A DNA stretch of 64,000 nucleotides, taken from NCBI GenBank assembly GCA_949287905.1, contig CASEHX010000009.1, forward strand, positions 23,365 through 87,364, given 5' to 3'. The translations under genes were made by a program, and so were the position numbers. This DNA comes from an uncultured Olsenella sp. (GTDB lineage: Bacteria; Actinomycetota; Coriobacteriia; Coriobacteriales; Atopobiaceae). The notes under the pieces are model-generated. The model worked only from the letters and a program-made list of their open reading frames with translations. It was not told where the DNA came from and did no database searches. This document shows, in pieces, positions 1 through 64,000 of this stretch (within the stretch, counting starts at the first letter, position 1; every line of letters begins with the position of its first letter).

Positions 1-605
1 GACAGCTCGCGAGAAACGCTTTCGAGCGAGCGATCGCGAAGCGAGAACAGGCTGGGCATGCCGCCAAAGCGGAGATAGTCCGCAAAGGCGACGTCCTCGG
101 GCTCCTCTGAGTCGAAGGCGCTGCAGAACGTGAGGTATTCCGCAAAGGAGAGGGGATGCACCATGACGCTGACCTGCCTGCCAGAAAGCTGCGTCGCCAG
201 GTCGGAGGAGAGGATGTGGGCGTTGGACCCGGTGATGTAGACGTCAGTACCGGGGCGCGTGTGAAGGCGCCTGACAACGCGCTCCCAGCCGTCGACCTCC
301 TGTATCTCGTCGAGGAATACGTAGGCCGTCGATTGGGCGTCTGCCGCCTCGAATGCAGCCTGGAGGTCCGCCATGAGCCCTTCTGCCGATTGCTCGAGCG
401 GGAGGTCAAACTCGTCGAAGCGCCGATAGAAGATGTTCTGGGGTGCGATGCCTTCGGCGAGAAGCTGGTCTCGAAAGGCGGCGAGAATGGTCGACTTGCC
501 ACATCGACGGATGCCTTGGAGTACCTTCACCTGCTCGGTCCCGCGAAGAGAGTCTAGGACGTCAAGGTAGTGCTGGCGATTGACGCGCTGGGGACTCGTG
601 CTCAT
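1..605 (-). CDS. AAA+ ATPase, AAA_14/DUF4143 family, N-terminal part (C-terminus lies beyond window start)
   Basis: Absent from the ORF track because it runs off the window. Reverse complement from ATG (603-605) with RBS GGAGG (610-614) reads MSTSPQRVNRQHYLDVLDSLRGTEQVKVLQGIRRCGKSTILAAF...VFLDEIQEV, showing Walker A and Walker B motifs. Confidence 0.8.
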   Translation of the reverse strand, partial: MSTSPQRVNRQHYLDVLDSLRGTEQVKVLQGIRRCGKSTILAAFRDQLLAEGIAPQNIFYRRFDEFDLPLEQSAEGLMADLQAAFEAADAQSTAYVFLDEIQEVDGWERVVRRLHTRPGTDVYITGSNAHILSSDLATQLSGRQVSVMVHPLSFAEYLTFCSAFDSEEPEDVAFADYLRFGGMPSLFSLRDRSLESVSREL

Positions 606-765
606 GGCGCCTCCTTAGGAAGAATAATTTCGAGTATACCCGAAACTACATCCATGAATTATTCGAGTTTCAGTCATACCTGAAAGAAACTGGGACGTCC
701 TGCCACTCATCAATGAGTTTCCGAATGCGAGGACGAGAAGTTCCGCCAGCGCGCGTGACGCTTCG

Positions 766-1257
766 CTACTCCGTCTCGGGACCCATGAGGCGTCGCTTGT
801 AGACGAACCTTACGGCCAGCAGCGCCGTGCACAGGAAGAGCAGCGTGCCCACCGCAGAGAGCATGGCCTCGCGGCCAACGAGGGCGGTTACGACCACGAT
901 GACGGCGGAGAGCGGCGGAATGAGGTGGATGAAGGTTCGGGCGACCTCGCGCGCTAGGTACGCCTCGAGCTCATCGTTCTCTGTAGCAAGAAGGGCGCGC
1001 AGCGCGGCGTCATCTGCGAGGGCGCTCCGGAGCTTGCGAATCTGCTTTACGGTGAAGCTCGCAGCAAAAGCGAGAAGCCCGATTAGGAAGCCCGCGACAA
1101 AGCTCGTGACGAAGTCGCTTCCCCCGGCGGGTAAGATGTTGGCTACGGCCATGACGACGATAATAACCATCGCGCCTAGGATGATGGCGAGCGAGACGCC
1201 CTCGCGGCGCAGGCGGCGATGGATGTCAGCGCGCAGGGCTTCGGCAGTCTTCTTCAT
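766..1257 (-). CDS. small polytopic membrane protein, partner of upstream XRE regulator
   Basis: ORF 766..1266. ATG at 1257 (MKKTAEAL...) lies 5 nt after the XRE stop. About 4 hydrophobic segments. No family recognised. Confidence 0.6.
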   Translation of the reverse strand: MKKTAEALRADIHRRLRREGVSLAIILGAMVIIVVMAVANILPAGGSDFVTSFVAGFLIGLLAFAASFTVKQIRKLRSALADDAALRALLATENDELEAYLAREVARTFIHLIPPLSAVIVVVTALVGREAMLSAVGTLLFLCTALLAVRFVYKRRLMGPETE

Positions 1258-1262
1258 GGCGA

Positions 1263-1472
1263 TCACAGCTCCTCGTCTATCTCGGAAAAGTCAAAGACGT
1301 CTTCGATTGCAAGGCCAAAGTAGCGGGCGATCTTGTAGGCGAGAGGCAGGGAGGCGGTGTACTTCTCGACCTCGATGGAGGTGATGGTCTGCCGCGTGGT
1401 GCCTACTGCCTCGGCGAGCTCGGCCTGACTCATCTTGCGCTCGCGGCGCAACTCGCGGATGCGCGTCCGCAT
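1263..1472 (-). CDS. XRE-family helix-turn-helix transcriptional regulator (about 69 aa)
   Basis: MRTRIRELRRERKMSQAELAEAVGTTRQTITSIEVEKYTASLPLAYKIARYFGLAIEDVFDF is a typical HTH_3 fold. The internal ATG at 1472 is preferred over the ORF-track start at 1553. Confidence 0.85.
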   Translation of the reverse strand: MRTRIRELRRERKMSQAELAEAVGTTRQTITSIEVEKYTASLPLAYKIARYFGLAIEDVFDFSEIDEEL

Positions 1473-1634
1473 GGCATCACCTTCCCTGCCTCGAACAGTC
1501 TTGCTAAGCATGCTTTGCAAATTAAGCATAGCATGCTTTGCATACAATGACAAGTACGCTTTGCAAGCAGCGTGTAAAGACCGGAGCGTGTTCCGAGCTG
1601 TCGGTCAGTGAGAGAAAAACCTGTCCCCTTTTAC

Positions 1635-2783
1635 TCAGCGGTTGCGCGCTATGCGCAGGTCGAGCTCGCGCAGGAAGCGCTCCTCGCCGTCGAAGGTGCG
1701 GGGGATGTCCAAGTGGTAGTCCTTCTCGCCGTGCGGGGTGGTGCCGTGGCCGTTGACCTTGATGCACCATCGGCCCAGCTCATAGCTGGTGACGCCGTCG
1801 AGGTCCCAGGTGCTCGTGCTCGCGAGCTCGCCCGAGCCCGAGGTGAGCGCGTAGGAGAGATGACCGCCCTCGAGCACGATGGTCTGCGTGAGGCTTGTGC
1901 CCGAGCGGTGCGCCCACCAGCCGGCGGCGACGGGCCAGGCAAAGATGCCCAGGCCGATCACGCCTGAGATTAGTCCTTGTATCAGCGGAAATGCGTCAAA
2001 GAACGCGAAGCGTGGCCCCTCGGGCACGAGCACGACCACGCCGAGTGTGGCAAGCCCAGCGGCGATCATGCCAAAAGTGACGTTGCGCGCAAAGGCTACA
2101 TAAGGACGACGCTTCTCCTCGTTTCGCGGGAACGCGATGGCGTCGCCGCGTTCGATGGCCTCGGCCGTGCTCGCATCGAGCGACCAACCTGCCAAGGTGC
2201 GCTTCTCACGACGTTCGCTCTTGACGCCGATAAGGAAGTGCGCGAGGTAGGCAATCGGCATTGCTATGCAGAAGACGGCGACGGTGCCAAGCGTCACCCA
2301 GCACATGGTGTCAAAGAGCGGCGTCCCCACGGACATAAAGACAGCGAGCAGCTCACAGCAGACGGCGAGAAAAACGGCCAGCACGGCGACGCGGGCGACG
2401 AGGGCGGCTCGGCGCGAGAGCCCGTAGGAGCGTCCTGCGCGCAGGCCGCGGTCTGCTGCGACGCCCTTGAGCATGGCGTCGCCAGCTGAGTCGCTCGATG
2501 TGATGCCGAGGATGATGAGCAGGTTGAAGAGGAGGCGCGCAGGCAAGGGAATCGCGACGGTGAGGCCGGCGCGGTAGTCGGCGAAGGACCGGACGATGTA
2601 GTAGACGCATGCGACGATGGGGTAGGCCGCCAGCGACAGCACGGCGAGAAGCATCGCGAGCTCGTGGCTGGGCGCGACGAAGGAGAGCGCGTTCAGTGCG
2701 ACGAACGTGAGCAGGTAGCCTGCCGCGTGGATGAGGACGTGCTTGGCGGCGTCCCGAAGCTCGCGCGCGTTCTTCTCGGCCAT
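1635..2783 (-). CDS. hypothetical polytopic membrane protein with soluble C-terminal domain
   Basis: ATG at 2783 preceded by GAGGAGG. MAEKNARELRDAAKHVL... is followed by multiple TM segments. The part of the ORF upstream of 2783 looks non-coding (Arg/Gly-rich). Confidence 0.6.
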   Translation of the reverse strand: MAEKNARELRDAAKHVLIHAAGYLLTFVALNALSFVAPSHELAMLLAVLSLAAYPIVACVYYIVRSFADYRAGLTVAIPLPARLLFNLLIILGITSSDSAGDAMLKGVAADRGLRAGRSYGLSRRAALVARVAVLAVFLAVCCELLAVFMSVGTPLFDTMCWVTLGTVAVFCIAMPIAYLAHFLIGVKSERREKRTLAGWSLDASTAEAIERGDAIAFPRNEEKRRPYVAFARNVTFGMIAAGLATLGVVVLVPEGPRFAFFDAFPLIQGLISGVIGLGIFAWPVAAGWWAHRSGTSLTQTIVLEGGHLSYALTSGSGELASTSTWDLDGVTSYELGRWCIKVNGHGTTPHGEKDYHLDIPRTFDGEERFLRELDLRIARNR

Positions 2784-3066
2784 GAAACCTCCTCGCTGTT
2801 GCCTCCAAGGTATCCCATCGCGCTCCGCGCCCGCGAAACCCTTACGGATCCCTGACGTGACAGGGGGACGGAGGCATTGTCGCCGCTCCGTCCCCCTGTC
2901 ATATTGGCGATAAGCCCCTCTACCTGCGGCGCGCAACCGGCGGGTGCCTCCCGGTTGCCTCAAAACCAGCCAAATTGCTTACCGTCGGTTGGTAGAATTG
3001 CTCCGTGCGCGCCCGCAGAATACAAGGTGCCGGCAGACAGCGCACACCCCCGACGAAGGGCAGACC

Positions 3067-4098
3067 ATGAGCTTTCGCGACAACCTCCAGCACCTGCGCG
3101 CAGAGCGCAACATGACCCAGGAGCAGCTGGCCATGCTGCTCGGCGTCTCCCGCCAGAGCGTAACCAAGTGGGAGGCAGAGAGGAGTCAGCCGGAGATGGA
3201 CAAGCTCCTCAAGATGTGCGAGATCTTCGACTGCACGCTTGACGAGCTCGTGACGGGCGACCTCACCGGCCGCGCCGCGCCCGCGACGGCCGCCCCCATC
3301 CCCGCCGGCCCGCCCACCGACGTCTGCGGCTACGAGGAGCACCAGCGCATGATGGCGCTCAAGGTCCCCACCGGCGTGGCGCTCATCCTCTTGGGCATCG
3401 CGCTTGGCCTGCTCTTCGAGGGCTCCGTCGAGCTGGCGTCCTGGAACGGGCGCGACGGCCTCTTCGTGATCATCGTGCTCGTGGGCATCCTCGCTGGCCT
3501 CGCGTTTCTCGTGCCCGCGGGCATGGAGCACACGGCGTTCCAGAAGGCGCACCCCTACGTGGAGGACTTCTACACCGACGAGGACCGCGCCGCGGCCCGT
3601 CGGCAGTTCTCGACGGCGCTCATCGCTGGCCTCGCGCTCATCTTCGCGGGCATCGGCTGCGTGCTCATGCTCGAGAAGACCGCGGAGAACTGGGGGCTCT
3701 TCCTGCTCATGCTCTTCATCGCTCTGGGCGTGTGGTGGATTGTGCGCGGCGGCATGCTGCTCGGGCGGGTCAACGTCGAGGAGTACAACCGCTCCGTCGG
3801 GGAGGACCTCGAGGTGGAGGACATCGTATCCGCAGAGCTGGACGAGGCGCAGCGCGAGGCTCTTCTCGCCCAGAAGCGACGTGGCAAGAAGCTCGGCGCC
3901 GTGTGCGGCGCCATCATGATCGTGGCCACGATTGTGGGCCTGGCGCTTCTCTTTGCGCCGGTGTTCTCGGCGCCAAATATGGACTCCTGGACCCCGGAGG
4001 GCACCTCGGCCATGTGGTTCTGGGTGGCCTGGCCGGTGGGTGGCCTCGTCTGCGGCATCGTGACGCTGCTCTGGGAGGCGTTCGACCGGGAGGGGTAG
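3067..4098 (+). CDS. membrane-anchored XRE-family HTH regulator
   Basis: MSFRDNLQHLRAERNMTQEQLAMLLGVSRQSVTKWEAERSQPEMDKLLKMCEIFDCTLDELVTGD, then several TM helices. ATG at 3067. Confidence 0.8.
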   Translation: MSFRDNLQHLRAERNMTQEQLAMLLGVSRQSVTKWEAERSQPEMDKLLKMCEIFDCTLDELVTGDLTGRAAPATAAPIPAGPPTDVCGYEEHQRMMALKVPTGVALILLGIALGLLFEGSVELASWNGRDGLFVIIVLVGILAGLAFLVPAGMEHTAFQKAHPYVEDFYTDEDRAAARRQFSTALIAGLALIFAGIGCVLMLEKTAENWGLFLLMLFIALGVWWIVRGGMLLGRVNVEEYNRSVGEDLEVEDIVSAELDEAQREALLAQKRRGKKLGAVCGAIMIVATIVGLALLFAPVFSAPNMDSWTPEGTSAMWFWVAWPVGGLVCGIVTLLWEAFDREG

Positions 4099-4155
4099 CG
4101 TCCCTTTGTCCTGTGCCTCTGCTACTATGTAGACACGTCTACAAAGGAGGCTCGC

Positions 4156-4437
4156 ATGGCAACGGCAGTCGTTTCCGGGCGCGTGGACGAGAAGATCCGT
4201 CAGCGCGCGGACGCCTACATCCGCGCGGCTGGGTCCACGCCGGCCGAGGTCATCAAGGTGGTCTGGGAGAACATCGCGCGCACGGGAGAGGTGCCGGAGG
4301 AGGCGCCGGCAGAGGAGCCCCGCGGTACCTGGGAGCGTTTCATGGAGTTCCGAGAGAGCCTTCCCGAGGCCGAGCCGTGGCTGGTCAACCTCACCAAGGA
4401 GCAGATGCGCGACATGATTGCGAGCCGCTATGCGTGA
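4156..4437 (+). CDS. putative type II antitoxin (RelB/DinJ- or RHH-like) of the downstream PIN toxin
   Basis: 93-aa acidic protein. Its stop overlaps the PIN gene start in ATGCGTGA (4430-4437). N-terminus VSGRVDEKIRQRADAYIRAAGSTPAEVIKVVWENIA resembles RelB/DinJ-type antitoxins. Confidence 0.65.
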   Translation: MATAVVSGRVDEKIRQRADAYIRAAGSTPAEVIKVVWENIARTGEVPEEAPAEEPRGTWERFMEFRESLPEAEPWLVNLTKEQMRDMIASRYA

Positions 4438-4858
4438 CTTCAACAGCAGGAGGCTACTCTTGGACACCAACGTTCTTCTCGACGCGGTTTGCAGGGAGCG
4501 CCCGCAGTCGGCGGAAGCGTGCGAGGTCCTTCACCGTTGCAACGGTGGGGGAGACCTTGGGCTCGTTGCCGTGGGGTCTCTCAAGGACACGTATTACGTG
4601 CTTCAACGTCAGTACGGCGAGGCACAGGCGAGAAGATCGATAGAGTGGCTGCGTGAGCTGCTCGTTATCGCGCCGATGGGCGCGGAGGAGTGCGAGCTCT
4701 CGCTCGGCTGCGGCGAGTCGGACTTCGAGGACGGCCTCATCCGCGCCTGCGCCGAGCTCAACGACGTGGACGTCATCCTCACGCGCGACGCGGACGCGTT
4801 CAAGCGGTCCAAGGTCCGCGCCATGACCTGCGCGGAGTACCTCGAGACCTTTGACTAG
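4430..4858 (+). CDS. vapC: PIN-domain ribonuclease toxin (VapC-like)
   Basis: LLLDTNVLLDAV...DFEDGLIRACAELNDVDVILTRDADAF carries the PIN acidic residues. It overlaps the antitoxin by 8 nt. Confidence 0.85.
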   Translation: MRDFNSRRLLLDTNVLLDAVCRERPQSAEACEVLHRCNGGGDLGLVAVGSLKDTYYVLQRQYGEAQARRSIEWLRELLVIAPMGAEECELSLGCGESDFEDGLIRACAELNDVDVILTRDADAFKRSKVRAMTCAEYLETFD

Positions 4859-4866
4859 GAGACGCC

Positions 4867-5874
4867 ATGGATGAGCTGCTGTGCAACGATGCAAGCTACA
4901 TGGAAACGCTCGAGCACATTAAAAGAGAGATCTCCGGATCGCGGGCGCGCGCCGTGCTTGCGGTCAACAGCGAGGTCATCTGCATGTACTGGAGGATCGG
5001 CAAGCTCATCAACGAGCACTCCGAGTGGGGCAATCGCTTTATCGACTCCTTGTCTAACGACATCAGGCTCGCGTATCCAGGCATCAAGGGCTTCTCGGTC
5101 CGCAACCTCAAGTACATGCTTCGGCTTGCGCGCGAGTACGACCTCGAATTTGTGCAGCAGCTTGCTGCACAAATTCCCTGGGGTCATACTATGTATCTGT
5201 TTGACAAGGTTAGGGACCGGGATAGACGAGACTGGTACATGAGGAAGGCGGCCGAGCATGGCTGGAGCCGCGCGACGCTCATGCATCAGGTGTCCACCGG
5301 ATTGTTCGAGCGCCAATCCGAGGTCCAGAAAGTCACCAATTTCGACCGCATGCTCCCGCCGGCGGACAGCGAGATGGTTCAGGAGGTTCTCAAGGACCCC
5401 TACATCTTCGACTTCGTAACCGCGGACGAGGGCGTCGAGGAGAAGACGCTCGAGGACGAGATGGTCAGGAACATCACGGGGCTGCTCCTCGAGCTGGGCA
5501 CCGGCTTCGCGTTCATGGGCAGGCAGTACCACCTAGCGGTTTCCGGCAAGGACTTCTACATCGACCTCCTCTTCTATAACACGAGGCTGTCGCGCTACTT
5601 CGTCATAGAGCTCAAGGCGGGCGAGTTCCGTCCGGAGTATACGGGAAAGCTCGGGTTCTACGTCGCCGCCGTTGACGACCTGCTCCGTAACGAGCACGAC
5701 GGTCCCACCGTCGGCCTCCTGCTCTGCAAGACGAAGGACAACACCATCGTCGAGTACTCTCTGCGCAGCGCGTCAGCCCCCATCGGGGTGAGCGAGTACA
5801 GAACCGCGGACGAGCTCCCCGAGGAGATGCGCGGAGTCCTTCCGACGCCGGAGGACATCGCAAGCCGCGTTTGA
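4867..5874 (+). CDS. DUF1016/YhcG-family PD-(D/E)xK nuclease (copy 1)
   Basis: ...IPWGHTMYLF...KDPYIFDF...GFAFMGRQYHLAVSGKDFYIDLLFYNTRLSRYFVIELKAGEF is the characteristic YhcG C-terminal nuclease core. ATG lies 8 nt after the PIN stop, with AGGAG overlapping that stop. Confidence 0.9.
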   Translation: MDELLCNDASYMETLEHIKREISGSRARAVLAVNSEVICMYWRIGKLINEHSEWGNRFIDSLSNDIRLAYPGIKGFSVRNLKYMLRLAREYDLEFVQQLAAQIPWGHTMYLFDKVRDRDRRDWYMRKAAEHGWSRATLMHQVSTGLFERQSEVQKVTNFDRMLPPADSEMVQEVLKDPYIFDFVTADEGVEEKTLEDEMVRNITGLLLELGTGFAFMGRQYHLAVSGKDFYIDLLFYNTRLSRYFVIELKAGEFRPEYTGKLGFYVAAVDDLLRNEHDGPTVGLLLCKTKDNTIVEYSLRSASAPIGVSEYRTADELPEEMRGVLPTPEDIASRV

Positions 5875-5947
5875 CGCGGGGTGTCCCGCGCTATTCTGGC
5901 ATCTCGAAAGAATGGCATGCCGTTGAACGTCATTGGAAGTTCGGCGA

Positions 5948-7372
5948 CTACGAGTCGATTCGCTCAATGAACGCCTGGTAGTCGACCTCGTTCTGGTCGG
6001 CGTAGGCGCGGGCGAAGTCCCACATGGCGTCCTCGAAGGCGTGTCCGTCGTCGAGGTAGGTCGCAATGGCGACCTCGTCGCCGGTGCGGGCGTGCGCGTG
6101 CGCGAGCGACCACGCGCAGAGGCGCGCGACGTTCTCGAGGCTCTCCGGGCCCACCGCGGCGAGGTCGATGGAGCCTTTGCCGTTCCAGAGCTGGCGCACG
6201 TAGTAGTCGCGCGTCCCGCCGTCCGCCGTGGGCACGCTCGTCCAGCCCAGCAGGAAGTCGCTCGTGGACTGCACGAGGCGCTGGCCCTCCACCACGCGCT
6301 CGCCGTGGCTGGCAAAGCCGCTCGGTCGCCAGAAGCGCTCCACGACGGACTCCTCAGCCTCCTTGACCTGGAGGACTAGCGGGTCATCCTCGTCGCGCCC
6401 AGTGAGCAGCGCAATCCAGGCGCGGCGCCCCACCGACCCCACGCCCACCACTTTGCGCGCGGCGTCCTGCAGGCGATAGCTGCCGAGAAGAACGCGGCAG
6501 TCGCGAGGGAGGCTCTCGAAGTAGGCGTCGAGCAGGCCGCGCAGCGCATGGCTCAGCTGGGCCGCGTCGTAGCCCTGGACGGACGAGAGTTCCGAGAGCG
6601 GCACCAGCTCCGGCGGGCGCGTGTCAAAGCGCAGGCGGCCCCCGTCGCGCACCGTGAGTCGATCCGCTGCTCGCACGCTGTCCTTCTCGCGCGCCTTCTC
6701 CACGACCTTGCGGATGGTCCGGCCGGTCTTGCCGTCAAGCTCAAACTCGTCGAGCATGCGCTCGACGTCGAGGTGGGCGTGCCAGACGTCAAGCTCGCCC
6801 ATCCCCGCGAAGCGTGACATCGTGCGATGGTACTGCTTGGCGCAGGCGTGCACGGCGTCCTTGCGGTCCTGCTTGGAGAAGCCCCGGTCGCGCCCGCAGA
6901 TCTCAATGCTCGCCACAAGGCGCATGACGTCCCACTCCCAGGGCCCGGGCGAGGTCTCGTCAAAGTCGTTAACGTCAAAGACAAGGTGGCGCGTGTGGCT
7001 CATGAAGATGCCGAAGTTGCCAACATGCGCGTCGCCGATGCATTGGACCTCGATGCCGGTGACGGGCATCGTGGCGAGGTCTGCTGCCATGATGACGGCG
7101 CTGCCGCGGTAGAACGTGAACGGCGAGACGCCCATGCGCTCGTAGCGCAGCGGCACGAGGCCCGGGTCGCGCGTGACGGACTGCTGCTCGATGAGGTCGA
7201 TTGCCGGCTCGCTGGACGTACGCGGCTCCCAGGTGCCGAGCGTCTCGATCGGGCAGGCCTCGCGCGCGGCGCGCCCGGCGGCCCGGCGCTCCTCCACGGT
7301 GGGCGCGGGACGGTAGAGCACCGCCTGCGAGCTGGGTGCAGCGTTCTTCTCAATCATCTCGAGCTCGTCCAT
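5948..7372 (-). CDS. DUF2252 domain-containing protein
   Basis: 474 aa. RYERMGVSPFTFYRGSAVIMAADLA...QCIGDAHVGNFGIF is typical of DUF2252. RBS GAAAGGA precedes the ATG. Confidence 0.85.
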   Translation of the reverse strand: MDELEMIEKNAAPSSQAVLYRPAPTVEERRAAGRAAREACPIETLGTWEPRTSSEPAIDLIEQQSVTRDPGLVPLRYERMGVSPFTFYRGSAVIMAADLATMPVTGIEVQCIGDAHVGNFGIFMSHTRHLVFDVNDFDETSPGPWEWDVMRLVASIEICGRDRGFSKQDRKDAVHACAKQYHRTMSRFAGMGELDVWHAHLDVERMLDEFELDGKTGRTIRKVVEKAREKDSVRAADRLTVRDGGRLRFDTRPPELVPLSELSSVQGYDAAQLSHALRGLLDAYFESLPRDCRVLLGSYRLQDAARKVVGVGSVGRRAWIALLTGRDEDDPLVLQVKEAEESVVERFWRPSGFASHGERVVEGQRLVQSTSDFLLGWTSVPTADGGTRDYYVRQLWNGKGSIDLAAVGPESLENVARLCAWSLAHAHARTGDEVAIATYLDDGHAFEDAMWDFARAYADQNEVDYQAFIERIDS

Positions 7373-7386
7373 GCGAGTCCTTTCCT

Positions 7387-7417
7387 ATGATATGAAGGGA
7401 CAGTCCCTTTGTCTCAT
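7387..7417. repeat. palindromic hairpin element, family P (degenerate copy P1)
   Basis: atgatatgaagggacagtccctttgtctcat, with the shared core AAGGGACAGTCCCTT. It ends 22 nt upstream of the MFS GTG start. Confidence 0.6.
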
Positions 7418-7439
7418 TCTCACACAGGAGGAAAGAAGA

Positions 7440-8690
7440 GTGGCAAGCAACTCCTGGAAGCTCAAGCTCGCGTGCGTGTGGGGCGGCGAGCTGGTCTCGG
7501 TGCTCACGAGCTCCATTCTGCAGATGGGCTTTGTCTGGCACATCACGCTCACCACGAACTCGGCGAGCATGCTCTCGCTGGCGTCGCTCGCGGGCTTCCT
7601 GCCGCTCGCGCTCTTTGGTACCTTCGCGGGGACCATCGTCGACCGTCTGCCGCTCAAGACTACGCTCATCGGGGCGGACCTCTTCATCGCCACGGTGAGC
7701 GCCGTCGTGGCGGCAGTCTCGCTCACTGGTGTGCTTCCTGTGTGGGTGGTCATGGTCGCACTCTTCGTGCGGGCCATCGGCAGCTCTCTACACACGCCGG
7801 CCTTCCAGGCGCTTACGCCTCTCGTGGCGCCCGCCGAGCACCTCACACGCCTTGCGGGCGTGACGCAGGCCGTCCAGTCCGGCGGCTACATCCTCGGCAC
7901 GGCCGTCGCGGCGGTGATCTATCCGCTATGGGGCCTCACGGCTATGATCGCGCTGGATGTGGTGGGTGCGCTCTTCGCCACGGTGGCGGTGCTCGCGGCA
8001 AGGCTCGACGTGGGCGGCACCGGCCAAAACGCGGCGGCAGGCGAGAAGAACCTCGGCCTTGTGGCGCAGGCGCGCGCCCTGGCTGCCGAGACCGCCGACG
8101 GCTACCGCGTCCTGCGCGGCTACCGCGGCCTCTTCGCGCTTTTGTGGTGCGGCTTCGTCTTCACGCTGGTCTTCTCGCCCATATCGGCGCTCTTTCCGCT
8201 CATGACGCTCGACCACTTCGGCGGCACCACGGGTGACGCCGCCACGGCGGAGATCGTGTTCTCGGTGGGCATGATCGCGGGCTCAGCGTTGCTCACGGCA
8301 ACGGGCGGCTTCAGGAACCGCGCGCTCACGGTCTGCTTTGCCACGGCACTTTACGGATTTGCGACGCTGGTCGCGGGCTGCGCGGGGCCAAGCGCTGGCG
8401 GCATGCAGCTCTTCTTTGTGATGAGCTTCCTCATGGGACTGAGCTCGCCGTTCTACTCTGGACCGCAGACCGCCCTCATGCAGGAGAAGGTTCCGCCCGA
8501 GTACCTGGGGCGCGTCTTTGGCCTCTACGGCGCCATCATGTCCTGGGCGATGCCGCTTGGGCTGGCGTTCTCGTCGCTCTTCGCGGATGCCGTTGGCGCG
8601 CCGGCGTGGTTTGTCGGCGCCGGCGCCGCGATGATTCTTCTCGCCTGCGTGACCTGGGCAATCCCCGCCATCCGCCACATCGAGGAGTGA
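7440..8690 (+). CDS. MFS transporter (EntS/macrolide-efflux-like subfamily)
   Basis: GTG at 7440 after AGGAGGA. 12 predicted TM helices. WKLKLACVWGGELVSVLTSSILQMGFVWHI is a typical MFS_3 N-terminus. Confidence 0.85.
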   Translation: MASNSWKLKLACVWGGELVSVLTSSILQMGFVWHITLTTNSASMLSLASLAGFLPLALFGTFAGTIVDRLPLKTTLIGADLFIATVSAVVAAVSLTGVLPVWVVMVALFVRAIGSSLHTPAFQALTPLVAPAEHLTRLAGVTQAVQSGGYILGTAVAAVIYPLWGLTAMIALDVVGALFATVAVLAARLDVGGTGQNAAAGEKNLGLVAQARALAAETADGYRVLRGYRGLFALLWCGFVFTLVFSPISALFPLMTLDHFGGTTGDAATAEIVFSVGMIAGSALLTATGGFRNRALTVCFATALYGFATLVAGCAGPSAGGMQLFFVMSFLMGLSSPFYSGPQTALMQEKVPPEYLGRVFGLYGAIMSWAMPLGLAFSSLFADAVGAPAWFVGAGAAMILLACVTWAIPAIRHIEE

Positions 8691-8718
8691 GACAAAGGGG
8701 CAGTCCCCTTCTGGATCA
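8688..8718. repeat. palindromic hairpin element, family P (P2)
   Basis: tgagacaaaggggcagtccccttctggatca. TGA 8688-8690 is the MFS stop, and TCA 8716-8718 is the stop of the convergent DUF1810 gene. Confidence 0.75.
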
Positions 8719-9162
8719 TTCCTGGTTGTGTCCCCAGGCCTCGTTTACGATTCGCAGCGTGAGCTCGTCGCGGCTGCCGCCGTAGTACTTGTTCAGCACG
8801 GCGCCAAAGACGGGGTCGACACCTGCGAGCTCAAAGAGCGTCATCGACGAGCGGACCTTGAGCGCGTCGATGTCTCCCAACACGGCCACGGGGTCGCTCC
8901 CGGGCAAGGCGAGAAGCGCATGCGAAATCTCGAGCAGACGTGCCCTGAGCAGGGGATGGTTTACATATGCGTCAAGCTCTGCTCGGCTGGCGATGCCGTA
9001 GCGCTCCGCCATGGGGCTGCGCCCGAGGCCGCGAGCTTGCGGGAAGACGAACCAGATCCAGTGGCTCCGCTTGCGCCCCGCGCGAATCTCGGCGAGCGCC
9101 TGCTCGTAGACGCCACCGCCCTGTGCGCGGACAAAGCGCTCGATGTCAAATCCCGTGGCCAT
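8716..9162 (-). CDS. DUF1810 domain-containing protein
   Basis: MATGFDIERFVRAQGGGVYEQALAEIRAGRKRSHWIWFVFPQ...SSMTLF. ATG at 9162 with RBS GAGGAG. Confidence 0.85.
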   Translation of the reverse strand: MATGFDIERFVRAQGGGVYEQALAEIRAGRKRSHWIWFVFPQARGLGRSPMAERYGIASRAELDAYVNHPLLRARLLEISHALLALPGSDPVAVLGDIDALKVRSSMTLFELAGVDPVFGAVLNKYYGGSRDELTLRIVNEAWGHNQE

Positions 9163-9223
9163 GCGATGCTCCTCTCGTTTGTCAGATAATAGACCCGTCA
9201 AGCCGAGAAGAACGGAGCGCCGC

Positions 9224-9844
9224 ATGTCCTACTGCGACTGGGACACCACCGATGAGCTCTGCCTGCGCTACCACGACGAAGAGTGGGGCGTACCGCTGCA
9301 CGACGACCGCGGGCAGTTTGAGTTCCTCTCGCTCGAGGTCATGCAGTGCGGGCTCAACTGGACCATGATGCTGCACAAGCGCGAGGTGTTCCGCGCGTGC
9401 TTCGCGGGCTTCGACTTTGACGCCGTGGCGGCGTTCGGCTCGGATGACGTTGAGCGCATCCTGGAGGCGCCGGGGATGATCCGCTCTCGCCGCAAGGTCG
9501 AGGCCATCATCGGCAACGCGCGCTGCTTTCAACAGGTACGTGAGGAGTTTGGCAGCTTTGACGCCTACCTCTGGGGCTTCTCGGACGGCAAGACGATTCT
9601 CTACAACAAGCACGCTGACGGGTGGATCCCCGTGAGCAACGGCCTCTCGGCGCGTATTGCGGCTGACCTGCGCCGACGCGGCTTCAAGTATCTGGGCCCC
9701 ACGACGGTCTACTCACACCTCCAAGCCTGCGGCATCATCAACGATCACGGTCGCGACTGCCCGCGCTACGCGGAGATCAACGCCCTGGGCCCCACGATCG
9801 AGAAGCGTCGCCACCTCGAGAAGGACGTCCGCCACTACGAGTGA
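9224..9844 (+). CDS. tag: DNA-3-methyladenine glycosylase I
   Basis: MSYCDWDTTDELCLRYHDEEWGVPLHDDRGQFEFLSLEVMQCGLNWTMML matches the Tag signature. Confidence 0.9.
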   Translation: MSYCDWDTTDELCLRYHDEEWGVPLHDDRGQFEFLSLEVMQCGLNWTMMLHKREVFRACFAGFDFDAVAAFGSDDVERILEAPGMIRSRRKVEAIIGNARCFQQVREEFGSFDAYLWGFSDGKTILYNKHADGWIPVSNGLSARIAADLRRRGFKYLGPTTVYSHLQACGIINDHGRDCPRYAEINALGPTIEKRRHLEKDVRHYE

Positions 9845-9874
9845 TCCAAAAGGGGACAGACCTCTTTTGGATCA
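9842..9874. repeat. palindromic hairpin element, family P (P3)
   Basis: tgatccaaaaggggacagacctcttttggatca. Its first TGA is the tag stop codon. Confidence 0.75.
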
Positions 9875-9876
9875 CA

Positions 9877-9955
9877 GGTCTGGAGATTCTTGACGCAATG
9901 TGTCAAGAAAGTGCACGCAGTGGGTGCGCAATTCGAGACGCGCCGTGTTTCGAAT
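9877..9955 (+). repeat. 79-nt direct repeat R1 (three consecutive hairpins), left flank of the yhcG-2 module
   Basis: ggtctggagattcttgacgcaatgtgtcaagaaagtgcacgcagtgggtgcgcaattcgagacgcgccgtgtttcgaat. About 86% identical (manual alignment) to 11685-11763. Confidence 0.8.
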
Positions 9956-9980
9956 CGAAATATCCGGAAAAAGATACTAG

Positions 9981-9994
9981 CGAACAAACGTTCT
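9981..9994 (+). promoter_or_regulatory. candidate LexA (Cheo/SOS) box overlapping a promoter
   Basis: CGAACAAACGTTCT fits GAAC-N4-GTTC. A TATACT -10 hexamer follows at 10012-10017. The site is about 210 nt upstream of the DUF1016 copy-2 ATG. Confidence 0.45.
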
Positions 9995-10206
9995 CAACTG
10001 TGCTATACTCTCACCAAGGTACGGGAGCGACAAGAGCGGCACGGAGGCCCCCAATGGTACGTGTCGGCGGGTGACCAGGGGCAGTAGGGACTGGTCACAC
10101 TTGAAGCTCTCGGGCGGGCACGCGCCCCCGTCGTCCGGCACCCCAAAAGTCCGGAGCTCACAGTCTGTGCAGGTTTATTTGCCGTGAGTGAGACGGGGGT
10201 TCAGTT

Positions 10207-11253
10207 ATGGCCAAGAAGTCCATCAAGCAGTTTGACGAGAAGAACGACGAGCAGGTTTACGTATCCGTTCGCGAGACGCTGGAGTCCGCGCGCGGCAAGG
10301 TGGAGCGTGCTGTCAACAGCGCTATGGTCGAGGCGTACTGGGAGATTGGGCGTCAGATCGTGGAGGCAACGGGGGAGCGCGCAGAGTACGGGAAGCATCT
10401 GGTGCGATATCTTGCCGAAAGGCTGACGGCGGAGTATGGGAAAGGGTTTGACTACACCAATCTCACCAATATGCGTAAGTTCTACCAAGCCTTTCCAATT
10501 CTTGACACAGTGTGTCAAGAATTGAGCTGGTCGCATTACCGCAGGCTGATGCGTATTCCCAACCAAGAACAGCGTGAATTTTATATGCACGCAGCGGCTG
10601 AGGAACATTGGACCGTTCGTCAGCTCGACCACCAGATCGCAACGTTCTATCGCGAGCGCCTGCTCTCCTCGCAGGGAGAGAAGCGCGAACTCATTCGCTC
10701 TGAGATTCAACGTTCCGAGCCGGCGACGACAGCGGACGACTTCATCAAGGACCCGTACGTACTGGACTTCCTGGACCTGGGCGGTCGCACGGACTTTGAC
10801 GAACACCAGCTTGAGCAGGCGCTCATGACGCGGCTGCAGGAGTTCATGTTGGAGCTGGGACGCGGCTTTGCCTTTGTTGGCCGCCAGTACCGGCTCGACA
10901 GCGAGCAGGCGAGCTACTACGTCGACCTCGTCTTCTACAACATCAAGCTCAAGTGCTACGTGCTCATCGAGCTCAAGACGCGCCCGCTCAACGCCAAGGA
11001 CGTTGGTCAGATGGACTTCTATGTCCGTCTGTTCAACGAGAAGTACGCGGGCACTGGCGACAACCCGACCATCGGACTCATCCTCTGTTCGAGCTCCGAC
11101 CGGACGGTGGCAAAGTACTCCGCGCTTGCCGACGGCAAGGGACTCTTCGCGTCGAGCTACGTCACATGCCTGCCTACCGAGGAGGAGCTGACCGACGCCC
11201 TCGAGCCCACACGCCGTGCGATTGCTGAGGCCCGTGCGGAGCGAGACGAGTAA
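10207..11253 (+). CDS. DUF1016/YhcG-family PD-(D/E)xK nuclease (copy 2)
   Basis: ...NMRKFYQAFPILDTVCQELSWSHYRRLM...KDPYVLDFLDL...GFAFVGRQYRLDSEQASYYVDLVFYNIKLKCYVLIELKTRPL. G+C is visibly lower than in the flanks. Confidence 0.9.
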   Translation: MAKKSIKQFDEKNDEQVYVSVRETLESARGKVERAVNSAMVEAYWEIGRQIVEATGERAEYGKHLVRYLAERLTAEYGKGFDYTNLTNMRKFYQAFPILDTVCQELSWSHYRRLMRIPNQEQREFYMHAAAEEHWTVRQLDHQIATFYRERLLSSQGEKRELIRSEIQRSEPATTADDFIKDPYVLDFLDLGGRTDFDEHQLEQALMTRLQEFMLELGRGFAFVGRQYRLDSEQASYYVDLVFYNIKLKCYVLIELKTRPLNAKDVGQMDFYVRLFNEKYAGTGDNPTIGLILCSSSDRTVAKYSALADGKGLFASSYVTCLPTEEELTDALEPTRRAIAEARAERDE

Positions 11254-11317
11254 TTCGCTTATTTTGATGTCGACGACTCTTCCTATTCGATCACGAACAA
11301 ACGGGACGGTAAGTGCT

Positions 11318-11626
11318 ATGGGTAAACTAGTGGAAGGGAGACTGAGGAGGCCGGTTCAGGTGATGTGGGGCTACGTGCAACTTGCCGATGAGACCCAGGT
11401 TGCCTACTCCGACCTTCGCGAGGACGGTACGCTCGAGGTTGCCGTAGAGAGGCCCGTTGACATGGGTTTCGATTCCGCGCGATGCCTGTTGCCGGCTCAT
11501 AGGTGGTTTGATGTAACAGGTTTCTCGGGTGAAGAGCTGGCAGAACTCGACGTCTTTGTCCGGAATAACGCGCCGTTCATCTTTGAGCTGGCAGAGCGTC
11601 GTGCCTCAGAGCAGGCGATTGCCTAG
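11318..11626 (+). CDS. hypothetical small protein downstream of yhcG-2
   Basis: ORF 11216..11626. The start is uncertain. GAGGAGG at 11344-11350 favours GTG 11360 or ATG 11363 (about 88 aa, VMWGYVQLADETQVAYSDLREDG...). No family recognised. Confidence 0.4.
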   Translation: MGKLVEGRLRRPVQVMWGYVQLADETQVAYSDLREDGTLEVAVERPVDMGFDSARCLLPAHRWFDVTGFSGEELAELDVFVRNNAPFIFELAERRASEQAIA

Positions 11627-11654
11627 ATTGTGAACTCAGTGCGTTCACAGCCCT

Positions 11655-11681
11655 GATTCGGCACACGCCGTGTGCCGAATC
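11655..11681 (+). terminator. stem-loop downstream of the small ORF (terminator-like, no U-tract)
   Basis: gattcggcaca-cgccg-tgtgccgaatc, an 11-bp perfect stem. Confidence 0.45.
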
Positions 11682-11684
11682 CTT

Positions 11685-11763
11685 GGCTTGGAGATTCTGG
11701 ACTCAATGCGTCAAGAAAGTGCACGCAGCGTGTGCACAATTCGAGACGCACGGTGTCTCGAAT
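11685..11763 (+). repeat. 79-nt direct repeat R2, right flank of the yhcG-2 module
   Basis: ggcttggagattctggactcaatgcgtcaagaaagtgcacgcagcgtgtgcacaattcgagacgcacggtgtctcgaat. Same length and orientation as R1. Confidence 0.8.
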
Positions 11764-11773
11764 TGACGGAGCG

Positions 11774-12262
11774 CTACAGATCAACCACGCGGACGTCGTG
11801 GCAGTGCGCGCGCAGCAGCATGATCAGGTCCGTCGTGGCGAGAAGGACGGTTGCGGTGTTGTCGCAGGGGTGAACGGTCACCCGCCCGGCATCGACGAGC
11901 GCCTGGTCGAGCACGACCTCCACGTGCCGCTCGGCATCGTTCAGCGCGCCGAGCGGCGTGACGGCGCCCGGCACCAAGCCGAGCATCGCGCGCAGGTCCT
12001 GCTCGCTCGCAAACGAGAGTCGCCGCGACCCCAGGCTTTCCTGGATCTCTCGCAGCGAGACGTTCTTCTCGTCCGGAAGGCAGACGAGGTAGTACGCACG
12101 GTGCTTGTCGTCCCGCAGAAAGAGGTTCTTGGCGCCGAGCTCGCGATGGGGGATGCCCGCGGCCACAGCCTCCGCGACGGTGTAGACCGCCACGTGCTCG
12201 TAGAGCTCGTAGGCAATCCCCTCGTGGTCGAGCAACTCCAGCGTCTCGGCTTTTCCGTACAT
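11774..12262 (-). CDS. YbaK/ProX-type aminoacyl-tRNA deacylase (prolyl-tRNA synthetase-associated domain)
   Basis: 162 aa. ...GAKNLFLRDDKHRAYYLVCLPDEKNVSLREIQESLGSRRLSFASEQDLRAMLGLVPGAVTPLG. Confidence 0.85.
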   Translation of the reverse strand: MYGKAETLELLDHEGIAYELYEHVAVYTVAEAVAAGIPHRELGAKNLFLRDDKHRAYYLVCLPDEKNVSLREIQESLGSRRLSFASEQDLRAMLGLVPGAVTPLGALNDAERHVEVVLDQALVDAGRVTVHPCDNTATVLLATTDLIMLLRAHCHDVRVVDL

Positions 12263-12334
12263 GATGACCTCCCTTACCCCAGCTTAGCGGTAGAGTGGGG
12301 GAAACGCAGGACCTTTCGTCAGACGGAGGCGGAC

Positions 12335-13828
12335 ATGGCAGACGAGCAGAGCGTCCAGCAGCAGACCACCCAGGCAACGGACGAGGTGATTACGGCCCCG
12401 GCCGAGAAACGCCTAGGCCTCCCGGAAGCCGCGAGCAAGGACCTTGCGTGGGAGACAGACGGCCAGCGCATCGACTACACCGCCACGGCCGCCCACCTCG
12501 ACGTCCGCACGGACACCGGCTCGCTCATCGGCAAGATGTTCAGCCTCTCCTACGTGGCCAAGCTCGAGGGCGAGAAGAGCGCCCGCCCCGTGACCTTCTG
12601 CTACAACGGCGGCCCGGGCAGCTCGTCGGTCCCCGTGAACCTCGGCGGCATCGGCCCGCGCCGCGTGGCCACGGACGGCACCGCGCACCTCTCCCTGCCC
12701 GCGCGCGTTGAGGACAACCCCCACACGCTGCTACGCCAGAGTGACCTCGTCTTCCTGGACGCGCTCGGCACCGGCTACTCGGCCATCGCCGAGGGCGTGG
12801 ACCCCAAGACCGTCTGGGGCGTGGACGGCGACGCGGATGCCTTCGCCCGCGCGATCGTCGCGTGGCTCACGGCCAACCACCGCTGGGGCTCGCCGGTCTA
12901 CCTCTTCGGCGAGTCGTACGGCACGATCCGCAACGCCGTCCTCATGCGCGTGCTGGGCGAGAAGAACGTGCCCGTGCGTGGCGTCATCATGCTCTCCGCG
13001 ATCTTCGATTGGGTGCAGACCCTGCCCGGCGAGGACCTCTACTACCTGGGCATGCTGCCGACCTTTGCCGCGACGGCCCACTACTTCGGCCGCGCCGGCA
13101 AGGGCGCCGACGAGGTCCAGTGGTTCGAGGACGCGATGGACTTCACCGAGCGCGTCTACGCCCCGGCGCTGCTGCGCGGCGACCGCCTGCCCGCGCGCGA
13201 GAAGACCTCCGTGGCGCGGCGCATCTCCAAGTTGATCGGCCTTCCCGTCGAGCAGATCGAGCGGTGCAACCTGCGCGTTGACCTCGACACCTTCCGCCGC
13301 AGCCTGCTCGCGGACGAAGGTCTGGTCACCGGTCGCCTGGACATGCGCTTCACCTCGGCTGCGCCGCTGCCGGTCCAGGGGTCCACGGCCTTCTTTGCCG
13401 CTGAGGACCCGGCTGACGACGCGGTGGAGAGCGTCTGGCACGCCGCCTTCCGCGCGCACCTCGACGAGATCGGCTTTGCCGGCGCGCCCACCTACCTCGT
13501 GAGCAACTACAGCAAGGTAGGCGTGGCCTGGAACTGGACGCACGAGGAGCCTGGCACGGAGGAGCCCGCCACCGCGCCCAACGTCACCTACGACATCGCC
13601 GTGGCCATGAAGCGCAACCCCACGATGCGCCTGCTCATCCTCGGTGGCCGCTACGACGCGGCGACCACCTACTGGAACGTGGTGCACGACATGTCCTGTC
13701 TGTTCCTGCCCCCTGCCCTCAAGGAGCGCGTGAGCTATAGGCTCTACGGCTGCGGCCACATGGCCTACGTCGACGTGCCCACGCTCGAGGCGATGGGCGC
13801 CGACCTCGCGGAGTTCTACGCAAAATGA
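12335..13828 (+). CDS. S10-family serine carboxypeptidase-like peptidase
   Basis: ATG 12335 after GGAGG. FCYNGGPGSSSV...LFGESYGT (catalytic Ser motif). The longer ORF-track N-terminus is antisense to the ProX gene. Confidence 0.85.
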   Translation: MADEQSVQQQTTQATDEVITAPAEKRLGLPEAASKDLAWETDGQRIDYTATAAHLDVRTDTGSLIGKMFSLSYVAKLEGEKSARPVTFCYNGGPGSSSVPVNLGGIGPRRVATDGTAHLSLPARVEDNPHTLLRQSDLVFLDALGTGYSAIAEGVDPKTVWGVDGDADAFARAIVAWLTANHRWGSPVYLFGESYGTIRNAVLMRVLGEKNVPVRGVIMLSAIFDWVQTLPGEDLYYLGMLPTFAATAHYFGRAGKGADEVQWFEDAMDFTERVYAPALLRGDRLPAREKTSVARRISKLIGLPVEQIERCNLRVDLDTFRRSLLADEGLVTGRLDMRFTSAAPLPVQGSTAFFAAEDPADDAVESVWHAAFRAHLDEIGFAGAPTYLVSNYSKVGVAWNWTHEEPGTEEPATAPNVTYDIAVAMKRNPTMRLLILGGRYDAATTYWNVVHDMSCLFLPPALKERVSYRLYGCGHMAYVDVPTLEAMGADLAEFYAK

Positions 13829-13858
13829 TTCAAAAGGGGTCTGTCCCCTTTTGAATCA
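13826..13858. repeat. palindromic hairpin element, family P (P4)
   Basis: tgattcaaaaggggtctgtccccttttgaatca. TGA 13826-13828 is the peptidase stop. TCA 13856-13858 is the stop of the convergent MBL gene. Confidence 0.8.
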
Positions 13859-14518
13859 TCGCTCGAGCTTGCGGATGACCTCGATCGTGGGATCTACCTC
13901 GGCGGCAAAGGCGTCGAAGTCGGCGTAGGTGCCGACGATGCTGCCGTAGTGGGTGGGCACCACGGCGCGCGGCCGCAGCGCGTTCACGAAGGCTGCGGCC
14001 TGGCGAGGGTCGCAGGTGTAGGTGCCGCCGATCGGCACGAGCGCGACGTCGCAGCTCACGACCTCGTTGTCCGGGTTCTGGTCCGTGTCTCCGGAGACGT
14101 AGTAGCGCGTGGGCTCGCCGTCGATCGTGACCACGTAGCCGAGCCAGCCGTTCTCGCGCGGGTGCATGCCCAGGCGCTCGGGCTCCACGTTGTAGGCGGG
14201 CACGGCCTCCACGCAAAGCCCCGGCAGCTCCAGCCTCTCGCCCGCGCCCATGAGGTGCGTCTCGGCAGCGCCCAGCCCCGCGATGTCGCCCGCCATGCTC
14301 GCCGGCGCCACGACCACGGTCTTCTCGCCGGCCACGCGCGCGTAGTCCTCGGGCGAGAGGTGGTCGTAGTGGGCGTGGGTGATCAGCACGTAGTCCGCGT
14401 CGTGCGCGGCCTCGGCGTCGGTCAGCGCAAAGGGGTCAAAGCAGACGACGGTTCCCGCCACCCCCTCGATTCGGATGGCGCTCTGGGTGAACACGCGGAC
14501 GTTCTCGAGGCTGCTCAT
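13856..14518 (-). CDS. MBL-fold metallo-hydrolase
   Basis: 220 aa. ADYVLITHAHYDHLSPED is the HxHxDH motif. Confidence 0.85.
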   Translation of the reverse strand: MSSLENVRVFTQSAIRIEGVAGTVVCFDPFALTDAEAAHDADYVLITHAHYDHLSPEDYARVAGEKTVVVAPASMAGDIAGLGAAETHLMGAGERLELPGLCVEAVPAYNVEPERLGMHPRENGWLGYVVTIDGEPTRYYVSGDTDQNPDNEVVSCDVALVPIGGTYTCDPRQAAAFVNALRPRAVVPTHYGSIVGTYADFDAFAAEVDPTIEVIRKLER

Positions 14519-14575
14519 GGCGGCTCCCCTCCTATAATGGCGTTGCTGTGATTCTACGTTGAGTCGGAGGCCATC

Positions 14576-15103
14576 ATGCGCGAGAAGATCGACGTCACCG
14601 AGTACGCACCCACCATCCTGCGCGAGCTGCCCCAGGGCGTGCTGCTGACCGCGAGCGCGGACGGCCGCGCCAACCCCATGACCATCGGCTGGGGCACGCT
14701 GGGCGTCGAATGGGGCAAGCAGCTCTTCGTTGCGTACGTCCGCAGCAGCCGCTTCACCTACGGCCTCGTTGAGAAGAGCGGAGAGTTCTCGGTCAGCGTG
14801 CCCATGCGCACGGGCGAGAAGGACCTCGACCAGCGCATCAACCAGATCCTGGCGGTCTGCGGATCAAAGAGCGGACGCGACATGGACAAGGTTGCCGAGC
14901 TCGGCCTCACGCTCGTGGACGGCGAGGAGGTTGCCGCCCCCGCCATCAAAGAGCTCCCCCTCACGTTGGAGTGCCGCGTGCTCTACAAGGACGAGCAGAA
15001 CGAGTCGCGCCTCCCGGAGGACCTGCGCGAGCGCTACTACTCCACGGACGCGCCGCACACCGCCTACTATGCGGAGATTGTCTCCGCCTATCTCCTTCGA
15101 TAG
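14576..15103 (+). CDS. flavin reductase-like FMN-binding protein
   Basis: 175 aa. LPQGVLLTASADGRANPMTIGWGTLGVEW is a split-barrel flavin reductase signature. RBS GGAGG. Confidence 0.85.
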   Translation: MREKIDVTEYAPTILRELPQGVLLTASADGRANPMTIGWGTLGVEWGKQLFVAYVRSSRFTYGLVEKSGEFSVSVPMRTGEKDLDQRINQILAVCGSKSGRDMDKVAELGLTLVDGEEVAAPAIKELPLTLECRVLYKDEQNESRLPEDLRERYYSTDAPHTAYYAEIVSAYLLR

Positions 15104-15124
15104 GCCTTTGCGAGTCGCGGGCGA

Positions 15125-16174
15125 CTAGCCCTTTCGGCCGTCGCCCCTGATCGCGCCGCCGATCGCCCCCAGCATGTCCGCGCACCGCTGCGAGGCGGCG
15201 AGCGGCATGACGGGCGACTCCACGCTGCCGTCAAGCAGCAGGTCAACGAAGTGCTCGATCTCGCCGTAGAGGTCGTCCACGGGAAGGGGGAGGTCCAGCT
15301 CCACGGGCTTCTTGCCAGCCCGCTCCAGGCGCGCGTGCGTGGGTCTGTGGGGCTGGTCGACCACGATCTGCCCCTCGGTCCCCACGAGTCTCGTGTAGCG
15401 CGTGTTGTCACGGTCCGCGGCGGCGAGCAGCCGCGCGGTCCCCTCGCCAAAGCGCAGCTCGGCGTCAACGGCGCAGTCCACGCCCGCCTCCCAGCGTGCC
15501 TCGGCACCCGTCACCTCAAACGGTCCGGAGAGGTAGTCCTCGATCCAGGCCGCGCAGTAGATGCCGGTATCCAGCAGCATGCCACCGCCCACCGGCGAGG
15601 ACAGGTAGTCGCCGCCGCGCAAGATGCGGTCCAGCATGGCGTTCTGGAGCACGGCCTCAACGCGCGTCAGCCGCCCGATCGCACCTTGTCCGACGAGCTC
15701 GCGCACGCGCCGGTACAGCGGCAGAAAGCGCGTCTTCATGCCCTCCATGAGAAGGGTTCCCGTCTCATGGGCCGTGCGGGCGAGAAGCGCCGTCTCCTCC
15801 GGGCTCACGCAGAGCGGCTTCTCGCAGAGAACCGCCTTGCCCGCCCTCAGCGCCGCGACCACCCACTCGGCATGGAGGTGATGGGGGAGCGCGACGTAGA
15901 CGGCGTCGACATCAGGTCTGGCGAGAAGGGCGGCGTGGGCCGATCCGGCAACGCCTCCGAGCGCCTCGTCGGAGAGGGCGTCCTCGGTGGACATGCCGTG
16001 CTCGAGCGCGAATGCGGTCGCCTTGGCGGTGCTCCGGCAGCTGATGGCAACGAGCTCCGAGCGCGGCTCGCTTGCGAGGCTGCGCGCGAAGCGGTGGGCG
16101 ATGTTGCCCGCGCCGACGATGCCCCAGCGAACGAGGCTCGACGCTCCGCTGGCCACGCCGTCCTTCTCGCCCAT
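15125..16174 (-). CDS. Gfo/Idh/MocA-family oxidoreductase
   Basis: 349 aa. VRWGIVGAGNIAHRFARSL (Rossmann N-terminus) and VLCEKPL motif. Confidence 0.9.
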   Translation of the reverse strand: MGEKDGVASGASSLVRWGIVGAGNIAHRFARSLASEPRSELVAISCRSTAKATAFALEHGMSTEDALSDEALGGVAGSAHAALLARPDVDAVYVALPHHLHAEWVVAALRAGKAVLCEKPLCVSPEETALLARTAHETGTLLMEGMKTRFLPLYRRVRELVGQGAIGRLTRVEAVLQNAMLDRILRGGDYLSSPVGGGMLLDTGIYCAAWIEDYLSGPFEVTGAEARWEAGVDCAVDAELRFGEGTARLLAAADRDNTRYTRLVGTEGQIVVDQPHRPTHARLERAGKKPVELDLPLPVDDLYGEIEHFVDLLLDGSVESPVMPLAASQRCADMLGAIGGAIRGDGRKG

Positions 16175-16177
16175 GGG

Positions 16178-16459
16178 CTACTTCTTTCCGAAGAGGCCGC
16201 CGAGGCTGTCGGCGATGCCGCCGAGCGGGCTGTTCTCGAGCATGTCGCCGAGATTGCCGGCAAGGTCGCCGAGGTTGTCGACGCCGCCGGAGATGCCGTC
16301 CTTCACGCCGTCGACGATCTTGGAGAGGTCGTCGTCGTTCACGGAGTGGCCCGTGAGGTCCTCGATCGCGCCCTTGGGATCGGTGACGAAGTCCTTGATC
16401 TTCTCGGGGGCGTCCGCGAGGGCGGCGGAGATCTGAGCGATGATTGCCTGGATGTCCAT
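16178..16459 (-). CDS. small acidic Gly/Asp-rich hypothetical protein
   Basis: 93 aa, MDIQAIIAQISAALADAPEKIKDFVTDPKGAIEDLTG...GGLFGKK. RBS GAAAGGA. Its stop is 3 nt before the oxidoreductase start. Confidence 0.55.
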   Translation of the reverse strand: MDIQAIIAQISAALADAPEKIKDFVTDPKGAIEDLTGHSVNDDDLSKIVDGVKDGISGGVDNLGDLAGNLGDMLENSPLGGIADSLGGLFGKK

Positions 16460-16526
16460 GTGATTCCTTTCGTCGTGTTGACACTCGGACTTCGTTCATT
16501 TTCACATAGCGAGGCAGGGTTTGCCG

Positions 16527-16733
16527 CTACGGGCGCATGAGCGCTCTCTCCAGGTTGAGGGCGAGCGGATAGGGGAGCAGCCTGGCGGCAGCATAGAAGG
16601 CGCGCATGTCCGCGGACGGGATGCAGAGGGCGTGTCCGGCGCGAGCGGCCCTCAGGCCGCGCCGCGCCACGCGGCGCACGTCCTCTGCGCCGAGCCCGGA
16701 CGACGCCCCGGTGACGATCGCGATGTTGGCCAT
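16527..16733 (-). pseudogene. truncated short-chain dehydrogenase/reductase remnant
   Basis: ATG 16733 with RBS. MANIAIVTGASSGLG is the SDR TGxxxGxG cofactor motif, but the frame stops after 68 aa and there is no room for the rest of an SDR of about 250 aa. Confidence 0.55.
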
Positions 16734-16769
16734 GGTCGACCTTTCGTGTGACAATGAGACACGTCTGTA

Positions 16770-18152
16770 TTGTCCCACGAGACGAGGGAGTCATCCTTGT
16801 CCGATTGTGAAAAGCGTCCACATTGGGGGAGGCGCGTTCTTCTCGGCCTGTTGGTCGTCGTGGTCGTGGCCGGCGTGGCGCTTGCGATCGGCGTGTGGCA
16901 CCGGCTCGACCAGCGCAGCCGCGGCGAGGGCGTGGTCCAGGCACCGAGCGAGTTTGCCGCGCTGGAGGGCTCTACCGGGCGCACCGGCGCCTTCACGGCA
17001 GACATCGACTTCACGAGTATGGCCACCGGTGCGGAGACCATCTCCACCGAGGTGGCCTGGGATGACGACTGGTTCTTCCAGGATCCCACCGTCTACAACC
17101 ACGAGCTCGCCACCACGTGCTCCGTGCTCTCTGCCGTGGCCAACTCCGAGTCCGCATACTACCAGGCGGGGTCCGACTCGCCGGCCTACATGGAGGCCGC
17201 GCTCGCGGCGCTGGGCTTTGAGCAGATCTCCACGGCGTCCTACCAGTACCGCAGCGAGATCTTCGATGAGATCGTGGACTTTATCACCGGTACGGACGAC
17301 GTGGTTGCCTACTCGGTTGCCACCAAGCACGTGACCAGCGCGGACGGGGCCGAGAAGACCCTCTTCCTCGTGTCCATCCGCGGCAGCTACGGCTCCGAGT
17401 GGCTGAGCGACCTCAACATGGGCGATGCCGCTGTCTACGACATGGACGAGATCACGCACGAGGGCTTCGCCCAGGCCGCGCGCGAGATCGTGGACGAGCT
17501 CATGGCGCGCATCACCGAGGAGGCGGGGCTCGACGGCACGGACGATATCTGCCTGCTCTTCACCGGGCACTCGCGTGGTGCCGCAGCGGCAAACATCGCG
17601 GCCGCGTACGCCGACGAGATGTCGCAGGGCCTGCGCGTGCTGGCACCGCTTTCGAGCATCTACTGCTACACCTTTGCCACGCCCGAGGTTACGACCTTTG
17701 ATACGGCGCGCGATGCCCTCTACGACAACATCTTCAACGTCATGAACCCCAGTGACATGGTGCCGCGTCTTCCGCTTGCATCCTGGGGCTACGAGCGCTT
17801 TGGGCACGACCTGTGGCTCCCCGGCTATGGCGACGAGGGCTTCGACGAGGCGCACGAGGCCATGTGCGAGGTCTTCGAGGCCAACACGGGCGTTGCGTGT
17901 CCCTACGTGCCCGAGGACCGCGAGCACGTGGACAAGCTCGTGGAGGACCTGGGACGCGAGATCCCCACGGCCGACGATTTGGCGACGCTTGGCGGCGGGG
18001 CCACCGTTGTGAAGGACCTTCTCGCGGACGTGAACCCCATGCAGGTCCTCTACGGTCACTACCCGAGCGTCTACATCGCCTGGATGCAGTCGCTCGACTC
18101 TGTGACAATGGGGTCGTGTGACAATGGGGTCGTAGCCAACTGTCACATGTGA
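16770..18152 (+). CDS. class-3 lipase family protein with N-terminal membrane anchor
   Basis: GHSRGAAAANIAAAY (GxSxG nucleophile elbow), and N-terminal LLGLLVVVVVAGVALAIGV. The start is uncertain (TTG 16770 or downstream). The last about 17 codons and the stop lie inside the tandem repeat at 18101-18178. Confidence 0.8.
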   Translation: MSHETRESSLSDCEKRPHWGRRVLLGLLVVVVVAGVALAIGVWHRLDQRSRGEGVVQAPSEFAALEGSTGRTGAFTADIDFTSMATGAETISTEVAWDDDWFFQDPTVYNHELATTCSVLSAVANSESAYYQAGSDSPAYMEAALAALGFEQISTASYQYRSEIFDEIVDFITGTDDVVAYSVATKHVTSADGAEKTLFLVSIRGSYGSEWLSDLNMGDAAVYDMDEITHEGFAQAAREIVDELMARITEEAGLDGTDDICLLFTGHSRGAAAANIAAAYADEMSQGLRVLAPLSSIYCYTFATPEVTTFDTARDALYDNIFNVMNPSDMVPRLPLASWGYERFGHDLWLPGYGDEGFDEAHEAMCEVFEANTGVACPYVPEDREHVDKLVEDLGREIPTADDLATLGGGATVVKDLLADVNPMQVLYGHYPSVYIAWMQSLDSVTMGSCDNGVVANCHM

Positions 18153-18178
18153 CAATGGGGTCGTAGCCGACTGTCACA
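18101..18178 (+). repeat. 2.5 tandem copies of a 31-nt palindrome-ended unit TGTGACAATGGGGTCGTAGCCRACTGTCACA
   Basis: Partial unit 18101-18116, full units 18117-18147 and 18148-18178. The same unit recurs at 27407-27471. Confidence 0.85.
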
Positions 18179-18196
18179 AATCGAGGGGGAGAGGGC

Positions 18197-19012
18197 ATGG
18201 CGGACGTTCGAGAAGAGCTCGCGCGCGTGCTAAGGGCGGCCTGCGACGAGGTTGACATGCGCCTGGAGGCGTTTCTCGCCAATCCGGACGACGTCGAGAC
18301 CATCCACAAGCTGCGCATCTCCATCCGCACGCTGAGAAGTCTGCTGGCGTTTGTCTCCCCGTTCCTCAAGCGCCTCCGCCATCGCCTGCTTCAGGCGGAC
18401 CTGCGGTCGGTGGTGATAGAGACCTCGCGCCTGCGCGAGTACGACGTGATGCTGAGGGACGTCCGTGCGCTGGGCGCGCCGTGCGGCGAGCTCCCTGAGA
18501 GGATCGGCGAGCTTCGTGCCCTCGAGCGCAACCGCGTGGTGGGCGTCATGGGAGGTCGCCACACCCGCCAGGCGCTGGCCCGCGTTCGCAGGCGCGTGGA
18601 GGCGCTTCCCTGGAAGGACTCGGTGCGCGGGCGCGGCGTGACGAGAGACGACGTGCTCGCCGTCTTCGACGAGCTCGTGCGCACCGTGGACGAGGGGTAT
18701 GCCTCCGTCGACCGCACGGACGCAGACGCCGTGCACACGCTGCGCAAGCGCTCCAAGCGCGTTCGCTACGTGGGGGAGTCGTTCGGCGCACTGCTCGGCG
18801 AGCAGGCGGTTGCCGAGGGCGCCCGGATGAAGGGGGTCCAGGACGAGCTCGGCGACGTCTGCGACGCCCGCGTCAACGCGGGGATGGCGCGCGACCTTCT
18901 CGCCCTGGGGCTCTCCGACGAGGCACGTGGCGCGCTCGAGGCCCTTCTCGGCCGGAACGAGGGGTTCGTGGAGGAGTTTGTGGCGGGGGCGGCGTCTGAC
19001 GGCATGGATTAA
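18197..19012 (+). CDS. CHAD domain-containing protein
   Basis: 271 aa. IHKLRISIRTLRSLL and VHTLRKRSKRVRY are conserved CHAD histidine/basic helices. Confidence 0.85.
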   Translation: MADVREELARVLRAACDEVDMRLEAFLANPDDVETIHKLRISIRTLRSLLAFVSPFLKRLRHRLLQADLRSVVIETSRLREYDVMLRDVRALGAPCGELPERIGELRALERNRVVGVMGGRHTRQALARVRRRVEALPWKDSVRGRGVTRDDVLAVFDELVRTVDEGYASVDRTDADAVHTLRKRSKRVRYVGESFGALLGEQAVAEGARMKGVQDELGDVCDARVNAGMARDLLALGLSDEARGALEALLGRNEGFVEEFVAGAASDGMD

Positions 19013-19079
19013 CACGCACGACGTGTTTCGATTCCCTATATTCCCAGTTGAGATTTACGCGCATTGCAAACCGTGCGTG

Positions 19080-20219
19080 TTAATCGGCGCGGGACCCTTC
19101 GTGGCGCACGGGAATCCCGGCCGCGCGGGCGGCGTCGAGCAGCTCGGCGTTGCGGGCGTTCATGGTGCCGAACCCGCTCGTGCAGCAGACGACCTCATGG
19201 CAGGCGAGAAGAACCTCGCGGGCGCGTGCCGCTGACTCTGCGCTCACGGGTTCGAAGTCCCGCTCGAAGATCGCCAGCGTGGCAAGGCTGCGCGCGAGCA
19301 GACCGTCCGCGTCGTGCTCGTGCAGCACGCCCGTGGCAAACGGCACGCCCTCGCGCGCGAGCCGTCGGAAGCACGTCGCTCCCGTGCCGCCGCCCGCGAT
19401 GACAAAGACCTCCGGCTCGCCCTCGGGTCGCGCGAGCTCGACGCTGCCGAAGGCCGGGTCGAAGGCGCCCGGCGCTAGGTCGTAGAGCTCGGCGACGCGC
19501 TCGGCGGTGAAGACCTCGTCCGGCGAGCCCTGGCACATGACGCGCCCGTCCCTGATGCAGATCACATGGTCGGCGGCCTTCTGGGCGAGGTCGACCTCGT
19601 GCAGGGACGCCACCACGGCGATGCCGCGCTCGCGCGCCTCGCGGCGCAGGAGCTGCAGGACGTCCAGCTGGGAGCGTACGTCCAGGTATGACGTGGGCTC
19701 GTCGAGCAGCAGCACGCGCGGCTCCTGGCAGAGCGCCCGGGCGAGAAGGACGCGCTGCCGCTGGCCGTCGCTCACGTGCGCGAAGTCGCGCTCCGCCAGG
19801 CCGAGCACGCCCGTCGCGGACATCGCCGCGGCGACGGTCTCGTGGTCCTTCTCGCCGAGGACGCCAAGACGGCCCGTGAACGGGTAGCGGCCCGCCTCCA
19901 CCACGTCGCGGCAGGTGAGGAGCTCCGTCTGCGGGCGGCCCGTGAGCATGACGGACATGGTGCGGGCACGCTCTGCTGCGGGGACGTCGCCCAGCGTCCG
20001 TCCAAAGAGCTCAACGACGCCGCCGAGCGCGCGCAGCTGCCCGGCAACGGTGCGCAGGATCGTTGTCTTGCCCGATCCGTTGGGACCGATCAGCGCCACA
20101 ACCTGCCCGGGTCTCACGGCAAGGCAGACATCCCGCACGAGTGCGCGTCGGCCGTGCCCCACGTCCAGCCCCCGTAGCTCGAGGGCGCGCGCTGGCCCCT
20201 GGCTCTTCTCGGCGCTCAT
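19080..20219 (-). CDS. ABC transporter ATP-binding protein (FecE/FepC type) with C-terminal extension of about 120 aa
   Basis: ATG 20219. LIGPNGSGKTTIL (Walker A), LSDGQRQRVLLARAL (signature), LLLDEPTSYLD (Walker B). The extra C-terminal domain reads EVFVIAGGGTGATCFRRLAREGVPF... Confidence 0.9.
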   Translation of the reverse strand: MSAEKSQGPARALELRGLDVGHGRRALVRDVCLAVRPGQVVALIGPNGSGKTTILRTVAGQLRALGGVVELFGRTLGDVPAAERARTMSVMLTGRPQTELLTCRDVVEAGRYPFTGRLGVLGEKDHETVAAAMSATGVLGLAERDFAHVSDGQRQRVLLARALCQEPRVLLLDEPTSYLDVRSQLDVLQLLRREARERGIAVVASLHEVDLAQKAADHVICIRDGRVMCQGSPDEVFTAERVAELYDLAPGAFDPAFGSVELARPEGEPEVFVIAGGGTGATCFRRLAREGVPFATGVLHEHDADGLLARSLATLAIFERDFEPVSAESAARAREVLLACHEVVCCTSGFGTMNARNAELLDAARAAGIPVRHEGSRAD

Positions 20220-21220
20220 TTCCCGGCCCTCCCGCGGAGCATGAGGGCAATCACGATGGGCGCGCCAAAGACGGCGGTGACGGCGCTCACGGAGAGCTCG
20301 ACCGGCGAGAAGAGCGTGCGCGCAATGAGGTCGCACCCGCAGCAGAACGCCGCGCCCGTGAGCAGGCACGCGGGCGTCACATGGAGCGGCCGCGACGATC
20401 CCACGCCGCGCTTGGCGAGGTGGGGCGCCGCGATGCCCACGAACGAGACGGGTCCCGCGAAGGCCGCGACGCACGCCGAGAGCAGGCTGGACACCAGCAC
20501 GATGAGCATCCGCAGGCCGCCGACGTTCACGCCCACGCTCTGCGCATGGGGCTCGCCGAGCTGGTAGGCGCCAAGGGGCTTGGAGAGCGCAAAGACCGCG
20601 GCGCCGGCGGCGAGCACCACGACGGCAATGACGCCGACGTCGGTCCACGTGGCACCCGAAAAGCTCCCGCGCGACCAGTTGTCCAGGTTCACGATGGACT
20701 GGTCGTCCGCAAAGGCCACGAGGAAGTTGGTGGCGGCCGAGCAGATGTAGCCCACCATCACGCCGGCCACGATGAGCATGCTCTGGGAGCGCACGCGCCG
20801 CGAGATGAGCAGCACAAAGCCCATCGTGAGAAGCGAGCCGAGAAACGCCGCGCCCACGGACGCCGCGGGGCTCATGACCTGGCCCGCGCCCAGCACCACG
20901 ATCATCACCACGGCCACCACGAGCTTGGCTCCGGATGAGACGCCCAGCACGAAGGGATCGGCGATGGGGTTTGCGAAGAACGTCTGCAGCAGGAACCCGG
21001 AGAGCGAGAGCGCGCCGCCCAGAAGCACCGCCTCGATGGCGCGCGGCAGGCGGATCTGCCAGATGACCTGTGCCGCAGTGGAGGTGTCGCCGGGACCGGC
21101 GGCTAGGATGCGGGCCACCTCCGCGGGCGACGTCTCAACGCTGCCCAGACACAGGCTCGCCACAAAGAGCGCGCCCAGGGCGAGAAGGACCACCAGGTCA
21201 AACGTCACCACCCGCCGCAT
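20216..21220 (-). CDS. FecCD-family iron/siderophore/cobalamin ABC permease
   Basis: ATG 21220 (MRRVVTFDLVVLLALGALF...). 334 aa, polytopic. 4-nt overlap with the ATPase gene. Confidence 0.9.
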   Translation of the reverse strand: MRRVVTFDLVVLLALGALFVASLCLGSVETSPAEVARILAAGPGDTSTAAQVIWQIRLPRAIEAVLLGGALSLSGFLLQTFFANPIADPFVLGVSSGAKLVVAVVMIVVLGAGQVMSPAASVGAAFLGSLLTMGFVLLISRRVRSQSMLIVAGVMVGYICSAATNFLVAFADDQSIVNLDNWSRGSFSGATWTDVGVIAVVVLAAGAAVFALSKPLGAYQLGEPHAQSVGVNVGGLRMLIVLVSSLLSACVAAFAGPVSFVGIAAPHLAKRGVGSSRPLHVTPACLLTGAAFCCGCDLIARTLFSPVELSVSAVTAVFGAPIVIALMLRGRAGK

Positions 21221-21254
21221 GCGCGCGTCCTTGTCGCCCGTCGCGCGCGCCACG

Positions 21255-22397
21255 CTAGCCCAGCCTCCAGAAGAAGGCGGCGGGCTCGCCCGAGCCGCTG
21301 AGGGCGGCGCGCAGGTCCAAGATGATGTCCGCCATGCTGGTGATCTGCTGGTAGAGGTTTGCGTCACAGGTCCAGACGTCGCCGTTGCGCACGGCGCGGA
21401 AGTCCGCGAGCAGCGCGTTCTTCTCGACAAGCTCCTCGAGGCTGGTCACGCCGTCGTCGATCGTGCCGTTGTAGATGATGACATCGGCGTCGCGTGCGCC
21501 CTCGTAGAAGCGCTCCATCTCCACGGTCACGGTGGTGGGGGAGGAGTCGGTGGCGCCCTCCTCGGCAAAGCTCACGTACTCGCCGCCCGCGGCCTCGATC
21601 ATCTGGCAGAAGTAGTCGCCGTTACGGCGCGTCACGGCGGCGCCGTCCTCGTTCACGTAGAAGAAGGCCACGGACCTGCCGAGCGGCCCCTCGGCGGCCG
21701 CCTCCGCCACGCGGGTCGCCACGTTGTCAAAGACCTCAGCCGCCTCGTCCTCGCGGTCGAAGAGGGTGCCCATGAGCTTGATCCACTCCAGGCGCCCGAG
21801 CATGTCCTCCTCGCGGCTCGACTGCTCCATGAGGACGGTCACGCCCAGCTCCTCGAGCTTGGCGCGGACCTCGGGCACATGGTCGATGTTGGTGTTCTCG
21901 ATGGCGAGCGGGCAGCCTTTGGCCGTGATGAGCTCGTAGTCGGGGGCGCGGTAGAGGCCGCCGTAGGTGATGGTCCCGTCCTCCAGACGCTCGGTGAAGG
22001 CGGGAACGGGGGAGTCCTCGGCGCGTACGGAGGAGACGCCAATCGCGTCCAGCGCTCCGATGGCGTCCACGAGGCAGATCATGCCGGTGGAGACCAGGTA
22101 GACGTTGGCGAGCGGCTGCCGGATCACGGCTACGTCGGCAGGCAGGCCCGCCGGGGGCTCCGCGCCCTCGGGTACGACGAGCAGGCGGTCGCCGCTGGCA
22201 AGGCTTGCGAGCCGGAAGCCGCCCTCGTAGGCGTCGAGCGAGAACTGCGTGGCGTGGGAGAGGGCCAGCGGCGTGACCTTGCCGAGAGCGCCAAGCCCCT
22301 CCGCCTGCGCGCCTCCGCCTTCCTCGGCGGAGCAGCCTGCCAGTGCCAGCGGCATGAGAAGCCCGAGGGCCACGGCGGATCTGCGGGTAAGTGACAT
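21255..22397 (-). CDS. ABC transporter substrate-binding lipoprotein (periplasmic binding protein type 2, FecB/BtuF-like)
   Basis: MSLTRRSAVALGLLMPLALAGCSAEEGG carries a lipobox LAGC. 380 aa. Confidence 0.85.
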   Translation of the reverse strand: MSLTRRSAVALGLLMPLALAGCSAEEGGGAQAEGLGALGKVTPLALSHATQFSLDAYEGGFRLASLASGDRLLVVPEGAEPPAGLPADVAVIRQPLANVYLVSTGMICLVDAIGALDAIGVSSVRAEDSPVPAFTERLEDGTITYGGLYRAPDYELITAKGCPLAIENTNIDHVPEVRAKLEELGVTVLMEQSSREEDMLGRLEWIKLMGTLFDREDEAAEVFDNVATRVAEAAAEGPLGRSVAFFYVNEDGAAVTRRNGDYFCQMIEAAGGEYVSFAEEGATDSSPTTVTVEMERFYEGARDADVIIYNGTIDDGVTSLEELVEKNALLADFRAVRNGDVWTCDANLYQQITSMADIILDLRAALSGSGEPAAFFWRLG

Positions 22398-22524
22398 GGC
22401 CCTCCAGTCAGACGAGCGTGCGTCTCAATGATACGTCTACGGGCGACCAGACAAACCTATCGAAAAAGGCCCCCAAAGGGTGCGAACAGGTAGGCGTGCA
22501 GGGTCGGCCAAAGCGGGAGCGGCC

Positions 22525-24609
22525 CTACTGCCCGCAGAGCGCCTGTCGAATGAGCTGGGAGAACGCGACCATTCCCTTGCCGGTGAGATGAATGCCGTCG
22601 TCCACGAGGTACTCGCTGTGTCCCTCGCTCGCCCCGCACCAGTCGATGATTCCCACGTTGGGGTTCTCGGCGGCAAAGTCGCGCAGGATCTCGTTGTTGA
22701 GGTCTTGGAGCTCGAGGGGGCTGCGGATGGTGACAAAGAACATCGGCTTTCCCCCCACGACGTCGATGAGGGCCTGTACCGTTGACTTGTCCCTGATGAG
22801 ACCGTTGCCGCCAAGGGCGAAGACAACGACCTCGGGGTCGTAGCCGCCTGCCACATCTGCCGCGTAGACGTCCTGTCCCACGTAGAGCTGCCGGCTCACC
22901 TTGCCGTCGACCAGGGCGTTGGGGAGCATCTTCCTCAGCTCCGGCGCGGCACCCTCGGTGACGGAGTCGCCGATGATGAGGGCACGGGCATCGCAGGTGC
23001 CGGTCTCGGGATCAAAGCTCCACGACTCCCACGGGAGATTGTCGGGGACCTTCTCGGCAACGGGCGCCGGCCGCTCGGGCTCCTCGGGCTTTTCTTCGGG
23101 CTCCTTCGCGGGCTTCTCGGAGTCCCCCTTCTCAGACGTGGGCTCGGACGGGGCGTTGGTGGCCTCGGACGGGTCGGTCTCGGACGAGTCGTCCTCGGGA
23201 GTGGTGGCCTCGGGAGCCGCGGCCTCGGGCTCTTCCGCGAGCTCGGGGCGCAGAACCGTCGCGCGCTCCTGCGCCATGGCCTGCCAGTCCACCGGCGCAA
23301 ACGCGAGAGCTCCCACCGCGCAGGCCCCAACGACGCCGAGACAGGCGGCCACAGAGGCGGAGGCTATGTCGCGTGCGCGCCGCTTGCCCTTCTCGTGCCC
23401 GAGGAAGCGCGCGCACGGGGCCTCCACCAGGCGATAGAAGACCTCCGCCACGAGCAGAACCAGGATGACCTGCAGCGCCTGCTCCCACCATGTGACGTCC
23501 GTGGTCCGCGTGGCCGGGTTCATGAGGATGAGCATGGGGTAGTGCACAAGGTAGATCGAGAACGAGCGCGTGCCGAGCAGTCGCAGAGGGGCCACGGAGA
23601 GCGCCCGTCCGAGCGGGCATCCGGGAAGCTTGACGCTGGCGAGCAGCGCGGTGGTGACGAGCGCTGCGGCGAGGTAGCCGCCGCGATACATGAGGGGGTC
23701 CTCGCCGTTGGCGAGCACGAAGCCGGCGAGAAGCGCGGCAAGGCAGACGACGCCGACGATCGTGGCAAGAACGGTCGCGGCCGTGCCCGCCTTGACATGC
23801 CTGCCGTCCTTCTCTGCCGAGCCGGGGAGCGCGAGCGCGACGAGCGAACCCGCAAGAAGCTCGGCAGCGCGGGCGTCGGTTCCGTAGTAGACGCGCGTCG
23901 TGTCTCCCGAGGGGTCGAGGAGGAGGGCCATGACGGCAGCGGATGCGAGGATGAGTACGCAGGTGAGTGCGGTCCCGCGGCGGCGCGCGCCTCTGTGCGT
24001 TCGAGCGGTGCGCCAGATCGCCATGAGCACGAGAGGCCATACGACGTAGAACTGCATGACCACGCCGAGGTACCACAGGTGCGTGAGCGGCGAGGGCAGG
24101 CCCGCCGCCTGGAAGTACGGAACCTGGCGGAAGATGTAGGACCAGTTGCCAAAGAAGAGAGACCCGGGGAGGGCGTCCGCCTGGACCTTGGGGAGGAGGC
24201 TCGGGCTAACGAGATAGGTGCCCAGAGCCGTAAGTGCAACGATCACGAGCACCGGCGGGAGCAGACGAACGACTCGCTTGAGGAGATAGCCCCCGTAACT
24301 AAACGCCTCTCGGTCAAGTGCGCTCGTGACGCTTCGCGTGGCGAGAAAGCCCGTGATCACGAGAAAGACCGTGACCCCGAGAAACCCGCCCGCAAGCACC
24401 GAGGGCCGCAGATGGTAGAGCACCACGCCGATGATGGCGACGGCACGCAGTCCGTCGAGGGCGCCGATGCGCTGTGCCGACGCTCCTCCTTTGGTTGCCG
24501 AATGGGCGGTTTTCTCGGCAGCTTTATTTCGTGCGGTGCCGGTGGTGGTTGCAAAGTGCGAGGGCATTCTCGGTGCGGTCGCCCCGCTGGCTTGCGCGTG
24601 ATTTGTCAT
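22525..24609 (-). CDS. acyltransferase-3 family membrane protein with C-terminal SGNH domain (OatA-like O-acetyltransferase)
   Basis: ATG 24609 with RBS AAAGGAG. LDGLRAVAIIGVVLYH... is followed by about 10 TM helices, an acidic Pro/Glu linker, then IIGDSVTEG (SGNH block I). Confidence 0.85.
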   Translation of the reverse strand: MTNHAQASGATAPRMPSHFATTTGTARNKAAEKTAHSATKGGASAQRIGALDGLRAVAIIGVVLYHLRPSVLAGGFLGVTVFLVITGFLATRSVTSALDREAFSYGGYLLKRVVRLLPPVLVIVALTALGTYLVSPSLLPKVQADALPGSLFFGNWSYIFRQVPYFQAAGLPSPLTHLWYLGVVMQFYVVWPLVLMAIWRTARTHRGARRRGTALTCVLILASAAVMALLLDPSGDTTRVYYGTDARAAELLAGSLVALALPGSAEKDGRHVKAGTAATVLATIVGVVCLAALLAGFVLANGEDPLMYRGGYLAAALVTTALLASVKLPGCPLGRALSVAPLRLLGTRSFSIYLVHYPMLILMNPATRTTDVTWWEQALQVILVLLVAEVFYRLVEAPCARFLGHEKGKRRARDIASASVAACLGVVGACAVGALAFAPVDWQAMAQERATVLRPELAEEPEAAAPEATTPEDDSSETDPSEATNAPSEPTSEKGDSEKPAKEPEEKPEEPERPAPVAEKVPDNLPWESWSFDPETGTCDARALIIGDSVTEGAAPELRKMLPNALVDGKVSRQLYVGQDVYAADVAGGYDPEVVVFALGGNGLIRDKSTVQALIDVVGGKPMFFVTIRSPLELQDLNNEILRDFAAENPNVGIIDWCGASEGHSEYLVDDGIHLTGKGMVAFSQLIRQALCGQ

Positions 24610-24678
24610 GCGGGCTCCTTTCCGGCTCCCCATTGTAGGAGGTTCGGGGCGCCGAAGGCGTGCGGCCTGCCTGCCTAT

Positions 24679-24961
24679 GACGGTTGTGCGCACCGTCGGC
24701 GGTTGTGCGCAGTCCCGACGGTTGTGCGCACCGCCGACGGCTATGCGCACCTCTGGAGCGCCTCGTTATTCTCGTCATGCTCCTGAGCTCGGAATATAGC
24801 AAATGAATCTTTGCGCACAACCGTTACGAGTGCGCACAGCCGCCGCGGGTGCGCATAACCGTAACGAGTGCTCACAACCGGCACGAGTGCGCACAATCGC
24901 CAACAGCGTGCACAACCGGCGCAAGTGCGCACAACCGCCGGGGAGATTGCGCCCGCAACCG
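24679..24961. repeat. foldback-like element 1: inverted arrays of 19-nt-periodic subrepeats with GTGCGCAC core
   Basis: 4 units of GACGGTTGTGCGCAC start at 24679, 24698, 24717 and 24736. A 60-nt spacer contains GGAATATAGCAAATGAATCT. 8 inverted units of GTGCGCACAACCG start at 24811, 24830, 24849, 24868, 24887, 24908, 24925 and 24947. Confidence 0.9.
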
Positions 24962-25055
24962 GCAACACGCTCAGAATCATGTAAAGTTTCATATGTTGGC
25001 AAAGGAGGCGGGGAATCGGCGTGACGTGTGTCGCGCGCCGCCGAGAGGAGCTGTC

Positions 25056-25886
25056 ATGCGCGTCGAGAAGATCGAGCTGCCGGGAGCTGGCCACGGGGCA
25101 AAGATTCCCACGCTCACGGCATACGTGCAGGACAACATAGAGGACCGGGCCGCGCGTCGGAGGCCGGCTGCGCTGATCTGCCCGGGCGGCGGCTACGCGT
25201 TTTGCTCCGACCGCGAGGGTGAGCCGATCGCCCTGGCCCTTCTCGCCCGCGGATATCAGGCCTTTGTCCTTGACTACACGGTGATCGATGCCGCCGAGGC
25301 AGCGCCACTGCTGCCCGCGCCGCAGATGGACCTCGCCCGCGCGCTGGCACTTGTGCGCTCTCGTGCTGGTGACTGGCACGTTGACGAGGCGCGCATCGGG
25401 CTCGTCGGCTGCTCGGCCGGCGCGCACCTGTGTGCCACGTACACGGCGCTCACGCGAGACGACGCGTTTCTCGCCCGCGCGGGAGTCTCCGCCGCGGAGG
25501 CGCGCGTTGCGTGGCAGGTGCTCTGCTACCCGGTCGTCGACCTCGAGGCCGGTTGGCCGCCGGACCCCGCGTACGCCGCGCGCATCTGCGAGGAGGGCTC
25601 ACCCCTGCGGCACGCCCAGGATCTGGTGAGCGACGCCACGCCGCCCACCTTCCTTTGGCACACGGCAGTCGACGAGACGGTCCCGGTGCGCAACGCCTAT
25701 CTCCTTGCGGGGGCCCTCGCCGCGCACGGGGTGGACCACGAGTGCCATGTCTTCCACGCAGGGCGCCACGGCCTCTCGCTCGCCACGGAGCAGACCTCGC
25801 ACTATGCGGGCGACGCGCTGCCCCATCTTGCCCGCTGGTTCGACCTTGCCCTGGAGTGGGCCGGCGAGCTCATGGGAGAGAAGTAG
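25056..25886 (+). CDS. alpha/beta-hydrolase (esterase/lipase, HSL-like)
   Basis: ATG 25056 after GAGAGGAG. ICPGGGY oxyanion-type motif and GCSAGAHL (GxSxG). Confidence 0.85.
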   Translation: MRVEKIELPGAGHGAKIPTLTAYVQDNIEDRAARRRPAALICPGGGYAFCSDREGEPIALALLARGYQAFVLDYTVIDAAEAAPLLPAPQMDLARALALVRSRAGDWHVDEARIGLVGCSAGAHLCATYTALTRDDAFLARAGVSAAEARVAWQVLCYPVVDLEAGWPPDPAYAARICEEGSPLRHAQDLVSDATPPTFLWHTAVDETVPVRNAYLLAGALAAHGVDHECHVFHAGRHGLSLATEQTSHYAGDALPHLARWFDLALEWAGELMGEK

Positions 25887-25922
25887 CCGTGGGGCGAGAA
25901 CGTCTCCCGCGGCGACAAAGGC

Positions 25923-26569
25923 ATGCCCGTCGAGAGCGCGGCGGCACCCGCAAGACGCGTTGACCGACGCGTGCGCCGGAGCCGCCGGGCCATCATCGAG
26001 GCCTTTGACCGACTGATCATGGACGAGGCCATCGACCAGATCACCGTGAGCCTGATCGCGCGCGAGGCCGACGTCGACCGCAAGACCTTCTCGACCGCAA
26101 GACCTTCTACCAGCATTTTGGCTCTATCGACGGGCTGCTCGACGCAATCGCCGAGGACGTGGTCACCGAGCTGCTGGACAAGGTCGAGCGCGTCGTGCAG
26201 GCCAGCCCGGGTGGTTCCGATCAACGCCCCCTGCGCACCTTCCTCGCGTCCCTCACCGAGCATCTGAGCAAGAACCTCCTTCTGGGGCAGCGCTACTGCG
26301 AGCACGTGCCCTCCGAGCTGCTCTTGGAGCATCTTGCGCGTCTGCTCGTGCGTCAGTGCGTGGACAGGGGGTTCGTGAGCGAGGACATCCCGGACGACGA
26401 GCTGGAGATGCTTCTCGCCCATGGGCTCGGCGGGCTCTTCTCGCTGTATCGCTGGTGGCTGCTCTCGGACCGAATGCTGACGATTGCCGAGGTGACGCAG
26501 CTGGCCTGCCAGCTTGTAGAGGGCGGCGTGTCGTCGTTTGTGAAAGAGGGGGAGCGGGCGCTTCGCTAG
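25923..26569 (+). pseudogene. TetR/AcrR-family regulator disrupted by a 17-bp tandem duplication (frameshift)
   Basis: ORFs 25923..26267 and 26159..26569 are the two halves. The unit cgaccgcaagaccttct occurs twice in perfect tandem (26075-26091, 26092-26108). Removing one copy restores ...IAREADVDRKTFYQHFGSIDGLLDAIAEDVVTELLDKVERVV... in a single frame. Confidence 0.8.
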
Positions 26570-26574
26570 TCGGC

Positions 26575-26757
26575 GACGGTTATGCGCAACCTTGACGGTT
26601 ATGCGCACCGCCGGGGCGCTTCGATTTTCTCGCTAAGCCTTTGACGTTGGAATATAGAAAACGAATCTGTGTGCGTAACCGCCGCGATTGCGCATAGCCG
26701 CCGCGAGTGCGCATAACCGCCGCGATTGCGCATAGCCGTCGGCGGCGCGCATAACCG
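26575..26757. repeat. foldback-like element 2: same architecture as 24679-24961
   Basis: 2 units of GACGGTTATGCGCA start at 26575 and 26594. The spacer contains GGAATATAGAAAACGAATCT. 5 inverted units of (G/T)TGCGCATA(A/G)CCG start at 26669, 26688, 26707, 26726 and 26745, an exact 19-nt period. Confidence 0.9.
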
Positions 26758-26766
26758 CCGGCAAGA

Positions 26767-26806
26767 GGCCCGCCCGCCGGGGGTGAGCGGCGGGCGGGCC
26801 TTTCTC
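26767..26806 (+). terminator. GC-rich stem-loop with short T-tract
   Basis: ggcccgcccgcc-ggggtgagc-ggcgggcgggcc followed by tttctc. It lies between foldback element 2 and the uspA stop. Confidence 0.55.
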
Positions 26807-26826
26807 GGCCGAGTCTGCGAGAAGGG

Positions 26827-27303
26827 CTACTTCACCGTGAGCACCGGCACGTCAACGGAGCGGAGCACGCCAAAGCTCACGCTTCCGATCATGCCGCGCA
26901 GCGCTCCCAGGCCACGCCGCCCCATCACAACGAGGTCGATGTCGTGGCTCTTCACGTAGTCCGCGATGCCCTCCACCGGGGAGTCCGCGATGACCGCGTC
27001 CGCCACGATCTTGCACTCCGCATCGTCGCGCGCCTGGTCGATGACGGCCTGGGCGTCGGAGCTCGCGCGCTCGACGGTCGCCTCCATGATGCGCTCGTAC
27101 GTGCTCGGATCGCCGAGGGCGTAGGGCACGTCAAGGCTGCCGTCGCTCAGCAGCGTTGGATTGGGGAGCGCGGCAGAGGGGATGACGGTCACCACGCTGA
27201 CCTTTGCCTCGGGATAGGGGCCCGCCAAGCCGAGCGCTATGTGAAGGGCGCTCTTTGCGTGGTCGGACTCGTCGTAGGGGACCAGGATGTTTTTGAAGTA
27301 CAT
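26827..27303 (-). CDS. universal stress protein (UspA family)
   Basis: ATG 27303 after GAGGGAGG. MYFKNILVPYDESDHAKSAL...DLVVMGRRGLGALRGMIGSVSFGVLRSVDVPVLTV. Confidence 0.85.
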   Translation of the reverse strand: MYFKNILVPYDESDHAKSALHIALGLAGPYPEAKVSVVTVIPSAALPNPTLLSDGSLDVPYALGDPSTYERIMEATVERASSDAQAVIDQARDDAECKIVADAVIADSPVEGIADYVKSHDIDLVVMGRRGLGALRGMIGSVSFGVLRSVDVPVLTVK

Positions 27304-27406
27304 GGTTACCTCCCTCAAGACGAAACCGGGACCTACCTGCGTTATACCCGTCGTCCGACGAATGACGTGGGGGCTCGGTGAGCGTAGGCGAGAAGCCCGT
27401 GGACGC

Positions 27407-27471
27407 GTGACAAAGGGGTCGTAGCCGAGTGTCACCTATGATGTGACAAAGGGGTCGTAGCCGAGTGTCAC
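27407..27471 (+). repeat. two copies of the 29-nt unit GTGACAAAGGGGTCGTAGCCGAGTGTCAC
   Basis: Units at 27407-27435 and 27443-27471, in the divergent uspA/MBL promoter region. Same family as 18101-18178. Confidence 0.85.
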
Positions 27472-27490
27472 GTTTGTGTGGGAGGCGGTC

Positions 27491-28330
27491 ATGCTCGTCA
27501 CGGTGCTCATGGAGAACAGCACGCCCTCGAGCCGTCTTGCCGCGCGACACGGCCTCTCCCTGTGGGTCGAGCTGGCAGACGGCCGTCACGTTCTCTTTGA
27601 CATGGGGCCGGACGACGGGTTTCTCGCCAACGCGCACGTTCTCGAGGTGGATGTGACGTCGGCCGACCTAGCGGTTCTCAGCCATGGTCACTACGACCAC
27701 GGCGGCGGGCTCCGCGCGTTTCTCGCCGCCTGTGCGAAGGCGGGGCGCGACGTGCCCGTCTACGTTCGAGACCATGCCTTTGAGGAGCACGTCTCCGGAA
27801 CGCCCGCGCGCCACCACGACATCGGGCTTGATCCGGGGCTGGCCACCGATCCGCATGTCCACGTGGTTGGCGAGAAGCGCGAACTGGGCGGCGGACTCGT
27901 GCTCTTCTCTACGGAGCGGCGCTCACATCCTGCGGCCCGGTCGAACAAACGCCTGCTCATGCGCGATGAGGACGACGCGCTCGTCCCGGACACCTTTGCC
28001 CATGAGCAGAGCCTTCTGGTGAAGGAGGGTGGTCGGCGGATTCTTGTCTCGGGGTGCTCACACGGGGGAATCCTCAACCTGATGGACGCCGCCGAGCAGG
28101 TGGCCGGCGCGCCGCTGGACGCGGTTGTGGCAGGCTTCCACCTCATGGATCCGAGCGGGGGAGCGGTGGAGGACGCGGAGCTCACTCGTGCGTTGGCCCG
28201 GGAGCTGGCGGCGCGAGGCACCTCCTATTACACCTTCCACTGCACCGGCACCGACGCGTTCTCGATTCTGCGCGACGAGCTCGGCGAGCGAGTTCGCTAC
28301 CTCCATGTGGGTAGTCGTGCGGATGTGTGA
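27491..28330 (+). CDS. MBL-fold metallo-hydrolase
   Basis: ATG 27491 after GGGAGG. VLSHGHYDHGGGL motif. Confidence 0.85.
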   Translation: MLVTVLMENSTPSSRLAARHGLSLWVELADGRHVLFDMGPDDGFLANAHVLEVDVTSADLAVLSHGHYDHGGGLRAFLAACAKAGRDVPVYVRDHAFEEHVSGTPARHHDIGLDPGLATDPHVHVVGEKRELGGGLVLFSTERRSHPAARSNKRLLMRDEDDALVPDTFAHEQSLLVKEGGRRILVSGCSHGGILNLMDAAEQVAGAPLDAVVAGFHLMDPSGGAVEDAELTRALARELAARGTSYYTFHCTGTDAFSILRDELGERVRYLHVGSRADV

Positions 28331-28376
28331 CGCCGCGCCTGGGTACAATTGCACGTAGTCGTGTTGGGAGGTCCTC

Positions 28377-28583
28377 ATGCCCCAGATAGTCAGCGTTCTT
28401 CTCGCCCTGCTCATCGTTGCGTTTGTGGTCTCGCTGGTGATTTCTTTTCTGGTGAACATCGTTGCCGGCGCCCTCTCGATGCTGCCGGCGATCTTTGTAA
28501 TCGTTGCGGTTTGGTTCTTTGTGAAGGGAGGCAGGATCCACATCGAGCTGCCCGGTCGTCGCGACCGAGACGACCGCTATTAG
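28377..28583 (+). CDS. small membrane protein (2 TM), hypothetical
   Basis: 68 aa, MPQIVSVLLALLIVAFVVSLVISFLVNIVAGALSMLPAIFVIVAVWFFV..., RBS GGGAGG. Confidence 0.5.
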   Translation: MPQIVSVLLALLIVAFVVSLVISFLVNIVAGALSMLPAIFVIVAVWFFVKGGRIHIELPGRRDRDDRY

Positions 28584-28595
28584 GGGGAGGGAACC

Positions 28596-29099
28596 ATGGC
28601 AACACCAGAGTTCATCCTGCGCCTACGCGAGAAGATCGGCCACGACTTGCTGTGGCTCATCGGTGTGACCGCCTATGTGGAGGACGGGGAGGGGCGCGTG
28701 CTCTTGGGCCGTCGCTCCGACACGGGGGAATGGGCGCTCGTCTACGGCATCAACGAGCCGGGGGAGGAGCCCGCGGATACCGTTGCGCGCGAGGTCTTGG
28801 AGGAGACGGGCGTGGATGTGGTGCCAACGGACCTGGTGCACGTTCAGGCCGCGCATCACGAGACCGTCTATGCCAATGGGGATCGCACGCAGTACCTGGA
28901 CCTCATGTTCGTGTGCCGGCTCGCCGAGGGCGGAAGCTCCGAGCCGCGCGTGGCTGATGACGAGAGCCTCGCGGTGGGTTGGTTCGCGCCCGACGCGCTG
29001 CCGGAGCCGCTGGCAGCGTCGACGGTCCAGCGCCTTGCCGCGCTCGCCGCATGGCGCGAGGCGGGCGCGAGCAGGGCGCTCTTCTCGTTTGGGGAATGA
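28596..29099 (+). CDS. NUDIX hydrolase
   Basis: Nudix box GINEPGEEPADTVAREVLEETG. Confidence 0.9.
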   Translation: MATPEFILRLREKIGHDLLWLIGVTAYVEDGEGRVLLGRRSDTGEWALVYGINEPGEEPADTVAREVLEETGVDVVPTDLVHVQAAHHETVYANGDRTQYLDLMFVCRLAEGGSSEPRVADDESLAVGWFAPDALPEPLAASTVQRLAALAAWREAGASRALFSFGE

Positions 29100-29125
29100 T
29101 GCGAAGGGACAGTCCCTTCGCATCA
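29097..29125. repeat. palindromic hairpin element, family P (P5)
   Basis: tgatgcgaagggacagtcccttcgcatca. Its first TGA is the NUDIX stop. Confidence 0.75.
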
Positions 29126-29169
29126 CCTGTGCCGTCGCTATATCTGCGCTATCGCTTTGTTCGCGTGGC

Positions 29170-29568
29170 CTACCAGCGGATGGTGTAGGGGTCCTTGGTG
29201 AACGAGCAGAACGTGGCGGTGACGTTCTCCAGGGCAAAGACCTCGCAGTTGCCGTCGTCTGCGGCGTACATCGACTGCAGCTCGGGATACTCCGCGAGCA
29301 CGGCCTCGCGCGCCTCTAGACGGTCGTCGAGAACGGCGTCGGCCTCGACGCGCAGCCACGTGCCATCGGTGCCCGTCGCGCAGATAGCCACGCGCGGGTG
29401 AGCGAGCATCTGGTAGGAGACCGCCTTGACCTTGCCGGTCTGGATGTAGAGCTTGCCCTCGAACTTGGCGATGGTGCCAAAGGGGCGGACCTGCGGGTCG
29501 CCCTTCTCATCGACGGTTGCCAGGAAGTACGTGGGATTGGCCTTGAGGTAGGCGAGGACCTCGTCCAT
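29170..29568 (-). CDS. pyridoxamine 5'-phosphate oxidase-like FMN-binding protein
   Basis: ATG 29568 after GGAAGGAG. MDEVLAYLKANPTYFLATVDEKGDPQVRPFG... 132 aa. Confidence 0.85.
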   Translation of the reverse strand: MDEVLAYLKANPTYFLATVDEKGDPQVRPFGTIAKFEGKLYIQTGKVKAVSYQMLAHPRVAICATGTDGTWLRVEADAVLDDRLEAREAVLAEYPELQSMYAADDGNCEVFALENVTATFCSFTKDPYTIRW

Positions 29569-29759
29569 GGTGGCTCCTTCCGCTGCGGCGGATGCGATCG
29601 TTGGTGTTACTTTACTCCGCCTTGGGAGCCGTACGGGCGTGCCGTTGACAGCTTTTCGCGCTGAACGGGATGAACGCGAGAAACATCTCGGCCATTGCAA
29701 TCTTGGCGGGCCCTGCTCTCGAGAGCTTGCCCCGCCGCTGCGTTTGTGGTCGATTGCAC

Positions 29760-29950
29760 TTGAGGCAGTAAATCGGCCCTCCGGTGTCACTTTTGGCCCC
29801 GTTTGTGTGGGTTTTCCGGCCACTTTTCGGAGTTGGGCAAGTATCCGCGCTCCTCAACTGCGGTTATGTTGCCCGCCAAACGCCTCCGGGAGGGCCAATC
29901 CACACAAACGGGGCCAAAAGTGACACCGGAGGGCCGATTTACTGCCTCAA
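29760..29950. mobile_element. MITE-like element / long hairpin, family M1 copy 1 (about 50-nt terminal inverted repeats)
   Basis: The left arm ttgaggcagtaaatcggccctccggtgtcacttttggccccgtttgtgtgg pairs with the right arm ccacacaaacggggccaaaagtgacaccggagggccgatttactgcctcaa. The internal 90 nt are unrelated to copy 2. Confidence 0.6.
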
Positions 29951-29984
29951 CGATTCTTCTTTGTGGTCGCTTGAGGCGCGGGGC

Positions 29985-30629
29985 CTATTGGTGCGCGTAG
30001 TGCTCGAGGCACATGCTCACGAAGTCGCGCATCTCGGCACGGAAGTCGGTCTCGGGGCGCTCGATCTCCAGGCGCCTCAGCGCCTCGGCGATGAGAGGGT
30101 TGCTCCAGCAGGAGCTGACGAGGCCCGTGGCGTGGTAATAGACGGCCAGCAAGAGCGGCTCCACGTGCTCGGGCTCGATGCCGATGACCTGCGGAAGGTG
30201 CTCGCGCATCTCGTCGACGTGCGCGTAGTAGCCGTGCTTGAAATCCATGAGGCGCTCGACGGTGACATTGGTCTCAACGATGGTGGTGAGAAGATCGCCC
30301 AGGCGGAAGTACTCCTGGTGGGCGTCCGCGACCTTCGCCCAGGCATCAGCGGCCTCGGCGGGGGAGAGCTCGTGTCCCGCGGGGAGGGCGGCGAGAAGCG
30401 CCTCGAAGTAGGCGTCGCATTCGTCTGCCGTGAGCAGGAGGAAGATCTCCTCCTTGGTGGTCACGTACTTGTAGAGGTTGGCGCGCGACCAGCCGAGCTC
30501 CTCGGCGATCGTGGTGAGCGTGATCTCGTGATAGGGGCGCTCCGCGAACTGTCGGCGGACGGCACCCTTGATTTCGTCGAGACGCTGCTCCTTTTGCTCG
30601 GGGCTCCGTGCCCTAATGAACTCGGCCAT
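29985..30629 (-). CDS. TetR/AcrR-family transcriptional regulator
   Basis: 214 aa. YHEITLTTIAEELGWSRANLYKYVTTKEEIFLLL is a TetR HTH. Confidence 0.9.
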   Translation of the reverse strand: MAEFIRARSPEQKEQRLDEIKGAVRRQFAERPYHEITLTTIAEELGWSRANLYKYVTTKEEIFLLLTADECDAYFEALLAALPAGHELSPAEAADAWAKVADAHQEYFRLGDLLTTIVETNVTVERLMDFKHGYYAHVDEMREHLPQVIGIEPEHVEPLLLAVYYHATGLVSSCWSNPLIAEALRRLEIERPETDFRAEMRDFVSMCLEHYAHQ

Positions 30630-30678
30630 GACTCCTCCGTACGGTTGCTGCGCAAAGTATACCGCAGCGAAACCAGAA

Positions 30679-30728
30679 ATAAGCGAAATAACGTCACTTA
30701 TATCTTTACAAGCGACGTAGCGTCACTT
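30679..30728. promoter_or_regulatory. two imperfect palindromes, candidate TetR operators in the tetR/adh divergent region
   Basis: ATAAGCGA-N7-TCACTTAT (30679-30701) and AAGCGAC-N5-GTCACTT (30710-30728). The region is AT-richer than its surroundings. Confidence 0.4.
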
Positions 30729-30761
30729 ATGATGAAGCCACACACCATGAAAGGAGAACCC

Positions 30762-31943
30762 ATGCTCGGCAACTTCACCTATCACAACCCCACCAAGCTC
30801 ATCTTTGGCAAGGACGCCATGCAGGCCCTCGCGACGGAGCTCGCGGCCTACGGCCCGACCGTCCAGCTCGTCTACGGCGGCGGCTCCATCAAGCGAAACG
30901 GCATCTACGACCAGGTGATTTCCGCGCTTGCGTCGGCGGGCAAGACCGTCGTCGAGGACGCGGGCGTCATGCCCAATCCCACGATCGAGAAGCTCTATGA
31001 GGGCGTGGCCATCGCGCGCGAGAACCGCGTGGATCTCATCCTCGCGGTGGGCGGCGGCTCCTGCATCGACTACGCCAAGGCGGTGGCCGTCTCCGCCAAC
31101 CTGCCTGCGGACGTGGATCCCTGGCAGAAGTACTGGGTGGACTTCGACGAGCCGGCGGCCGACCTCGACGTCATCCCCGTGGGCTCGGTTCTCACGATGG
31201 TGGGCACGGGCTCGGAGATGAACTGTGGCTCGGTCATCACCAACCACGAGACCAAGATGAAGGTCGGCCATGTCTTTGCGGATGCGCACGTGTTCCCGCG
31301 CTTTGCCGTGCTGAACCCCGAGTTCACCTACACGCTGCCCAAGTACCAGATGGTCGCCGGCATCTTCGACATCATGAACCACATCACCGAGCAGTACTTC
31401 TCGGGCACAGACGACAACACGTCCGATTACCTCTCCGAGGGTCTCATGCGCTCGCTCGTGGCCGCCAGCCGCGCCGCGATGGCAAACCCGGAGGACTATG
31501 AGGCTCGCTCCAACATCATGTGGTGCGCCACGTGGGCGCTCAACACGCTCGTGGCCTGCGGAAAGTCCACGGACTGGGAGGTCCACATGCTCGGCCAGGC
31601 CGTCGGCGCCCACACCGACGCCACGCACGGCATGACGCTCGCCGCCGTGGCGCTGCCGTACTACCGCCTGGTCATGCCCTATGGCGTGGAGAAGTTCGCG
31701 CGGTTCGCCAGCAACGTGTGGGGCGTCTCGCCCGAGGGCCGCACGACCGAGGAGCTCGCGTCTGCCGGCCTCGACGCGATGGAGGCCTGGATGCGCGAGA
31801 TCGGCTGCGTCATGAGCATCTCCGAGCTCGGCGCCACCGAGGACATGCTCGAGGATCTTGCCGACTCCACCCTCGTCATGCAGGGCGGCTACCACGTGCT
31901 CACGCGTGACGAGATCATCCGCATCTTCCGCGAGAGCCTGTGA
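30762..31943 (+). CDS. iron-containing (group III) alcohol dehydrogenase, YqhD/BdhA-like
   Basis: ATG 30762 after AAAGGAGA. MLGNFTYHNPTKLIFGKDAM...VYGGGSIKRNGIYD...AVGGGSCIDYAKA. Confidence 0.9.
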   Translation: MLGNFTYHNPTKLIFGKDAMQALATELAAYGPTVQLVYGGGSIKRNGIYDQVISALASAGKTVVEDAGVMPNPTIEKLYEGVAIARENRVDLILAVGGGSCIDYAKAVAVSANLPADVDPWQKYWVDFDEPAADLDVIPVGSVLTMVGTGSEMNCGSVITNHETKMKVGHVFADAHVFPRFAVLNPEFTYTLPKYQMVAGIFDIMNHITEQYFSGTDDNTSDYLSEGLMRSLVAASRAAMANPEDYEARSNIMWCATWALNTLVACGKSTDWEVHMLGQAVGAHTDATHGMTLAAVALPYYRLVMPYGVEKFARFASNVWGVSPEGRTTEELASAGLDAMEAWMREIGCVMSISELGATEDMLEDLADSTLVMQGGYHVLTRDEIIRIFRESL

Positions 31944-31973
31944 TTCAAAGGGGGACAGACCCCTTTTGAATCA
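31941..31973. repeat. palindromic hairpin element, family P (P6)
   Basis: tgattcaaagggggacagaccccttttgaatca. The TGA is the adh stop. The element ends 29 nt before the next ATG. Confidence 0.8.
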
Positions 31974-32001
31974 TTCTCGCTTGGGGAGGACGGAGAAGAA
32001 C

Positions 32002-33384
32002 ATGCTGACGAGAAGGACGTTCGTGAATGCGCTGGCTGCGACTGCGGCGACGGCGGTGCTTGCGGGTTGTGGCACCACGGAGAACACGCCAGAGACAACT
32101 GTGCCGGAGCCCACGTTGCAGGAGCCTGAGGCACCTGCCGTCCCGGCGACCTCGGCTTCGCCCGTCTACTTCACGCGAGAAATCTCGCCGGAGGGCCTTG
32201 CCCGCGCCTTCGACGCTCTGAGCTTCTCGCCCGCCGGAAACGTGGCCGTGAAGCTCTCGACCGGCGAGCCGGGAGGGCACAACTTCCTCTCTCCCGACCT
32301 CATTGGCGATTTCGTGCGCAGCCTCAGCGCCACGATCGTGGAGTGCAACACTGCCTACGGAGGGGCGCGTGGAACCACGGAGAGTCACCTCCGGGCCGCT
32401 GCCGACCACGGCTTCACCGCAATCGCGGACGTGGACATCATGGACGCCGACGGCTCGATAAGCCTGCCCGTCACGGGCGGGACGCACCTCACGGAGGACC
32501 TCGTGGGCGCGCATCTGGCGAGCTACGACTCCGTGGTCTCGCTCGCGCACTTCAAAGGCCATGCGATGGGTGGCTTTGGCGGCGCGATCAAGAACTGCTC
32601 CATCGGCATCGCCAGCCGAGAGGGCAAGATGCTCATCCACAGCGCGGGTACCTCGACCACGAGCTGGGGCAGCCCGGCGCAGGACGACTTTCTCGAGTCC
32701 ATGGCCGAGGCTGCCAAGGCGGTCTCGGACCACTTCGGCGGCGTGGGCGGCGCCATGGCTTACGTCAACGTGATGAATCGCCTCTCGGTGGACTGCGATT
32801 GCGACTCGCATCCCGCCGAGCCTGAGATGGCCGATATCGGCATCCTGGCCTCGCTCGACCCAGTGGCGCTCGACCGCGCGTGCGTTGACTTGGTCTACGC
32901 GGCGCCCGACGGCGCAGCGCTCGTGGAGCGCATCGAGAGCAGAAACGGTGTCCACACGCTTGACCACGCGGAGGCCATCGGTCTGGGCGGCCAGACCTAC
33001 GAGCTGGTTGATCTGGATGCCGGAACGACCGAGGGGGAGGCCATGACCATCAACGTTACCTGTGAGGACGCGACGGTGACCTACGAGCTCAATGACTCCG
33101 CAGCGGCCCGTGCGCTCTACGAACAGCTGCCTCTGACCTGCGACGTGGAGCCCTTCGGCAGCAACGAGCAGACCTTCTACCCGCCCGAGGAGCTCGACTG
33201 CTCGGACGCCCCGCTCGCCGGGGGCGGAGCCGGCGTGCTCGCCTACTACGAGCCGTGGGGAGACGTCGTGATGTTCTACGACGACTTCTCCGGCAACGAC
33301 AGCCTCTACGAGCTGGGGCGCGCAACGACCGGCGCGGAGAGCGTCGCGGGCATGGCGGGGACCATCGAAGTGACGCGCGCATAG
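32002..33384 (+). CDS. Tat-signal lipoprotein: DUF362 domain fused to a C-terminal cyclophilin-like domain
   Basis: MLTRRTFVNALAATAATAVLAGCG has a twin-arginine motif plus lipobox. FKGHAMGGFGGAIKNCSIGIAS is DUF362-like. The C-terminal MTINVTCEDATVTYELNDSAAARALYEQLPL...YYEPWGDVVMFY is cyclophilin-like. Confidence 0.8.
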   Translation: MLTRRTFVNALAATAATAVLAGCGTTENTPETTVPEPTLQEPEAPAVPATSASPVYFTREISPEGLARAFDALSFSPAGNVAVKLSTGEPGGHNFLSPDLIGDFVRSLSATIVECNTAYGGARGTTESHLRAAADHGFTAIADVDIMDADGSISLPVTGGTHLTEDLVGAHLASYDSVVSLAHFKGHAMGGFGGAIKNCSIGIASREGKMLIHSAGTSTTSWGSPAQDDFLESMAEAAKAVSDHFGGVGGAMAYVNVMNRLSVDCDCDSHPAEPEMADIGILASLDPVALDRACVDLVYAAPDGAALVERIESRNGVHTLDHAEAIGLGGQTYELVDLDAGTTEGEAMTINVTCEDATVTYELNDSAAARALYEQLPLTCDVEPFGSNEQTFYPPEELDCSDAPLAGGGAGVLAYYEPWGDVVMFYDDFSGNDSLYELGRATTGAESVAGMAGTIEVTRA

Positions 33385-33409
33385 CGCACGAACAGAAGGG
33401 GAGAAGAAC

Positions 33410-34033
33410 ATGCTGACGAGAAGGAACTTCCTGGCAGTTGCCATTGCGGGCATGACCGCGCTCCTATCCGGCTGCTCCGGCGAGAAGGACGAGGCGCCCG
33501 CGGCCGATTCGGCAACGGGGCCGATCGAGGACGCCCCCGCGGCGGATGCCGCGCCGGCGGGCAACGTGCTCGTCGCGTATTTCTCGGCGACGGGCAACAC
33601 GGAGGGTGTGGCCACCGTGATCGCCGAGCGCCTGGGCGCGGACGTCTTTGCCATCGAGGCCGCGCAGCCCTACACGGAGGCGGACCTGAACTACAGCGAC
33701 GACGCCTCCCGCACGAGCGTCGAGCGCGCGGACGGGACCAACCCCGAGCTCGCGCAGGTCACGCCCGACGGCTGGGCCGACTACGACACGGTCTTTCTCG
33801 GCTACCCGATCTGGTGGGGCGAGGCGGCCTGGCCGCTGCGCACGTTCGTGGTAGGCAACGACTTTGCCGGCAAGACCGTGGTGCCGTTCTGCACGTCGGG
33901 CTCGTCGGGAATTGGGGGCAGCGCCGATGGCCTTGAGGAGCTTGCGGGTTCCGGTGATTGGCGCGAGGGCGAGCGCTTCTCGTCCGGCGCCGGCGACGAG
34001 GCGGCAGACTGGGCCGCCAGCCTGGGACTGTGA
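33410..34033 (+). CDS. Tat-signal lipoprotein flavodoxin
   Basis: MLTRRNFLAVAIAGMTALLSGCSG. NVLVAYFSATGNTEGVA...FLGYPIWWGEAAWP...PFCTSGSSGIG is a flavodoxin_4-type sequence. Confidence 0.85.
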   Translation: MLTRRNFLAVAIAGMTALLSGCSGEKDEAPAADSATGPIEDAPAADAAPAGNVLVAYFSATGNTEGVATVIAERLGADVFAIEAAQPYTEADLNYSDDASRTSVERADGTNPELAQVTPDGWADYDTVFLGYPIWWGEAAWPLRTFVVGNDFAGKTVVPFCTSGSSGIGGSADGLEELAGSGDWREGERFSSGAGDEAADWAASLGL

Positions 34034-34063
34034 TTCAAAAGGGGTCTGTCCCCTTTTGAATCA
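34031..34063. repeat. palindromic hairpin element, family P (P7)
   Basis: tgattcaaaaggggtctgtccccttttgaatca. The TGA is the flavodoxin stop. The element ends 18 nt before the next GTG start. Confidence 0.8.
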
Positions 34064-34080
34064 CTGGGAAGGAGAGGAAC

Positions 34081-34617
34081 GTGAACATCGTCATCTTGCA
34101 GGGAAGTCCCAACCGCGACGGCTCCACCGCCATCCTCTGCGAGGAGTTCGCGCGCGGGGCGCGCCAGGCGGGACACGAGGTCGAGCGCATCGATGTGGCA
34201 CAGGCGGATGTGCACCCCTGCACGGGTTGTGTGGCCTGCGGCTATGGCGCGCATCCGTGCGTCCAGCGCGACGGCATGGCTGCGATCCTGGAGAAGATCC
34301 TCGCGGCCGACGTGCTGGTCCTGGCGACGCCGCTCTACTACTACGGCATGTCTGCCCAGCTCAAGGCAGTGATTGACCGCTTCTGCTCCGAAAACTCCGC
34401 CATCACGGCGCGGCGGCTGCACTCCGTTCTTCTCGCCGTGGCGTGGAACGCGGACAGCTGGACCTTCGATGCACTCGAGGCGCACTACGACACGCTTGTT
34501 CGCTACCTCGACCTGCGCGACTGCGGACGCGTGCTCGGCCACGGCTGCGGGACGCCGTCCATGACGCGCGCGTCTGACGCCCCGCAGCGCGCCTTCGAGC
34601 TGGGGCGCTCGCTGTAG
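34081..34617 (+). CDS. flavodoxin-fold NAD(P)H-dependent FMN reductase / iron-sulfur flavoprotein-like
   Basis: GTG 34081 after GGAAGGAGAGGA. MNIVILQGSPNRDGSTA...CTGCVACGYG...LVLATPLYYYGMSAQLK. Confidence 0.85.
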   Translation: MNIVILQGSPNRDGSTAILCEEFARGARQAGHEVERIDVAQADVHPCTGCVACGYGAHPCVQRDGMAAILEKILAADVLVLATPLYYYGMSAQLKAVIDRFCSENSAITARRLHSVLLAVAWNADSWTFDALEAHYDTLVRYLDLRDCGRVLGHGCGTPSMTRASDAPQRAFELGRSL

Positions 34618-34791
34618 GGGTCTTGGCAGTTCCCGTGTTCCGCCATGCCATGTGCTACAACAGTGCGTGATCGTGTTCGCGCGCGGCAAGTAGCGCCAAC
34701 TCGGGGACATCGAGCCGCGCGAGGCCGCCTTCATCGCGATCGGCGTGGCGTGAGTGCGAGGCGTAGGCGAGAAGAACCTCGTGGGTTGTCC

Positions 34792-35340
34792 CTACGCCCA
34801 GCCGCGTGCCCGGAGCTCAGCGACCAGCGAATCGAGGTGGCTGCGCTCGCAGCCGTCGTAGCCCTCGCGCATCTGGGCGAGGGCCGTGGCCGAGCGCTCG
34901 CTGCCCCGGCGCGCCTCGCCCTCGAGCATCTTGAAGTAGATGCGCATCATGACCTTGTCGACCGCGCCGAGCCGCTCGAAGTGAAAGCCGCCCTGGCAGT
35001 AGCACCACGGCAGGTCGGGGTAGGCGTCTGCGGGGAAGGAGCATCGGAACGCCTCCTCGTGCTCGCTTGCGGGCCAGAGCTCGCAGGGCATGGGCGTGGC
35101 GCCCACGGCAACCACGGCATAGTGCTTCTCGCCGTGCGCCGCCATATAGGCCTGGAATCGTTTTGCCCCCTTGAGCGATGCCGCGTGGAACCAGCTACAG
35201 AGGACCACGAGGTTCGCGTCCGCGGCGGCGGCCTCGATTCGTTCGAGCGGGACCGCCCGGCATCCGAGCTCCCCCGCGAGCCAGTCGGCGTATCTCTTGG
35301 CAGAGCCCGTCTGTGAGCAGAAGGCGACGACCGCTCCCAT
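34792..35340 (-). CDS. flavodoxin domain-containing protein
   Basis: ATG 35340. MGAVVAFCSQTGSAKRYADWLAGELG... 182 aa. Confidence 0.75.
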   Translation of the reverse strand: MGAVVAFCSQTGSAKRYADWLAGELGCRAVPLERIEAAAADANLVVLCSWFHAASLKGAKRFQAYMAAHGEKHYAVVAVGATPMPCELWPASEHEEAFRCSFPADAYPDLPWCYCQGGFHFERLGAVDKVMMRIYFKMLEGEARRGSERSATALAQMREGYDGCERSHLDSLVAELRARGWA

Positions 35341-35471
35341 GGTGACCCCTTTCGACGGCAGGCGAATCACCCACGTTCTTCTCGCCAGTGTACGGGGTTG
35401 ACGTCAGCTCCCCGTAAGCCGCCTTTTCAATGCAATACCTGAAGGGCTATGGCCGTCGTCACGGCAGGCCG

Positions 35472-36107
35472 CTACCGTATGAAGTTCGTCTGCTGGCCGG
35501 TCTCCTGTGCGGGCAGCGGAACGCCGGCGGCGCGGCCCGCCTCGAGGCACTTGAGCATCCACGCCATGTTGCGTCCGAGCTGGCGCATGGTCCAGAGGCC
35601 CTCGGCGTCCTGCTCGGTCTCCTCGGCCACGTTGCCGTGCACGTTGTTCCAGTAGCGCGAGCTCACTACCGGCATCTGCGCGATGGTGAAGAACTTGTTG
35701 ATGTCGTCGAAGGCCGAGGTGGTTCCGCCGCGCCGGGCGCTTGCCACGGCAGCTGCTGGCTTGTACGCGAGCACGTTCTTCTCGCCCGCGCGTCCGTTGC
35801 TGTAGAAGAGGCGGTCCATGAAGCCCAGAAGCGACGCCGCGGCGTGCGCGTAGTGCACCGGCGCGCCAAAGATGAAGCCGTCGGCTTCGGCTGCCTTGGG
35901 GCGGAACTCGTTCACCACGTCGTCGAACGCGCAGCGGCCGAGCTTTGCGCACCCGCCGCAGGCCACACAGCCGCCCACGGGCCGCGCGCCGATCCAGAAG
36001 ATCTCCGACCCCACGCCCTCGGCCTCGAGCGTGCGCGCCACCTCCTCGAGCGCGCGGTTGGTGCTCCCCGCCTTGTGCGGGCTGCCGTTCACGAGCATGA
36101 CCTTCAT
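35472..36107 (-). CDS. flavodoxin-fold NADPH-dependent FMN reductase / iron-sulfur flavoprotein-like
   Basis: ATG 36107. MKVMLVNGSPHKAGSTNRALEEV...GGCVACGGCAKLGRC...FGAPVHYAHAAASL. Confidence 0.85.
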   Translation of the reverse strand: MKVMLVNGSPHKAGSTNRALEEVARTLEAEGVGSEIFWIGARPVGGCVACGGCAKLGRCAFDDVVNEFRPKAAEADGFIFGAPVHYAHAAASLLGFMDRLFYSNGRAGEKNVLAYKPAAAVASARRGGTTSAFDDINKFFTIAQMPVVSSRYWNNVHGNVAEETEQDAEGLWTMRQLGRNMAWMLKCLEAGRAAGVPLPAQETGQQTNFIR

Positions 36108-36138
36108 GGCATGTCCTCTTCCTATAAGTGCGACGTTG

Positions 36139-36408
36139 TTAGCGATCTTCGTAGTGACCTCGACAGGAGACGATGCGCACCACGTCTCCATCGACCCTGT
36201 AGGTGAGGCGGTTCTTCCCGTCTATGCGAACGCTGCTCAGACCCTCCTTTGAGTGTCTGAGCAGCTCGGACTTGCCGATTCCCGGCTCGGCTCCGCCGGT
36301 TCGCGCGATGTCCTTGAGCAGAGCGTTGATGCGGCGGAGGGTCCTCTTGTCCTGAGTGAGCCAGTACTGGTAGTCCGCCCAGGCCTGATCGTCCCAGAGG
36401 TACGGCAT
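36139..36408 (-). CDS. yoeB: YoeB/Txe-family type II toxin (mRNA interferase)
   Basis: 89 aa. WDDQAWADYQYWLTQDKRTLRRINALLKDIARTG...LLRHSKEGLSSVRIDGKNRLTYRVDGDVVRIVSCRGHY. Confidence 0.9.
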   Translation of the reverse strand: MPYLWDDQAWADYQYWLTQDKRTLRRINALLKDIARTGGAEPGIGKSELLRHSKEGLSSVRIDGKNRLTYRVDGDVVRIVSCRGHYEDR

Positions 36409-36410
36409 CC

Positions 36411-36671
36411 CTAGACCTCCACGAGGTCGTGCTCGGTCTCGTTTCCGTCGCGCATGGCGCGATAGCGGGTGTCCATCTCCGCAGCATATTCAGCCTCACT
36501 CGGGGTGCGTCGGCGCACGTCAAAGGGGAAGCCGCCGTCCTCCACAAAGCGCTTCATGAAGACCGTGAGTGCCGAGGTGGCGCTCAGTCCGAGTTCCTCT
36601 GCCGTCGCCTCGAACGCTCGCTTGAGATTGATGTCAACGCGGTTGCCGAGAGGTGTGGTTGTGGTAGCCAT
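36411..36671 (-). CDS. RelB/DinJ-family antitoxin
   Basis: 86 aa. RVDINLKRAFEATAEELGLSATSALTVFMKRFVEDGGFPFDV. Its stop is 2 nt before the yoeB start. Confidence 0.85.
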   Translation of the reverse strand: MATTTTPLGNRVDINLKRAFEATAEELGLSATSALTVFMKRFVEDGGFPFDVRRRTPSEAEYAAEMDTRYRAMRDGNETEHDLVEV

Positions 36672-36726
36672 GTCGACTCCTTACTACAATTGATGTTGTA
36701 TTGATTCTATCCAATATCAATTGAAT

Positions 36727-37638
36727 TCAAACATCGACATATGATTCTGATTGTTGTCTTTCGCGAACGAGCTCAAGGAACCGTCGCGCGGCGTCGCCGA
36801 GGGGGACGTCGCGCTTCCAGGCGAGGTCGATGACCGAGACGAGCGGCGGGAAGAGCAGGCGAAACTCCAGCCCCGTGCCCGGGCCCACGGCCGTGAGCCC
36901 GTCGAAGGAGAGCATGCGGCCCACGCCCTCGCGCACGAGCAGGGCGCCGTTGTAGGCGAGGTTGTACGTCGCCGCGACGTTGGTCTCAGCAGCGCGCTCC
37001 CCAAACCACGTGGCGAGAGGCCCGGTGAGCTTGTCGCCCTTGGCGTGGCGCTCCGGCACAATGAGCGGCGCGTCGAGGAGGTCGGCAGGGCTTACAGCCT
37101 CGCGTGCGACCAGCGGGTCGTCGTCGCGCAGGAGGATGCCCCAGGCGTCGGTGGGGGAGAGGCGCAGATGGGCGTAGCGGTCCACGTCGGGATAGCTCAT
37201 GAGCACGGAGAAGTCGTCGACGCCGTGCTCCAGGCGCTCGATGAGGTCCGGCGCGTTGCCGCTGTGCAGGTGGAAGCGCACGCCGGGGTACTTCTCGCGA
37301 AAGGCGCGCACGTGGCGGGCGATGACGCGCAGGCCCTCCGACTCTCCGGCGCCGATGAAGACGTCGCCCTCCACGATGTCCTCGCCGTGCGTGAGGTCCG
37401 CCGTGGTCTGGTCCGCGAGGCTCACGATCTCCTGCGCGCGACGTCGCAGGTAGAGGCCCTTCTCGGTGGGTGTGACGCTGCGGCTGTGGCGCTCGAGGAG
37501 CGGAGCGCCGAGCTCGCGCTCCAGCGCGGCGATCTGCCGGGAGAGCGCGGGCTGCGTCACGTGCAGCGCCTCCGCGGCGCGCGACATGGTGCCGTGCTCG
37601 CAGACGGCGAGAAAGTAGCGAAGCGTGCGGAGTTCCAT
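36727..37638 (-). CDS. LysR-family transcriptional regulator
   Basis: MELRTLRYFLAVCEHGTMSRAAEALHVTQPALSRQIAALEREL. 303 aa. Divergent from the 37756-40381 cluster. Confidence 0.9.
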   Translation of the reverse strand: MELRTLRYFLAVCEHGTMSRAAEALHVTQPALSRQIAALERELGAPLLERHSRSVTPTEKGLYLRRRAQEIVSLADQTTADLTHGEDIVEGDVFIGAGESEGLRVIARHVRAFREKYPGVRFHLHSGNAPDLIERLEHGVDDFSVLMSYPDVDRYAHLRLSPTDAWGILLRDDDPLVAREAVSPADLLDAPLIVPERHAKGDKLTGPLATWFGERAAETNVAATYNLAYNGALLVREGVGRMLSFDGLTAVGPGTGLEFRLLFPPLVSVIDLAWKRDVPLGDAARRFLELVRERQQSESYVDV

Positions 37639-37713
37639 GGGTGCTCCATTACATCGGAGAATATCACGATATGCAATATAAGCAATTGTAGCGCATCCCC
37701 CCGCGACGGAGAA

Positions 37714-37742
37714 TGTGACAAAGGGACAGTCCCTTTGTCACA
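37714..37742. repeat. palindromic hairpin element, family P (P8)
   Basis: tgtgacaaagggacagtccctttgtcaca. It ends 13 nt before the GTG 37756 start. Confidence 0.75.
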
Positions 37743-37755
37743 TGGGGGGTCGGAC

Positions 37756-38109
37756 GTGAGGGTTGAGCTGCGGATAGGCGAGGCTGTGGTGCCGGTGGAG
37801 CTGAACGGGTCCGCCGCCGCATGCGAGCTCGCGGCGCGGCTCCCCCAGGTGCTCTCCATGAGCGTCTCGAGCGTGGGGTGCTGCGGACAGCTGCCCTTCT
37901 CGCTGCCGCACGGCGCTGCCGACGTTCACCCCGGCTGGTCCGACGGCGACCTCAACTACAAGCCCGAGGGCGACTGGCTCGCACTCTTCTTCGACGACGA
38001 ACGCAACTCCGCACGCTACGGCGGGCAGCTCACGCTGGGCCACGCGGTGGGGCCGCTCGACGCGCTGCGCGGCTTTTCGGGAGCCCACGAAGTGCGCATT
38101 GAGCTGTGA
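37756..38109 (+). CDS. cyclophilin-like superfamily protein (stand-alone)
   Basis: GTG 37756 after a GGGGGG run. VRVELRIGEAVVPVELNGSAAACELAARLP...GDLNYKPEGDWLALFFDD resembles the C-terminal domain of the 32002-33384 product. The start is uncertain. Confidence 0.65.
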   Translation: MRVELRIGEAVVPVELNGSAAACELAARLPQVLSMSVSSVGCCGQLPFSLPHGAADVHPGWSDGDLNYKPEGDWLALFFDDERNSARYGGQLTLGHAVGPLDALRGFSGAHEVRIEL

Positions 38110-38138
38110 AATCAAACGGTTGAGAGATAGGAGCAACC

Positions 38139-38882
38139 ATGGAAGAAGCAACAGATACGAGCACACTGACCTGCGGCATGGCACGGCTGGCGCCCACGGA
38201 CCCGGAGTTCGCGGAGCGCTTCGCCTACTTCGCGGGCGCGGAGGTCCCCGGCGAGCCCACAGCCGAGCTCCCGACGCGCGAGCGCTACCTCGCGATTTTG
38301 GCGGCGCTTCTCGGCTGCCTGGGCGCAGAGCAGTTCCGCGCCACGCTGGCCGAGGCGCTCGACGCTGAGGCTGTCACCCCCGTTGAGGCACGCGAGGTCG
38401 TCTACCAGGGCACGGCGTATCTCGGCATCGGCCGGACCCGCCCGTTCTTCTCGGCCATGAACGAGGTGTTTGCCGAGAAGGGCGTTGAGCTCCCGCTGCC
38501 CGCGCAGGCCACCACGACGCTCGAGACGCGCGGCGCCGCGGGCAACCAGAAGCAGGTCGACTACTTTGGCGAGCACATGCGCGAGAGTTGGAAGACCTGC
38601 CCCGCAGAGCGCGCCAACGTGAACCTGTGGCTCGCGGAGAACTGCTTCGGCGACTACTACACGCGCAGCGGCCTCTCGGACCTCGACCGCGAGATGGTCA
38701 CGTTCTGCTACCTCGTGGCGCAGGGCGGCTGCGAGCCGCAGGCCACCGCGCACGCCGGGGCCAACCTCAACCTCGGACGCACGAGGGGCTTCCTCTACCG
38801 CGTGGTCATGCAGATCCTGCCCTACATCGGCTACCCGCGCAGTCTGAACGCGCTTTCCTGCATCGACAACGCCGCCAAATGA
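38139..38882 (+). CDS. carboxymuconolactone decarboxylase (CMD/AhpD-like) family protein, two-domain
   Basis: 247 aa. DLDREMVTFCYLVAQGGCEPQATAHAGANLNLG...ILPYIGYPRSLNAL. Confidence 0.85.
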   Translation: MEEATDTSTLTCGMARLAPTDPEFAERFAYFAGAEVPGEPTAELPTRERYLAILAALLGCLGAEQFRATLAEALDAEAVTPVEAREVVYQGTAYLGIGRTRPFFSAMNEVFAEKGVELPLPAQATTTLETRGAAGNQKQVDYFGEHMRESWKTCPAERANVNLWLAENCFGDYYTRSGLSDLDREMVTFCYLVAQGGCEPQATAHAGANLNLGRTRGFLYRVVMQILPYIGYPRSLNALSCIDNAAK

Positions 38883-38908
38883 TACGAAGAGACTGCCCCT
38901 TCGTATCA
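38880..38908. repeat. palindromic hairpin element, family P (P9)
   Basis: tgatacgaagagactgccccttcgtatca. The TGA is the CMD gene stop. The element ends 19 nt before the cupin ATG. Confidence 0.75.
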
Positions 38909-38926
38909 TCGAGCAAAGGAGAGACC

Positions 38927-39346
38927 ATGAGCGAGAAGAGCGGCTTCGCCCCCATGTTCGGGATGGGCGACCCCAACGACGCGTACGCCCAGTACTTCAT
39001 CGGCAACTCGTACCTCAATCCGCTGACCAGCGCCGCGGAGTGCGGCGTCGGCCTCGCCAACGTTACCTTTGAGCCGGGGTGCCGCAACAACTGGCACATC
39101 CACCACGCCGACAAGGGCGGCGGGCAGATCCTCATCTGCACCGACGGTCGCGGCTGGTACCAGGAGTGGGGCAAGGACCCGCAGGAGCTCACGCCCGGCG
39201 CCGTCGTGGTGATCCCCGAGGGCGTGAAGCACTGGCACGGCGCCGCGCGCGACAGCTGGTTCAGCCACATCGCCTTCGAGGCGCCGGGCGAGAACTGCAG
39301 CAACGAGTGGCTCGAGCCCGTCACGGACGAGCAGTACCCGGCGTAG
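38927..39346 (+). CDS. cupin domain-containing protein
   Basis: ATG 38927 after AAAGGAGAGA. VTFEPGCRNNWHIHHADKGGGQILICTDGRGW...IPEGVKHWHGA. Confidence 0.85.
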   Translation: MSEKSGFAPMFGMGDPNDAYAQYFIGNSYLNPLTSAAECGVGLANVTFEPGCRNNWHIHHADKGGGQILICTDGRGWYQEWGKDPQELTPGAVVVIPEGVKHWHGAARDSWFSHIAFEAPGENCSNEWLEPVTDEQYPA

Positions 39347-40381
39347 GTGAGCAATATGGCAGACATGAACTACACGACGCTCGGACACTCCGGCATCAAG
39401 ATCTCGCGGCTCTGTCTGGGTGGCATGAGCTTCGGCGCGCCCTCGACCGACTTCCACCAGTGGACGATCGGCCCGGACGAGACCCACGCGGTGATCGCTC
39501 GCGCGCTCGATCTGGGTGTGAACTTCATCGACACGGCCAACTGCTACGCGCACGGCACGAGCGAGGAGTACATCGGCACCGCCCTGCGCGACCTGGGCGT
39601 GGCGCGCGACCAGGTGGTTCTCGCCAGCAAGGTCTTCTTCAACGAGGGCGGACTCTCGCGCGAGGCAATCAACCGCGAGATCGACGGCACGCTCACGCGC
39701 CTGGGCACGGACTACCTGGATCTCTACATCATCCACCGCTTCGACTACGCCACGCCGATCGAGGAGACCATGGAGGCCCTCGACGCCCTCGTGCGCGCCG
39801 GCAAGGTGCGCGCCCTGGGCGCGAGCGCGATGTACGCCTACCAGCTCCACAACATGCAGGTTACGGCCGAGCAGAACGGCTGGACCCCGTTCACGAGCAT
39901 GCAGTGCCACTACAACCTGCTCTACCGCGAGGACGAGCGCGAGATGATCCCGGTGTGCCGCCAGTTCGGCATGGCGCTCACGCCGTACAGCCCGCTTGCG
40001 TCCGGGCATCTGTGCCGCCCCACCTGGGACTCCGCGTCCAAGCGCTCGACGACCGACGCCACGATGCGCAACAAGTACGACGCCGACCGCGAGCGCGACA
40101 TGCCCATCGTCGCGCGCGTGGCAGAGCTGGCCGAGAAGCGCGGCGTGCCCATGTCGCGCATCGCGCTCGCCTGGCACTGGGCGCGCGGCGTGGAGGCGCC
40201 CATCGTGGGCTGCTCGTCGCCGGCACGCGTGGAAGACGCGGTGGCGGCGCTCGACGTGGCGCTCACGCCCGAGGAGGTCGCCTACCTCGAGGAGCCGTAC
40301 GTCGCGCACGAGCTCGTGGGCCCGGCAGCCCGCCCCGGCGAGAAGCCCCTCGCGGGCACCACGAACCCCAACGCAAAGTAG
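39347..40381 (+). CDS. aldo/keto reductase
   Basis: LGHSGIKISRLCLGGMSFG...IDTANCYAHGTSEE...LDLYIIHRFD. The start is GTG 39347 or ATG 39356/39365. Confidence 0.9.
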   Translation: MSNMADMNYTTLGHSGIKISRLCLGGMSFGAPSTDFHQWTIGPDETHAVIARALDLGVNFIDTANCYAHGTSEEYIGTALRDLGVARDQVVLASKVFFNEGGLSREAINREIDGTLTRLGTDYLDLYIIHRFDYATPIEETMEALDALVRAGKVRALGASAMYAYQLHNMQVTAEQNGWTPFTSMQCHYNLLYREDEREMIPVCRQFGMALTPYSPLASGHLCRPTWDSASKRSTTDATMRNKYDADRERDMPIVARVAELAEKRGVPMSRIALAWHWARGVEAPIVGCSSPARVEDAVAALDVALTPEEVAYLEEPYVAHELVGPAARPGEKPLAGTTNPNAK

Positions 40382-40460
40382 GCCAGGACGGGACACCGCT
40401 CCGGCGAGTGGTTCGAGCTGACGGCGGACGAGCGGTGTCCGGCATAGGGGCGAACCAAGA

Positions 40461-40505
40461 AACGCGTCGAGTGCGCGCCTGCCAGCGCACATTCGACGCG
40501 TTTTG
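40461..40505 (+). terminator. rho-independent-type terminator after the aldo/keto reductase cluster
   Basis: aacgcgtcgagtgcgc...gcgcacattcgacgcgtttt. Further hairpins lie at 40389-40440 and 40531-40567. Confidence 0.6.
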
Positions 40506-40613
40506 TGTCCAACCGGACGTTTTTCTCGCCGAATGCGCGCTCTTGAAGGTGGTTGGGCGCGCATTCGTCGCGATTAGTGACTGCCCGGAAGCGGCTCCTC
40601 TGACACCCTCTTC

Positions 40614-40886
40614 CTAGGCGAGAAGCGCGGCGTGCTCCGGGTGCTTCTCGAACCAGCTGACTGCGTACGAGCACGTGGGGCGCGCGTAGTAGCCGCTCGC
40701 GGCGATGCTCGCAACGGCACGGCCCAGGAGCTCTCCGGCGACGCCCTGGCCGCGCAGGCTCTCGTCCACGAAGGTGTGGTTGATCTCAACGATGCCGGGC
40801 TCCACCACGGGGAAGGTCACCTCGGCCAGGACGTTCCATGCCTCGTCCAGCACCTGCACGCGGTCGCGCTCCATGATCCAGTCCAT
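40614..40886 (-). CDS. small GNAT-fold N-acetyltransferase (YjdJ-like)
   Basis: ATG 40886 after GAAGGAGG. 90 aa. HTFVDESLRGQGVAGELLGRAV...ARPTCSYAVSWFEKHPE. Confidence 0.85.
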   Translation of the reverse strand: MDWIMERDRVQVLDEAWNVLAEVTFPVVEPGIVEINHTFVDESLRGQGVAGELLGRAVASIAASGYYARPTCSYAVSWFEKHPEHAALLA

Positions 40887-40945
40887 GCTGCCTCCTTCGA
40901 TTGCGGTCTGCGGGGCTATTGTCTCACACGACAACGGGTAGGAAA

Positions 40946-40974
40946 TGATACGAAGGGACAGTCCCTTCGTATCA
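40946..40974. repeat. palindromic hairpin element, family P (P10)
   Basis: tgatacgaagggacagtcccttcgtatca. It ends 19 nt before the corA ATG. Confidence 0.8.
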
Positions 40975-40993
40975 TTGGCGAGTGGAGGCGGGT

Positions 40994-41926
40994 ATGGCAC
41001 GGGCTTGGCACATCGCAAACGGGCACCTCGCAACGGGCGAGAAGGACGGCGGGCACGTCGTCACCCTCCTGCGCCTGGAGGAGGCACGGGCGCGCACCCT
41101 CTCTCACACGCAGCGCGAGGTCCTCGACCAGCTTGAGCACGCCGCGATGCCCTTTTTGGAGCGCACGTCCACCGGCGCGGCGGGCCTCGTGGTCACGCCG
41201 AGCGGGCGCCGTCGCTTTGGCTTCATCCTCACCCCCGACGAGCTGGTGCTCATTGACGACGGGGACGTCTGCGCCACGGCGCTCGGCCGTGCCGTGGAGG
41301 ACCGGGCTCGCATCGAGGGGCCAGCCGGCGCGCTCTGTGCGCTTCTCCGCGAGCTGCTGCGCGACCACCCCGCGCGCCTCTCTCGCATGCGCGAGGACTT
41401 CGAGCTGATGGAGCAGCAGGTCCTCGAGGGCCGCGAGCGACCCGACCGGCGCAAGATGATGGCGGACTCGCGTCGCATGCTGGGGCTCGACACGTTCTAC
41501 CAGGGAATGTCCGACCTCGCTGCGGACCTTGCCGAGGACGACTCCGGCCTTGTGGCGCCCGCGGACCGCGCGAGGCTCCGCTCGTTCGCGCGCCTGCTGG
41601 GCCGGCTCGCCACGCGTCTTGAGTCGCTGCAGGACTACAGCCTGCAGGTGCACAGCCTCTACCAGGAGTCCATCGACGTGCGTCAGAACAACGTCATGCA
41701 GTGGCTCACGGTGGTGACCACGATCGTGATGCCGCTCACCTTTGTCACCGGTTGGTACGGCATGAACTTCCCGCACATGGCGCTCTTCGACGTGCCGTGG
41801 GGCTACGCCGCGGTGATCGTGGTGTGCGTTGTGATCGTAGCCATCGAGGTGGCGTTCTTCTGGCATCACGGCTGGCTGAGCTTTGGCGAGTGGCGCCACG
41901 GTGACAGACGGCGTCACAGGTCCTAA
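40994..41926 (+). CDS. corA: CorA-family magnesium/cobalt transporter
   Basis: C-terminal MQWLTVVTTIVMPLTFVTGWYGMNF carries the GMN motif, followed by a second TM helix. Confidence 0.85.
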   Translation: MARAWHIANGHLATGEKDGGHVVTLLRLEEARARTLSHTQREVLDQLEHAAMPFLERTSTGAAGLVVTPSGRRRFGFILTPDELVLIDDGDVCATALGRAVEDRARIEGPAGALCALLRELLRDHPARLSRMREDFELMEQQVLEGRERPDRRKMMADSRRMLGLDTFYQGMSDLAADLAEDDSGLVAPADRARLRSFARLLGRLATRLESLQDYSLQVHSLYQESIDVRQNNVMQWLTVVTTIVMPLTFVTGWYGMNFPHMALFDVPWGYAAVIVVCVVIVAIEVAFFWHHGWLSFGEWRHGDRRRHRS

Positions 41927-41930
41927 GCTG

Positions 41931-42056
41931 CCCACTTATGCACGAGCGGGCCGCGGGTCAATCCGGTTGCGTTGTATATGTGCGCAGCTAGACGGCTTAC
42001 ATGGTTCTTCTCGCCAAGCGAGAAGGTCCAACCGCTCGTGCAAAAGTCAGGGATTG
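41931..42056 (+). mobile_element. MITE-like element family M2, copy A
   Basis: The left end cccacttatgcacgagcgg pairs with the right end ccgctcgtgcaaaagtcagggattg. An internal inverted pair CTTCTCGCcaaGCGAGAAG lies at 42007-42025. Confidence 0.55.
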
Positions 42057-42097
42057 CGCTAGGATATCGCGCATCAGGTTCGTCTGAGGAGGCTCGC

Positions 42098-42790
42098 ATG
42101 GCTGGCTTGGACTACACGACGCGCGACAAGGTCCTGTGGGGCGCGCTGGCTGCCTTGTGTCTGGCGAGCGCGGCGGCCTACGTCTTCTGGGCGCTGCCCG
42201 CGATGCCGGAGACGGTGCCCACGCACTGGGGCGTGGACGGCACGGCTGACGGCTGGAGCGACAAGGGCTCCACGATCTTCATGGGCGCGCTCATGCCGCT
42301 TTTGATGCTGGCGCTGCTCTTTGCCGTGCCGTACCTCGACCCGCGCGGTGAGAGCTTCAACCGCTTCAAGGGCATCTACCAGGGATTCTCTGTGGCGTTT
42401 ACCGTGTTCATGGTGGCTGTGGGCTGGCTCACGCCGGCAACGGCGCTCGGCGTCCTCCCAACTGCGGGCAGCTCCTTCGTCAACATCATCGTCTTTGGCT
42501 TCCTGGGCCTCCTGTTCGTGGGCCTTGGCGTTGCGATGCCGCACATCGAGCCCAACTACACCTTTGGCGTCCGCCTGCCCTGGACGCTCGCGGACCCGGA
42601 GAACTGGCGCCGCACGCATCGCTTCGCGGGCCCGGTCTTTGTGGTCATGGGCGTGGTCACGCTCGCCTCGGCCCTTCTCGCCTCGGCAGCTCCGGAGCTC
42701 ACGTTGACCGTGCTGCTCGTGGCCCTTCTCGGTGGCGTGGCGCTCGTCACGCTCTACAGCTTCCTCCTCTGGAAGCGCGTCATCCGATAG
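42098..42790 (+). CDS. SdpI/YfhL-like (DUF1648) membrane protein
   Basis: ATG 42098 after GAGGAGG. ETVPTHWGVDGTADGWSDKG (DUF1648 motif), then SdpI-type TM helices. Confidence 0.8.
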   Translation: MAGLDYTTRDKVLWGALAALCLASAAAYVFWALPAMPETVPTHWGVDGTADGWSDKGSTIFMGALMPLLMLALLFAVPYLDPRGESFNRFKGIYQGFSVAFTVFMVAVGWLTPATALGVLPTAGSSFVNIIVFGFLGLLFVGLGVAMPHIEPNYTFGVRLPWTLADPENWRRTHRFAGPVFVVMGVVTLASALLASAAPELTLTVLLVALLGGVALVTLYSFLLWKRVIR

Positions 42791-42810
42791 GTGTCGCTCG
42801 CTTGCGCAAG

Positions 42811-42937
42811 CTCCGACTTATGCACGAGCGCACCGCCCCTCTCGGCTGACGAGAAAACGGTGCGACTCGTCTACCTGTGCGTATACGACTTCTAATCATC
42901 GAAACCACCTGTTTGCTCGTGCAAAAGTCAGGGATTG
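42811..42937 (+). mobile_element. MITE-like element family M2, copy B
   Basis: Left end ctccgacttatgcacgagcgc, right end ttgctcgtgcaaaagtcagggattg. Same orientation as copy A. Confidence 0.55.
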
Positions 42938-42942
42938 TGCCG

Positions 42943-42975
42943 TGATCCAAAAGGGGACAGTCCCCTTTTGAATCA
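42943..42975. repeat. palindromic hairpin element, family P (P11)
   Basis: tgatccaaaaggggacagtccccttttgaatca. TCA 42973-42975 is the ABC-F stop on the minus strand. Confidence 0.8.
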
Positions 42976-44475
42976 TTTTTCGCGAATGAGGCCGTCGCGG
43001 ACCTCCCAGGTGCGACTCGTGCAGGCATCGAGGAACCACCGGTCGTGGCTCACCAGCACGAGCGCGCCGGGGTAGGCGGCGAGCGCGCGCTCGAGGGCCT
43101 CGGTCGAGTGCAGGTCAAGGTGGTTGGTGGGCTCGTCCATGACGATGAGCGCGGGGTGGCGCAGGATGCCCTCCGCCAGCATGAGCTTGCGCAGCTCGCC
43201 GGGGCTCGTGCGACCGCCCTCGAGGATGCGGTCCGGGTCCGAGTTGAGCTGCGCCACCGTGGAGAGCACGCGCCCGCGGTCGGCGGGGGTCAGCGCGGTC
43301 ACGCGCCCCACCATGACGTCGCGTGCCTCCGTCGGAAGCTCCTGCGGGATGTCCAACACCTCAACGCCCTGTCCTGCATCAGCCGCCTGGGCGAGAAGGA
43401 CGCGCAGGTGCGAAAGGAGCGTGGACTTGCCGGCGCCGTTGGGTCCGACGACGCCCACGTGGTCGCGGCTCCCCACCCAGAGCTCGGGGATCTGGAGCGT
43501 GCCCTCCGGTCCGCAGGGGATGGTCGTGGCGGGAACATGTAGCACGGTGCGTCGGCGCGAGGGCTCGGCGTCCACCCAGAGGTCGCCGCCGTAGCGCTTG
43601 GTCACGCGCGCGGCGGCCAGGCGCTCCTGCGCGGCGGCTACCCGAGCGTCCATCTGCGAGGAGAGGCGCCCGGCCTGACCGTCCTTGCCGGTGAAGATGG
43701 CGAGGTCTATTCTGCCCTTGGCGTCGCGGTCCTTGGGGTCCAGTCTGCGCTTGCTGCGCCGCGCGTCGGCACGTGCCGCCTCGTGGGCCCGCGCGTCCTT
43801 CTCGGCGGAGAGGCGTGCCAGCTCGCGCTTGGCGCTCGCCCGCTCCGCGACGGCCGTCGCGCGCTCGAGCTCCGCCTGGCCGTGCGCCGCGCTGTAGCCG
43901 CCCTGCCGCACGACGATTCCCCCGGGCTCGAAGGACGCACAGCGCGTGGCGAGAAGGTCCACGAGGTCGCGGTCGTGGCTCACGAGGATCCCGATGCCTC
44001 GGAAGCGCGCGAGCGCCGCGCCCAGCTCCTCGCGGGCGTCCGCATCCAGGTGGTTGGTGGGCTCGTCCGCCACGAGCACGTCCGGGCGGCCCCAGAGAGC
44101 AACCGCCACCTGCAGCTTCTTGCGCTCGCCAAAGGAGAGCTCGTCAAAGCGCCAGGGCATGTCGTCCTCGATGCGGAAGGCCTCGCGCAGCTCGCGGGCC
44201 TCGCGGCCGTAGTCCAGTGCGAAGTCCGCGAGCCCCTCCGGCGGCTCGTCGGCGTCCTGCGCCACGTAGGCGCAGACCAGACCGCGCGTGACGGAGCCCG
44301 CGTCCGGAGCGATGAGGCCGCACGCGATCTTGGCCAGCGTGGTCTTGCCGCAGCCGTTGTCGCCCAGAAGCGCGGTCCAGCCGGTGGGGAAGGTGATGGT
44401 GACGTTGTTGAGGACGGCCTCACGGGCCGCGGGATAGGCGTAGCACACGCCGGAGAGCACAAGCTGCATAGACAT
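42973..44475 (-). CDS. ABC-F family ATPase (two ABC domains, no TM domain)
   Basis: LLGDNGCGKTTLAKIA and VVGPNGAGKSTLLSHL (two Walker A motifs), LSFGERKKLQVAVAL and SPGELRKLMLAEGIL (two signature motifs), plus an Arg/Glu-rich inter-domain linker. The start is ATG 44475 or 44469. Confidence 0.9.
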   Translation of the reverse strand: MSMQLVLSGVCYAYPAAREAVLNNVTITFPTGWTALLGDNGCGKTTLAKIACGLIAPDAGSVTRGLVCAYVAQDADEPPEGLADFALDYGREARELREAFRIEDDMPWRFDELSFGERKKLQVAVALWGRPDVLVADEPTNHLDADAREELGAALARFRGIGILVSHDRDLVDLLATRCASFEPGGIVVRQGGYSAAHGQAELERATAVAERASAKRELARLSAEKDARAHEAARADARRSKRRLDPKDRDAKGRIDLAIFTGKDGQAGRLSSQMDARVAAAQERLAAARVTKRYGGDLWVDAEPSRRRTVLHVPATTIPCGPEGTLQIPELWVGSRDHVGVVGPNGAGKSTLLSHLRVLLAQAADAGQGVEVLDIPQELPTEARDVMVGRVTALTPADRGRVLSTVAQLNSDPDRILEGGRTSPGELRKLMLAEGILRHPALIVMDEPTNHLDLHSTEALERALAAYPGALVLVSHDRWFLDACTSRTWEVRDGLIREK

Positions 44476-44664
44476 CTCTTTTCTGGCGAGGCGCCGAGCG
44501 GGCGTCCTTCTCGCCATCAGGGGTTTCTTAGCTGAGGATGTCTAGCGAATGCGCACGGCTCTCCTGCTCTCTGCCGGTCCGACGGCGGCGCCACCCGCGC
44601 TGCGAGGCCCATTCCTCGCTCGGCCGACGCCGCCAGTATCCCGCGCCCGCGCTTGGGCGTCAAG

Positions 44665-44693
44665 TGATACAAAGGGACAGTCCCTTCGTAACA
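44665..44693. repeat. palindromic hairpin element, family P (degenerate, P12)
   Basis: tgatacaaagggacagtcccttcgtaaca. It ends 12 nt before the ATG 44706 and abuts the RBS GGGAGG. Confidence 0.65.
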
Positions 44694-44705
44694 TCGGGAG
44701 GTAGC

Positions 44706-46730
44706 ATGAGGCAGGCGGTCGTGGGGCTCTTGGCGCACGTCGACGCGGGCAAGACCACGCTCGCGGAGGCCATGCTCGCCGCCGCGGGGGCCATCCGCAA
44801 CCCCGGTCGCGTGGACAGCGGCAGCTCCCACCTGGACACCGATGCCATGGAGCGCGACCGCGGCATCACGATCTTCTCGTCCAGCGCGTCGCTTGACTGG
44901 GCGGGCGCCCGCGAGGAAAACGGCGCCCACCTCATGCTCGTTGACGCACCCGGCCACGTGGACTTCTCCGCGGAGGCGGAGCGGACGCTTGCCGCCCTCG
45001 ACTGCGCCATCCTGGTGGTGGGTGCAAACGACGGCGTGCAGGGCCATACCGAGACCCTGTGGGACCTGCTCGCACGCTACGAGGTGCCCACCTTCGTCTT
45101 TGTGAACAAGTGCGACCTGGAGAACCCGGGGCGAGAAGAACTTCTCGCCGAGCTGGCCTCGCGGCTCTCGCCGGGCTGCGTGGACGCATCCGCGCTGCTT
45201 GCGGGCGACATGGGTGCGCTGGAGGACGCAGCCTCGACGGACGATGCTGCGCTCGAGGAGTGCCTGGAGACCGGCGCGCTTGCGTCGGACACGCTGCGGC
45301 GTCTGGTGGCCGGCCGCGCGCTCTTCCCGGTCTTCTTTGGTGCCGCGCTGCGCGACGACGGCGTGTGCGAGCTGCTCGACGGCGTGTGCGCGCTTCTCGC
45401 CGAGCGCTCATGGCCGGAGGAGTTTGCGGCGCGCGTCTACCGCGTGAGCCGCGGTTCGCGCGGCGAGCGCCTTGCCTGGGTGAAGGTCACGGGCGGCACA
45501 CTGCGCGCGAAGACGCAGGTTGCGGGCGTGGACCGTCGCGGCGAGCCGTGGGCCGAGAAGGTCAACGAGGTGCGCCTCTACCAGGGCGCGAATTTTGAGA
45601 CCGTGGCAGAGGTGCCCGCCGGGCAAATCTGCGCCGTCACCGGGCTGAGCCACGTGGTGCCGGGAAGCGCCTTGGGCGCGGAGTCGCAAGCAGCGCGCCC
45701 GTTGCTCGCTCCCGTCCTGTCCTACCAGGTGATTCCCGAGCCCGGTGCGGACGTCTCCGCTCTTGTGCGGGCCCTGCGCGAGCTTGCCGACGAGGATCCC
45801 ATGCTCGGCGTCACGTGGCAGGAGCAGCTCCAGGAGGCGCACGTCCAGCTCATGGGCGAGGTCCAGCAAGACGTGGTCGCGGAGCTCCTGCTCGAGCGCT
45901 ACGGCTTTGCGGTGACCTTTGGGCCTGGCGGCATCCTCTACAAGGAGACCGTGACCGCACCCGCCGAGGGCGTGGGCCACTTTGAGCCGCTGCGCCACTA
46001 TGCCGAGGCGCGCCTCCTCGTGGAGCCGCTGCCGCGCGGAACCGGCGTGGAGTTTGGCACGCGCTGCTCCACGGACGACCTCGACCTCAACTGGCAGCGC
46101 CTCATCCTCACCAACGCCATGGAGCGTGACCACCTGGGCGCGCTCACGGGCGCGCCGCTCACGAACGTACGCATCACGCTGCTCGCCGGCCGCGCGCACG
46201 CCAAGCACACCGAGGGCGGCGACTTCCGCCAGGCCACGTACCGTGCCGTTCGCCAGGCGCTCATGGGCGCGCGCGAGCGTGGCGAGTGCCAGCTCCTGGA
46301 GCCGTGGTACCGCTTTCGCCTGACGGTGCCTGTCGACCGCGTGGGTCGCGCGCTCACCGACCTCACGCGCATGGCGGCGGAGTTCGAGGCGCCGGCGACG
46401 TCGGGCGACGCGGCAACCATCACGGGCGAGGTGCCGGCCTACGAGGTGGGGGAGTACGCGCTCGAGGTCGCGCGCTACACGGGCGGGCGCGGGCGCCTCT
46501 CGCTCGAGCTCGCGGGCCACCTGCCGTGCCACAACGCCGACGAGGTCATCGCCGCTGCGGCCTACGACCCCGAGGCCGATCTTCCCAACACGCCCGACTC
46601 CGTCTTCTACAGCCACGGCGCAGGTCACACGGTGAAGTGGTATGACGTGCCCGAGCACGCTCACACCGTCGCGGATCCCGCGCGTCTGCGCCCGTATCGC
46701 CCCGCGGACGCCGCGTTCTTCTCGGCGTGA
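44706..46730 (+). CDS. translation-factor GTPase of the TetM/TetO ribosomal-protection-like (EF-G-like) family
   Basis: MRQAVVGLLAHVDAGKTTLAEAML...DTDAMERDRGITI...LVDAPGHVDF...FVNKCDL carries G1-G4 motifs with TetM-like spacing. 674 aa. Confidence 0.85.
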   Translation: MRQAVVGLLAHVDAGKTTLAEAMLAAAGAIRNPGRVDSGSSHLDTDAMERDRGITIFSSSASLDWAGAREENGAHLMLVDAPGHVDFSAEAERTLAALDCAILVVGANDGVQGHTETLWDLLARYEVPTFVFVNKCDLENPGREELLAELASRLSPGCVDASALLAGDMGALEDAASTDDAALEECLETGALASDTLRRLVAGRALFPVFFGAALRDDGVCELLDGVCALLAERSWPEEFAARVYRVSRGSRGERLAWVKVTGGTLRAKTQVAGVDRRGEPWAEKVNEVRLYQGANFETVAEVPAGQICAVTGLSHVVPGSALGAESQAARPLLAPVLSYQVIPEPGADVSALVRALRELADEDPMLGVTWQEQLQEAHVQLMGEVQQDVVAELLLERYGFAVTFGPGGILYKETVTAPAEGVGHFEPLRHYAEARLLVEPLPRGTGVEFGTRCSTDDLDLNWQRLILTNAMERDHLGALTGAPLTNVRITLLAGRAHAKHTEGGDFRQATYRAVRQALMGARERGECQLLEPWYRFRLTVPVDRVGRALTDLTRMAAEFEAPATSGDAATITGEVPAYEVGEYALEVARYTGGRGRLSLELAGHLPCHNADEVIAAAAYDPEADLPNTPDSVFYSHGAGHTVKWYDVPEHAHTVADPARLRPYRPADAAFFSA

Positions 46731-46908
46731 CTGTCTCGAGGTGCCGTCCTGGCGTGATGCAACGTGGGGCAGATGCCTCGGAGGCTTCTGTCTCATCCTC
46801 TAGAAACGCACAGCTCAGCGTAGCTGTCAAAGGGTTTGGACAGGTGGTTTGGCAAACAGCCGGTTGCCATCGCCTCGAGCGTGGGTATGCTTGCCTCAAG
46901 GAGGCATC

Positions 46909-47532
46909 ATGGACGAGCAGCGTACATCTCGGCAGGTTATAGGATCCCGCATCCGAGAGCGTCGCGAGGCAGCGGGCATCTCCCAAGGCGAGCTGGCCAA
47001 ACGCGCCTTTGTGGCACGGCAGACCGTAAACAACTGGGAAACGGGAAAGACCCTCATCGACGTGCAGAGCCTTGCACTCGTTGCCGAGGCTTTGGGTGTC
47101 TCGGTGAGCGAGCTACTAGGCGAGAAGGGCGTCGAAGCTGTGCGCGCCGAGGCAGACCTCCGTCATCGTCTCATCGCCCTGCTTGTGGGCTATGGGCTTC
47201 TCACGTTCCTTTGGGCGGCGCTGGTCGTGACGGGGGCCGCGCTGAGTGATTCGGGGGCCGAGACGGCCTCTCTCGTACTGAGCGCAGCCGAGCTCTGCCC
47301 GCTGGTCGCAGCGAACGCATGCTGGTTTGGGCTTTGGAACCTCATGAAGGAGCATGACCTTCTCACGGCGACGCAGCTTGTTGCATTTCTTGAGGGCCGC
47401 GACCTCAAAGGCGGCCTGCCACACGGCTTTCTCTACGACTGCGTCTTGCCTCATTGGAGAGTCTGGGAGCTCCTGCTGTGGGTCCCGCTCGTCATCATGT
47501 ACGTGACGGTCCTTCTCTCCTCCGCGGCTTAG
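46909..47532 (+). CDS. membrane-anchored XRE-family HTH regulator
   Basis: ATG 46909 after AAGGAGG. IGSRIRERREAAGISQGELAKRAFVARQTVNNWETGKTLIDVQSLALVAEALGVSVSELL, then 3-4 TM helices. Confidence 0.8.
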   Translation: MDEQRTSRQVIGSRIRERREAAGISQGELAKRAFVARQTVNNWETGKTLIDVQSLALVAEALGVSVSELLGEKGVEAVRAEADLRHRLIALLVGYGLLTFLWAALVVTGAALSDSGAETASLVLSAAELCPLVAANACWFGLWNLMKEHDLLTATQLVAFLEGRDLKGGLPHGFLYDCVLPHWRVWELLLWVPLVIMYVTVLLSSAA

Positions 47533-48524
47533 ACAAAGTCGTACGGCATGCGACGCGCGAAGAGGAAGAAGAGCGCAAACACGGGCCAGAGGATCGGGAA
47601 GAAGAAGTACGCGGAGCCGAGAACCACGACGCGCAGCACGTAGAACACCGCCCGTCGCGCACCCTCGCGCTCGCGCGTCTCGCAGCTCATGCGCACGAAT
47701 GCGCCTCCGGGCGTGGAGCCTGCGTGCCGCCAGGGCGCAACCAGCTCCACCCAGAGAAACGTCGCGTACAGCACGAGGTCCATGGCGTGCGAGCGCACGC
47801 CCTCCGAGGCCCCGAGCATCGTCAGAACAAGGCCGATCGCGCCGCCGGCCACGAGGGAGACGAGCGTAACGAGCAGCGTGTCCAGCCAGAACGCCACGCA
47901 ACGTCGCACGAAGCCGGGCGTGTGCGTGATCTCGCCCTCCTCGGCGAGAGCGCCGGGCGGGAGCACGCGTGCGAGTGCTGTCGCGCAGGCCCAGCCAAGC
48001 GCCGCGCCTGAGGTGTTGTAGATGAGGTCGTCAACGTCGGCCGTGCGGTAGGCGTAGGGGTAGATGCCAAAGAGCCCCGTGCCCTGCGCTGCCTCGATGA
48101 GGAGCGATGCCAGAAAGCCCACGAGGACGGACCTCCAGAACCCCCAGCGCAGGAGGCGCCCCGCGATGAAGCCGAGCGGCATGAAGAGCACCACGTTGAA
48201 CGCGATCTGCGGCAGCGTGCTCACACCCTCGCGTGCGAAGTCGCCCACGAACGCGAACGGGTCGAGCTGCCAGGGAACGCCGTAGGTTATTCCGAGTCCA
48301 GATTCTCCGCTTGGCAGCGGGTACAGCGTGAAGCATCCCAGTCCCAGCACGTAGAGCACTGCCAGATAGGTTGACACAGCCGACCCAAAGCGCAGCCGCC
48401 CGTCGCGGTGATAGAGCCAGGCGAGGATCGGAAGCGTGAGCAGGAAAGAGGCCAGGGGCCAAAGCATGAGCGCCAGGAGGAAGTTGTCGGTATATCCGGC
48501 AAGGAAGCGTCTGATGAGGTTCAT
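47529..48524 (-). CDS. VanZ-like domain fused to RDD-family membrane domain
   Basis: 331 aa. NVVLFMPLGFIAGRLL...LLIEAAQGTGLFG...RTADVDDLIYNTSGAALGW is VanZ-like. The C-terminal FVRRCVAFWLDTLLV... is RDD-like. Confidence 0.8.
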   Translation of the reverse strand: MNLIRRFLAGYTDNFLLALMLWPLASFLLTLPILAWLYHRDGRLRFGSAVSTYLAVLYVLGLGCFTLYPLPSGESGLGITYGVPWQLDPFAFVGDFAREGVSTLPQIAFNVVLFMPLGFIAGRLLRWGFWRSVLVGFLASLLIEAAQGTGLFGIYPYAYRTADVDDLIYNTSGAALGWACATALARVLPPGALAEEGEITHTPGFVRRCVAFWLDTLLVTLVSLVAGGAIGLVLTMLGASEGVRSHAMDLVLYATFLWVELVAPWRHAGSTPGGAFVRMSCETREREGARRAVFYVLRVVVLGSAYFFFPILWPVFALFFLFARRMPYDFV

Positions 48525-48643
48525 GTCGTCCGTTCTTCTCGATGTTTAGAGACCATTGTGAGCCAAGGGGAAGCGGCCCGCCATCGACGTGCCTTGTGGT
48601 TGAGTGACGTTTTCAAAAGATTTGTGCGTTGGCCGAGAAGGAC

Positions 48644-48746
48644 GGGTGACCCGGTGATGCTTTTCGCCCTGAGAACGTCCATTCCGCGCGCCTGCGCCCG
48701 TATCGCCCCGCCGACGACCGACGCCGCGTACTTCTCCGTTAACTGA
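48644..48746 (+). pseudogene. degenerate relic of the 3' end of a TetM-like GTPase gene
   Basis: ccgcgcgcctgcgcccgtatcgccccgccgac...gacgccgcgtacttctccgttaactga aligns with 46678-46730 (ccgcgcgtctgcgcccgtatcgccccgcggacgccgcgttcttctcggcgtga). Upstream, ggtgacccggtgatg matches ggtcacacggtgaag. The relic reads ARLRPYRPAD, a 7-nt insertion, then DAAYFSVN-stop, compared with ARLRPYRPADAAFFSA-stop in the intact gene. Confidence 0.5.
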
Positions 48747-49104
48747 GCAAAAGTCACGCTTTGAGCGCCAAGAGCGCGGCTTTTGCTCAGCCTGCCTTTG
48801 CAGTACAGACGCGTGGAGGGTTTCTTGAGGCACCTTGTCCCCAGGGCTCGTGTGTGTCATAGTCGCAGGCATAGGGGCGCGTCATGCGCAGATCGAAGGA
48901 GGTGCGACCATGAACGACCGAAGTAGCGATGCCTGCGGTGCCGGGTCGCACCAACCTCGTGCGGCGGTCATCGAGGCGTCTGCCCTGATCGCCTAGCAAA
49001 CAGCCCAACCACAACCTACCCAGGCAGGGCGCAAGCCCGGTTGCGGCCCGCCCGCGGGCATCCCCTCGACCAGCCGGAACCTAAGGTATTGGGAGGTACG
49101 CAGG

Positions 49105-51888
49105 ATGCCGAAGACCATGCTTATCCATCACATCAAGAATATAACCATAAAGGGCAACAGGAACGCCGGGGACGCACTGCGCGACCGTGGCGAGAAGAGC
49201 GCGGTCGCTCGTCGCGGCGAGCTGGGCTCCGCCCTCGAACATGCCGCCTGCGCCGAGAAGCGCGATCTTCTCGCCAGCCTCGGCAGCTCGGTAGATGGAA
49301 TCACCTCTGCCGAGGCCGCGCGTCGCCTTGAGCAGAACGGCCCCAACTCGCCAACCGAGCGCCGTCGCCTGCCGCTCGCGCTGCGCCTCGCGGTGAGCTT
49401 TGTGAGCCCCTTCACGCTCATCCTCGCAGCGCTCGCCGCCGTCTCGCTCTACACCAACGTCATCCTCGCCGCTCCGGGTGACGAGGACCCCTCTACCTGC
49501 GTCATCATCGCGGTGATGGTTGCCATCTCGGGGGTGCTGCGCTTTGTGCAGGAGGACCGGGGCCTGGCCGCGGCGGAGTCTCTTCGCAAGCTGGTGACCA
49601 CCACGTGCTGCGTGGAGCGGGCGGGGGAGCCCGAGCGCGAGGTGCCCTTCTCGGAGCTCGTCGTGGGTGACGTCGTGCGCCTCGCCGCGGGCGACCTCGT
49701 GCCCGCGGACGCCCGCGTCATCGAGGCAAAGGACCTCTTCCTCAACCAGGCGGCGCTCACCGGAGAGAGCGAGCCCGTAGAGAAGACCGCCGACCCGCGC
49801 CCCGCTGCCGCGAACGGCAGCGTGCTCACCGTGGGCGACTGCGGAAACATCGTCTTCACCGGCACGAGCGTGGTCTCGGGGTCCGCGCGCGCCGTCGTGG
49901 TCGCAACCGGCGACGACACGTACGTGGGGCGCGTCATGGGCGCCTGCCGGGAGCGCCCCGCCCAGACGAGCTTTGACGCCGGCGTTGCCTCGGTCTCCCG
50001 CGTGCTCGTTGCGTTCATGCTGGTGATGTGCCCCGTCGTGTTTGTGCTCAACGGCCTCACTAAGGGCGACCGGCTCTCCGCGCTGCTCTTCTCGGTGTCC
50101 GTTGCCGTGGGCATCACGCCGCAGATGCTTCCCGTGATCGTGACCACCTGCCTCGCCCGGGGCGCGCGCGAGATGGCCCGGCACGAGGTCATCGTCAAGG
50201 ACCTCGCCGCCATCCAGAACCTGGGCGCCATGGACGTGCTGTGCTGCGACAAGACGGGCACGCTCACCGAGGACCGCGTGATCCTCGAGCGGCACATCAA
50301 CGTGGAGGGGCACCCGGACGACCGCATCCTGCTCCACGCGTATCTCGTGAGCCATTTCCAGACGGGCCTGCGCAACCTCATCGACGAGGCGATCATCGGG
50401 CGCTACGAGAGCCTTGCCGAGAAGGACCGTGAGCTCGCGGGCGTTGCCTCGCCCTACCGCAGGGTCGACGAGGTCCCCTTTGACTTCGAGCGCCGCCGCA
50501 TGAGCGTGGTGATCGAGGACGAGCGGGGAAAGTCGCAGATGGTGACCAAGGGCGCCGTGAGGGAGGTGCTTGCCGCGTGCTCGCACGTGGAGCTTGCCGA
50601 GGGGGTGCGCCCGCTTGACGGCAGGCTGCGCGCCCGGCTGCTCGCGCGTGCCGAGGACCTTGGGGAGCGCGGGATGCGCACCATCGCCGTGGCGCAGAAG
50701 GCCGACCCGCGCCCCGTGGGCGCCTTTGGCCCGGAGGACGAGCGCGACATGGTGTTCATGGGCTACCTTGCGTTTCTCGACCCGCCCAAGCAGAGCGCCG
50801 CGGGGGCCATCGAGCGCCTCACGAAGGCGGGCGTCTCGGTGCGCGTGGTGACGGGGGACGCCGAGGGGGTCGCGGCATGCGTGTGCCGTACGGTGGGCAT
50901 TCGCGTGGAGGGCGTGCTTCTGGGGCCCGAGGTCGACGCGCTCGACGATGCCGCGCTCGCCGTCCGTGCGGAGGAGACCCAGCTCTTCGCGCGCCTCTCG
51001 CCGCTTCAGAAGGCGCGCGTGGTGAGGGCGCTCAGGGCCGCCGGCCACGTGGTGGGGTTCATGGGCGACGGCATCAACGACGCGGCTGCCATGCGCGCCG
51101 CGGACGTGGGCGTCTCCGTGGACACCGCGGTAGACGTTGCCAAGGAGAGCGCGCAGGTCATCCTCACGCGCAAGGACCTCTCGGTGCTCGTGCGCGGGGT
51201 GCGCGAGGGCCGGCGCACGTACGCAAACACGATCAAGTACATAAAGGCGACGGCGAGCTCCAACTTTGGCAACGTGCTCTCGGTGCTTGTCGCCAGCGCG
51301 TTCCTGCCGTTTCTGCCCATGTCGGCGCTGCAGCTCCTGCTGCTGGGGCTGGCGTACACGGTCGCCTGCGCCGCGCTTCCGTGGGACAACGTGGACGAGG
51401 CGTTTCTCGCCGGCCCGCGCACCTGGGACGCGCGGTCCATCGTTCGCTTCATGCTGTGGATGGGGCCGCTGAGCTCGGTGTTTGATCTCGTGACGTACGC
51501 GGCGATGTTCTTTGTGGTGGCACCGACGGCGGCGGGCGGACCATGGGACACGCTGGGGCCTGCCGCGGCTGCGGCGTTTGTGGCCGTCTTTCACACGGGG
51601 TGGTTCGTCGAGTCCATGTGGACGCAGACGCTCGTCCTGTTTGCGCTGCGCGGCGAGCGGGTTCTTTCTCCGAAGGGTCGCCCGGCGCGGGCGCTCGCGG
51701 CCGTTGCGGTCCTTGGCGTTGCGGCGCTGACGGCGCTGCCCTGGATCCCGGGCATGTCCGAAGCCCTGGGCCTCGCGCCGCTGCCCGCCGCCTTCTGGCC
51801 GCTGCTCGTCACCTGCGCCGTGGGCTACCTGCTGCTCGTCGGCCTGATGAAGCGGCTCTACGTGCGGCGGTTTGGCTCGCTTCTCTAG
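49105..51888 (+). CDS. mgtA: magnesium-translocating P-type ATPase
   Basis: 927 aa. CCDKTGTLT (phosphorylation site), MTGDAxxxxA-type VTGDAEGVA, and GDGINDAAAMRAADVGVSV. MgtA-type N-terminus and 10 TM helices. RBS GGGAGG. Confidence 0.9.
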   Translation: MPKTMLIHHIKNITIKGNRNAGDALRDRGEKSAVARRGELGSALEHAACAEKRDLLASLGSSVDGITSAEAARRLEQNGPNSPTERRRLPLALRLAVSFVSPFTLILAALAAVSLYTNVILAAPGDEDPSTCVIIAVMVAISGVLRFVQEDRGLAAAESLRKLVTTTCCVERAGEPEREVPFSELVVGDVVRLAAGDLVPADARVIEAKDLFLNQAALTGESEPVEKTADPRPAAANGSVLTVGDCGNIVFTGTSVVSGSARAVVVATGDDTYVGRVMGACRERPAQTSFDAGVASVSRVLVAFMLVMCPVVFVLNGLTKGDRLSALLFSVSVAVGITPQMLPVIVTTCLARGAREMARHEVIVKDLAAIQNLGAMDVLCCDKTGTLTEDRVILERHINVEGHPDDRILLHAYLVSHFQTGLRNLIDEAIIGRYESLAEKDRELAGVASPYRRVDEVPFDFERRRMSVVIEDERGKSQMVTKGAVREVLAACSHVELAEGVRPLDGRLRARLLARAEDLGERGMRTIAVAQKADPRPVGAFGPEDERDMVFMGYLAFLDPPKQSAAGAIERLTKAGVSVRVVTGDAEGVAACVCRTVGIRVEGVLLGPEVDALDDAALAVRAEETQLFARLSPLQKARVVRALRAAGHVVGFMGDGINDAAAMRAADVGVSVDTAVDVAKESAQVILTRKDLSVLVRGVREGRRTYANTIKYIKATASSNFGNVLSVLVASAFLPFLPMSALQLLLLGLAYTVACAALPWDNVDEAFLAGPRTWDARSIVRFMLWMGPLSSVFDLVTYAAMFFVVAPTAAGGPWDTLGPAAAAAFVAVFHTGWFVESMWTQTLVLFALRGERVLSPKGRPARALAAVAVLGVAALTALPWIPGMSEALGLAPLPAAFWPLLVTCAVGYLLLVGLMKRLYVRRFGSLL

Positions 51889-51978
51889 CGGACGACGCGC
51901 CCTTGTCTGCAGTGGGCAAGGGCGCTATCATGTGATGGAAACGTTTCCATACGTGCGCCAGAACGGAGCAGGCCACCC

Positions 51979-53163
51979 ATGTCCATCGTTCTTCTCGTCG
52001 TCATCTACGTGGCCTTCGTGGGCCTGGGGATCCCGGACTCGCTCTTTGGCGCGGCGTGGCCCGCCATGCACGTTGACCTTGGCATCCCCGTCTCGTGGGG
52101 CAGCATGGTCACGATGGTCACCTGCTGCGGGACCATCGTCTCCAGTCTCTCCTCTGTCGCCCTCATCAACCGCTTTGGCACCGGGCGCGTGACCGCGGTC
52201 TCCACGGCGCTCACCGCCGCGGCGCTGCTCGGCTTTGCCGTGGCGCCGGGCTGGGTGTGGCTCTGCCTGCTGGCGATTCCCCTCGGCCTCGGCGCCGGCG
52301 CCATCGACACGGCGCTCAACAACTACGTGGCCCTGCACTACAAGGCCACGCACATGAACTTCCTGCACTGCGCCTACGGCGTGGGCATCACGGTGAGCCC
52401 CTTCCTCATGTCGCTCGCGCTCTCGGCCGGCACGTGGCGCGACGGCTACCTCGAGGCGGCGGTCGTCCAGGCGGCGATCATGGCCGCCACGATCGCGATC
52501 CTGCCGCTCTGGTCACGCGTGGGCAACGAGGACTCGGCGGGCGAGAAGGACGACGACTCCGCGCCCCGCGACGCCAGCCCCCTCGCCCTCGTGCGGCGCC
52601 GTGACATCCGCCTGGCCTGCCTCGTCTTCATGGCGTCCGTGGCCATCGAGGGCATCTGCAACACCTGGTGCGCGAGCTACCTCGTGAGCGCGCGCGGCAT
52701 GGCGGCCGGTGCCGCCGCAGGCATGGTGACGGTCTACTACGTGGGCGTGACGGCGGGCCGCTTCCTCTCCGGCGTGCTGGCAAACAGACTCACGAGCAAG
52801 CAGCTCGTTGGTCTGGGGCAGGCGGTCACCTTCGTGGCCGTGCTCGTGCTTCTCGCCCCGCTGCCGCTTGCCGCGGCTCCGGTGGGCCTCTTCCTCGTGG
52901 GCTTTGGCAACAGCCCGCTCTATCCCAACATGCTGCACCTCACGCCGCGTCTCTTTGGCCGCGACCTCTCGCAGGCTGTGATCGGCGTCCAGATGGCGGC
53001 TTCCTACGTGGGCTCGCTCACCCTGCCGCCGCTCTTTGGCCTGGTCGCGGAGCAGGTGGGCTTCTGGCTCTTCCCGGTGGCGCTGCTCGCACTCTCCGCG
53101 GTGGTGCTCGCCGCGTTTCTCGGCCTCATGGCGCTCAAGGGCTGGCGCCCGCGCAGGCGCTAG
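51979..53163 (+). CDS. MFS transporter
   Basis: 394 aa, 12 TM helices. MSIVLLVVIYVAFVGLGIPDSLFGAAWPAM. Confidence 0.85.
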   Translation: MSIVLLVVIYVAFVGLGIPDSLFGAAWPAMHVDLGIPVSWGSMVTMVTCCGTIVSSLSSVALINRFGTGRVTAVSTALTAAALLGFAVAPGWVWLCLLAIPLGLGAGAIDTALNNYVALHYKATHMNFLHCAYGVGITVSPFLMSLALSAGTWRDGYLEAAVVQAAIMAATIAILPLWSRVGNEDSAGEKDDDSAPRDASPLALVRRRDIRLACLVFMASVAIEGICNTWCASYLVSARGMAAGAAAGMVTVYYVGVTAGRFLSGVLANRLTSKQLVGLGQAVTFVAVLVLLAPLPLAAAPVGLFLVGFGNSPLYPNMLHLTPRLFGRDLSQAVIGVQMAASYVGSLTLPPLFGLVAEQVGFWLFPVALLALSAVVLAAFLGLMALKGWRPRRR

Positions 53164-53213
53164 AATGAGCAGAGGAGCCGTTCCCTCGAGGTGCGGCGAG
53201 AAGGGCGGAGCGC

Positions 53214-53654
53214 ATGCGCATCTACAAGGGCAATCCTGAGCTGGTCTTTCGCGGGAGGGTCGCGCCGTGGTACGGGGCGCTTTCCGGCATCGTTGCCGCT
53301 GCCGCCGCGGTGCTGGCGCTCCAGCCGGACATGCCCGCGGGCGTGCCGGCGGCGGTGCTGGTCGCGGGCGCCGTCTTCCTCTGGCCCGTCGTGGTCCGCA
53401 ACCGCGTGGAGCTCTACAAGGACCGCCTGGAGATCGTCTTTGGCTGGAGCCGCACGATCATCCCGTACGAGCACGTGCGTGACGTGCGCCGCGTGCACGG
53501 CGTCTCTGCCTCGGAGTTCACGTCGCACAATGCCGCGACGACGGCGGACGGCGTCTTCGTGGACGCCCCGCATGACGGCGACGCCCTGGTGAGCGTCCTC
53601 AACAACGACAGCCTGGTGACGGAGCTCCGCCGCCGCGCGGGTCTGGACGCGTAA
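53214..53654 (+). CDS. hypothetical membrane protein (bacterial PH-like C-terminal domain?)
   Basis: 146 aa, two TM segments, then RVELYKDRLEIVFGWSRTIIPYEHVRDV. The family assignment is tentative. Confidence 0.55.
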   Translation: MRIYKGNPELVFRGRVAPWYGALSGIVAAAAAVLALQPDMPAGVPAAVLVAGAVFLWPVVVRNRVELYKDRLEIVFGWSRTIIPYEHVRDVRRVHGVSASEFTSHNAATTADGVFVDAPHDGDALVSVLNNDSLVTELRRRAGLDA

Positions 53655-53680
53655 AACCAGTAGGGGCTGCCGCTTGAAAG

Positions 53681-53696
53681 TAGAACGCCTGTTCTA
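53681..53696. promoter_or_regulatory. candidate LexA (Cheo/SOS) box overlapping the higBA promoter
   Basis: TAGAAC-GCCT-GTTCTA has perfect 6-bp arms and fits GAAC-N4-GTTC. It is immediately followed by TATATACT (-10-like). The site is about 95 nt upstream of higB in an AT-richer spacer. Confidence 0.5.
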
Positions 53697-53732
53697 TATA
53701 CTCATGAAACAGGGGTGATGAGGACAGTGCTC

Positions 53733-53760
53733 TACTCGACATTACTTCTGTAATAGAGTA
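53733..53760. promoter_or_regulatory. 28-bp imperfect palindrome, candidate HigA operator
   Basis: TACTCgacATTACttctGTAATaGAGTA, 30 nt upstream of the higB ATG. Confidence 0.4.
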
Positions 53761-53789
53761 GTATTCTGAGATACGGAAGTAGTGGTCAG

Positions 53790-54071
53790 ATGGAGTTCAA
53801 AGATCGTGACCTGGCTGCGTTCTGGGAAGACTTCACGTGCCCACCGCGGAGGGTGCCCCCGGGGGTTCGCAAGATGCTCTACCGCAGGCTCCAGATGCTT
53901 GATGCGGCGCACACCCTGCTCGACCTGCGAACTCCGCCGGGGAACCGTCTCGAGAAACTCTCGGGGTCACGCGCGGGGCGCTACAGCATCCGCGTGAACG
54001 ACCAGTGGCGTCTCTGCTTCCGGTGGTCGGATGGCGAGGCAAGAGAGGTCGAGTTCTGTGACTACCACTAA
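53790..54071 (+). CDS. higB: HigB-type toxin (RelE/ParE superfamily, plasmid maintenance system killer)
   Basis: 93 aa. FKDRDLAAFWED...LDAAHTLLDLRTPPGNRLEKLSGSRAGRYSIRVNDQWRLCFRWSDGEAREVEFCDYH. Confidence 0.85.
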   Translation: MEFKDRDLAAFWEDFTCPPRRVPPGVRKMLYRRLQMLDAAHTLLDLRTPPGNRLEKLSGSRAGRYSIRVNDQWRLCFRWSDGEAREVEFCDYH

Positions 54072-54351
54072 TCCCTATATCTCCGCCCCCGGAGAGATTC
54101 TGCTGGAGGAGTTCCTGCAGCCCCTCGGCATCTCGCAGTACCGGCTGGCCAAGGCCATCGGCAGGCCTCAGTCCGCCGTGTCCGACATCGTGAACGGCCG
54201 TCGTGCCATCACGCCCGAGATGGCCTGGCTGCTGTCCCGTGCGCTGGGGACGACGCCCGAGTTCTGGCTCAACCTGGAGGCGGCCTACAGGCTCAAGACG
54301 ATCGACGAGGCCTCGATGCCCGAGGTAACCCCGCTGGTCAACATCGCTTAG
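54058..54351 (+). CDS. higA: HigA-family antitoxin (XRE HTH)
   Basis: GTG 54058 overlaps the higB 3' end. PGEILLEEFLQPLGISQYRLAKAIGRPQSAVSDIVNGRRAITPEMAWLLSRALGTTPEFWLNLEAAY. Confidence 0.85.
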   Translation: MTTTNPYISAPGEILLEEFLQPLGISQYRLAKAIGRPQSAVSDIVNGRRAITPEMAWLLSRALGTTPEFWLNLEAAYRLKTIDEASMPEVTPLVNIA

Positions 54352-54359
54352 GAGGACGC

Positions 54360-55283
54360 ATGGCAATCGAGCGCGTGGCAATCATCGGCAGGGGAGCGGT
54401 TGGCCTGCTCTACGGGACCATTGCCGAGAAGAACCTCGGGCCCGGGGCGGTCCAGTACGTGATGGACGACGCGCGCTTCGCCCGTCACGCCGGCGAGACA
54501 GTTACCGTGAACGGCGAGCCCTGTCGCGTGCCCACGGTCCCCGCGAGCGAGGCCACACCCGTCGACCTGGTGATTCTGGCGATCAAGGCACCGGGCCTGC
54601 CGGTGGCGCTGGACACGATGGAGCGCCTCGTGGGTCCGCACACGGCCATCGCCTCGCTCATCAACGGCGTCACGAGCGAGGAGCGCATCGCCGAGCGGTT
54701 TGGCTGGGGGCGCACCGTGCTCTCCGTGGCGCAGGGCATGGACGCCGTCTTCATCGGAACCGACATGACCTACAGCCATCCTGGTGAGATTCGCTTTGGC
54801 GCGGCGCCGGGAACGGCCGCGGGCGTGGTCGAGGACGTCGCCGACCTCTACGCGCGCGCCGGCATCCCGCATGTGGTCGAGGCCGACATCCGCCACCGCA
54901 TGTGGACCAAGCTCATGCTCAACGTGGGCATCAACCAGGTCTGCATGGTCTACGGCGGCACCTACGGATCCGCGAGCGAGCCCGGCAGCGAGCAGAACCG
55001 CTGCTTCGTGGCCGCCATGCGCGAGGCGCTGGCCGTCGCGCGCGCCGAGGGCGTTGGCGTCACGGAAGGGGACCTCGCGCAGATGGCCCAGCTCGTGGCC
55101 TCGCTCGATCCTGCCGGCATGCCGTCCATGGCGCAGGACCGTATCAACGAGAAGCCCACCGAGGTCGAGGAGTTCTCCGGCACCATCTGTCGCCTCGCCG
55201 AGCGCCACGGTCTTCTCGTTCCCACAAACCAGTGGCTCTACCGGCGGATTTGCGAGCTTGAGGCGGGCTTTCGCACACGCTAG
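54360..55283 (+). CDS. panE: 2-dehydropantoate 2-reductase (ketopantoate reductase family)
   Basis: MAIERVAIIGRGAVGLLYG (Rossmann fold), ...MWTKLMLNVGINQ..., ...PSMAQDRINEKPTEVE. RBS AGGAGGA. Confidence 0.8.
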   Translation: MAIERVAIIGRGAVGLLYGTIAEKNLGPGAVQYVMDDARFARHAGETVTVNGEPCRVPTVPASEATPVDLVILAIKAPGLPVALDTMERLVGPHTAIASLINGVTSEERIAERFGWGRTVLSVAQGMDAVFIGTDMTYSHPGEIRFGAAPGTAAGVVEDVADLYARAGIPHVVEADIRHRMWTKLMLNVGINQVCMVYGGTYGSASEPGSEQNRCFVAAMREALAVARAEGVGVTEGDLAQMAQLVASLDPAGMPSMAQDRINEKPTEVEEFSGTICRLAERHGLLVPTNQWLYRRICELEAGFRTR

Positions 55284-55490
55284 GGGATACGGTTCGGGCG
55301 GCGATCCTGCCTGAATCGTCCCCGATTCTGTCTGAAACGTCACAAAGAGAAATTGTGTAATTCTCAGCTTTGTGGCCCGTTATATCGCAAAGTGTTAAAG
55401 GAACCGAAATAACGCTTGGCTACAGTGAGATGACTGAATGCCTCGCTACCTGCGAGGTTTCGTCTCTGCGCAACACTTAAGGAGGATGTT

Positions 55491-56300
55491 ATGTCCGCTT
55501 CTGTCTCTCGTCGCTCGTTCCTCGGTCTTGCCGGTGGCACTGCCGCTCTTCTCGGCCTCGCTGCCTGCGGCGGCAACAACAACGCCGACTCCGACGACGC
55601 CAACGCCGCTTCCGATGACGCCAGTGGCAAGAGCTACATCGTTGCCACCGACACCACCTTCGCGCCGTTCGAGTTCACCGATGAGAACGGTGACTTCGTG
55701 GGCATCGACGTGGACCTTCTCGCCGCCGTCGCCGCCGACCAGGGCTTCAAGTACGAGCTCAACTCGCTCGGCTTTGAGGCCGCCGTGGCCGCGCTCGAGT
55801 CCAACCAGGCCGACGCCGTGATCGCCGGCATGTCCATCACGGCCGAGCGCGAGGAGAAGTACGACTTCACCGACTCCTACTACCAGTCCTCGGTCTGCAT
55901 GGCCGTCAAGTCCGGCAGCGACATCAAGGGTCTCGAGGACCTGAAGGGCAAGACCGTCGCCGGCAAGAACGCCACCCAGAGCCTCTCCTGGGCGGAGTCC
56001 ATCAAGGACGAGTACGGCTTCGAGATCACGTACTTTGACTCCTCGGACATGATGTACCAGGACGTGCAGACCGGAAACTCCGTGGCCTGCTTCGAGGACA
56101 CGCCCGTCATGGAGTACGGCGTGGCCCAGGGCAACGGCCTTGAGATCGTTGCCAAGGAGGAGGACGAGTTCGCGAGCCCCTACGCCGTGGGCGTCATGAA
56201 GGGCAAGAACGCCGAGCTCGTGGAGATGTTCAACGCCGGTCTCGCCAACATCAAGGAGAGCGGCGAGTACGACGAGATTCTCGCCAAGTACCTCGGGTAG
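55491..56300 (+). CDS. polar amino-acid ABC transporter substrate-binding lipoprotein
   Basis: MSASVSRRSFLGLAGGTAALLGLAACGG (Tat-like RR plus lipobox). SBP_bac_3 type: YIVATDTTFAPFEF...DAVIAGMSITAEREEKYDFTDSYY. Confidence 0.9.
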   Translation: MSASVSRRSFLGLAGGTAALLGLAACGGNNNADSDDANAASDDASGKSYIVATDTTFAPFEFTDENGDFVGIDVDLLAAVAADQGFKYELNSLGFEAAVAALESNQADAVIAGMSITAEREEKYDFTDSYYQSSVCMAVKSGSDIKGLEDLKGKTVAGKNATQSLSWAESIKDEYGFEITYFDSSDMMYQDVQTGNSVACFEDTPVMEYGVAQGNGLEIVAKEEDEFASPYAVGVMKGKNAELVEMFNAGLANIKESGEYDEILAKYLG

Positions 56301-56381
56301 TGGGTCTCGATTCCGCGCTGTGAAAGCCGGAGCTGCGCAGCCCTTGCAGGCTGCGCAGCTCCCTGTGAGTAAAGGCACGAC

Positions 56382-57058
56382 ATGGATTTCTCTAATCTCG
56401 GCACCGTTCTCATGGAGGCGTGGCCGCTACTGTGGGAGGGCCTGCAGACGACGGTCTTCGTGACCGTGGTCTCGCTCGTGGTGGCGATGCTCCTGGGCAT
56501 CCTCACCTGCCTCATGAACCTCTCCAAGATCGCCCCGCTGCGCGGCATCGCCAAGTTCTACATCTGGATCATCCGCGGCACGCCGATGCTCGTGCAGGCG
56601 TTCTACCTCTACTTTGCCGTGCCCCAGCTGCTCCAGGCCACGATCGCCCCGGACTTCCGCCTGGACGTGATCACCGCGAGCATCATCACGCTGATCCTCA
56701 ACGCCGGCGCCTACATCGCGGAGATCTTCCGCGGCGCCATCCAGTCCGTGGACAAGGGCCAGATGGAGGCCTCGCGCTCGCTCGGCGTGGGACATGCCAC
56801 CACCATGCGCAAGATCATCCTGCCCCAGGCCGTGCGCATCTGCCTGCCCAGCCTCGTGAACCAGTGCATCATCACGCTCAAGGACTCCACGATCATGTAC
56901 GCCATCGGCCTGCCGGAGATCATGAACCGCTCCAAGGCCTACGTCGGCCGCACGATGGAGTCGTTTGCCACCTACACCTGGGTCGCCATCATCTTCCTCG
57001 TGATCACCAGCGTGCTGATGCTCGTCTCGTCCCAGCTTGAGAAAAGGATGCGCAAGTA

Positions 57059-57059
<1 letters not shown>
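56382..57059 (+). CDS. amino-acid ABC transporter permease (HisM/GlnP type)
   Basis: 225 aa. [16 protein letters not shown]...[27 protein letters not shown]. Confidence 0.9.
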
Positions 57060-57814
<755 letters not shown>

Positions 57815-57832
57815 GCGCGGGCTGCGCGTCTC

Positions 57833-58468
57833 ATGCTGGGAATCGTTGGCTACGGGGGCTTTGTCGCGTCTGCGGCGGCTCTCTGCCTCACGCCGGGCAT
57901 CGACACCGTCTACATCCTCACGCGCACCGTCTCCGGCGGACGGCGCGAGGGGCTGGCCAGTGCGTTTGGCATCAACGCGGGTCTGGTGGTGCACACAATC
58001 CTGGTGGCGGCCGGGCTGTCACTCGTGCTCGCCGCCTCGCCGGTGGCCTTCAACGTGATCAAGGTCGCGGGTGCGGCCTACCTTGCGGTGATGGGCGTGC
58101 GGAGCATCCTCTCCGGGGGCTCCTCCTTCTCGGTGGGTGAGGGGAGCGATGAGCCTGCCGGTACCTCCAACCTGCGCGTCTTTGCCCAGGGCGTGCTCAC
58201 CAACGTGCTCAATCCCAAGATCATCCTGTTCTTCCTTGCGCTGCTGCCGCAATTTGTGGCCACGCCCAACAACTTTGGTCCCGTGCCGTTCCTCGCGCTC
58301 GGCCTTACCTATGTGGCACTCTCCACGCTTTGGACCGTGGTAATCGTGCTCGTTGCGGCGCCCTTCTCGCGCCTGCTCACACGCAGCCCGCGTGCCGGGC
58401 GCGTGACCTCTGTGATCTCCGGCCTCGTCTACATCGCGCTCGGCGCAATGATCTTCTTCACGGCGTAG
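57833..58468 (+). CDS. LysE-family amino-acid translocator
   Basis: 211 aa. LTPGIDTVYILTRTVSGGRREG...NVLNPKIILFFLALLPQF. Confidence 0.85.
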   Translation: MLGIVGYGGFVASAAALCLTPGIDTVYILTRTVSGGRREGLASAFGINAGLVVHTILVAAGLSLVLAASPVAFNVIKVAGAAYLAVMGVRSILSGGSSFSVGEGSDEPAGTSNLRVFAQGVLTNVLNPKIILFFLALLPQFVATPNNFGPVPFLALGLTYVALSTLWTVVIVLVAAPFSRLLTRSPRAGRVTSVISGLVYIALGAMIFFTA

Positions 58469-58582
58469 GGGTCCTGCGCCGCGCCGCCACGCTCGTCGCA
58501 AGAGTATGTTGCGGCGGCGGTTGGCTTGCGACGACTGTGTGTGATTGTGCAATTCTGCCGCCGAGAGCACCCGCCAGGGCGC

Positions 58583-58793
58583 TAGAGGCAGTAAATCGGC
58601 CTCCCGCTGTCACTTTGGGGCTCGTTTGTGCGACTAAAAATGCGATTGCTCGACGAGAGTATAAAAGCCAAAACCGCTATCTGGGAAAACGTCTTCTCGG
58701 CTGACGCTCAGAAGCTCTCGATTTCGTTCCGTCCACACAAACGAGCCCCAAAGTGACAGCAGAAGGCCGATTTACTGCCTCAAGCCTTCCGAA
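58583..58793. mobile_element. MITE-like element / long hairpin, family M1 copy 2
   Basis: The left arm tagaggcagtaaatcggcctcccgctgtcactttggggctcgtttgtgcg pairs with the right arm ccacacaaacgagccccaaagtgacagcagaaggccgatttactgcctcaa. Arm differences from copy 1 are compensated on the partner arm. Confidence 0.6.
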
Positions 58794-58830
58794 GCGGCTC
58801 TCGCCGCTTGATTGCGTTGCCCAAGGTCGT

Positions 58831-59790
58831 CTAGCGCATCACCGACGTGGCGATGTAAGCGGCGTAGAGCACCACGAAGACCACGCCGTTCGCGCGGCTC
58901 ATCTCGTGACGGCGCCCGATGAAGGCAAAGCCCACGAGCACGGCGGAAAAGATCGCGAGCAGCGCAAGGTCCACGTTGTACGCCACATCGTAGGGGATGT
59001 TGGCAAAGAGTGCCGGACCTCCCATGACGAGCAGCAGGTTGGAGATGTTGGAGCCCACGACGTTGCCCACAGCGATGTCGGAGTTGCCGCGGAAGGCGGC
59101 CACCACGCTCGTGACCAGCTCGGGCAGGCACGTTCCGAGCGCCACCACGGTGATGCCGATGATGCGCTCGGAGATGCCCATGGCGCCGGCGATCTCGACG
59201 GAGTTGTCCACCACGAAGTCCGCGCCAAACTTGAGCATCGTGATTCCACCCACGATGAAGAGCAGGTCGCGGAAGGTGTTGGAGGAGACGATGCCGGTGT
59301 CGGGATCCTCCGGTGCGTTCTCCTTCTCCGTCGCGCCCTCGCGCAGACCCACTGCGACGGTCCGCGCCACGAAGGCGAGAAACGCCACGAGCAGGACGAT
59401 TCCCTCGATCAGGGTGACCTGCCCGTCCGTGTTGGCAACGAGCGCAAGCAGGCCACAGGCCGCAACGCTCACGGGGATCTCGAAGCGCTGCGTGCTGCGC
59501 GAGAGCGTGACCGGGGCAATCACCGCCGAGAGACCGAGGATGAGCAGCAGGTTTGCCAGACAGCTACCCACGACGTTGCCAAAGGCCATGTCCGCGTGGC
59601 CGCCCACGGCGGAGGTGACACTGACCACGAGCTCCGGCAGGGAGGTGCCGATGGCCACGATGGTGAGTCCTGCCACGCGTTCGGGCACGCCGAGCCGAGC
59701 GGCGATGCTGCAAGCGCCGTCCACAAGGAAGTTGGCGCCAAAGATGAGCAGGGCAAATCCGAGCACGATGAAAACAAGGCTGAGAAGCAC
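58831..59790 (-). CDS. calcium/cation antiporter (CaCA family, YrbG-like)
   Basis: GTG 59790 after GAAAGGA. Two alpha-repeats, GLTIVAIGTSLPELVVSV and GITVVALGTCLPELVTSV. Confidence 0.85.
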   Translation of the reverse strand: MLLSLVFIVLGFALLIFGANFLVDGACSIAARLGVPERVAGLTIVAIGTSLPELVVSVTSAVGGHADMAFGNVVGSCLANLLLILGLSAVIAPVTLSRSTQRFEIPVSVAACGLLALVANTDGQVTLIEGIVLLVAFLAFVARTVAVGLREGATEKENAPEDPDTGIVSSNTFRDLLFIVGGITMLKFGADFVVDNSVEIAGAMGISERIIGITVVALGTCLPELVTSVVAAFRGNSDIAVGNVVGSNISNLLLVMGGPALFANIPYDVAYNVDLALLAIFSAVLVGFAFIGRRHEMSRANGVVFVVLYAAYIATSVMR

Positions 59791-59972
59791 GACGGTCCTT
59801 TCCGGATCGGGGATACCACATCTGAGTATTCCATGGCTCGATTTGCCCCAATTCGAGTCGGTGACCGACTCCCAAACGAATCCACAGATGCGCCAACCAT
59901 ACAAACCTCCCCGTATTCAGACCTGAGCACCCTGAAACCGGTGGGTTTGTGTGGTTGGCAAAAACTAGGGGG

Positions 59973-62900
59973 CTACTTCTCCCGGCTGATGATGATCGCC
60001 CCGCCGAGTAGCGCCAGGCCAAATATCAGGCTGGCGAGAAGGGCGCTCAGCTCGCTGGCCGGATCGCCGGTGCTGGGGAGCATGTCCTCGTCTTCTCTGT
60101 CGGCCGTATCAGAAGGCGACTTTCCCTCGTCCGACGGCTGGTCGGAGGTGCCGCTGTGGTCCCGGTCGGGTGTTGGGTCTGGCTCTGGATTGGGCGCGGG
60201 CTCCGGATCAGGCTCCGGCTCCGGATCAGGCGTCGGTTCCGGGTTAGGTTCGGGCGTGGGCTCCGGATCCGGTGTCGGTTCCGGCTCCGGGTCGGGCGTG
60301 GGGTCCACCACGGGAGGCTCGTCCGCGTCATCGGGCAAGACGAGCGCGCCGTTGTTGCCCAGTCGTGCCGAGAGACGCACCGCACCCTCGCCCGTCTCGG
60401 AGAGTGCGAGCTGGTCCACGTACGGCGCGCTGCCCGTGGCGTTGGGGTCCTTCTCGCTCGATCCCAGGGCGACGGGTCGCACATAGCGCGGCGTGCCCGC
60501 GAGCGCCACGCACTGTCCGTCCCGCACGTCAAATCGAAGGGGGATCTCGCTCGCGTCAAGGGCCACCGTGTAGGGCTCCATGCTCTTCTCGACCTCGGCC
60601 GGCGCGTCGTTCTCCGCCGAGGAGACGTCCGCAGTGTAGACGGTCTGCTCAAAGTAGTAGGTCTGGCCGCTCTGGGGAAGCGTCGTGAGCGGGGCGTAGC
60701 CACTCGACGTGCGCGAGAAGAGCGGCGTGTCGCGCGAGAACGCGTAGTAGGAGTTGGTCTGCGCCGCCCAGGCAGACGCCACGGCTCCCGCGGCGGCGTC
60801 GGTGCCCGTGCCGGTGAAGGCGCTCGCAAAGACCGCCCGCGCTCCCGAGGGCACGTGCTGCACGTCCGCGCCGAGCGCCTCCCCAAGCTCCTCGTCGCTC
60901 ACCTCCTCGCCGGCATCGACGCGCTCGAGCACGGCCTCGGTGTCCGGCGTGGGCGAGACAAGATACGCAAAGCGCAGCGGCTTGACGTCCGTATCGCCGT
61001 CAAGCGCCAGCGTGGCCGAGCCATCCTCTGCCACGGTCACGCTCGTGCGGCGCGCGGGAACGGCGTCCACGGGCACCGAGAGCAAAAGCGTCTGTCGCCC
61101 GGTGGTAAGGCTCGTCTCCACCATGACCGCAAAGTCGTAGAGCGTGACGTCGCCGCCGGTGTACTGGTTGGGCAGGTTCCCGATGTAGTAGTACGTCTCG
61201 CAGACGGCGGTGGCGCCCGCGGCCTGCGCGGCCTCGATCTTCTTGCGCACGTCCTCGGGCGCCCGCTCCTGCCAGCGCCCGTCCGCGGCGGCGTCCACCT
61301 CGGCCTGCGTGGCAAAGGCGAAGGGCTCGCCGTCCATCGGGATCATCTCGTGCGCGTCGTTCACGTACCAGGAGGCGTGGTTGGAGAAGGCCCCGGGACC
61401 GGAGTAGGAGAACTGGCCGTCCTGCAAGGCGTCGTAGAAGAGGTCATAGACGGCATACCCGAGGTTATAGCGTGAGTTCATGGCCTCCACGAGGTAGCCG
61501 AACTCGTGCGTGGCCTCCACGTGGCCGGGGTCCTCGAGGCTGATCTTCACGGCCTGTGCGGCCAGCTCTCCGTCGAGCAGCGTGTCCCCGTAGACGATGC
61601 CGCTCACGCGCGCGACCTCCATGCCGGCGCCTATCTCGTCGGACACGGTGACGCGGCTGCCTCCGGGGCGGTCGTCGCCGGGGCCGCCCGACGCCGGCGC
61701 CGTGTAGACCACGCCGAGCGAGCGGTCCACCACGGTGCCAAAGGCCCACGAGAGCGCGGTCGCGCTTCGGGCGGAGAGGTAGTCGTCGACGGGCGTGACC
61801 TCGTAGCCGTCGGCGGCGCTGAGCAGGCCCGGCGCGCAGGGGAAGGTGACGTCCTCGGCCACGAGGCCGCTCGGGCCGGAGCCAAAGAGGTGCAGCGTGA
61901 CGTCCTTCTCGCCCGCCACGGAGGCCTCGGCGAACGTCCGCGCTGCCGTAGAGAGGTTGTCCCGCAGGTCCGTGCCGGCCGCCGCGCCGGTGCCGGGCAG
62001 AGGGTGGTGCGCCTGCTCGTGGGCGGTCTCCAGCAGATAGGCGGCTGTCTCGCTCGTGTCCAGGCCGCAGGTGAAGAACGTGAGCGGCCGCTCGGCGCCC
62101 CATGCGGCGCCCACGCGCGCGGCCTCGTTTCTCATCGTGAGCAGCGTGGCGAGAAGTGCGTCCGTACCGTAGCCGTTCTCTCGGCTTCCCGGCAGCGGGC
62201 CCAGAAAGCCCGTGCCGTCGCCGGTGTAGACGGGCGGGTTCGTGAAGTTGGTGCTCGCCATCGGCGGGGTCTCTCGGCCCATGAGGCAGAGCACGGGGAC
62301 GCGGCCCGCCGAGCCGGGGTCGTCTGCGGCACCCGCCAGCACGTCGCCCGCCACGTGCGTGGCAAGCTGCAGGTAGGACCCGCTGCCGAGGCGCGCTGAG
62401 GCCGTCCTGCCCGCGCCGTCGGTGGCCGTGGCGGTCACGGAGAGCGTGCCGCCGTCGTACGCGAAGTAGTTGCCGTTTCCGTCCGGCTCGTAGGTGCCGA
62501 GCGGCATGAGCGTCGTGACCTTGGAGTCGTAGCCGATCACGGCCACGCGCGTGGGGGCGGCGCCGTCACCGTTTTCCGCCATGAGGCGCGCGACCGCCTG
62601 GTTGAGGGCGTCGACGAGGTAATCCGCCTGAGGCCGGCCGCCGTAGGTGATGTCCTCGAGGAGCCGGTTGGTGCTCACCACGAAGACCACGTCGTGTGCC
62701 GGTCCGCCCTCCTGACGCACGGAGACGGCCGAGGCCAGCGTGGAGAGACCCACGATGAAGCTGTGGTCGTCCGCGTCTATCTTCACGGGCAGGCCGGCGG
62801 CGCGCGCGTCGTCGGCACTGGCATAGACGGACTTGTCGGCCCAGATGCGCCCGGCGTTCTCCGTGGAGACGGTGCCGGAGCCCGTGCCAAAGACCTCCTC

Positions 62901-63041
62901 CCAGCGGGCGGAGGTGTCGGGGTCAACGAGCTTGCTCACCCCGGCGGTTTCCGCGCGCGCGGAGGGCGCGGCGGCCAGCGCAACGACGGCTGCGGCAAAC
63001 AGGGCGAGAAGTGCGTGCGTGAGCGTGCGGCGTCGAGACAT
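59973..63041 (-). CDS. LPXTG-anchored large surface protein with Pro-rich stalk and possible VWA-like domain
   Basis: ATG 63041. Signal peptide MSRRRTLTHALLALFAAAVVALAAAPSARA. C-terminal LPSTG plus hydrophobic segment plus REK. PEPEPTPDPEPTPEPNPEPTPDPEPEPDPEP stalk (about 60150-60300). DVVFVVSTNRL...VAVIGYDSKV is reminiscent of a VWA/MIDAS region but is degenerate. Confidence 0.85.
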   Translation of the reverse strand: MSRRRTLTHALLALFAAAVVALAAAPSARAETAGVSKLVDPDTSARWEEVFGTGSGTVSTENAGRIWADKSVYASADDARAAGLPVKIDADDHSFIVGLSTLASAVSVRQEGGPAHDVVFVVSTNRLLEDITYGGRPQADYLVDALNQAVARLMAENGDGAAPTRVAVIGYDSKVTTLMPLGTYEPDGNGNYFAYDGGTLSVTATATDGAGRTASARLGSGSYLQLATHVAGDVLAGAADDPGSAGRVPVLCLMGRETPPMASTNFTNPPVYTGDGTGFLGPLPGSRENGYGTDALLATLLTMRNEAARVGAAWGAERPLTFFTCGLDTSETAAYLLETAHEQAHHPLPGTGAAAGTDLRDNLSTAARTFAEASVAGEKDVTLHLFGSGPSGLVAEDVTFPCAPGLLSAADGYEVTPVDDYLSARSATALSWAFGTVVDRSLGVVYTAPASGGPGDDRPGGSRVTVSDEIGAGMEVARVSGIVYGDTLLDGELAAQAVKISLEDPGHVEATHEFGYLVEAMNSRYNLGYAVYDLFYDALQDGQFSYSGPGAFSNHASWYVNDAHEMIPMDGEPFAFATQAEVDAAADGRWQERAPEDVRKKIEAAQAAGATAVCETYYYIGNLPNQYTGGDVTLYDFAVMVETSLTTGRQTLLLSVPVDAVPARRTSVTVAEDGSATLALDGDTDVKPLRFAYLVSPTPDTEAVLERVDAGEEVSDEELGEALGADVQHVPSGARAVFASAFTGTGTDAAAGAVASAWAAQTNSYYAFSRDTPLFSRTSSGYAPLTTLPQSGQTYYFEQTVYTADVSSAENDAPAEVEKSMEPYTVALDASEIPLRFDVRDGQCVALAGTPRYVRPVALGSSEKDPNATGSAPYVDQLALSETGEGAVRLSARLGNNGALVLPDDADEPPVVDPTPDPEPEPTPDPEPTPEPNPEPTPDPEPEPDPEPAPNPEPDPTPDRDHSGTSDQPSDEGKSPSDTADREDEDMLPSTGDPASELSALLASLIFGLALLGGAIIISREK

Positions 63042-63209
63042 GATGCTCCGATTCTGAGACGGGAACGGGAAACAAATGACCCCTGTATACCCGCATTTCT
63101 CGCTTGTCCGCGTACGTTCGACGCGAGTGACACCAAAGCCGCGCATGCCTGACGCCTTGCTGAGCGGCGGCTCGACGCAACCTTGCGGCTGCCGGCCCTT
63201 CTCGCCGTG

Positions 63210-63305
63210 CCCGGCTCCTTGCCTGGCTCCGCCCGACCCCCTTGCCCGGTCTCTCGCCCGGCCCCCTTGCCCGGCCCCCGCTCTGCCCCCTTGCCCGGCC
63301 CCCGC
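63210..63305. repeat. short tandem repeat, CCCCCTTGCCCGG about every 24-25 nt
   Basis: Copies at 63237, 63262 and 63286, with a degenerate copy upstream. The region is intergenic, upstream of the LPXTG gene. Confidence 0.7.
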
Positions 63306-63308
63306 CCG

Positions 63309-63436
63309 AACTCTGACTTTTGCACGAGCGCATCCGTCCTGCAGATGATTAGAACATACATACTCGCAGGTATAAGCATTGCTCACCTTCGAACCGCTGT
63401 TGAGAAGCCCTTTTCGCTCGTGCAAAAGTCAGAGTT
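63309..63436 (-). mobile_element. MITE-like element family M2, copy C (inverted relative to A/B)
   Basis: Perfect 22-bp terminal inverted repeats, aactctgacttttgcacgagcg and cgctcgtgcaaaagtcagagtt. The internal ...ttctaatcatc... block matches copy B in reverse orientation. Confidence 0.6.
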
Positions 63437-63686
63437 GGCGCAAGGGGGCTGCGTGACGGTGGGTCGGACGGCGGCGGGAGCCGGCGGGCCCGGTGAGCCG
63501 GCCGCATGCTACACTGGTACCAACCACATACCGAGGGCACGGCTCTTGCAGCTGCTACGTCATGTTGAAAACGGCTCCGGTTTGACTCCGGATCAGCACA
63601 CGGCTGTGCCAGGGACGGCGGGGGACGCCCGCTGGCCCCGCCTTGCCCTCCCGACACCCGGACACCCGGGAGGAAGCGAGGCACCC

Positions 63687-64000
63687 ATGTCTCAGAACAA
63701 CGCCAGATCTGCCGAGAAGAGCCTCTTCGTGCGCATCGCTGCCTGCGCGGCGGCGCTCGTGCTCGCGCTGACCGTCGCTGCGTGCGGCGGCGCGCCGGCG
63801 ACGTCCGGCGGCGACAACCCCGCTGACACCGGCCAGGAGCAGCAGGCCACGATCGAGGTCACCGTGGAGATCGACGCGACGGCAGGTGAGGGCGAGAAGA
63901 CCACGGCGGAGGTCGAGCTCCCCGAGGGCGCCACGGCCTACGACGCGCTCGTTGCCGCCGCCGACGACGTCAACGCCTCGGACTCCGAGTACGGCATGTA
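63687..64000 (+). CDS. lipoprotein, DUF4430-like (N-terminal part; continues beyond the window)
   Basis: Not in the ORF track (no stop in window). ATG 63687 after GGGAGGAAG. MSQNNARSAEKSLFVRIAACAAALVLALTVAACGG (lipobox), then ATIEVTVEIDATAGEGEKTTAEVELPEGATAYDALVAAADDVNASDSEYGM. Confidence 0.65.
   Translation, partial: MSQNNARSAEKSLFVRIAACAAALVLALTVAACGGAPATSGGDNPADTGQEQQATIEVTVEIDATAGEGEKTTAEVELPEGATAYDALVAAADDVNASDSEYGM

Follow-up and report, generated by a model that had tools for sequence, protein, structure and literature searches.

A candidate uptake-signal-like DNA word at two copies per kilobase in a gut actinobacterium of the Atopobiaceae

Introduction

To our knowledge, sequence-specific DNA uptake is known from two proteobacterial families only. 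The DUS of the Neisseriaceae, a 10-12-mer (AT-GCCGTCTGAA) with dialects, is read by the minor pilin ComP, and the USS of the Pasteurellaceae has a 9-mer core, AAGTGCGGT or ACAAGCGGT. Other abundant words have been described from other systems. The KOPS/SRS sequences (GGGNAGGG, GAGAAGGG and GAAGAAG) orient FtsK/SpoIIIE, have an extreme replichore-dependent skew and occur about once per 5-10 kb. Chi sites, used by RecBCD/AddAB, are short, over-represented, species-specific and found within genes, and they are co-oriented with replication, with about 75-85% on one strand. HIP1, the highly iterated palindrome GCGATCGC of cyanobacteria, is linked to a methyltransferase site and its function is putative.

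The word discussed here was found in a window of 64,000 nucleotides, the whole stretch of DNA that was analysed, which is part of a metagenome scaffold from a Thermophilibacter/Olsenella-like gut actinobacterium of the Atopobiaceae; the first-pass annotation had guessed its actinobacterial affiliation correctly. Like DUS, the word is non-palindromic, 10-12 bp long, strand-symmetric and lineage-specific, occurs about 1-2 times per kb, has one-base dialects and uses a limited set of reading frames within genes. The published density and genome share of DUS/USS (about 2%) are matched by the word. However, its sequence is unrelated to DUS and its host is a Gram-positive member of the Actinomycetota. 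About half of the DUS/USS (DUES) copies are located in terminators, whereas 13% of the copies of the word are intergenic. Both USS and the word are mainly genic with few permissive frames, fall in poorly conserved protein segments (for the word, a site in an EF-G-like gene), and have a sharp core, weaker flanks and a spacing slightly more even than random. Unlike USS, the word has no AT-rich helically phased flanks, its density is about two-fold higher, and its core has two loosely specified positions followed by a final invariant C. The B. subtilis SRS is nearly identical to the purine-rich core GAGAAG(G) of the word and the AAGAAG dialect differs little from the L. lactis KOPS, but the word is unskewed and at least 10 times denser. 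HIP1 and the word are both hyper-abundant 8-mers (about 1 per kb), intragenic and lineage-specific, and both distort codon and amino-acid usage. The word is asymmetric, so a HIP1-type iterated palindrome was rejected. Chi, similar to the word in length, over-representation, species specificity and location within genes, differs in being strand-skewed and far sparser.

Sequence and abundance of the word

The duplex DNA word GGCGAGAAGRAC has 10-12 bases and occurs at about 2 per kb on both strands, with the consensus G[G/C]CGAGAAG[R][R]C around a strict core, CGAGAAGNNC.

1..64000, 64 on + and 64 on -: copies of CGAGAAGNNC in the whole window, n = 128, 2.0 per kb, about 2% of the DNA

The 8-mer GCGAGAAG is contained in 77 of the 128 copies, and 49 fit the full G[GC]CGAGAAG[AG][AG]C. 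An exact census gave 43 copies of GCGAGAAG on the + strand and 34 of its reverse complement, CTTCTCGC, on the - strand, the same figures as the manual tally of the first-pass annotation. GGCGAGAAG/CTTCTCGCC is present 61 times and CGAGAAG/CTTCTCG 137 times, and the word ranks first among both the 8-mers and the 9-mers of the window. The largest gap from one CGAGAAG to the next is 1756 nt, and extrapolation gives a genome total of about 4,000-5,000 copies.

The earlier description of the motif was right in its abundance but not in its length. CGAGAAG is followed by NNC in 93% of copies in the clade vs 58% in control genomes, and thus the word extends beyond the motif first described, to 10-12 bases around CGAGAAGNNC. 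Beyond positions -3 to +8 the information content is about 0, and one-mismatch variants of the core are not enriched, so that the specificity is sharp. The flank logo is identical for sense, antisense and intergenic copies. Dispersed repeats of the REP/MITE kind are excluded because no sequence is conserved beyond the core and 87% of copies are in genes. Copies are spaced a little more regularly than at random (CV 0.85-0.90), with a CV in the window of 0.85 vs 0.99 for random placement. The longest forms of the word are as follows.

11837..11849, + strand: full 13-mer GGCGAGAAGGACG, in the sense frame Gly-Glu-Lys-Asp
19740, 33479, 41036, 43390 and 52540 on +; 16159, 44503 and 61901 on -: further copies of GGCGAGAAGGACG
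8039..8055, + strand: 17-mer AGGCGAGAAGAACCTCG, an AAC variant of the word, also at 19202 and 34765

The three positions of AGGCGAGAAGAACCTCG had been given correctly, as had all those of GGCGAGAAGGACG on the + strand except 11847, for which the correct start is 11837.

Excess over null models and effect on coding sequence

The hyper-abundance proposed from the first reading was compared with codon-aware null models and is borne out. Permuting codons within genes gives 6.2±2.5 expected copies of the 8-mer vs 77 observed (12-fold, z=29), and with this null the excess is 27-fold for the 9-mer and 12-fold for CGAGAAGNNC. Markov models of order 0 and order 3 expect 2.4 and 16.1 copies of the 8-mer, respectively. 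A synonymous-only shuffle expects 36.5±3.6 copies (2.1-fold); this null is conservative because the peptides created by the word are retained in it. Relative to 603 kb from related genomes with similar G+C, the 8-mer and 9-mer are in 7- to 13-fold excess, and the excess of the two commonest 12-mers is about 33-fold (123 vs 3) and unbounded (86 vs 0).

Restricted reading frames had also been noted, and 59 of the 67 genic copies of the 8-mer in the window fall in a single codon phase. The sense frame nGC-GAG-AAG accounts for 29 copies and the antisense frame CTT-CTC-GCn (Leu-Leu-Ala) for 30; the remainder are antisense TTC-TCG (6), other frames (2) and intergenic (10).

3862..3869, - strand: example of antisense CTT-CTC-GCn (Leu-Leu-Ala) with the disfavoured CTT codon, one of 30 such copies in the window

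The word imposes the rare codons CTT, CGA and GAA. Leu-Leu-Ala is encoded by CTTCTCGCN in 34% of cases in the clade, whereas codon usage predicts 5.6% and control genomes have 3.4%. The tripeptide GEK occurs at 7.5 per 10,000 residues, vs 1.5 in controls and a range of 0.3-2.7 among its permutations, and the dipeptide EK is at 29.5 vs KE at 8.2.

Does the word merely reflect codon usage or amino-acid composition, or does it stem from a repeated gene family or dispersed repeat element? GGC, GAG and AAG are preferred codons, and the synonymous-only shuffle does reproduce 36.5 of the 77 copies. However, the codon-permutation null expects just 6.2, antisense copies use the disfavoured CTT six times above expectation, and GEK is 3-25 times above its permutations. 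The word is missing from control genomes that share this G+C and codon usage, and the intergenic logo is identical. The first reading placed the copies in unrelated genes, and they are indeed spread over dozens of unrelated Pfam families with flanks that are not conserved. The permutation null, the codon and tripeptide data and the logo comparison refute such an origin, and its probability is negligible. The equal density in coding and non-coding DNA, the shared logo, the rare codons and the inflated GEK point to a force at the level of DNA. The word overrides codon choice and even protein sequence, copies arise through point substitutions wherever coding permits, and they are favoured so strongly that rare codons become fixed and amino acids change. 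We know of no such signature other than the Neisseria and Haemophilus DNA-uptake signals.

Strand symmetry and genomic distribution

The near-equal orientation reported for the window was found again on a larger scale. Strand counts are 68:69 in the window and 520:582 (47:53) across the orthologous loci of 28 related genomes, with a per-locus chi-square against 50:50 of 23.3 for 28 degrees of freedom. The symmetry holds relative to replication strand and to gene direction alike, and none of the sub-variants of the word is skewed. The GC-skew sign is mostly constant and the window appears to sit on a single replichore. The weak skew had been taken to disfavour polar signals of the Chi or KOPS type; with no strand polarity, Chi, KOPS and SRS signals are now excluded, since these require a leading-strand share of at least 75%. 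A Chi-like recombination hotspot for AddAB/RecBCD/AdnAB would account for a word that is short, over-represented, lineage-specific, G-rich and inside genes. The word lacks co-orientation with replication, however, and its density is 5-10 times above that of known Chi sites. Such a hotspot is therefore highly improbable.

Copies had been described from unrelated genes as well as from intergenic DNA, and both locations are substantiated: non-coding DNA makes up 13.2% of the window and carries 13.3% of the copies. DUS are depleted from recently acquired DNA such as prophages and islands. For the word, density is uniform over all gene classes and equal in syntenic and non-syntenic genes (1.65-1.84 per kb). 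Six low-GC3 genes have 0.52 per kb vs about 1.7, in a sample of just 3.9 kb. A search for phage of the clade identified none. Enrichment in intergenic inverted-repeat terminators was not found in the window, which has one intergenic inverted pair only. The gene-end hairpins of the genome belong to a different repeat family.

The uniform density over gene classes and the slightly even spacing would also suit a dense array of sites at which a chromosomal DNA-binding protein binds or loads, with selection acting on chromosome function and not on uptake. The reader could be a nucleoid-associated protein, or the gamma-like domain of a translocase of the FtsK/SpoIIIE/TraB type. The SpoIIIE sequence GAGAAGGG and the L. 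lactis KOPS GAAGAAG (PMC3384302) are similar to the core GAGAAGG, and the latter is similar to the dialect GGCAAGAAG as well. However, KOPS/SRS need strong skew and the word is unskewed at every level, we know of no nucleoid protein with an exact 10-12-bp target that occurs within genes at 2 per kb, and selection at each of thousands of sites must be strong enough to alter amino acids. This explanation is unlikely.

The equal enrichment on all resident DNA, genic or intergenic and syntenic or non-syntenic, also fits generation of the word within the cell by sequence-specific modification and repair, as has been proposed for the HIP1 palindrome. A CGAGAAG methyltransferase and a very-short-patch-type mismatch nuclease would turn near-matches into matches. 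The shape of the word, 7 bp + NN + 1 bp, is like that of asymmetric Type IIG/III-like sites. Against this, no non-palindromic 10-12-mer is known to be driven in this way. The deamination neighbours are not clearly depleted: the clade:control ratio of TGAGAAG-/CAAGAAG-type variants is about 0.4-0.9, from small counts and with control counts inflated by the dialect GGCAAGAAG. We consider this route distinctly unlikely.

Related genomes and dialects

A search of related genomes had been proposed, and the word was found in 28 of them at 1.4-2.4 per kb. Loci with similar G+C from Collinsella, Enorma, Bifidobacterium and Clostridia lack it. One-base variants, or dialects, are present in other Atopobiaceae-like loci.

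GCCGAGAAG: dialect of loci L016, L059, L060 and L063
CGAGAAGCTC: dialect of loci L035 and L037
GGCAAGAAG: dialect of the O. uli group, loci L040, L042 and L049

The enriched lineages do not form a monophyletic group in a tree built from a single gene. A mobile system not involved in uptake could also account for this, and the patchy distribution would fit a mobile R-M-like module of the modification and repair kind.

A possible uptake signal

The word may be an uptake-signal-like word for self-recognition that is maintained by molecular drive, functionally analogous to DUS in Neisseria and USS in the Pasteurellaceae. By analogy with these systems we favour this explanation tentatively, at a little short of an even chance. 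A DNA-import pathway would contain a component that binds DNA sequence-specifically, with the word as its recognition site. Competent cells would preferentially import fragments bearing the word and recombine them into the chromosome; new copies would spread because such fragments are preferentially taken up and recombined, and the word would mark 'self' DNA. One-base shifts in receptor specificity may have given rise to the dialects of sister lineages. The first-pass annotation had already pointed to uptake-signal hallmarks. Density, symmetry and reading frames hold more strongly than it stated, and lineage-specific dialects and reshaped protein sequence are further hallmarks. Intergenic terminator pairs are not among them, and the lack of intergenic or terminator enrichment counts against the analogy.

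No competence, pilus or candidate receptor genes were found in about 78 kb of the scaffold or in the syntenic block of the relatives. The literature searched does not document natural transformation in Coriobacteriia and holds no earlier report of the word. ComEC-domain proteins are present in about 89% of Actinobacteria strains (PMC6299819).

Individual sites

Three close inverted pairs are located where they were first placed; a single copy in the EF-G-like gene is listed after them.

45131..45148: head-to-head pair GCGAGAAGAACTTCTCGC in the EF-G-like gene, read as CGA-GAA-GAA-CTT-CTC-GCC (R-E-E-L-L-A) with rare codons
42007..42025: inverted pair CTTCTCGCcaaGCGAGAAG between CorA-like and SdpI-like genes, the sole intergenic inverted pair of the window
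49253..49274: head-to-head pair CCGAGAAGcgcgatCTTCTCGCC in a P-type ATPase gene, conserved in L004, L007 and L010
45393..45400, - strand: CTT-CTC-GCC (Leu-Leu-Ala) copy in the EF-G-like gene

Among 28 clade orthologues each arm of the GCGAGAAGAACTTCTCGC pair occurs in 21, compared with 0 of 14 from Collinsella/Enorma. The EF-G-like site falls within an indel-rich segment. In place of the copy at 45393..45400, other clade species have GCC-GAG-AAG-GAC on the + strand three codons downstream, which shows independent gains on alternative strands in neighbouring codons.

Several copies lie just upstream of genes, in the Shine-Dalgarno position.

9204..9213, + strand: intergenic copy that precedes a start codon by 14 nt
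48634 (+), 53197 (+), 35375-35384 (-) and 48532-48541 (-): copies in the same arrangement

In the clade as a whole, the word is most often separated from the start codon by a spacer of 10-11 nt.

Counts, placement and reading frames

An exact census of the 64,000 bases, with a G+C content of 66.3%, agrees with the tally of the first-pass annotation, as the 8-mer GCGAGAAG occurs 43 times on the + strand and CTTCTCGC 34 times on the - strand. There are 61 copies of the 9-mer GGCGAGAAG/CTTCTCGCC and 137 copies of the 7-mer CGAGAAG/CTTCTCG, and the word's 8-mer and 9-mer top all others of their length in the window. The three inverted pairs lie where that annotation had placed them, as do its extended copies except one, which starts at 11837 and not at 11847. 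The strict core CGAGAAGNNC has 64 copies on each strand (2.0 per kb), which together cover about 2% of the DNA.

The window belongs to scaffold_223 (100.5 kb) of the ENA metagenome assembly ERZ16268148. A self-trained codon model placed 66 genes on 87% of the window, and for about twenty of these genes the calls agree with public-collection calls for the same scaffold. Of the window, 13.2% is non-coding, and 13.3% of the word copies fall in this share. No gene class is free of the word, toxin-antitoxin and nuclease genes included. The longest gap between copies is 1.76 kb and the spacing is a little more regular than random (CV 0.85-0.90). Restricted reading frames had also been claimed for the 8-mer, rightly: 59 of the 67 genic copies share one codon phase.

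Reading frames of the 77 copies of the 8-mer in the window
nGC-GAG-AAG, sense (x-Glu-Lys): 29 copies
CTT-CTC-GCn, antisense (Leu-Leu-Ala): 30 copies
TTC-TCG, antisense: 6 copies
Other frames: 2 copies
Intergenic: 10 copies

The motif-rich clade (28 Thermophilibacter/Olsenella-like Atopobiaceae), sampled at 165,597 codons, shows that the word has left an imprint on protein sequence. The tripeptide GEK is found 7.5 times per 10,000 residues in the clade and 1.5 times in the controls, which are loci of similar G+C from Collinsella, Enorma and other Coriobacteriales; the five permutations of GEK reach only 0.3-2.7 in the clade. The dipeptide EK stands at 29.5 versus 8.2 for KE, where composition predicts 11.3. 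Similarly, CTTCTCGCN encodes 34% of the Leu-Leu-Ala of the clade, compared with 5.6% predicted from codon usage and 3.4% in the controls.

The 77 copies of the 8-mer compare with 2.4 expected from a Markov model of order 0 and 16.1 from one of order 3. Codon permutation within each gene, which preserves codon usage and amino-acid composition, gives 6.2 ± 2.5 copies, a 12-fold excess (z = 29); under the same null the excess is 27-fold for the 9-mer and 12-fold for CGAGAAGNNC. A synonymous-only shuffle that preserves all peptides gives 36.5 ± 3.6 copies and a 2.1-fold excess. The first-pass annotation had set its limit for refutation at about three-fold, which is far exceeded under codon permutation but not reached under the synonymous-only shuffle. 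The latter null is circular because the peptides that it preserves already bear the imprint seen in the GEK, EK and Leu-Leu-Ala figures. Codon or amino-acid bias as the cause of the word is ruled out by the codon permutation, the tripeptide asymmetry and the control genomes.

Anatomy of the word and its distribution among relatives

A logo built from 1,408 GAGAAG sites of the clade has the consensus G-[G/C]-C-G-A-G-A-A-G-[A/G]-[A/G]-C, with information at -3 to +8 and none in the flanks outside these positions. The same logo is obtained for intergenic, antisense and sense copies. CGAGAAG is followed by NNC in 93% of the clade copies versus 58% in the controls. One-mismatch variants of the core were tested and were not enriched. 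The unconserved flanks and the diversity of the host genes rule out a REP, a MITE or a gene-family repeat.

Relatives with 84-93% protein identity in the EF-G-like gene (around 45131..45400 of the window) include Thermophilibacter provencensis, T. gallinarum and T. mediterraneus, isolates labelled Olsenella sp. An270, An290 and An293, and Atopobiaceae MAGs from chicken and other guts. The density of CGAGAAG is 1.95 per kb in the 28 clade loci (564 kb), 0.51 per kb in the control loci of equal G+C (Collinsella, Enorma and other Coriobacteriales; 31 loci, 603 kb), and at most 0.3 per kb in loci of Bifidobacterium and Clostridia. Two 12-mers, GGCGAGAAGGAC (123 in the clade versus 3 in the controls) and GGCGAGAAGAAC (86 versus 0), are nearly diagnostic for the clade. 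Sister lineages carry one-base variants of the word.

Dialects of the word in loci of related genomes (L numbers)
GCCGAGAAG: L016; L059, L060 and L063
CGAGAAGCTC: L035 and L037
GGCAAGAAG(GGC): Olsenella uli type-strain group, L040, L042 and L049; strand-symmetric, 0.35-0.5 per kb

Neighbour-joining on the EF-G-like protein recovers the main clade as monophyletic and places the other enriched lineages among poor ones, although a tree of one gene carries little information on species history. A different 8-mer, TGGACGAG(G), is weakly enriched in Collinsella tanakaei YIT 12063 (L041) and a Collinsella MAG (L045), with 12-13 copies of TGGACGAG per 22 kb versus 1.3 expected (Markov order 3). It is strand-skewed in both (9:3 and 9:4) and could serve the C. 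tanakaei lineage as a polar word of the Chi or KOPS type.

Comparison of the EF-G-like genes indicates how copies are gained. The segment CGA-GAA-GAA-CTT-CTC-GCC, two head-to-head copies written in rare codons, is present in 21 of the 28 clade species, while in Collinsella the same segment is variable, indel-rich and without any copy. A second site reads CTT-CTC-GCC-GAG-CGC in some species, which places a copy on the - strand, and CTC-ATC-GCC-GAG-AAG-GAC in others, which places one on the + strand three codons off. These comparisons show that copies arise repeatedly through point changes on either strand, beyond plain inheritance.

Strand symmetry and RNA-level readings

The strand ratio of the word is 68:69 in the window, with 8-kb bins that span 6:15 to 15:6, and 520:582 in the clade, where the loci show no heterogeneity. 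None of the word's sub-variants was skewed, and GC skew keeps one sign over most of the window. The GAGAAGG core is similar to the SpoIIIE-orienting SRS GAGAAGGG and to the lactococcal KOPS GAAGAAG. Chi and KOPS/SRS are nevertheless ruled out by the lack of strand polarity in the window, the clade and the sub-variants. An array of binding sites for a chromosomal protein or translocase is kept as an unlikely alternative explanation of the word.

An RNA-level signal such as a Shine-Dalgarno sequence, a pause or a terminator is ruled out as a general cause by the balance of sense and antisense copies, which is 42% to 58% for the hexamer GAGAAG in the clade and about equal for the 8-mer in the window. 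Searches of the window for Rfam families and tRNAs found none. Some intergenic copies lie about 8-14 nt upstream of start codons (9204, 48634 and 53197 on the + strand; 35375-35384 and 48532-48541 on the - strand), and in the clade the spacer between word and start codon peaks at 10-11 nt. In such copies the AAGGA within the word may double as a ribosome-binding site; we read the start-proximal copies as one more permissive location. The analysis establishes a word with a defined anatomy and a force behind it that acts at the level of DNA.

A possible role in DNA uptake

Sequence-specific DNA uptake is accepted in two proteobacterial families only, and a 2025 survey lists uptake sequences for Neisseriaceae and Pasteurellaceae alone. 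The present word shares with them a sharp asymmetric 10-12-bp sequence that fills about 2% of the genome with strand symmetry, a spacing slightly more even than random, permissive frames with a peptide imprint, recurrent gain of copies and lineage-specific dialects. The uptake-type reading is favoured because this set of features matches their published signature, and from it we infer a link between the word and uptake. The word would be a self-DNA recognition site read by part of a DNA-import pathway, and molecular drive would amplify its copies; this is offered as a tentative but serious candidate. Three points weigh against it. About half of the known uptake sequences are located in terminators, whereas the present word is not concentrated there; foreign DNA gives no more than a hint of depletion; and a Gram-positive precedent is lacking. 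A methylation-and-repair drive within the cell, as proposed for HIP1, is also kept as a quite improbable alternative.

Full-text literature searches for the word itself found nothing, nor did searches for Olsenella or Coriobacteriia with uptake sequences or ComEC, or for uptake sequences in Actinobacteria or outside the two known families. The word is best described as one that saturates the genome in the manner of an uptake signal, found in a new phylum and with a putative uptake function. With more reserve, Thermophilibacter and related Atopobiaceae may have a system for sequence-specific DNA uptake or self-recognition that would be the first outside Proteobacteria, and also the first of any Gram-positive phylum, with its own 10-12-bp word, dialects and receptor. 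Words that saturate a genome and are strand-symmetric are the trace that sequence-specific DNA uptake leaves behind. If the reading is true, these genetically intractable gut anaerobes would be naturally transformable by motif-tagged DNA, an undiscovered DNA receptor and natural competence would be expected in a group without genetic tools, and uptake-sequence theories based on molecular drive could be set against those based on selection in a third, independent case. Should the word turn out not to signal uptake, a new explanation is still needed for a sequence that occurs twice per kb and rewrites proteins. As a k-mer, the word offers a simple means of binning these genomes and of detecting foreign DNA in them.

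Foreign DNA

There are only faint signs that foreign DNA is poorer in the word. Low-GC3 genes have 0.52 copies per kb, a value from only 3.9 kb of sequence, and non-syntenic genes were as rich in the word as syntenic ones. In about 600 kb of clade DNA only one motif-free gap exceeds 2.8 kb (2408-6527 of the related locus L022), and it holds ordinary metabolic genes and no mobile element. Scans of a viral collection with the 14-mer GGCGAGAAGGACGC and of metagenomes with GGGCGAGAAGGACG each returned 120 contigs, mostly unrelated environmental ones with a low background word density and a control-like NNC fraction. Clade phages sought through a homologue of the YhcG nuclease were not found. The window has two YhcG/DUF1016 PDDEXK-nuclease paralogues (4867-5874 and 10207-11253; G+C 58-59%, lower), which adjoin RelB/PIN and HTH genes. 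Their word density, 1.0 and 1.9 per kb versus a window mean of 2.1, is near normal despite the lower G+C, which suggests that they are long resident in the genome.

Other repeats in the window

Gene ends in the window are occupied by a hairpin family and not by the CGAGAAG word. The perfect members have 10-14-bp stems and a conserved inner AAGGG(G)-AC/TC-W-G-W-(C)CCCTT, as in ATGATTCAAAAGGGGTCTGTCCCCTTTTGAATCAT. They are found at gene 3' ends, where the TGA stop codon often starts the hairpin, and resemble REP elements or terminators without a U-tract. Analogous words, GTCCCCAATT/AATTGGGGAC, are present in the related loci L015, L018, L019 and L024.

Hairpin family in the window
13825-13859, perfect hairpin
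29097-29125, perfect hairpin
34030-34064, perfect hairpin
37713-37743, perfect hairpin
40944-40976, perfect hairpin
42948-42970, perfect hairpin
Near 7385, 9842, 31941, 38877 and 44662, imperfect copies

An imperfect palindrome of about 30 nt, GTGACAA(T/A)GGGGTCGTAGCC(A/G)ASTGTCAC (families D7 and D8), forms tandem pairs in two intergenic regions (18112-18183 and 27401-27477), with a fifth, partial copy at 22834. These elements may be operator sites of one shared regulator. A 78-nt repeat of 87% identity with an internal palindrome, CAATTCGAGACGC..GTGTCTCGAATTG, is located upstream of the YhcG-like nuclease gene at 10207-11253 (9881-9958) and at the start of an S10-peptidase-like ORF (11689-11766). 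An intergenic duplication of 215 nt (24716-24930 and 26574-26788, 71% identity) flanks the gene pair 25056-26569 and contains 19-nt tandem units similar to CGACGGTTGTGCGCAC (families D2 and D6; 24675-24755 and 26571-26613). The 1022-residue protein encoded at 59973-63041 on the - strand gave only a weak sub-threshold match to Trypan_PARP; it has Gly/Ser/Pro-rich 18/24-nt tandem repeats at 60160-60321 and is probably a cell-surface protein.

Follow-up and report, generated by a model that had tools for sequence, protein, structure and literature searches.

Between two divergent genes of an uncultured Olsenella sp., within the 64,000-nt stretch of DNA analysed here (the window), two arrays of short repeats face each other across a unique spacer, and this arrangement raises the question of whether the locus carries a mobile element, a structure that folds back on itself, a genetic switch or a set of sites that a protein reads. 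A preliminary description had likened it to eukaryotic foldback transposons or, alternatively, to an iteron-like array of protein-binding sites. The locus, here referred to as copy A (24681-24961), turns out to be the largest member seen of a previously undescribed family of non-coding repeats, with four units on one side and seven on the other.

The left arm of copy A (24681-24749, minus strand) consists of four 12-nt cores at 24681, 24700, 24719 and 24738, spaced at a period of 19 nt and reading CGGTTGTGCGCA on the plus strand and TGCGCACAACCG on the minus strand; the four units GACGG(T/C)T(G/A)TGCGCA placed earlier at 24679, 24698, 24717 and 24736 were recovered at exactly these starts by reading of the sequence, by TRF and by a register print-out. 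The right arm (24812-24937, plus strand) holds seven TGCGCAYARCCG cores in exact 19-nt register, at 24812, 24831, 24850, 24869, 24888, 24907 and 24926, and TRF reported the period of 19 at 24679-24751 as well as at 24812-24939. Eight units had been described for this arm, of which seven stand in register (unit starts 24811, 24830, 24849, 24868, 24887, 24906 and 24925); the sixth begins at 24906 rather than at 24908, where it had been put because it is degenerate (GCGTGCACAACCG), and the eighth, at about 24947, is itself a degenerate unit with a 3-nt insertion (TTGCGCCCGCAACCG, 24947-24961, plus strand) that is retained in orthologous copies. The spacer, estimated before at about 60 nt, measures exactly 62 nt between the innermost 12-nt cores (24750-24811, plus strand) and forms a polar centre, in which block 1 (GTTATTCTCGTC, 24765-24776) represents the clade-wide motif GTTCTTCTCGCC in diverged form, block 2 occupies approximately 24784-24797, and a lineage-specific block, GGAATATAGCAAATGAATCT (24791-24810), is common to a second copy in the window.

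This second copy, copy B (26577-26757), lies 1858 nt downstream in the same orientation and has two and five units. Its left arm (26577-26607, minus strand) carries two CGGTTATGCGCA cores at 26577 and 26596, its right arm (26670-26757, plus strand) five cores at 26670, 26689, 26708, 26727 and 26746, and its 62-nt centre (26608-26669, plus strand), which is related to that of copy A, contains ATTTTCTCGCTA as block 1 and GGAATATAGAAAACGAATCT at 26649-26668. The conserved spacer block was thus rightly said to be shared with a second locus: the pattern GGAATATAG-N-AAA-N-GAATCT is far above chance and occurs in the window only in copies A and B, and the centre block GGAATATAGNAAANGAATCT is found twice in the window against an expectation of 0. 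With up to two mismatches allowed, the 12-mer TGCGCACAACCG has 23 matches in the window against 11.8 +/- 3.5 in shuffled sequences, 19 of the 23 being accounted for by the two copies.

The two copies sit in different genic surroundings. Copy A separates divergent genes, namely an OatA-like acyltransferase with Acyl_transf_3 and SGNH/GDSL domains on its left (22525-24609, minus strand) and an alpha/beta-hydrolase esterase (BD-FAE) on its right (25056-25886, plus strand), the start of which, at 25056, was confirmed. Copy B lies between two 3' ends, those of a TetR-like regulator remnant on its left (25923-26569, plus strand) and of a universal stress protein (Usp) gene on its right (26827-27303, minus strand), directly beside a G+C-rich hairpin (26768-26800, no strand assigned) that abuts the copy, lies outside the repeat and is probably a bidirectional terminator of the TetR-like and Usp genes. 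Two lesions have disabled the TetR-like gene: a tandem duplication of 17 bp (26074-26107) interrupts it, and a 1.67-kb deletion has removed its 5' end. Upstream of the acyltransferase gene, the hexamer TACAAT (24632-24637, minus strand), 43 nt from the first copy A core, is probably the -10 element, judging from its conservation; its distance to the ATG is the same in relatives with and without the element. The assignment of the element to the leader and promoter region of the OatA-like gene therefore stands for the gene start at 24609 and fails for the leader, given that copy A lies upstream of the likely -10. That one copy occupies a promoter region and the other a terminator region argues against a promoter-specific device, and a device specific to the acyltransferase/esterase promoter is further contradicted by other copies, which adjoin unrelated genes and often lie between convergent 3' ends, as well as by relatives that have the same gene order and carry no element.

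Rather than being confined to these two loci, as the preliminary description had allowed, the element is dispersed and variable. A scan of one genome per species across 185,579 species, with two perfect adjacent units as the query, matched 28 loci, 27 of them in Atopobiaceae; the metagenome-assembled genome (MAG) BRZ_SB__bin7 has at least 14 loci and uncultured Olsenella SI.A9 at least nine, the other carriers being a strain deposited as Olsenella uli An820, Candidatus Olsenella stercoravium and one more MAG. The per-genome counts are lower bounds, most of the compared genomes being fragmented MAGs. Altogether, the same plan recurs at 18 or more independent loci, all of them intergenic, that belong to at least five species of Olsenella-type gut Atopobiaceae, and the family was found only in this clade by a perfect-unit scan, which would miss diverged relatives in other Atopobiaceae. 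The remaining match, L008 in Pirellulaceae, was rejected as a family member, since it has only four same-strand units and lacks the clade motif. No family match was obtained in viral contigs, plasmid records or phage records, the metagenome scan yielded only two unrelated simple repeats (L038 and L039), and no arm array without its 62-nt partner was found in the genomes of the 185,579 species, metagenomes, plasmids or phages. The core 12-mers are absent from the searchable literature, in which no such repeats are described for these taxa.

The architecture is remarkably uniform. In 32 of 32 delimited copies, a minus-strand arm, a 62-nt centre and a plus-strand arm follow one another, with 2-4 inverted and 2-7 forward units, 2 + 3 being the commonest form; a first-pass centre of 81 nt was obtained where the innermost unit was a TGTACA variant skipped by the scan. 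Each 19-bp unit combines a conserved 12-bp core, TGCGCAYAACCG, with a loosely conserved 7-bp linker (consensus tCGCGAG), and the arms are inverted such that the TGCGCA end of every core points inward. The 8-bp palindrome GTGCGCAC noted earlier holds in copy A, but the family-wide palindrome is only TGCGCA, because core position 7 is T in 75% of 167 units. The centres are polar and align without gaps, with two blocks, GGTTCTTCTCGCCAAG (positions 14-30) and CTACCTGCGGATAT (positions 35-48), on either side of which the sequence is unconstrained. Elements measure 105-281 bp and are non-coding, since a 19-nt period excludes coding. One of the centre blocks reproduces a 12-mer, GGCGAGAAGRRC, which is vastly over-represented throughout the clade.

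The genes that adjoin independent loci are unrelated housekeeping genes, including those for IMP dehydrogenase, aroB/aroA, MurC, an AddA-type helicase, HisRS, an iron hydrogenase, a P-type ATPase and an MFS transporter. Positions between convergent genes or next to terminator hairpins are frequent, and the orientation of the element relative to the neighbouring genes is roughly even, many copies facing two 3' ends. No transposase or recombinase gene was found beside the copies at 18 or more loci, and no recurring linked gene was found at the loci examined.

Comparison of orthologous copies reveals how the element changes. Flanks are collinear, and indels between orthologs are exact multiples of 19 nt. 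The right arm of copy B has four, five or six units among nine strains that encode an identical Usp protein, and copy A, compared in eight genomes, has (acyltransferase-side plus esterase-side units) 4 + 7 in the window strain and L050, 2 + 4 in L052, 2 + 3 in L026 and L031, 2 + 2 in L007 and L016, and 3 + 2 in L051. The copy-number polymorphism predicted earlier is hence directly observed, in 19-nt steps, between strains as well as between species. Two rearrangements of the centre were seen: in one species (L009) the centre and inner units are inverted relative to two others (L012 and L019), with flanks and outer units remaining collinear, and L024, compared with its ortholog L021, has lost the centre by a deletion that runs from one TGCGCA core to another. 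The flipped centre is confined to one of eight ortholog groups, and orientation is constant for copy B in nine strains and for copy A in eight genomes.

On a longer time scale, copy positions are fixed across species within the clade, and the element is absent from sister lineages. In L033 and L036, two more distant relatives, the order acyltransferase / esterase ... Usp / MBL is preserved, with intergenic gaps of only 83-100 nt and no element, which indicates that the elements were added in one lineage; both copies are lacking there, in sequences too diverged to provide clean empty sites. Nearby copies are mutual closest relatives (copies A and B of the window and the pairs in L022, L029 and L023), a relationship that fits local copying or gene conversion. 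Such pairs flank the esterase and TetR genes in the window and a ParE toxin gene in L022 and L029. The notion that the two window copies are att-like sites bracketing imported cargo was rejected, as the element-free relatives share the esterase...Usp order.

Different parts of the element evolve at different rates. Among 18 independent loci, mismatches amount to 9% in cores, 53% in linkers, 37% in centre blocks and 66% in the other centre positions, the last value being near random, that is, close to saturation; core mismatches fall mostly at the Y and R positions. Despite this saturation outside the blocks, no centre indel occurs in 34 copies. In eight hand-checked ortholog pairs, in which centre-adjacent cores were tested (a small set of 192 core positions), cores differ by 7.3% and blocks by 8.2%, against 17% for the other centre positions (Fisher p = 0.003 for cores and 0.005 for blocks), although the apparent core constraint could in part reflect homogenisation of units or the loss of diverged units from register-based counts. 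Four-fold-site identity among the compared genomes is 0.85-0.88 (esterase, Usp and binding protein genes), so that these are close relatives at a short time depth, and high ortholog identity of the element alone is consequently no evidence of constraint. The acyltransferase, with 71% identity, was discarded as a divergence clock, as the acyltransferase and MBL genes are unusually diverged alleles.

We consider that the family is best read as a mosaic repeat of the BIME/BOX kind and as a docking place on which a putative sequence-specific DNA-binding protein encoded elsewhere would assemble, a reading to which we assign a probability of roughly 55%. The identical 12-bp word, fixed register, inward symmetry and invariant centre are features of the kind that a protein complex reads, which leads us to propose an assembly site; in particular, the identity of the core sequence at all loci implies a trans-acting reader rather than mere self-complementarity. 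In a hairpin, covariation would be tolerated, and arms of equal length and linkers able to pair would be favoured, so that the conserved features are not those that a hairpin needs. The earlier alternative of an iteron-like protein-binding array survives in part, given that the data on the centre and on class-wise conservation favour binding sites, but not in the sense of plasmid or phage iterons, which are direct repeats beside a rep gene and an A+T-rich unwinding region on a replicon: a rep gene is missing, plasmid and phage records yielded no match, and copies occupy many chromosomal loci beside housekeeping genes. Counted against the assembly-site reading is that no linked gene recurs beside the copies.

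Under this assembly-site reading, each core would dock one subunit of the DNA-binding protein, for which a recombinase or transposase would be the most plausible kind, given that the family must have spread at some time. The centre may act as a fixed-length bend, a spacer or a second binding site, with the arms held in a defined geometry. The protein machinery, or its ancestor, would have seeded copies into intergenic DNA of the clade's ancestor, frequently next to terminators and with a preference for sites near an existing copy, and copy A would have been added to an ancestrally short divergent promoter region of about 90 bp. The copies are now positionally stable; unit number may drift through whole-unit slippage or unequal exchange, and exchange between the two arms could flip the centre. 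Standing against a spreader of the transposase type are the lack of a target-site duplication and the failure to find an autonomous parent in genomes, metagenomes, plasmids or phages, although MAGs often lose IS copies.

Several other explanations account for part of these data. Tn5090/Tn402 ends carry arrayed transposase-binding repeats, and the family could by analogy be a MITE, that is, a deletion derivative of an insertion sequence or of a Tn7/Mu/Tn402-like transposon with end arrays of transposase-binding sites, mobilised in trans and without host function. We regard this as unlikely, though deserving of serious attention: the elements are small, non-coding, multi-copy and intergenic with inverted arms, they are missing at orthologous sites of sister lineages, neighbouring copies are mutual closest relatives as after local hopping, arms are better conserved than the interior as in active MITE lineages, and arrayed repeats of this kind on Tn5090/Tn402 ends are indicated by a title cited in PMC7765201. 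Against it, no 4-8-nt direct repeat was found at a consistent offset in 19 copies (best count 2, against up to 3 in shuffles), so that a target-site duplication is wanting at any offset, no transposase adjoins any copy, arrays never occur without their 62-nt partner in the databases scanned, and no autonomous relative with the same ends and a transposase was recovered, all family scan matches being composite, although MAGs under-represent IS copies. Moreover, occupation of the same sites across species speaks against recent movement, cores are kept better than neighbouring positions, which selfish decay does not predict, and the outermost unit, the would-be cleaved terminus, varies in number between strains. 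The foldback transposon proposed at the outset is likewise not supported, given the absence of a target-site duplication, the absence of a transposase at 18 or more loci, and linkers that are not complementary beyond the level between elements. REP/BIME, BOX or Correia transcripts provide the model for an element that acts at the level of RNA, in which the arms would pair within neighbouring mRNAs as a long interrupted hairpin that terminates or stabilises the transcript or is processed. The single-strand fold of copy A is indeed strong (-85.1 kcal/mol against -58.6 +/- 3.5 for shuffled sequences; z = -7.6), and sites downstream of genes and beside terminator hairpins are frequent; yet the fold is diffuse, with an MFE frequency of 0.0001 in an ensemble in which many registers compete, the arms are unequal (four and seven; two and five), and left and right linkers are complementary at 3.05 of 7 positions within elements compared with 3.24 of 7 between elements. 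The two arms can thus fold back, as had been suggested, but the absence of excess linker complementarity means that a long cruciform is not what selection preserves. Pairing alone would also permit covariation in a core that is identical across loci, a loop needs neither the fixed length nor the fixed polarity of the centre, copy A lies upstream of the acyltransferase -10 and so outside its mRNA, and no Rfam family was matched at gathering thresholds, the sole hit at E < 1 being a plant miRNA hairpin model (45 bits against a threshold of 197 bits). An RNA-level role is accordingly judged improbable.

An invertible switch of the fim/shufflon type, in which a recombinase would exchange strands between one core of each arm, flip the polar centre and thereby alter flanking expression or the orientation of a centre motif, would account for the one clear inversion of centre and inner units between collinear flanks. 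The core GTGCGCATAA also resembles what we take to be the XerC arm of E. coli dif, and asymmetric inverted sites recall R64 sfx, whose asymmetry restricts Rci to inversions (PMC11852207). A switch is nonetheless decidedly improbable in view of the constant orientation in nine strains (copy B) and eight genomes (copy A), the single flipped group among eight, the lack of a linked recombinase gene and a centre in which a simple consensus scan found no sigma-70-type promoter; a single inversion over evolutionary time could, besides, arise from any inverted repeat. Least probable, and hardly credible in our view, is that the arrays form a DnaA-box cluster or a locus-specific operator of the neighbouring TetR-like regulator. 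Known clusters that titrate or reactivate DnaA combine boxes with a central architectural site, and TTATGCGCA is presumably only one specified position away from the DnaA-box consensus TTATNCACA; that mismatch, however, falls at a normally invariant position of the box. The TetR-type gene between copies A and B speaks for an operator, but sixteen other loci have no TetR neighbour, and the window strain, in which the TetR gene no longer functions, has both elements intact and at their greatest size, on which grounds the operator was rejected.

Among described systems, we know of no counterpart to a rigid polar centre flanked by two inverted arrays of variable unit number. The nearest parallels to the family in lifestyle and modular build are BIME/RIP, BOX, MIRU and Correia/NIME repeats, and the grammar of its sites comes closest to the multi-site ends of Tn402, Tn7 and Mu or to arm-type attP sites. 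BOX elements of Streptococcus pneumoniae and MIRU-VNTR of mycobacteria are dispersed intergenic repeats with a strain-variable number of internal units, lacking a transposase and of unproven mobility, and the family shares with them dispersed intergenic modules, variable unit number and the absence of a transposase. BOX has the composition boxA-(boxB)n-boxC with one variable 45-nt module, and MIRUs, at 46-101 nt, form simple direct arrays; a fixed polar centre between two inverted arrays is a feature of neither. BIMEs of enterobacteria, including the RIP (RIB) form, are like the family extragenic, dispersed, often located at 3' ends and built as mosaics of variable-copy motifs (background in PMC2817692). 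In RIP, two inverted motifs surround a central site for an architectural protein, a plan that resembles that of the family, and BIMEs are known as protein-binding platforms, in line with the putative reading favoured here (PMC2817692). The family likewise is extragenic and dispersed, with at least 14 loci in one fragmented MAG, but differs in that REPs are 20-40-nt imperfect palindromes that alternate, whereas its own 19-nt units run head-to-tail as direct repeats within each arm and contain only the 6-bp palindrome TGCGCA; REP/BIME copies, moreover, number in the hundreds, as opposed to tens of copies, of unrelated sequence, in the family, and REP/BIME is associated with RAYT (Y1 transposase) genes, an association not known for the family.

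Correia/NIME elements of Neisseria and other MITEs are, like the family, small non-coding intergenic inverted-repeat elements, some having a central IHF site; they also coexist with an abundant genomic 10-12-mer, the DUS (PMC10969869, PMC3184786). In Correia elements the inverted repeats are single, measure 26 bp and come with a TA duplication, in contrast to the tandem-array arms of the family, for which no duplication was detected; of the traits of a MITE, inverted arms, a size of 105-281 bp and non-coding character are present, and target-site duplication and parent element are absent. The ends of Tn5090/Tn402, Tn7 and Mu and lambda-like attP sites contain regular tandem inverted sites at strict spacing next to a recombinase gene, and the 2 + 3 arrangement of the family resembles the P and P' arms of lambda attP. 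Those arrays, however, flank kilobases of DNA or a phage crossover core, with fixed site numbers and an adjacent recombinase, whereas the arms of the family enclose 62 bp, vary in unit number and have no linked recombinase. The R64 sfx site combines one conserved arm of 12 bp with a 7-bp core and a second, variable arm, an asymmetry that limits Rci to inversions (PMC11852207). Asymmetric sites, a conserved 12-bp arm and inverted use are shared with the family, in which one inversion was seen, but sfx sites occur singly between coding segments with a conserved 7-bp core and adjacent rci (PMC11852207), and the sites of the family are tandem, with the 7-bp part least conserved and no invertase gene nearby. 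Invertons would be expected to have an adjacent recombinase and a sigma-70-type promoter, neither of which was found next to or, by prediction, within the centre. Eukaryotic Foldback transposons share long inverted arms of tandem subrepeats and a short middle, but are kilobase-scale, generate target-site duplications and in some cases encode a transposase, none of which was seen in the family. A CRISPR identity had already been dismissed and can stay dismissed: CRISPR arrays have 23-50-nt repeats, unique spacers of similar length and usually cas genes, whereas here the period is 19 nt, the 7-nt linkers share a consensus and no cas genes lie nearby.

Interspersed repeats such as REP/BIME, BOX, Correia and MIRU have proved to serve as binding platforms and recombination hot spots, as regulators at the RNA level and as markers for typing, and to our knowledge none of such kinds has been described for Coriobacteriia, which are common gut and oral Actinomycetota. 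The strict grammar of the family, with its 12-bp core, 19-bp register, 62-bp polar centre and inward symmetry, points to a specific, putative DNA-binding protein. A bolder proposal, which we consider distinctly unlikely, is that the elements are the working sites of a new Atopobiaceae system for site-specific recombination or chromosome marking, in which an Xer- or Rci-like protein would read the asymmetric 12-bp cores and, by strand exchange between the arms, flip the centre and alter the number of units on each arm, so that the centre would present GGCGAGAAGRRC in a switchable orientation; if true, the arrays and GGCGAGAAGRRC would belong together in a single system that couples a genome-wide signature sequence to the exchange of DNA or the handling of the chromosome, and we know of no system in Actinomycetota that makes such a link. 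The 12-mer itself, which is found roughly once in every kb, on either strand and in every reading frame, resembles in this the uptake sequences of Neisseria and Haemophilus.

For the genes of the window, the consequence of the element is probably modest, as the promoter region works without it in related species. In practice, strain variation in 19-bp steps would provide ready VNTR markers for strain tracking in metagenomes. The arrays also break short-read assemblies, as is apparent from the many copies that sit at contig ends.

A hyper-abundant 12-mer, GGCGAGAAGRRC (reverse complement G-Y-Y-CTTCTCGCC), recurs across the window and all Atopobiaceae loci sampled from other genomes (L003-L037), and it makes up block 1, the first conserved block in the centre of the array element. 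Allowing up to two mismatches, the window holds 115 sites against 8.4 +/- 3 expected, with exact copies at, for example, 8040, 12956, 19203, 28395, 34426, 34766, 35375, 35775, 42004 and 45130. The 9-mer CTTCTCGCC is the top-ranking 9-mer of the window by a threefold lead (n=61, about one per kb), and the corresponding 7-mer is evenly split between strands (69 plus, 68 minus). The 12-mer is a signal at the level of DNA, since it runs in both directions with respect to genes and falls in several different frames; no intergenic enrichment was observed. Furthermore, the 7-mer reaches about two per kb, at comparable density in all Atopobiaceae genomes sampled, including those free of the array element, and its density is zero in the Pirellulaceae control. 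In density and strand symmetry the 12-mer is similar to Neisseria and Haemophilus uptake sequences, and no report of GGCGAGAAGRRC was found in the searchable literature.

At the core palindrome TGCGCA of the array element, the most frequent variants among the 167 family units are TGTGCA and TGCACA, along with the double change TGTACA, the last of which preserves the palindrome. The two single changes are transitions, both at the central CpG; they could stem from deamination at a GCGC site that is methylated, or dyad symmetry may be under selection.

Further structural variation adjoins copy A (24681-24961) in other strains. In one of these loci (L051, 2206-2500) the esterase gene is wholly missing next to the copy, and the boundary of the rearrangement coincides with the exact outer edge of the array; in another (L050, 291-1184) the esterase is frameshifted, with duplication of the hexapeptide VDEARI. 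Additionally, two elements with identical centres flank a small ParE-toxin gene at two other loci (L022, 1342-2240; L029, 3811-4726), in a cassette situated between the MurC and AddA-type helicase genes, and the antitoxin probably also lies inside the element-bracketed segment. Recombination at the element may have brought this cassette in.

Beside copy B (26577-26757), the TetR-like gene of the window strain is a pseudogene. Its lesions, located at 26074-26107 and 25886-25900 by comparison with the locus L040 (4235-6567), comprise a perfect 17-bp tandem duplication (TCGACCGCAAGACCTTC x2) that shifts the frame, and the loss of 1.67 kb, whose junction shows a 15-nt overlap. This deletion took away a radical-SAM gene and the divergent promoter region, together with the 5'-terminal 55 nt of the TetR gene. 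TetR is intact, at 240 aa, in seven further strains that encode this same Usp protein, and the six of them with contigs reaching far enough also retain an intact radical-SAM gene.

On a broader scale, comparison of the window with the locus L031 gave four-fold-site identities of 0.56 for the acyltransferase (22525-24609) and 0.46 for the metallo-beta-lactamase-fold gene (27476-28330), as against 0.85-0.88 for the neighbouring esterase, Usp and binding-protein genes. Since these two genes are far more diverged than their neighbours, the sequence comparison suggests allelic replacement by recombination.

Two other repeats are present in the window. The first, a dispersed 33-nt near-perfect palindrome, TGATTCAAAAGGGG-ACAGA-CCCCTTTTGAATCA, occupies four intergenic sites (13826-13858, 31941-31973, 34031-34063 and 42943-42975) and looks like a REP-like sequence or a bidirectional terminator. 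The other is a unit of about 31-36 nt, TGTGACAA(A/T)GGGGTCGTAGCC(G/A)A(C/G)TGTCAC, whose ends are inverted (GTGACA...TGTCAC). Two intergenic sites, 18117-18178 and 27406-27470, each carry a tandem pair of it; the former lies between the lipase and CHAD genes and the latter in the divergent Usp/MBL region, and the unit looks like an operator through which one regulator would act on both.
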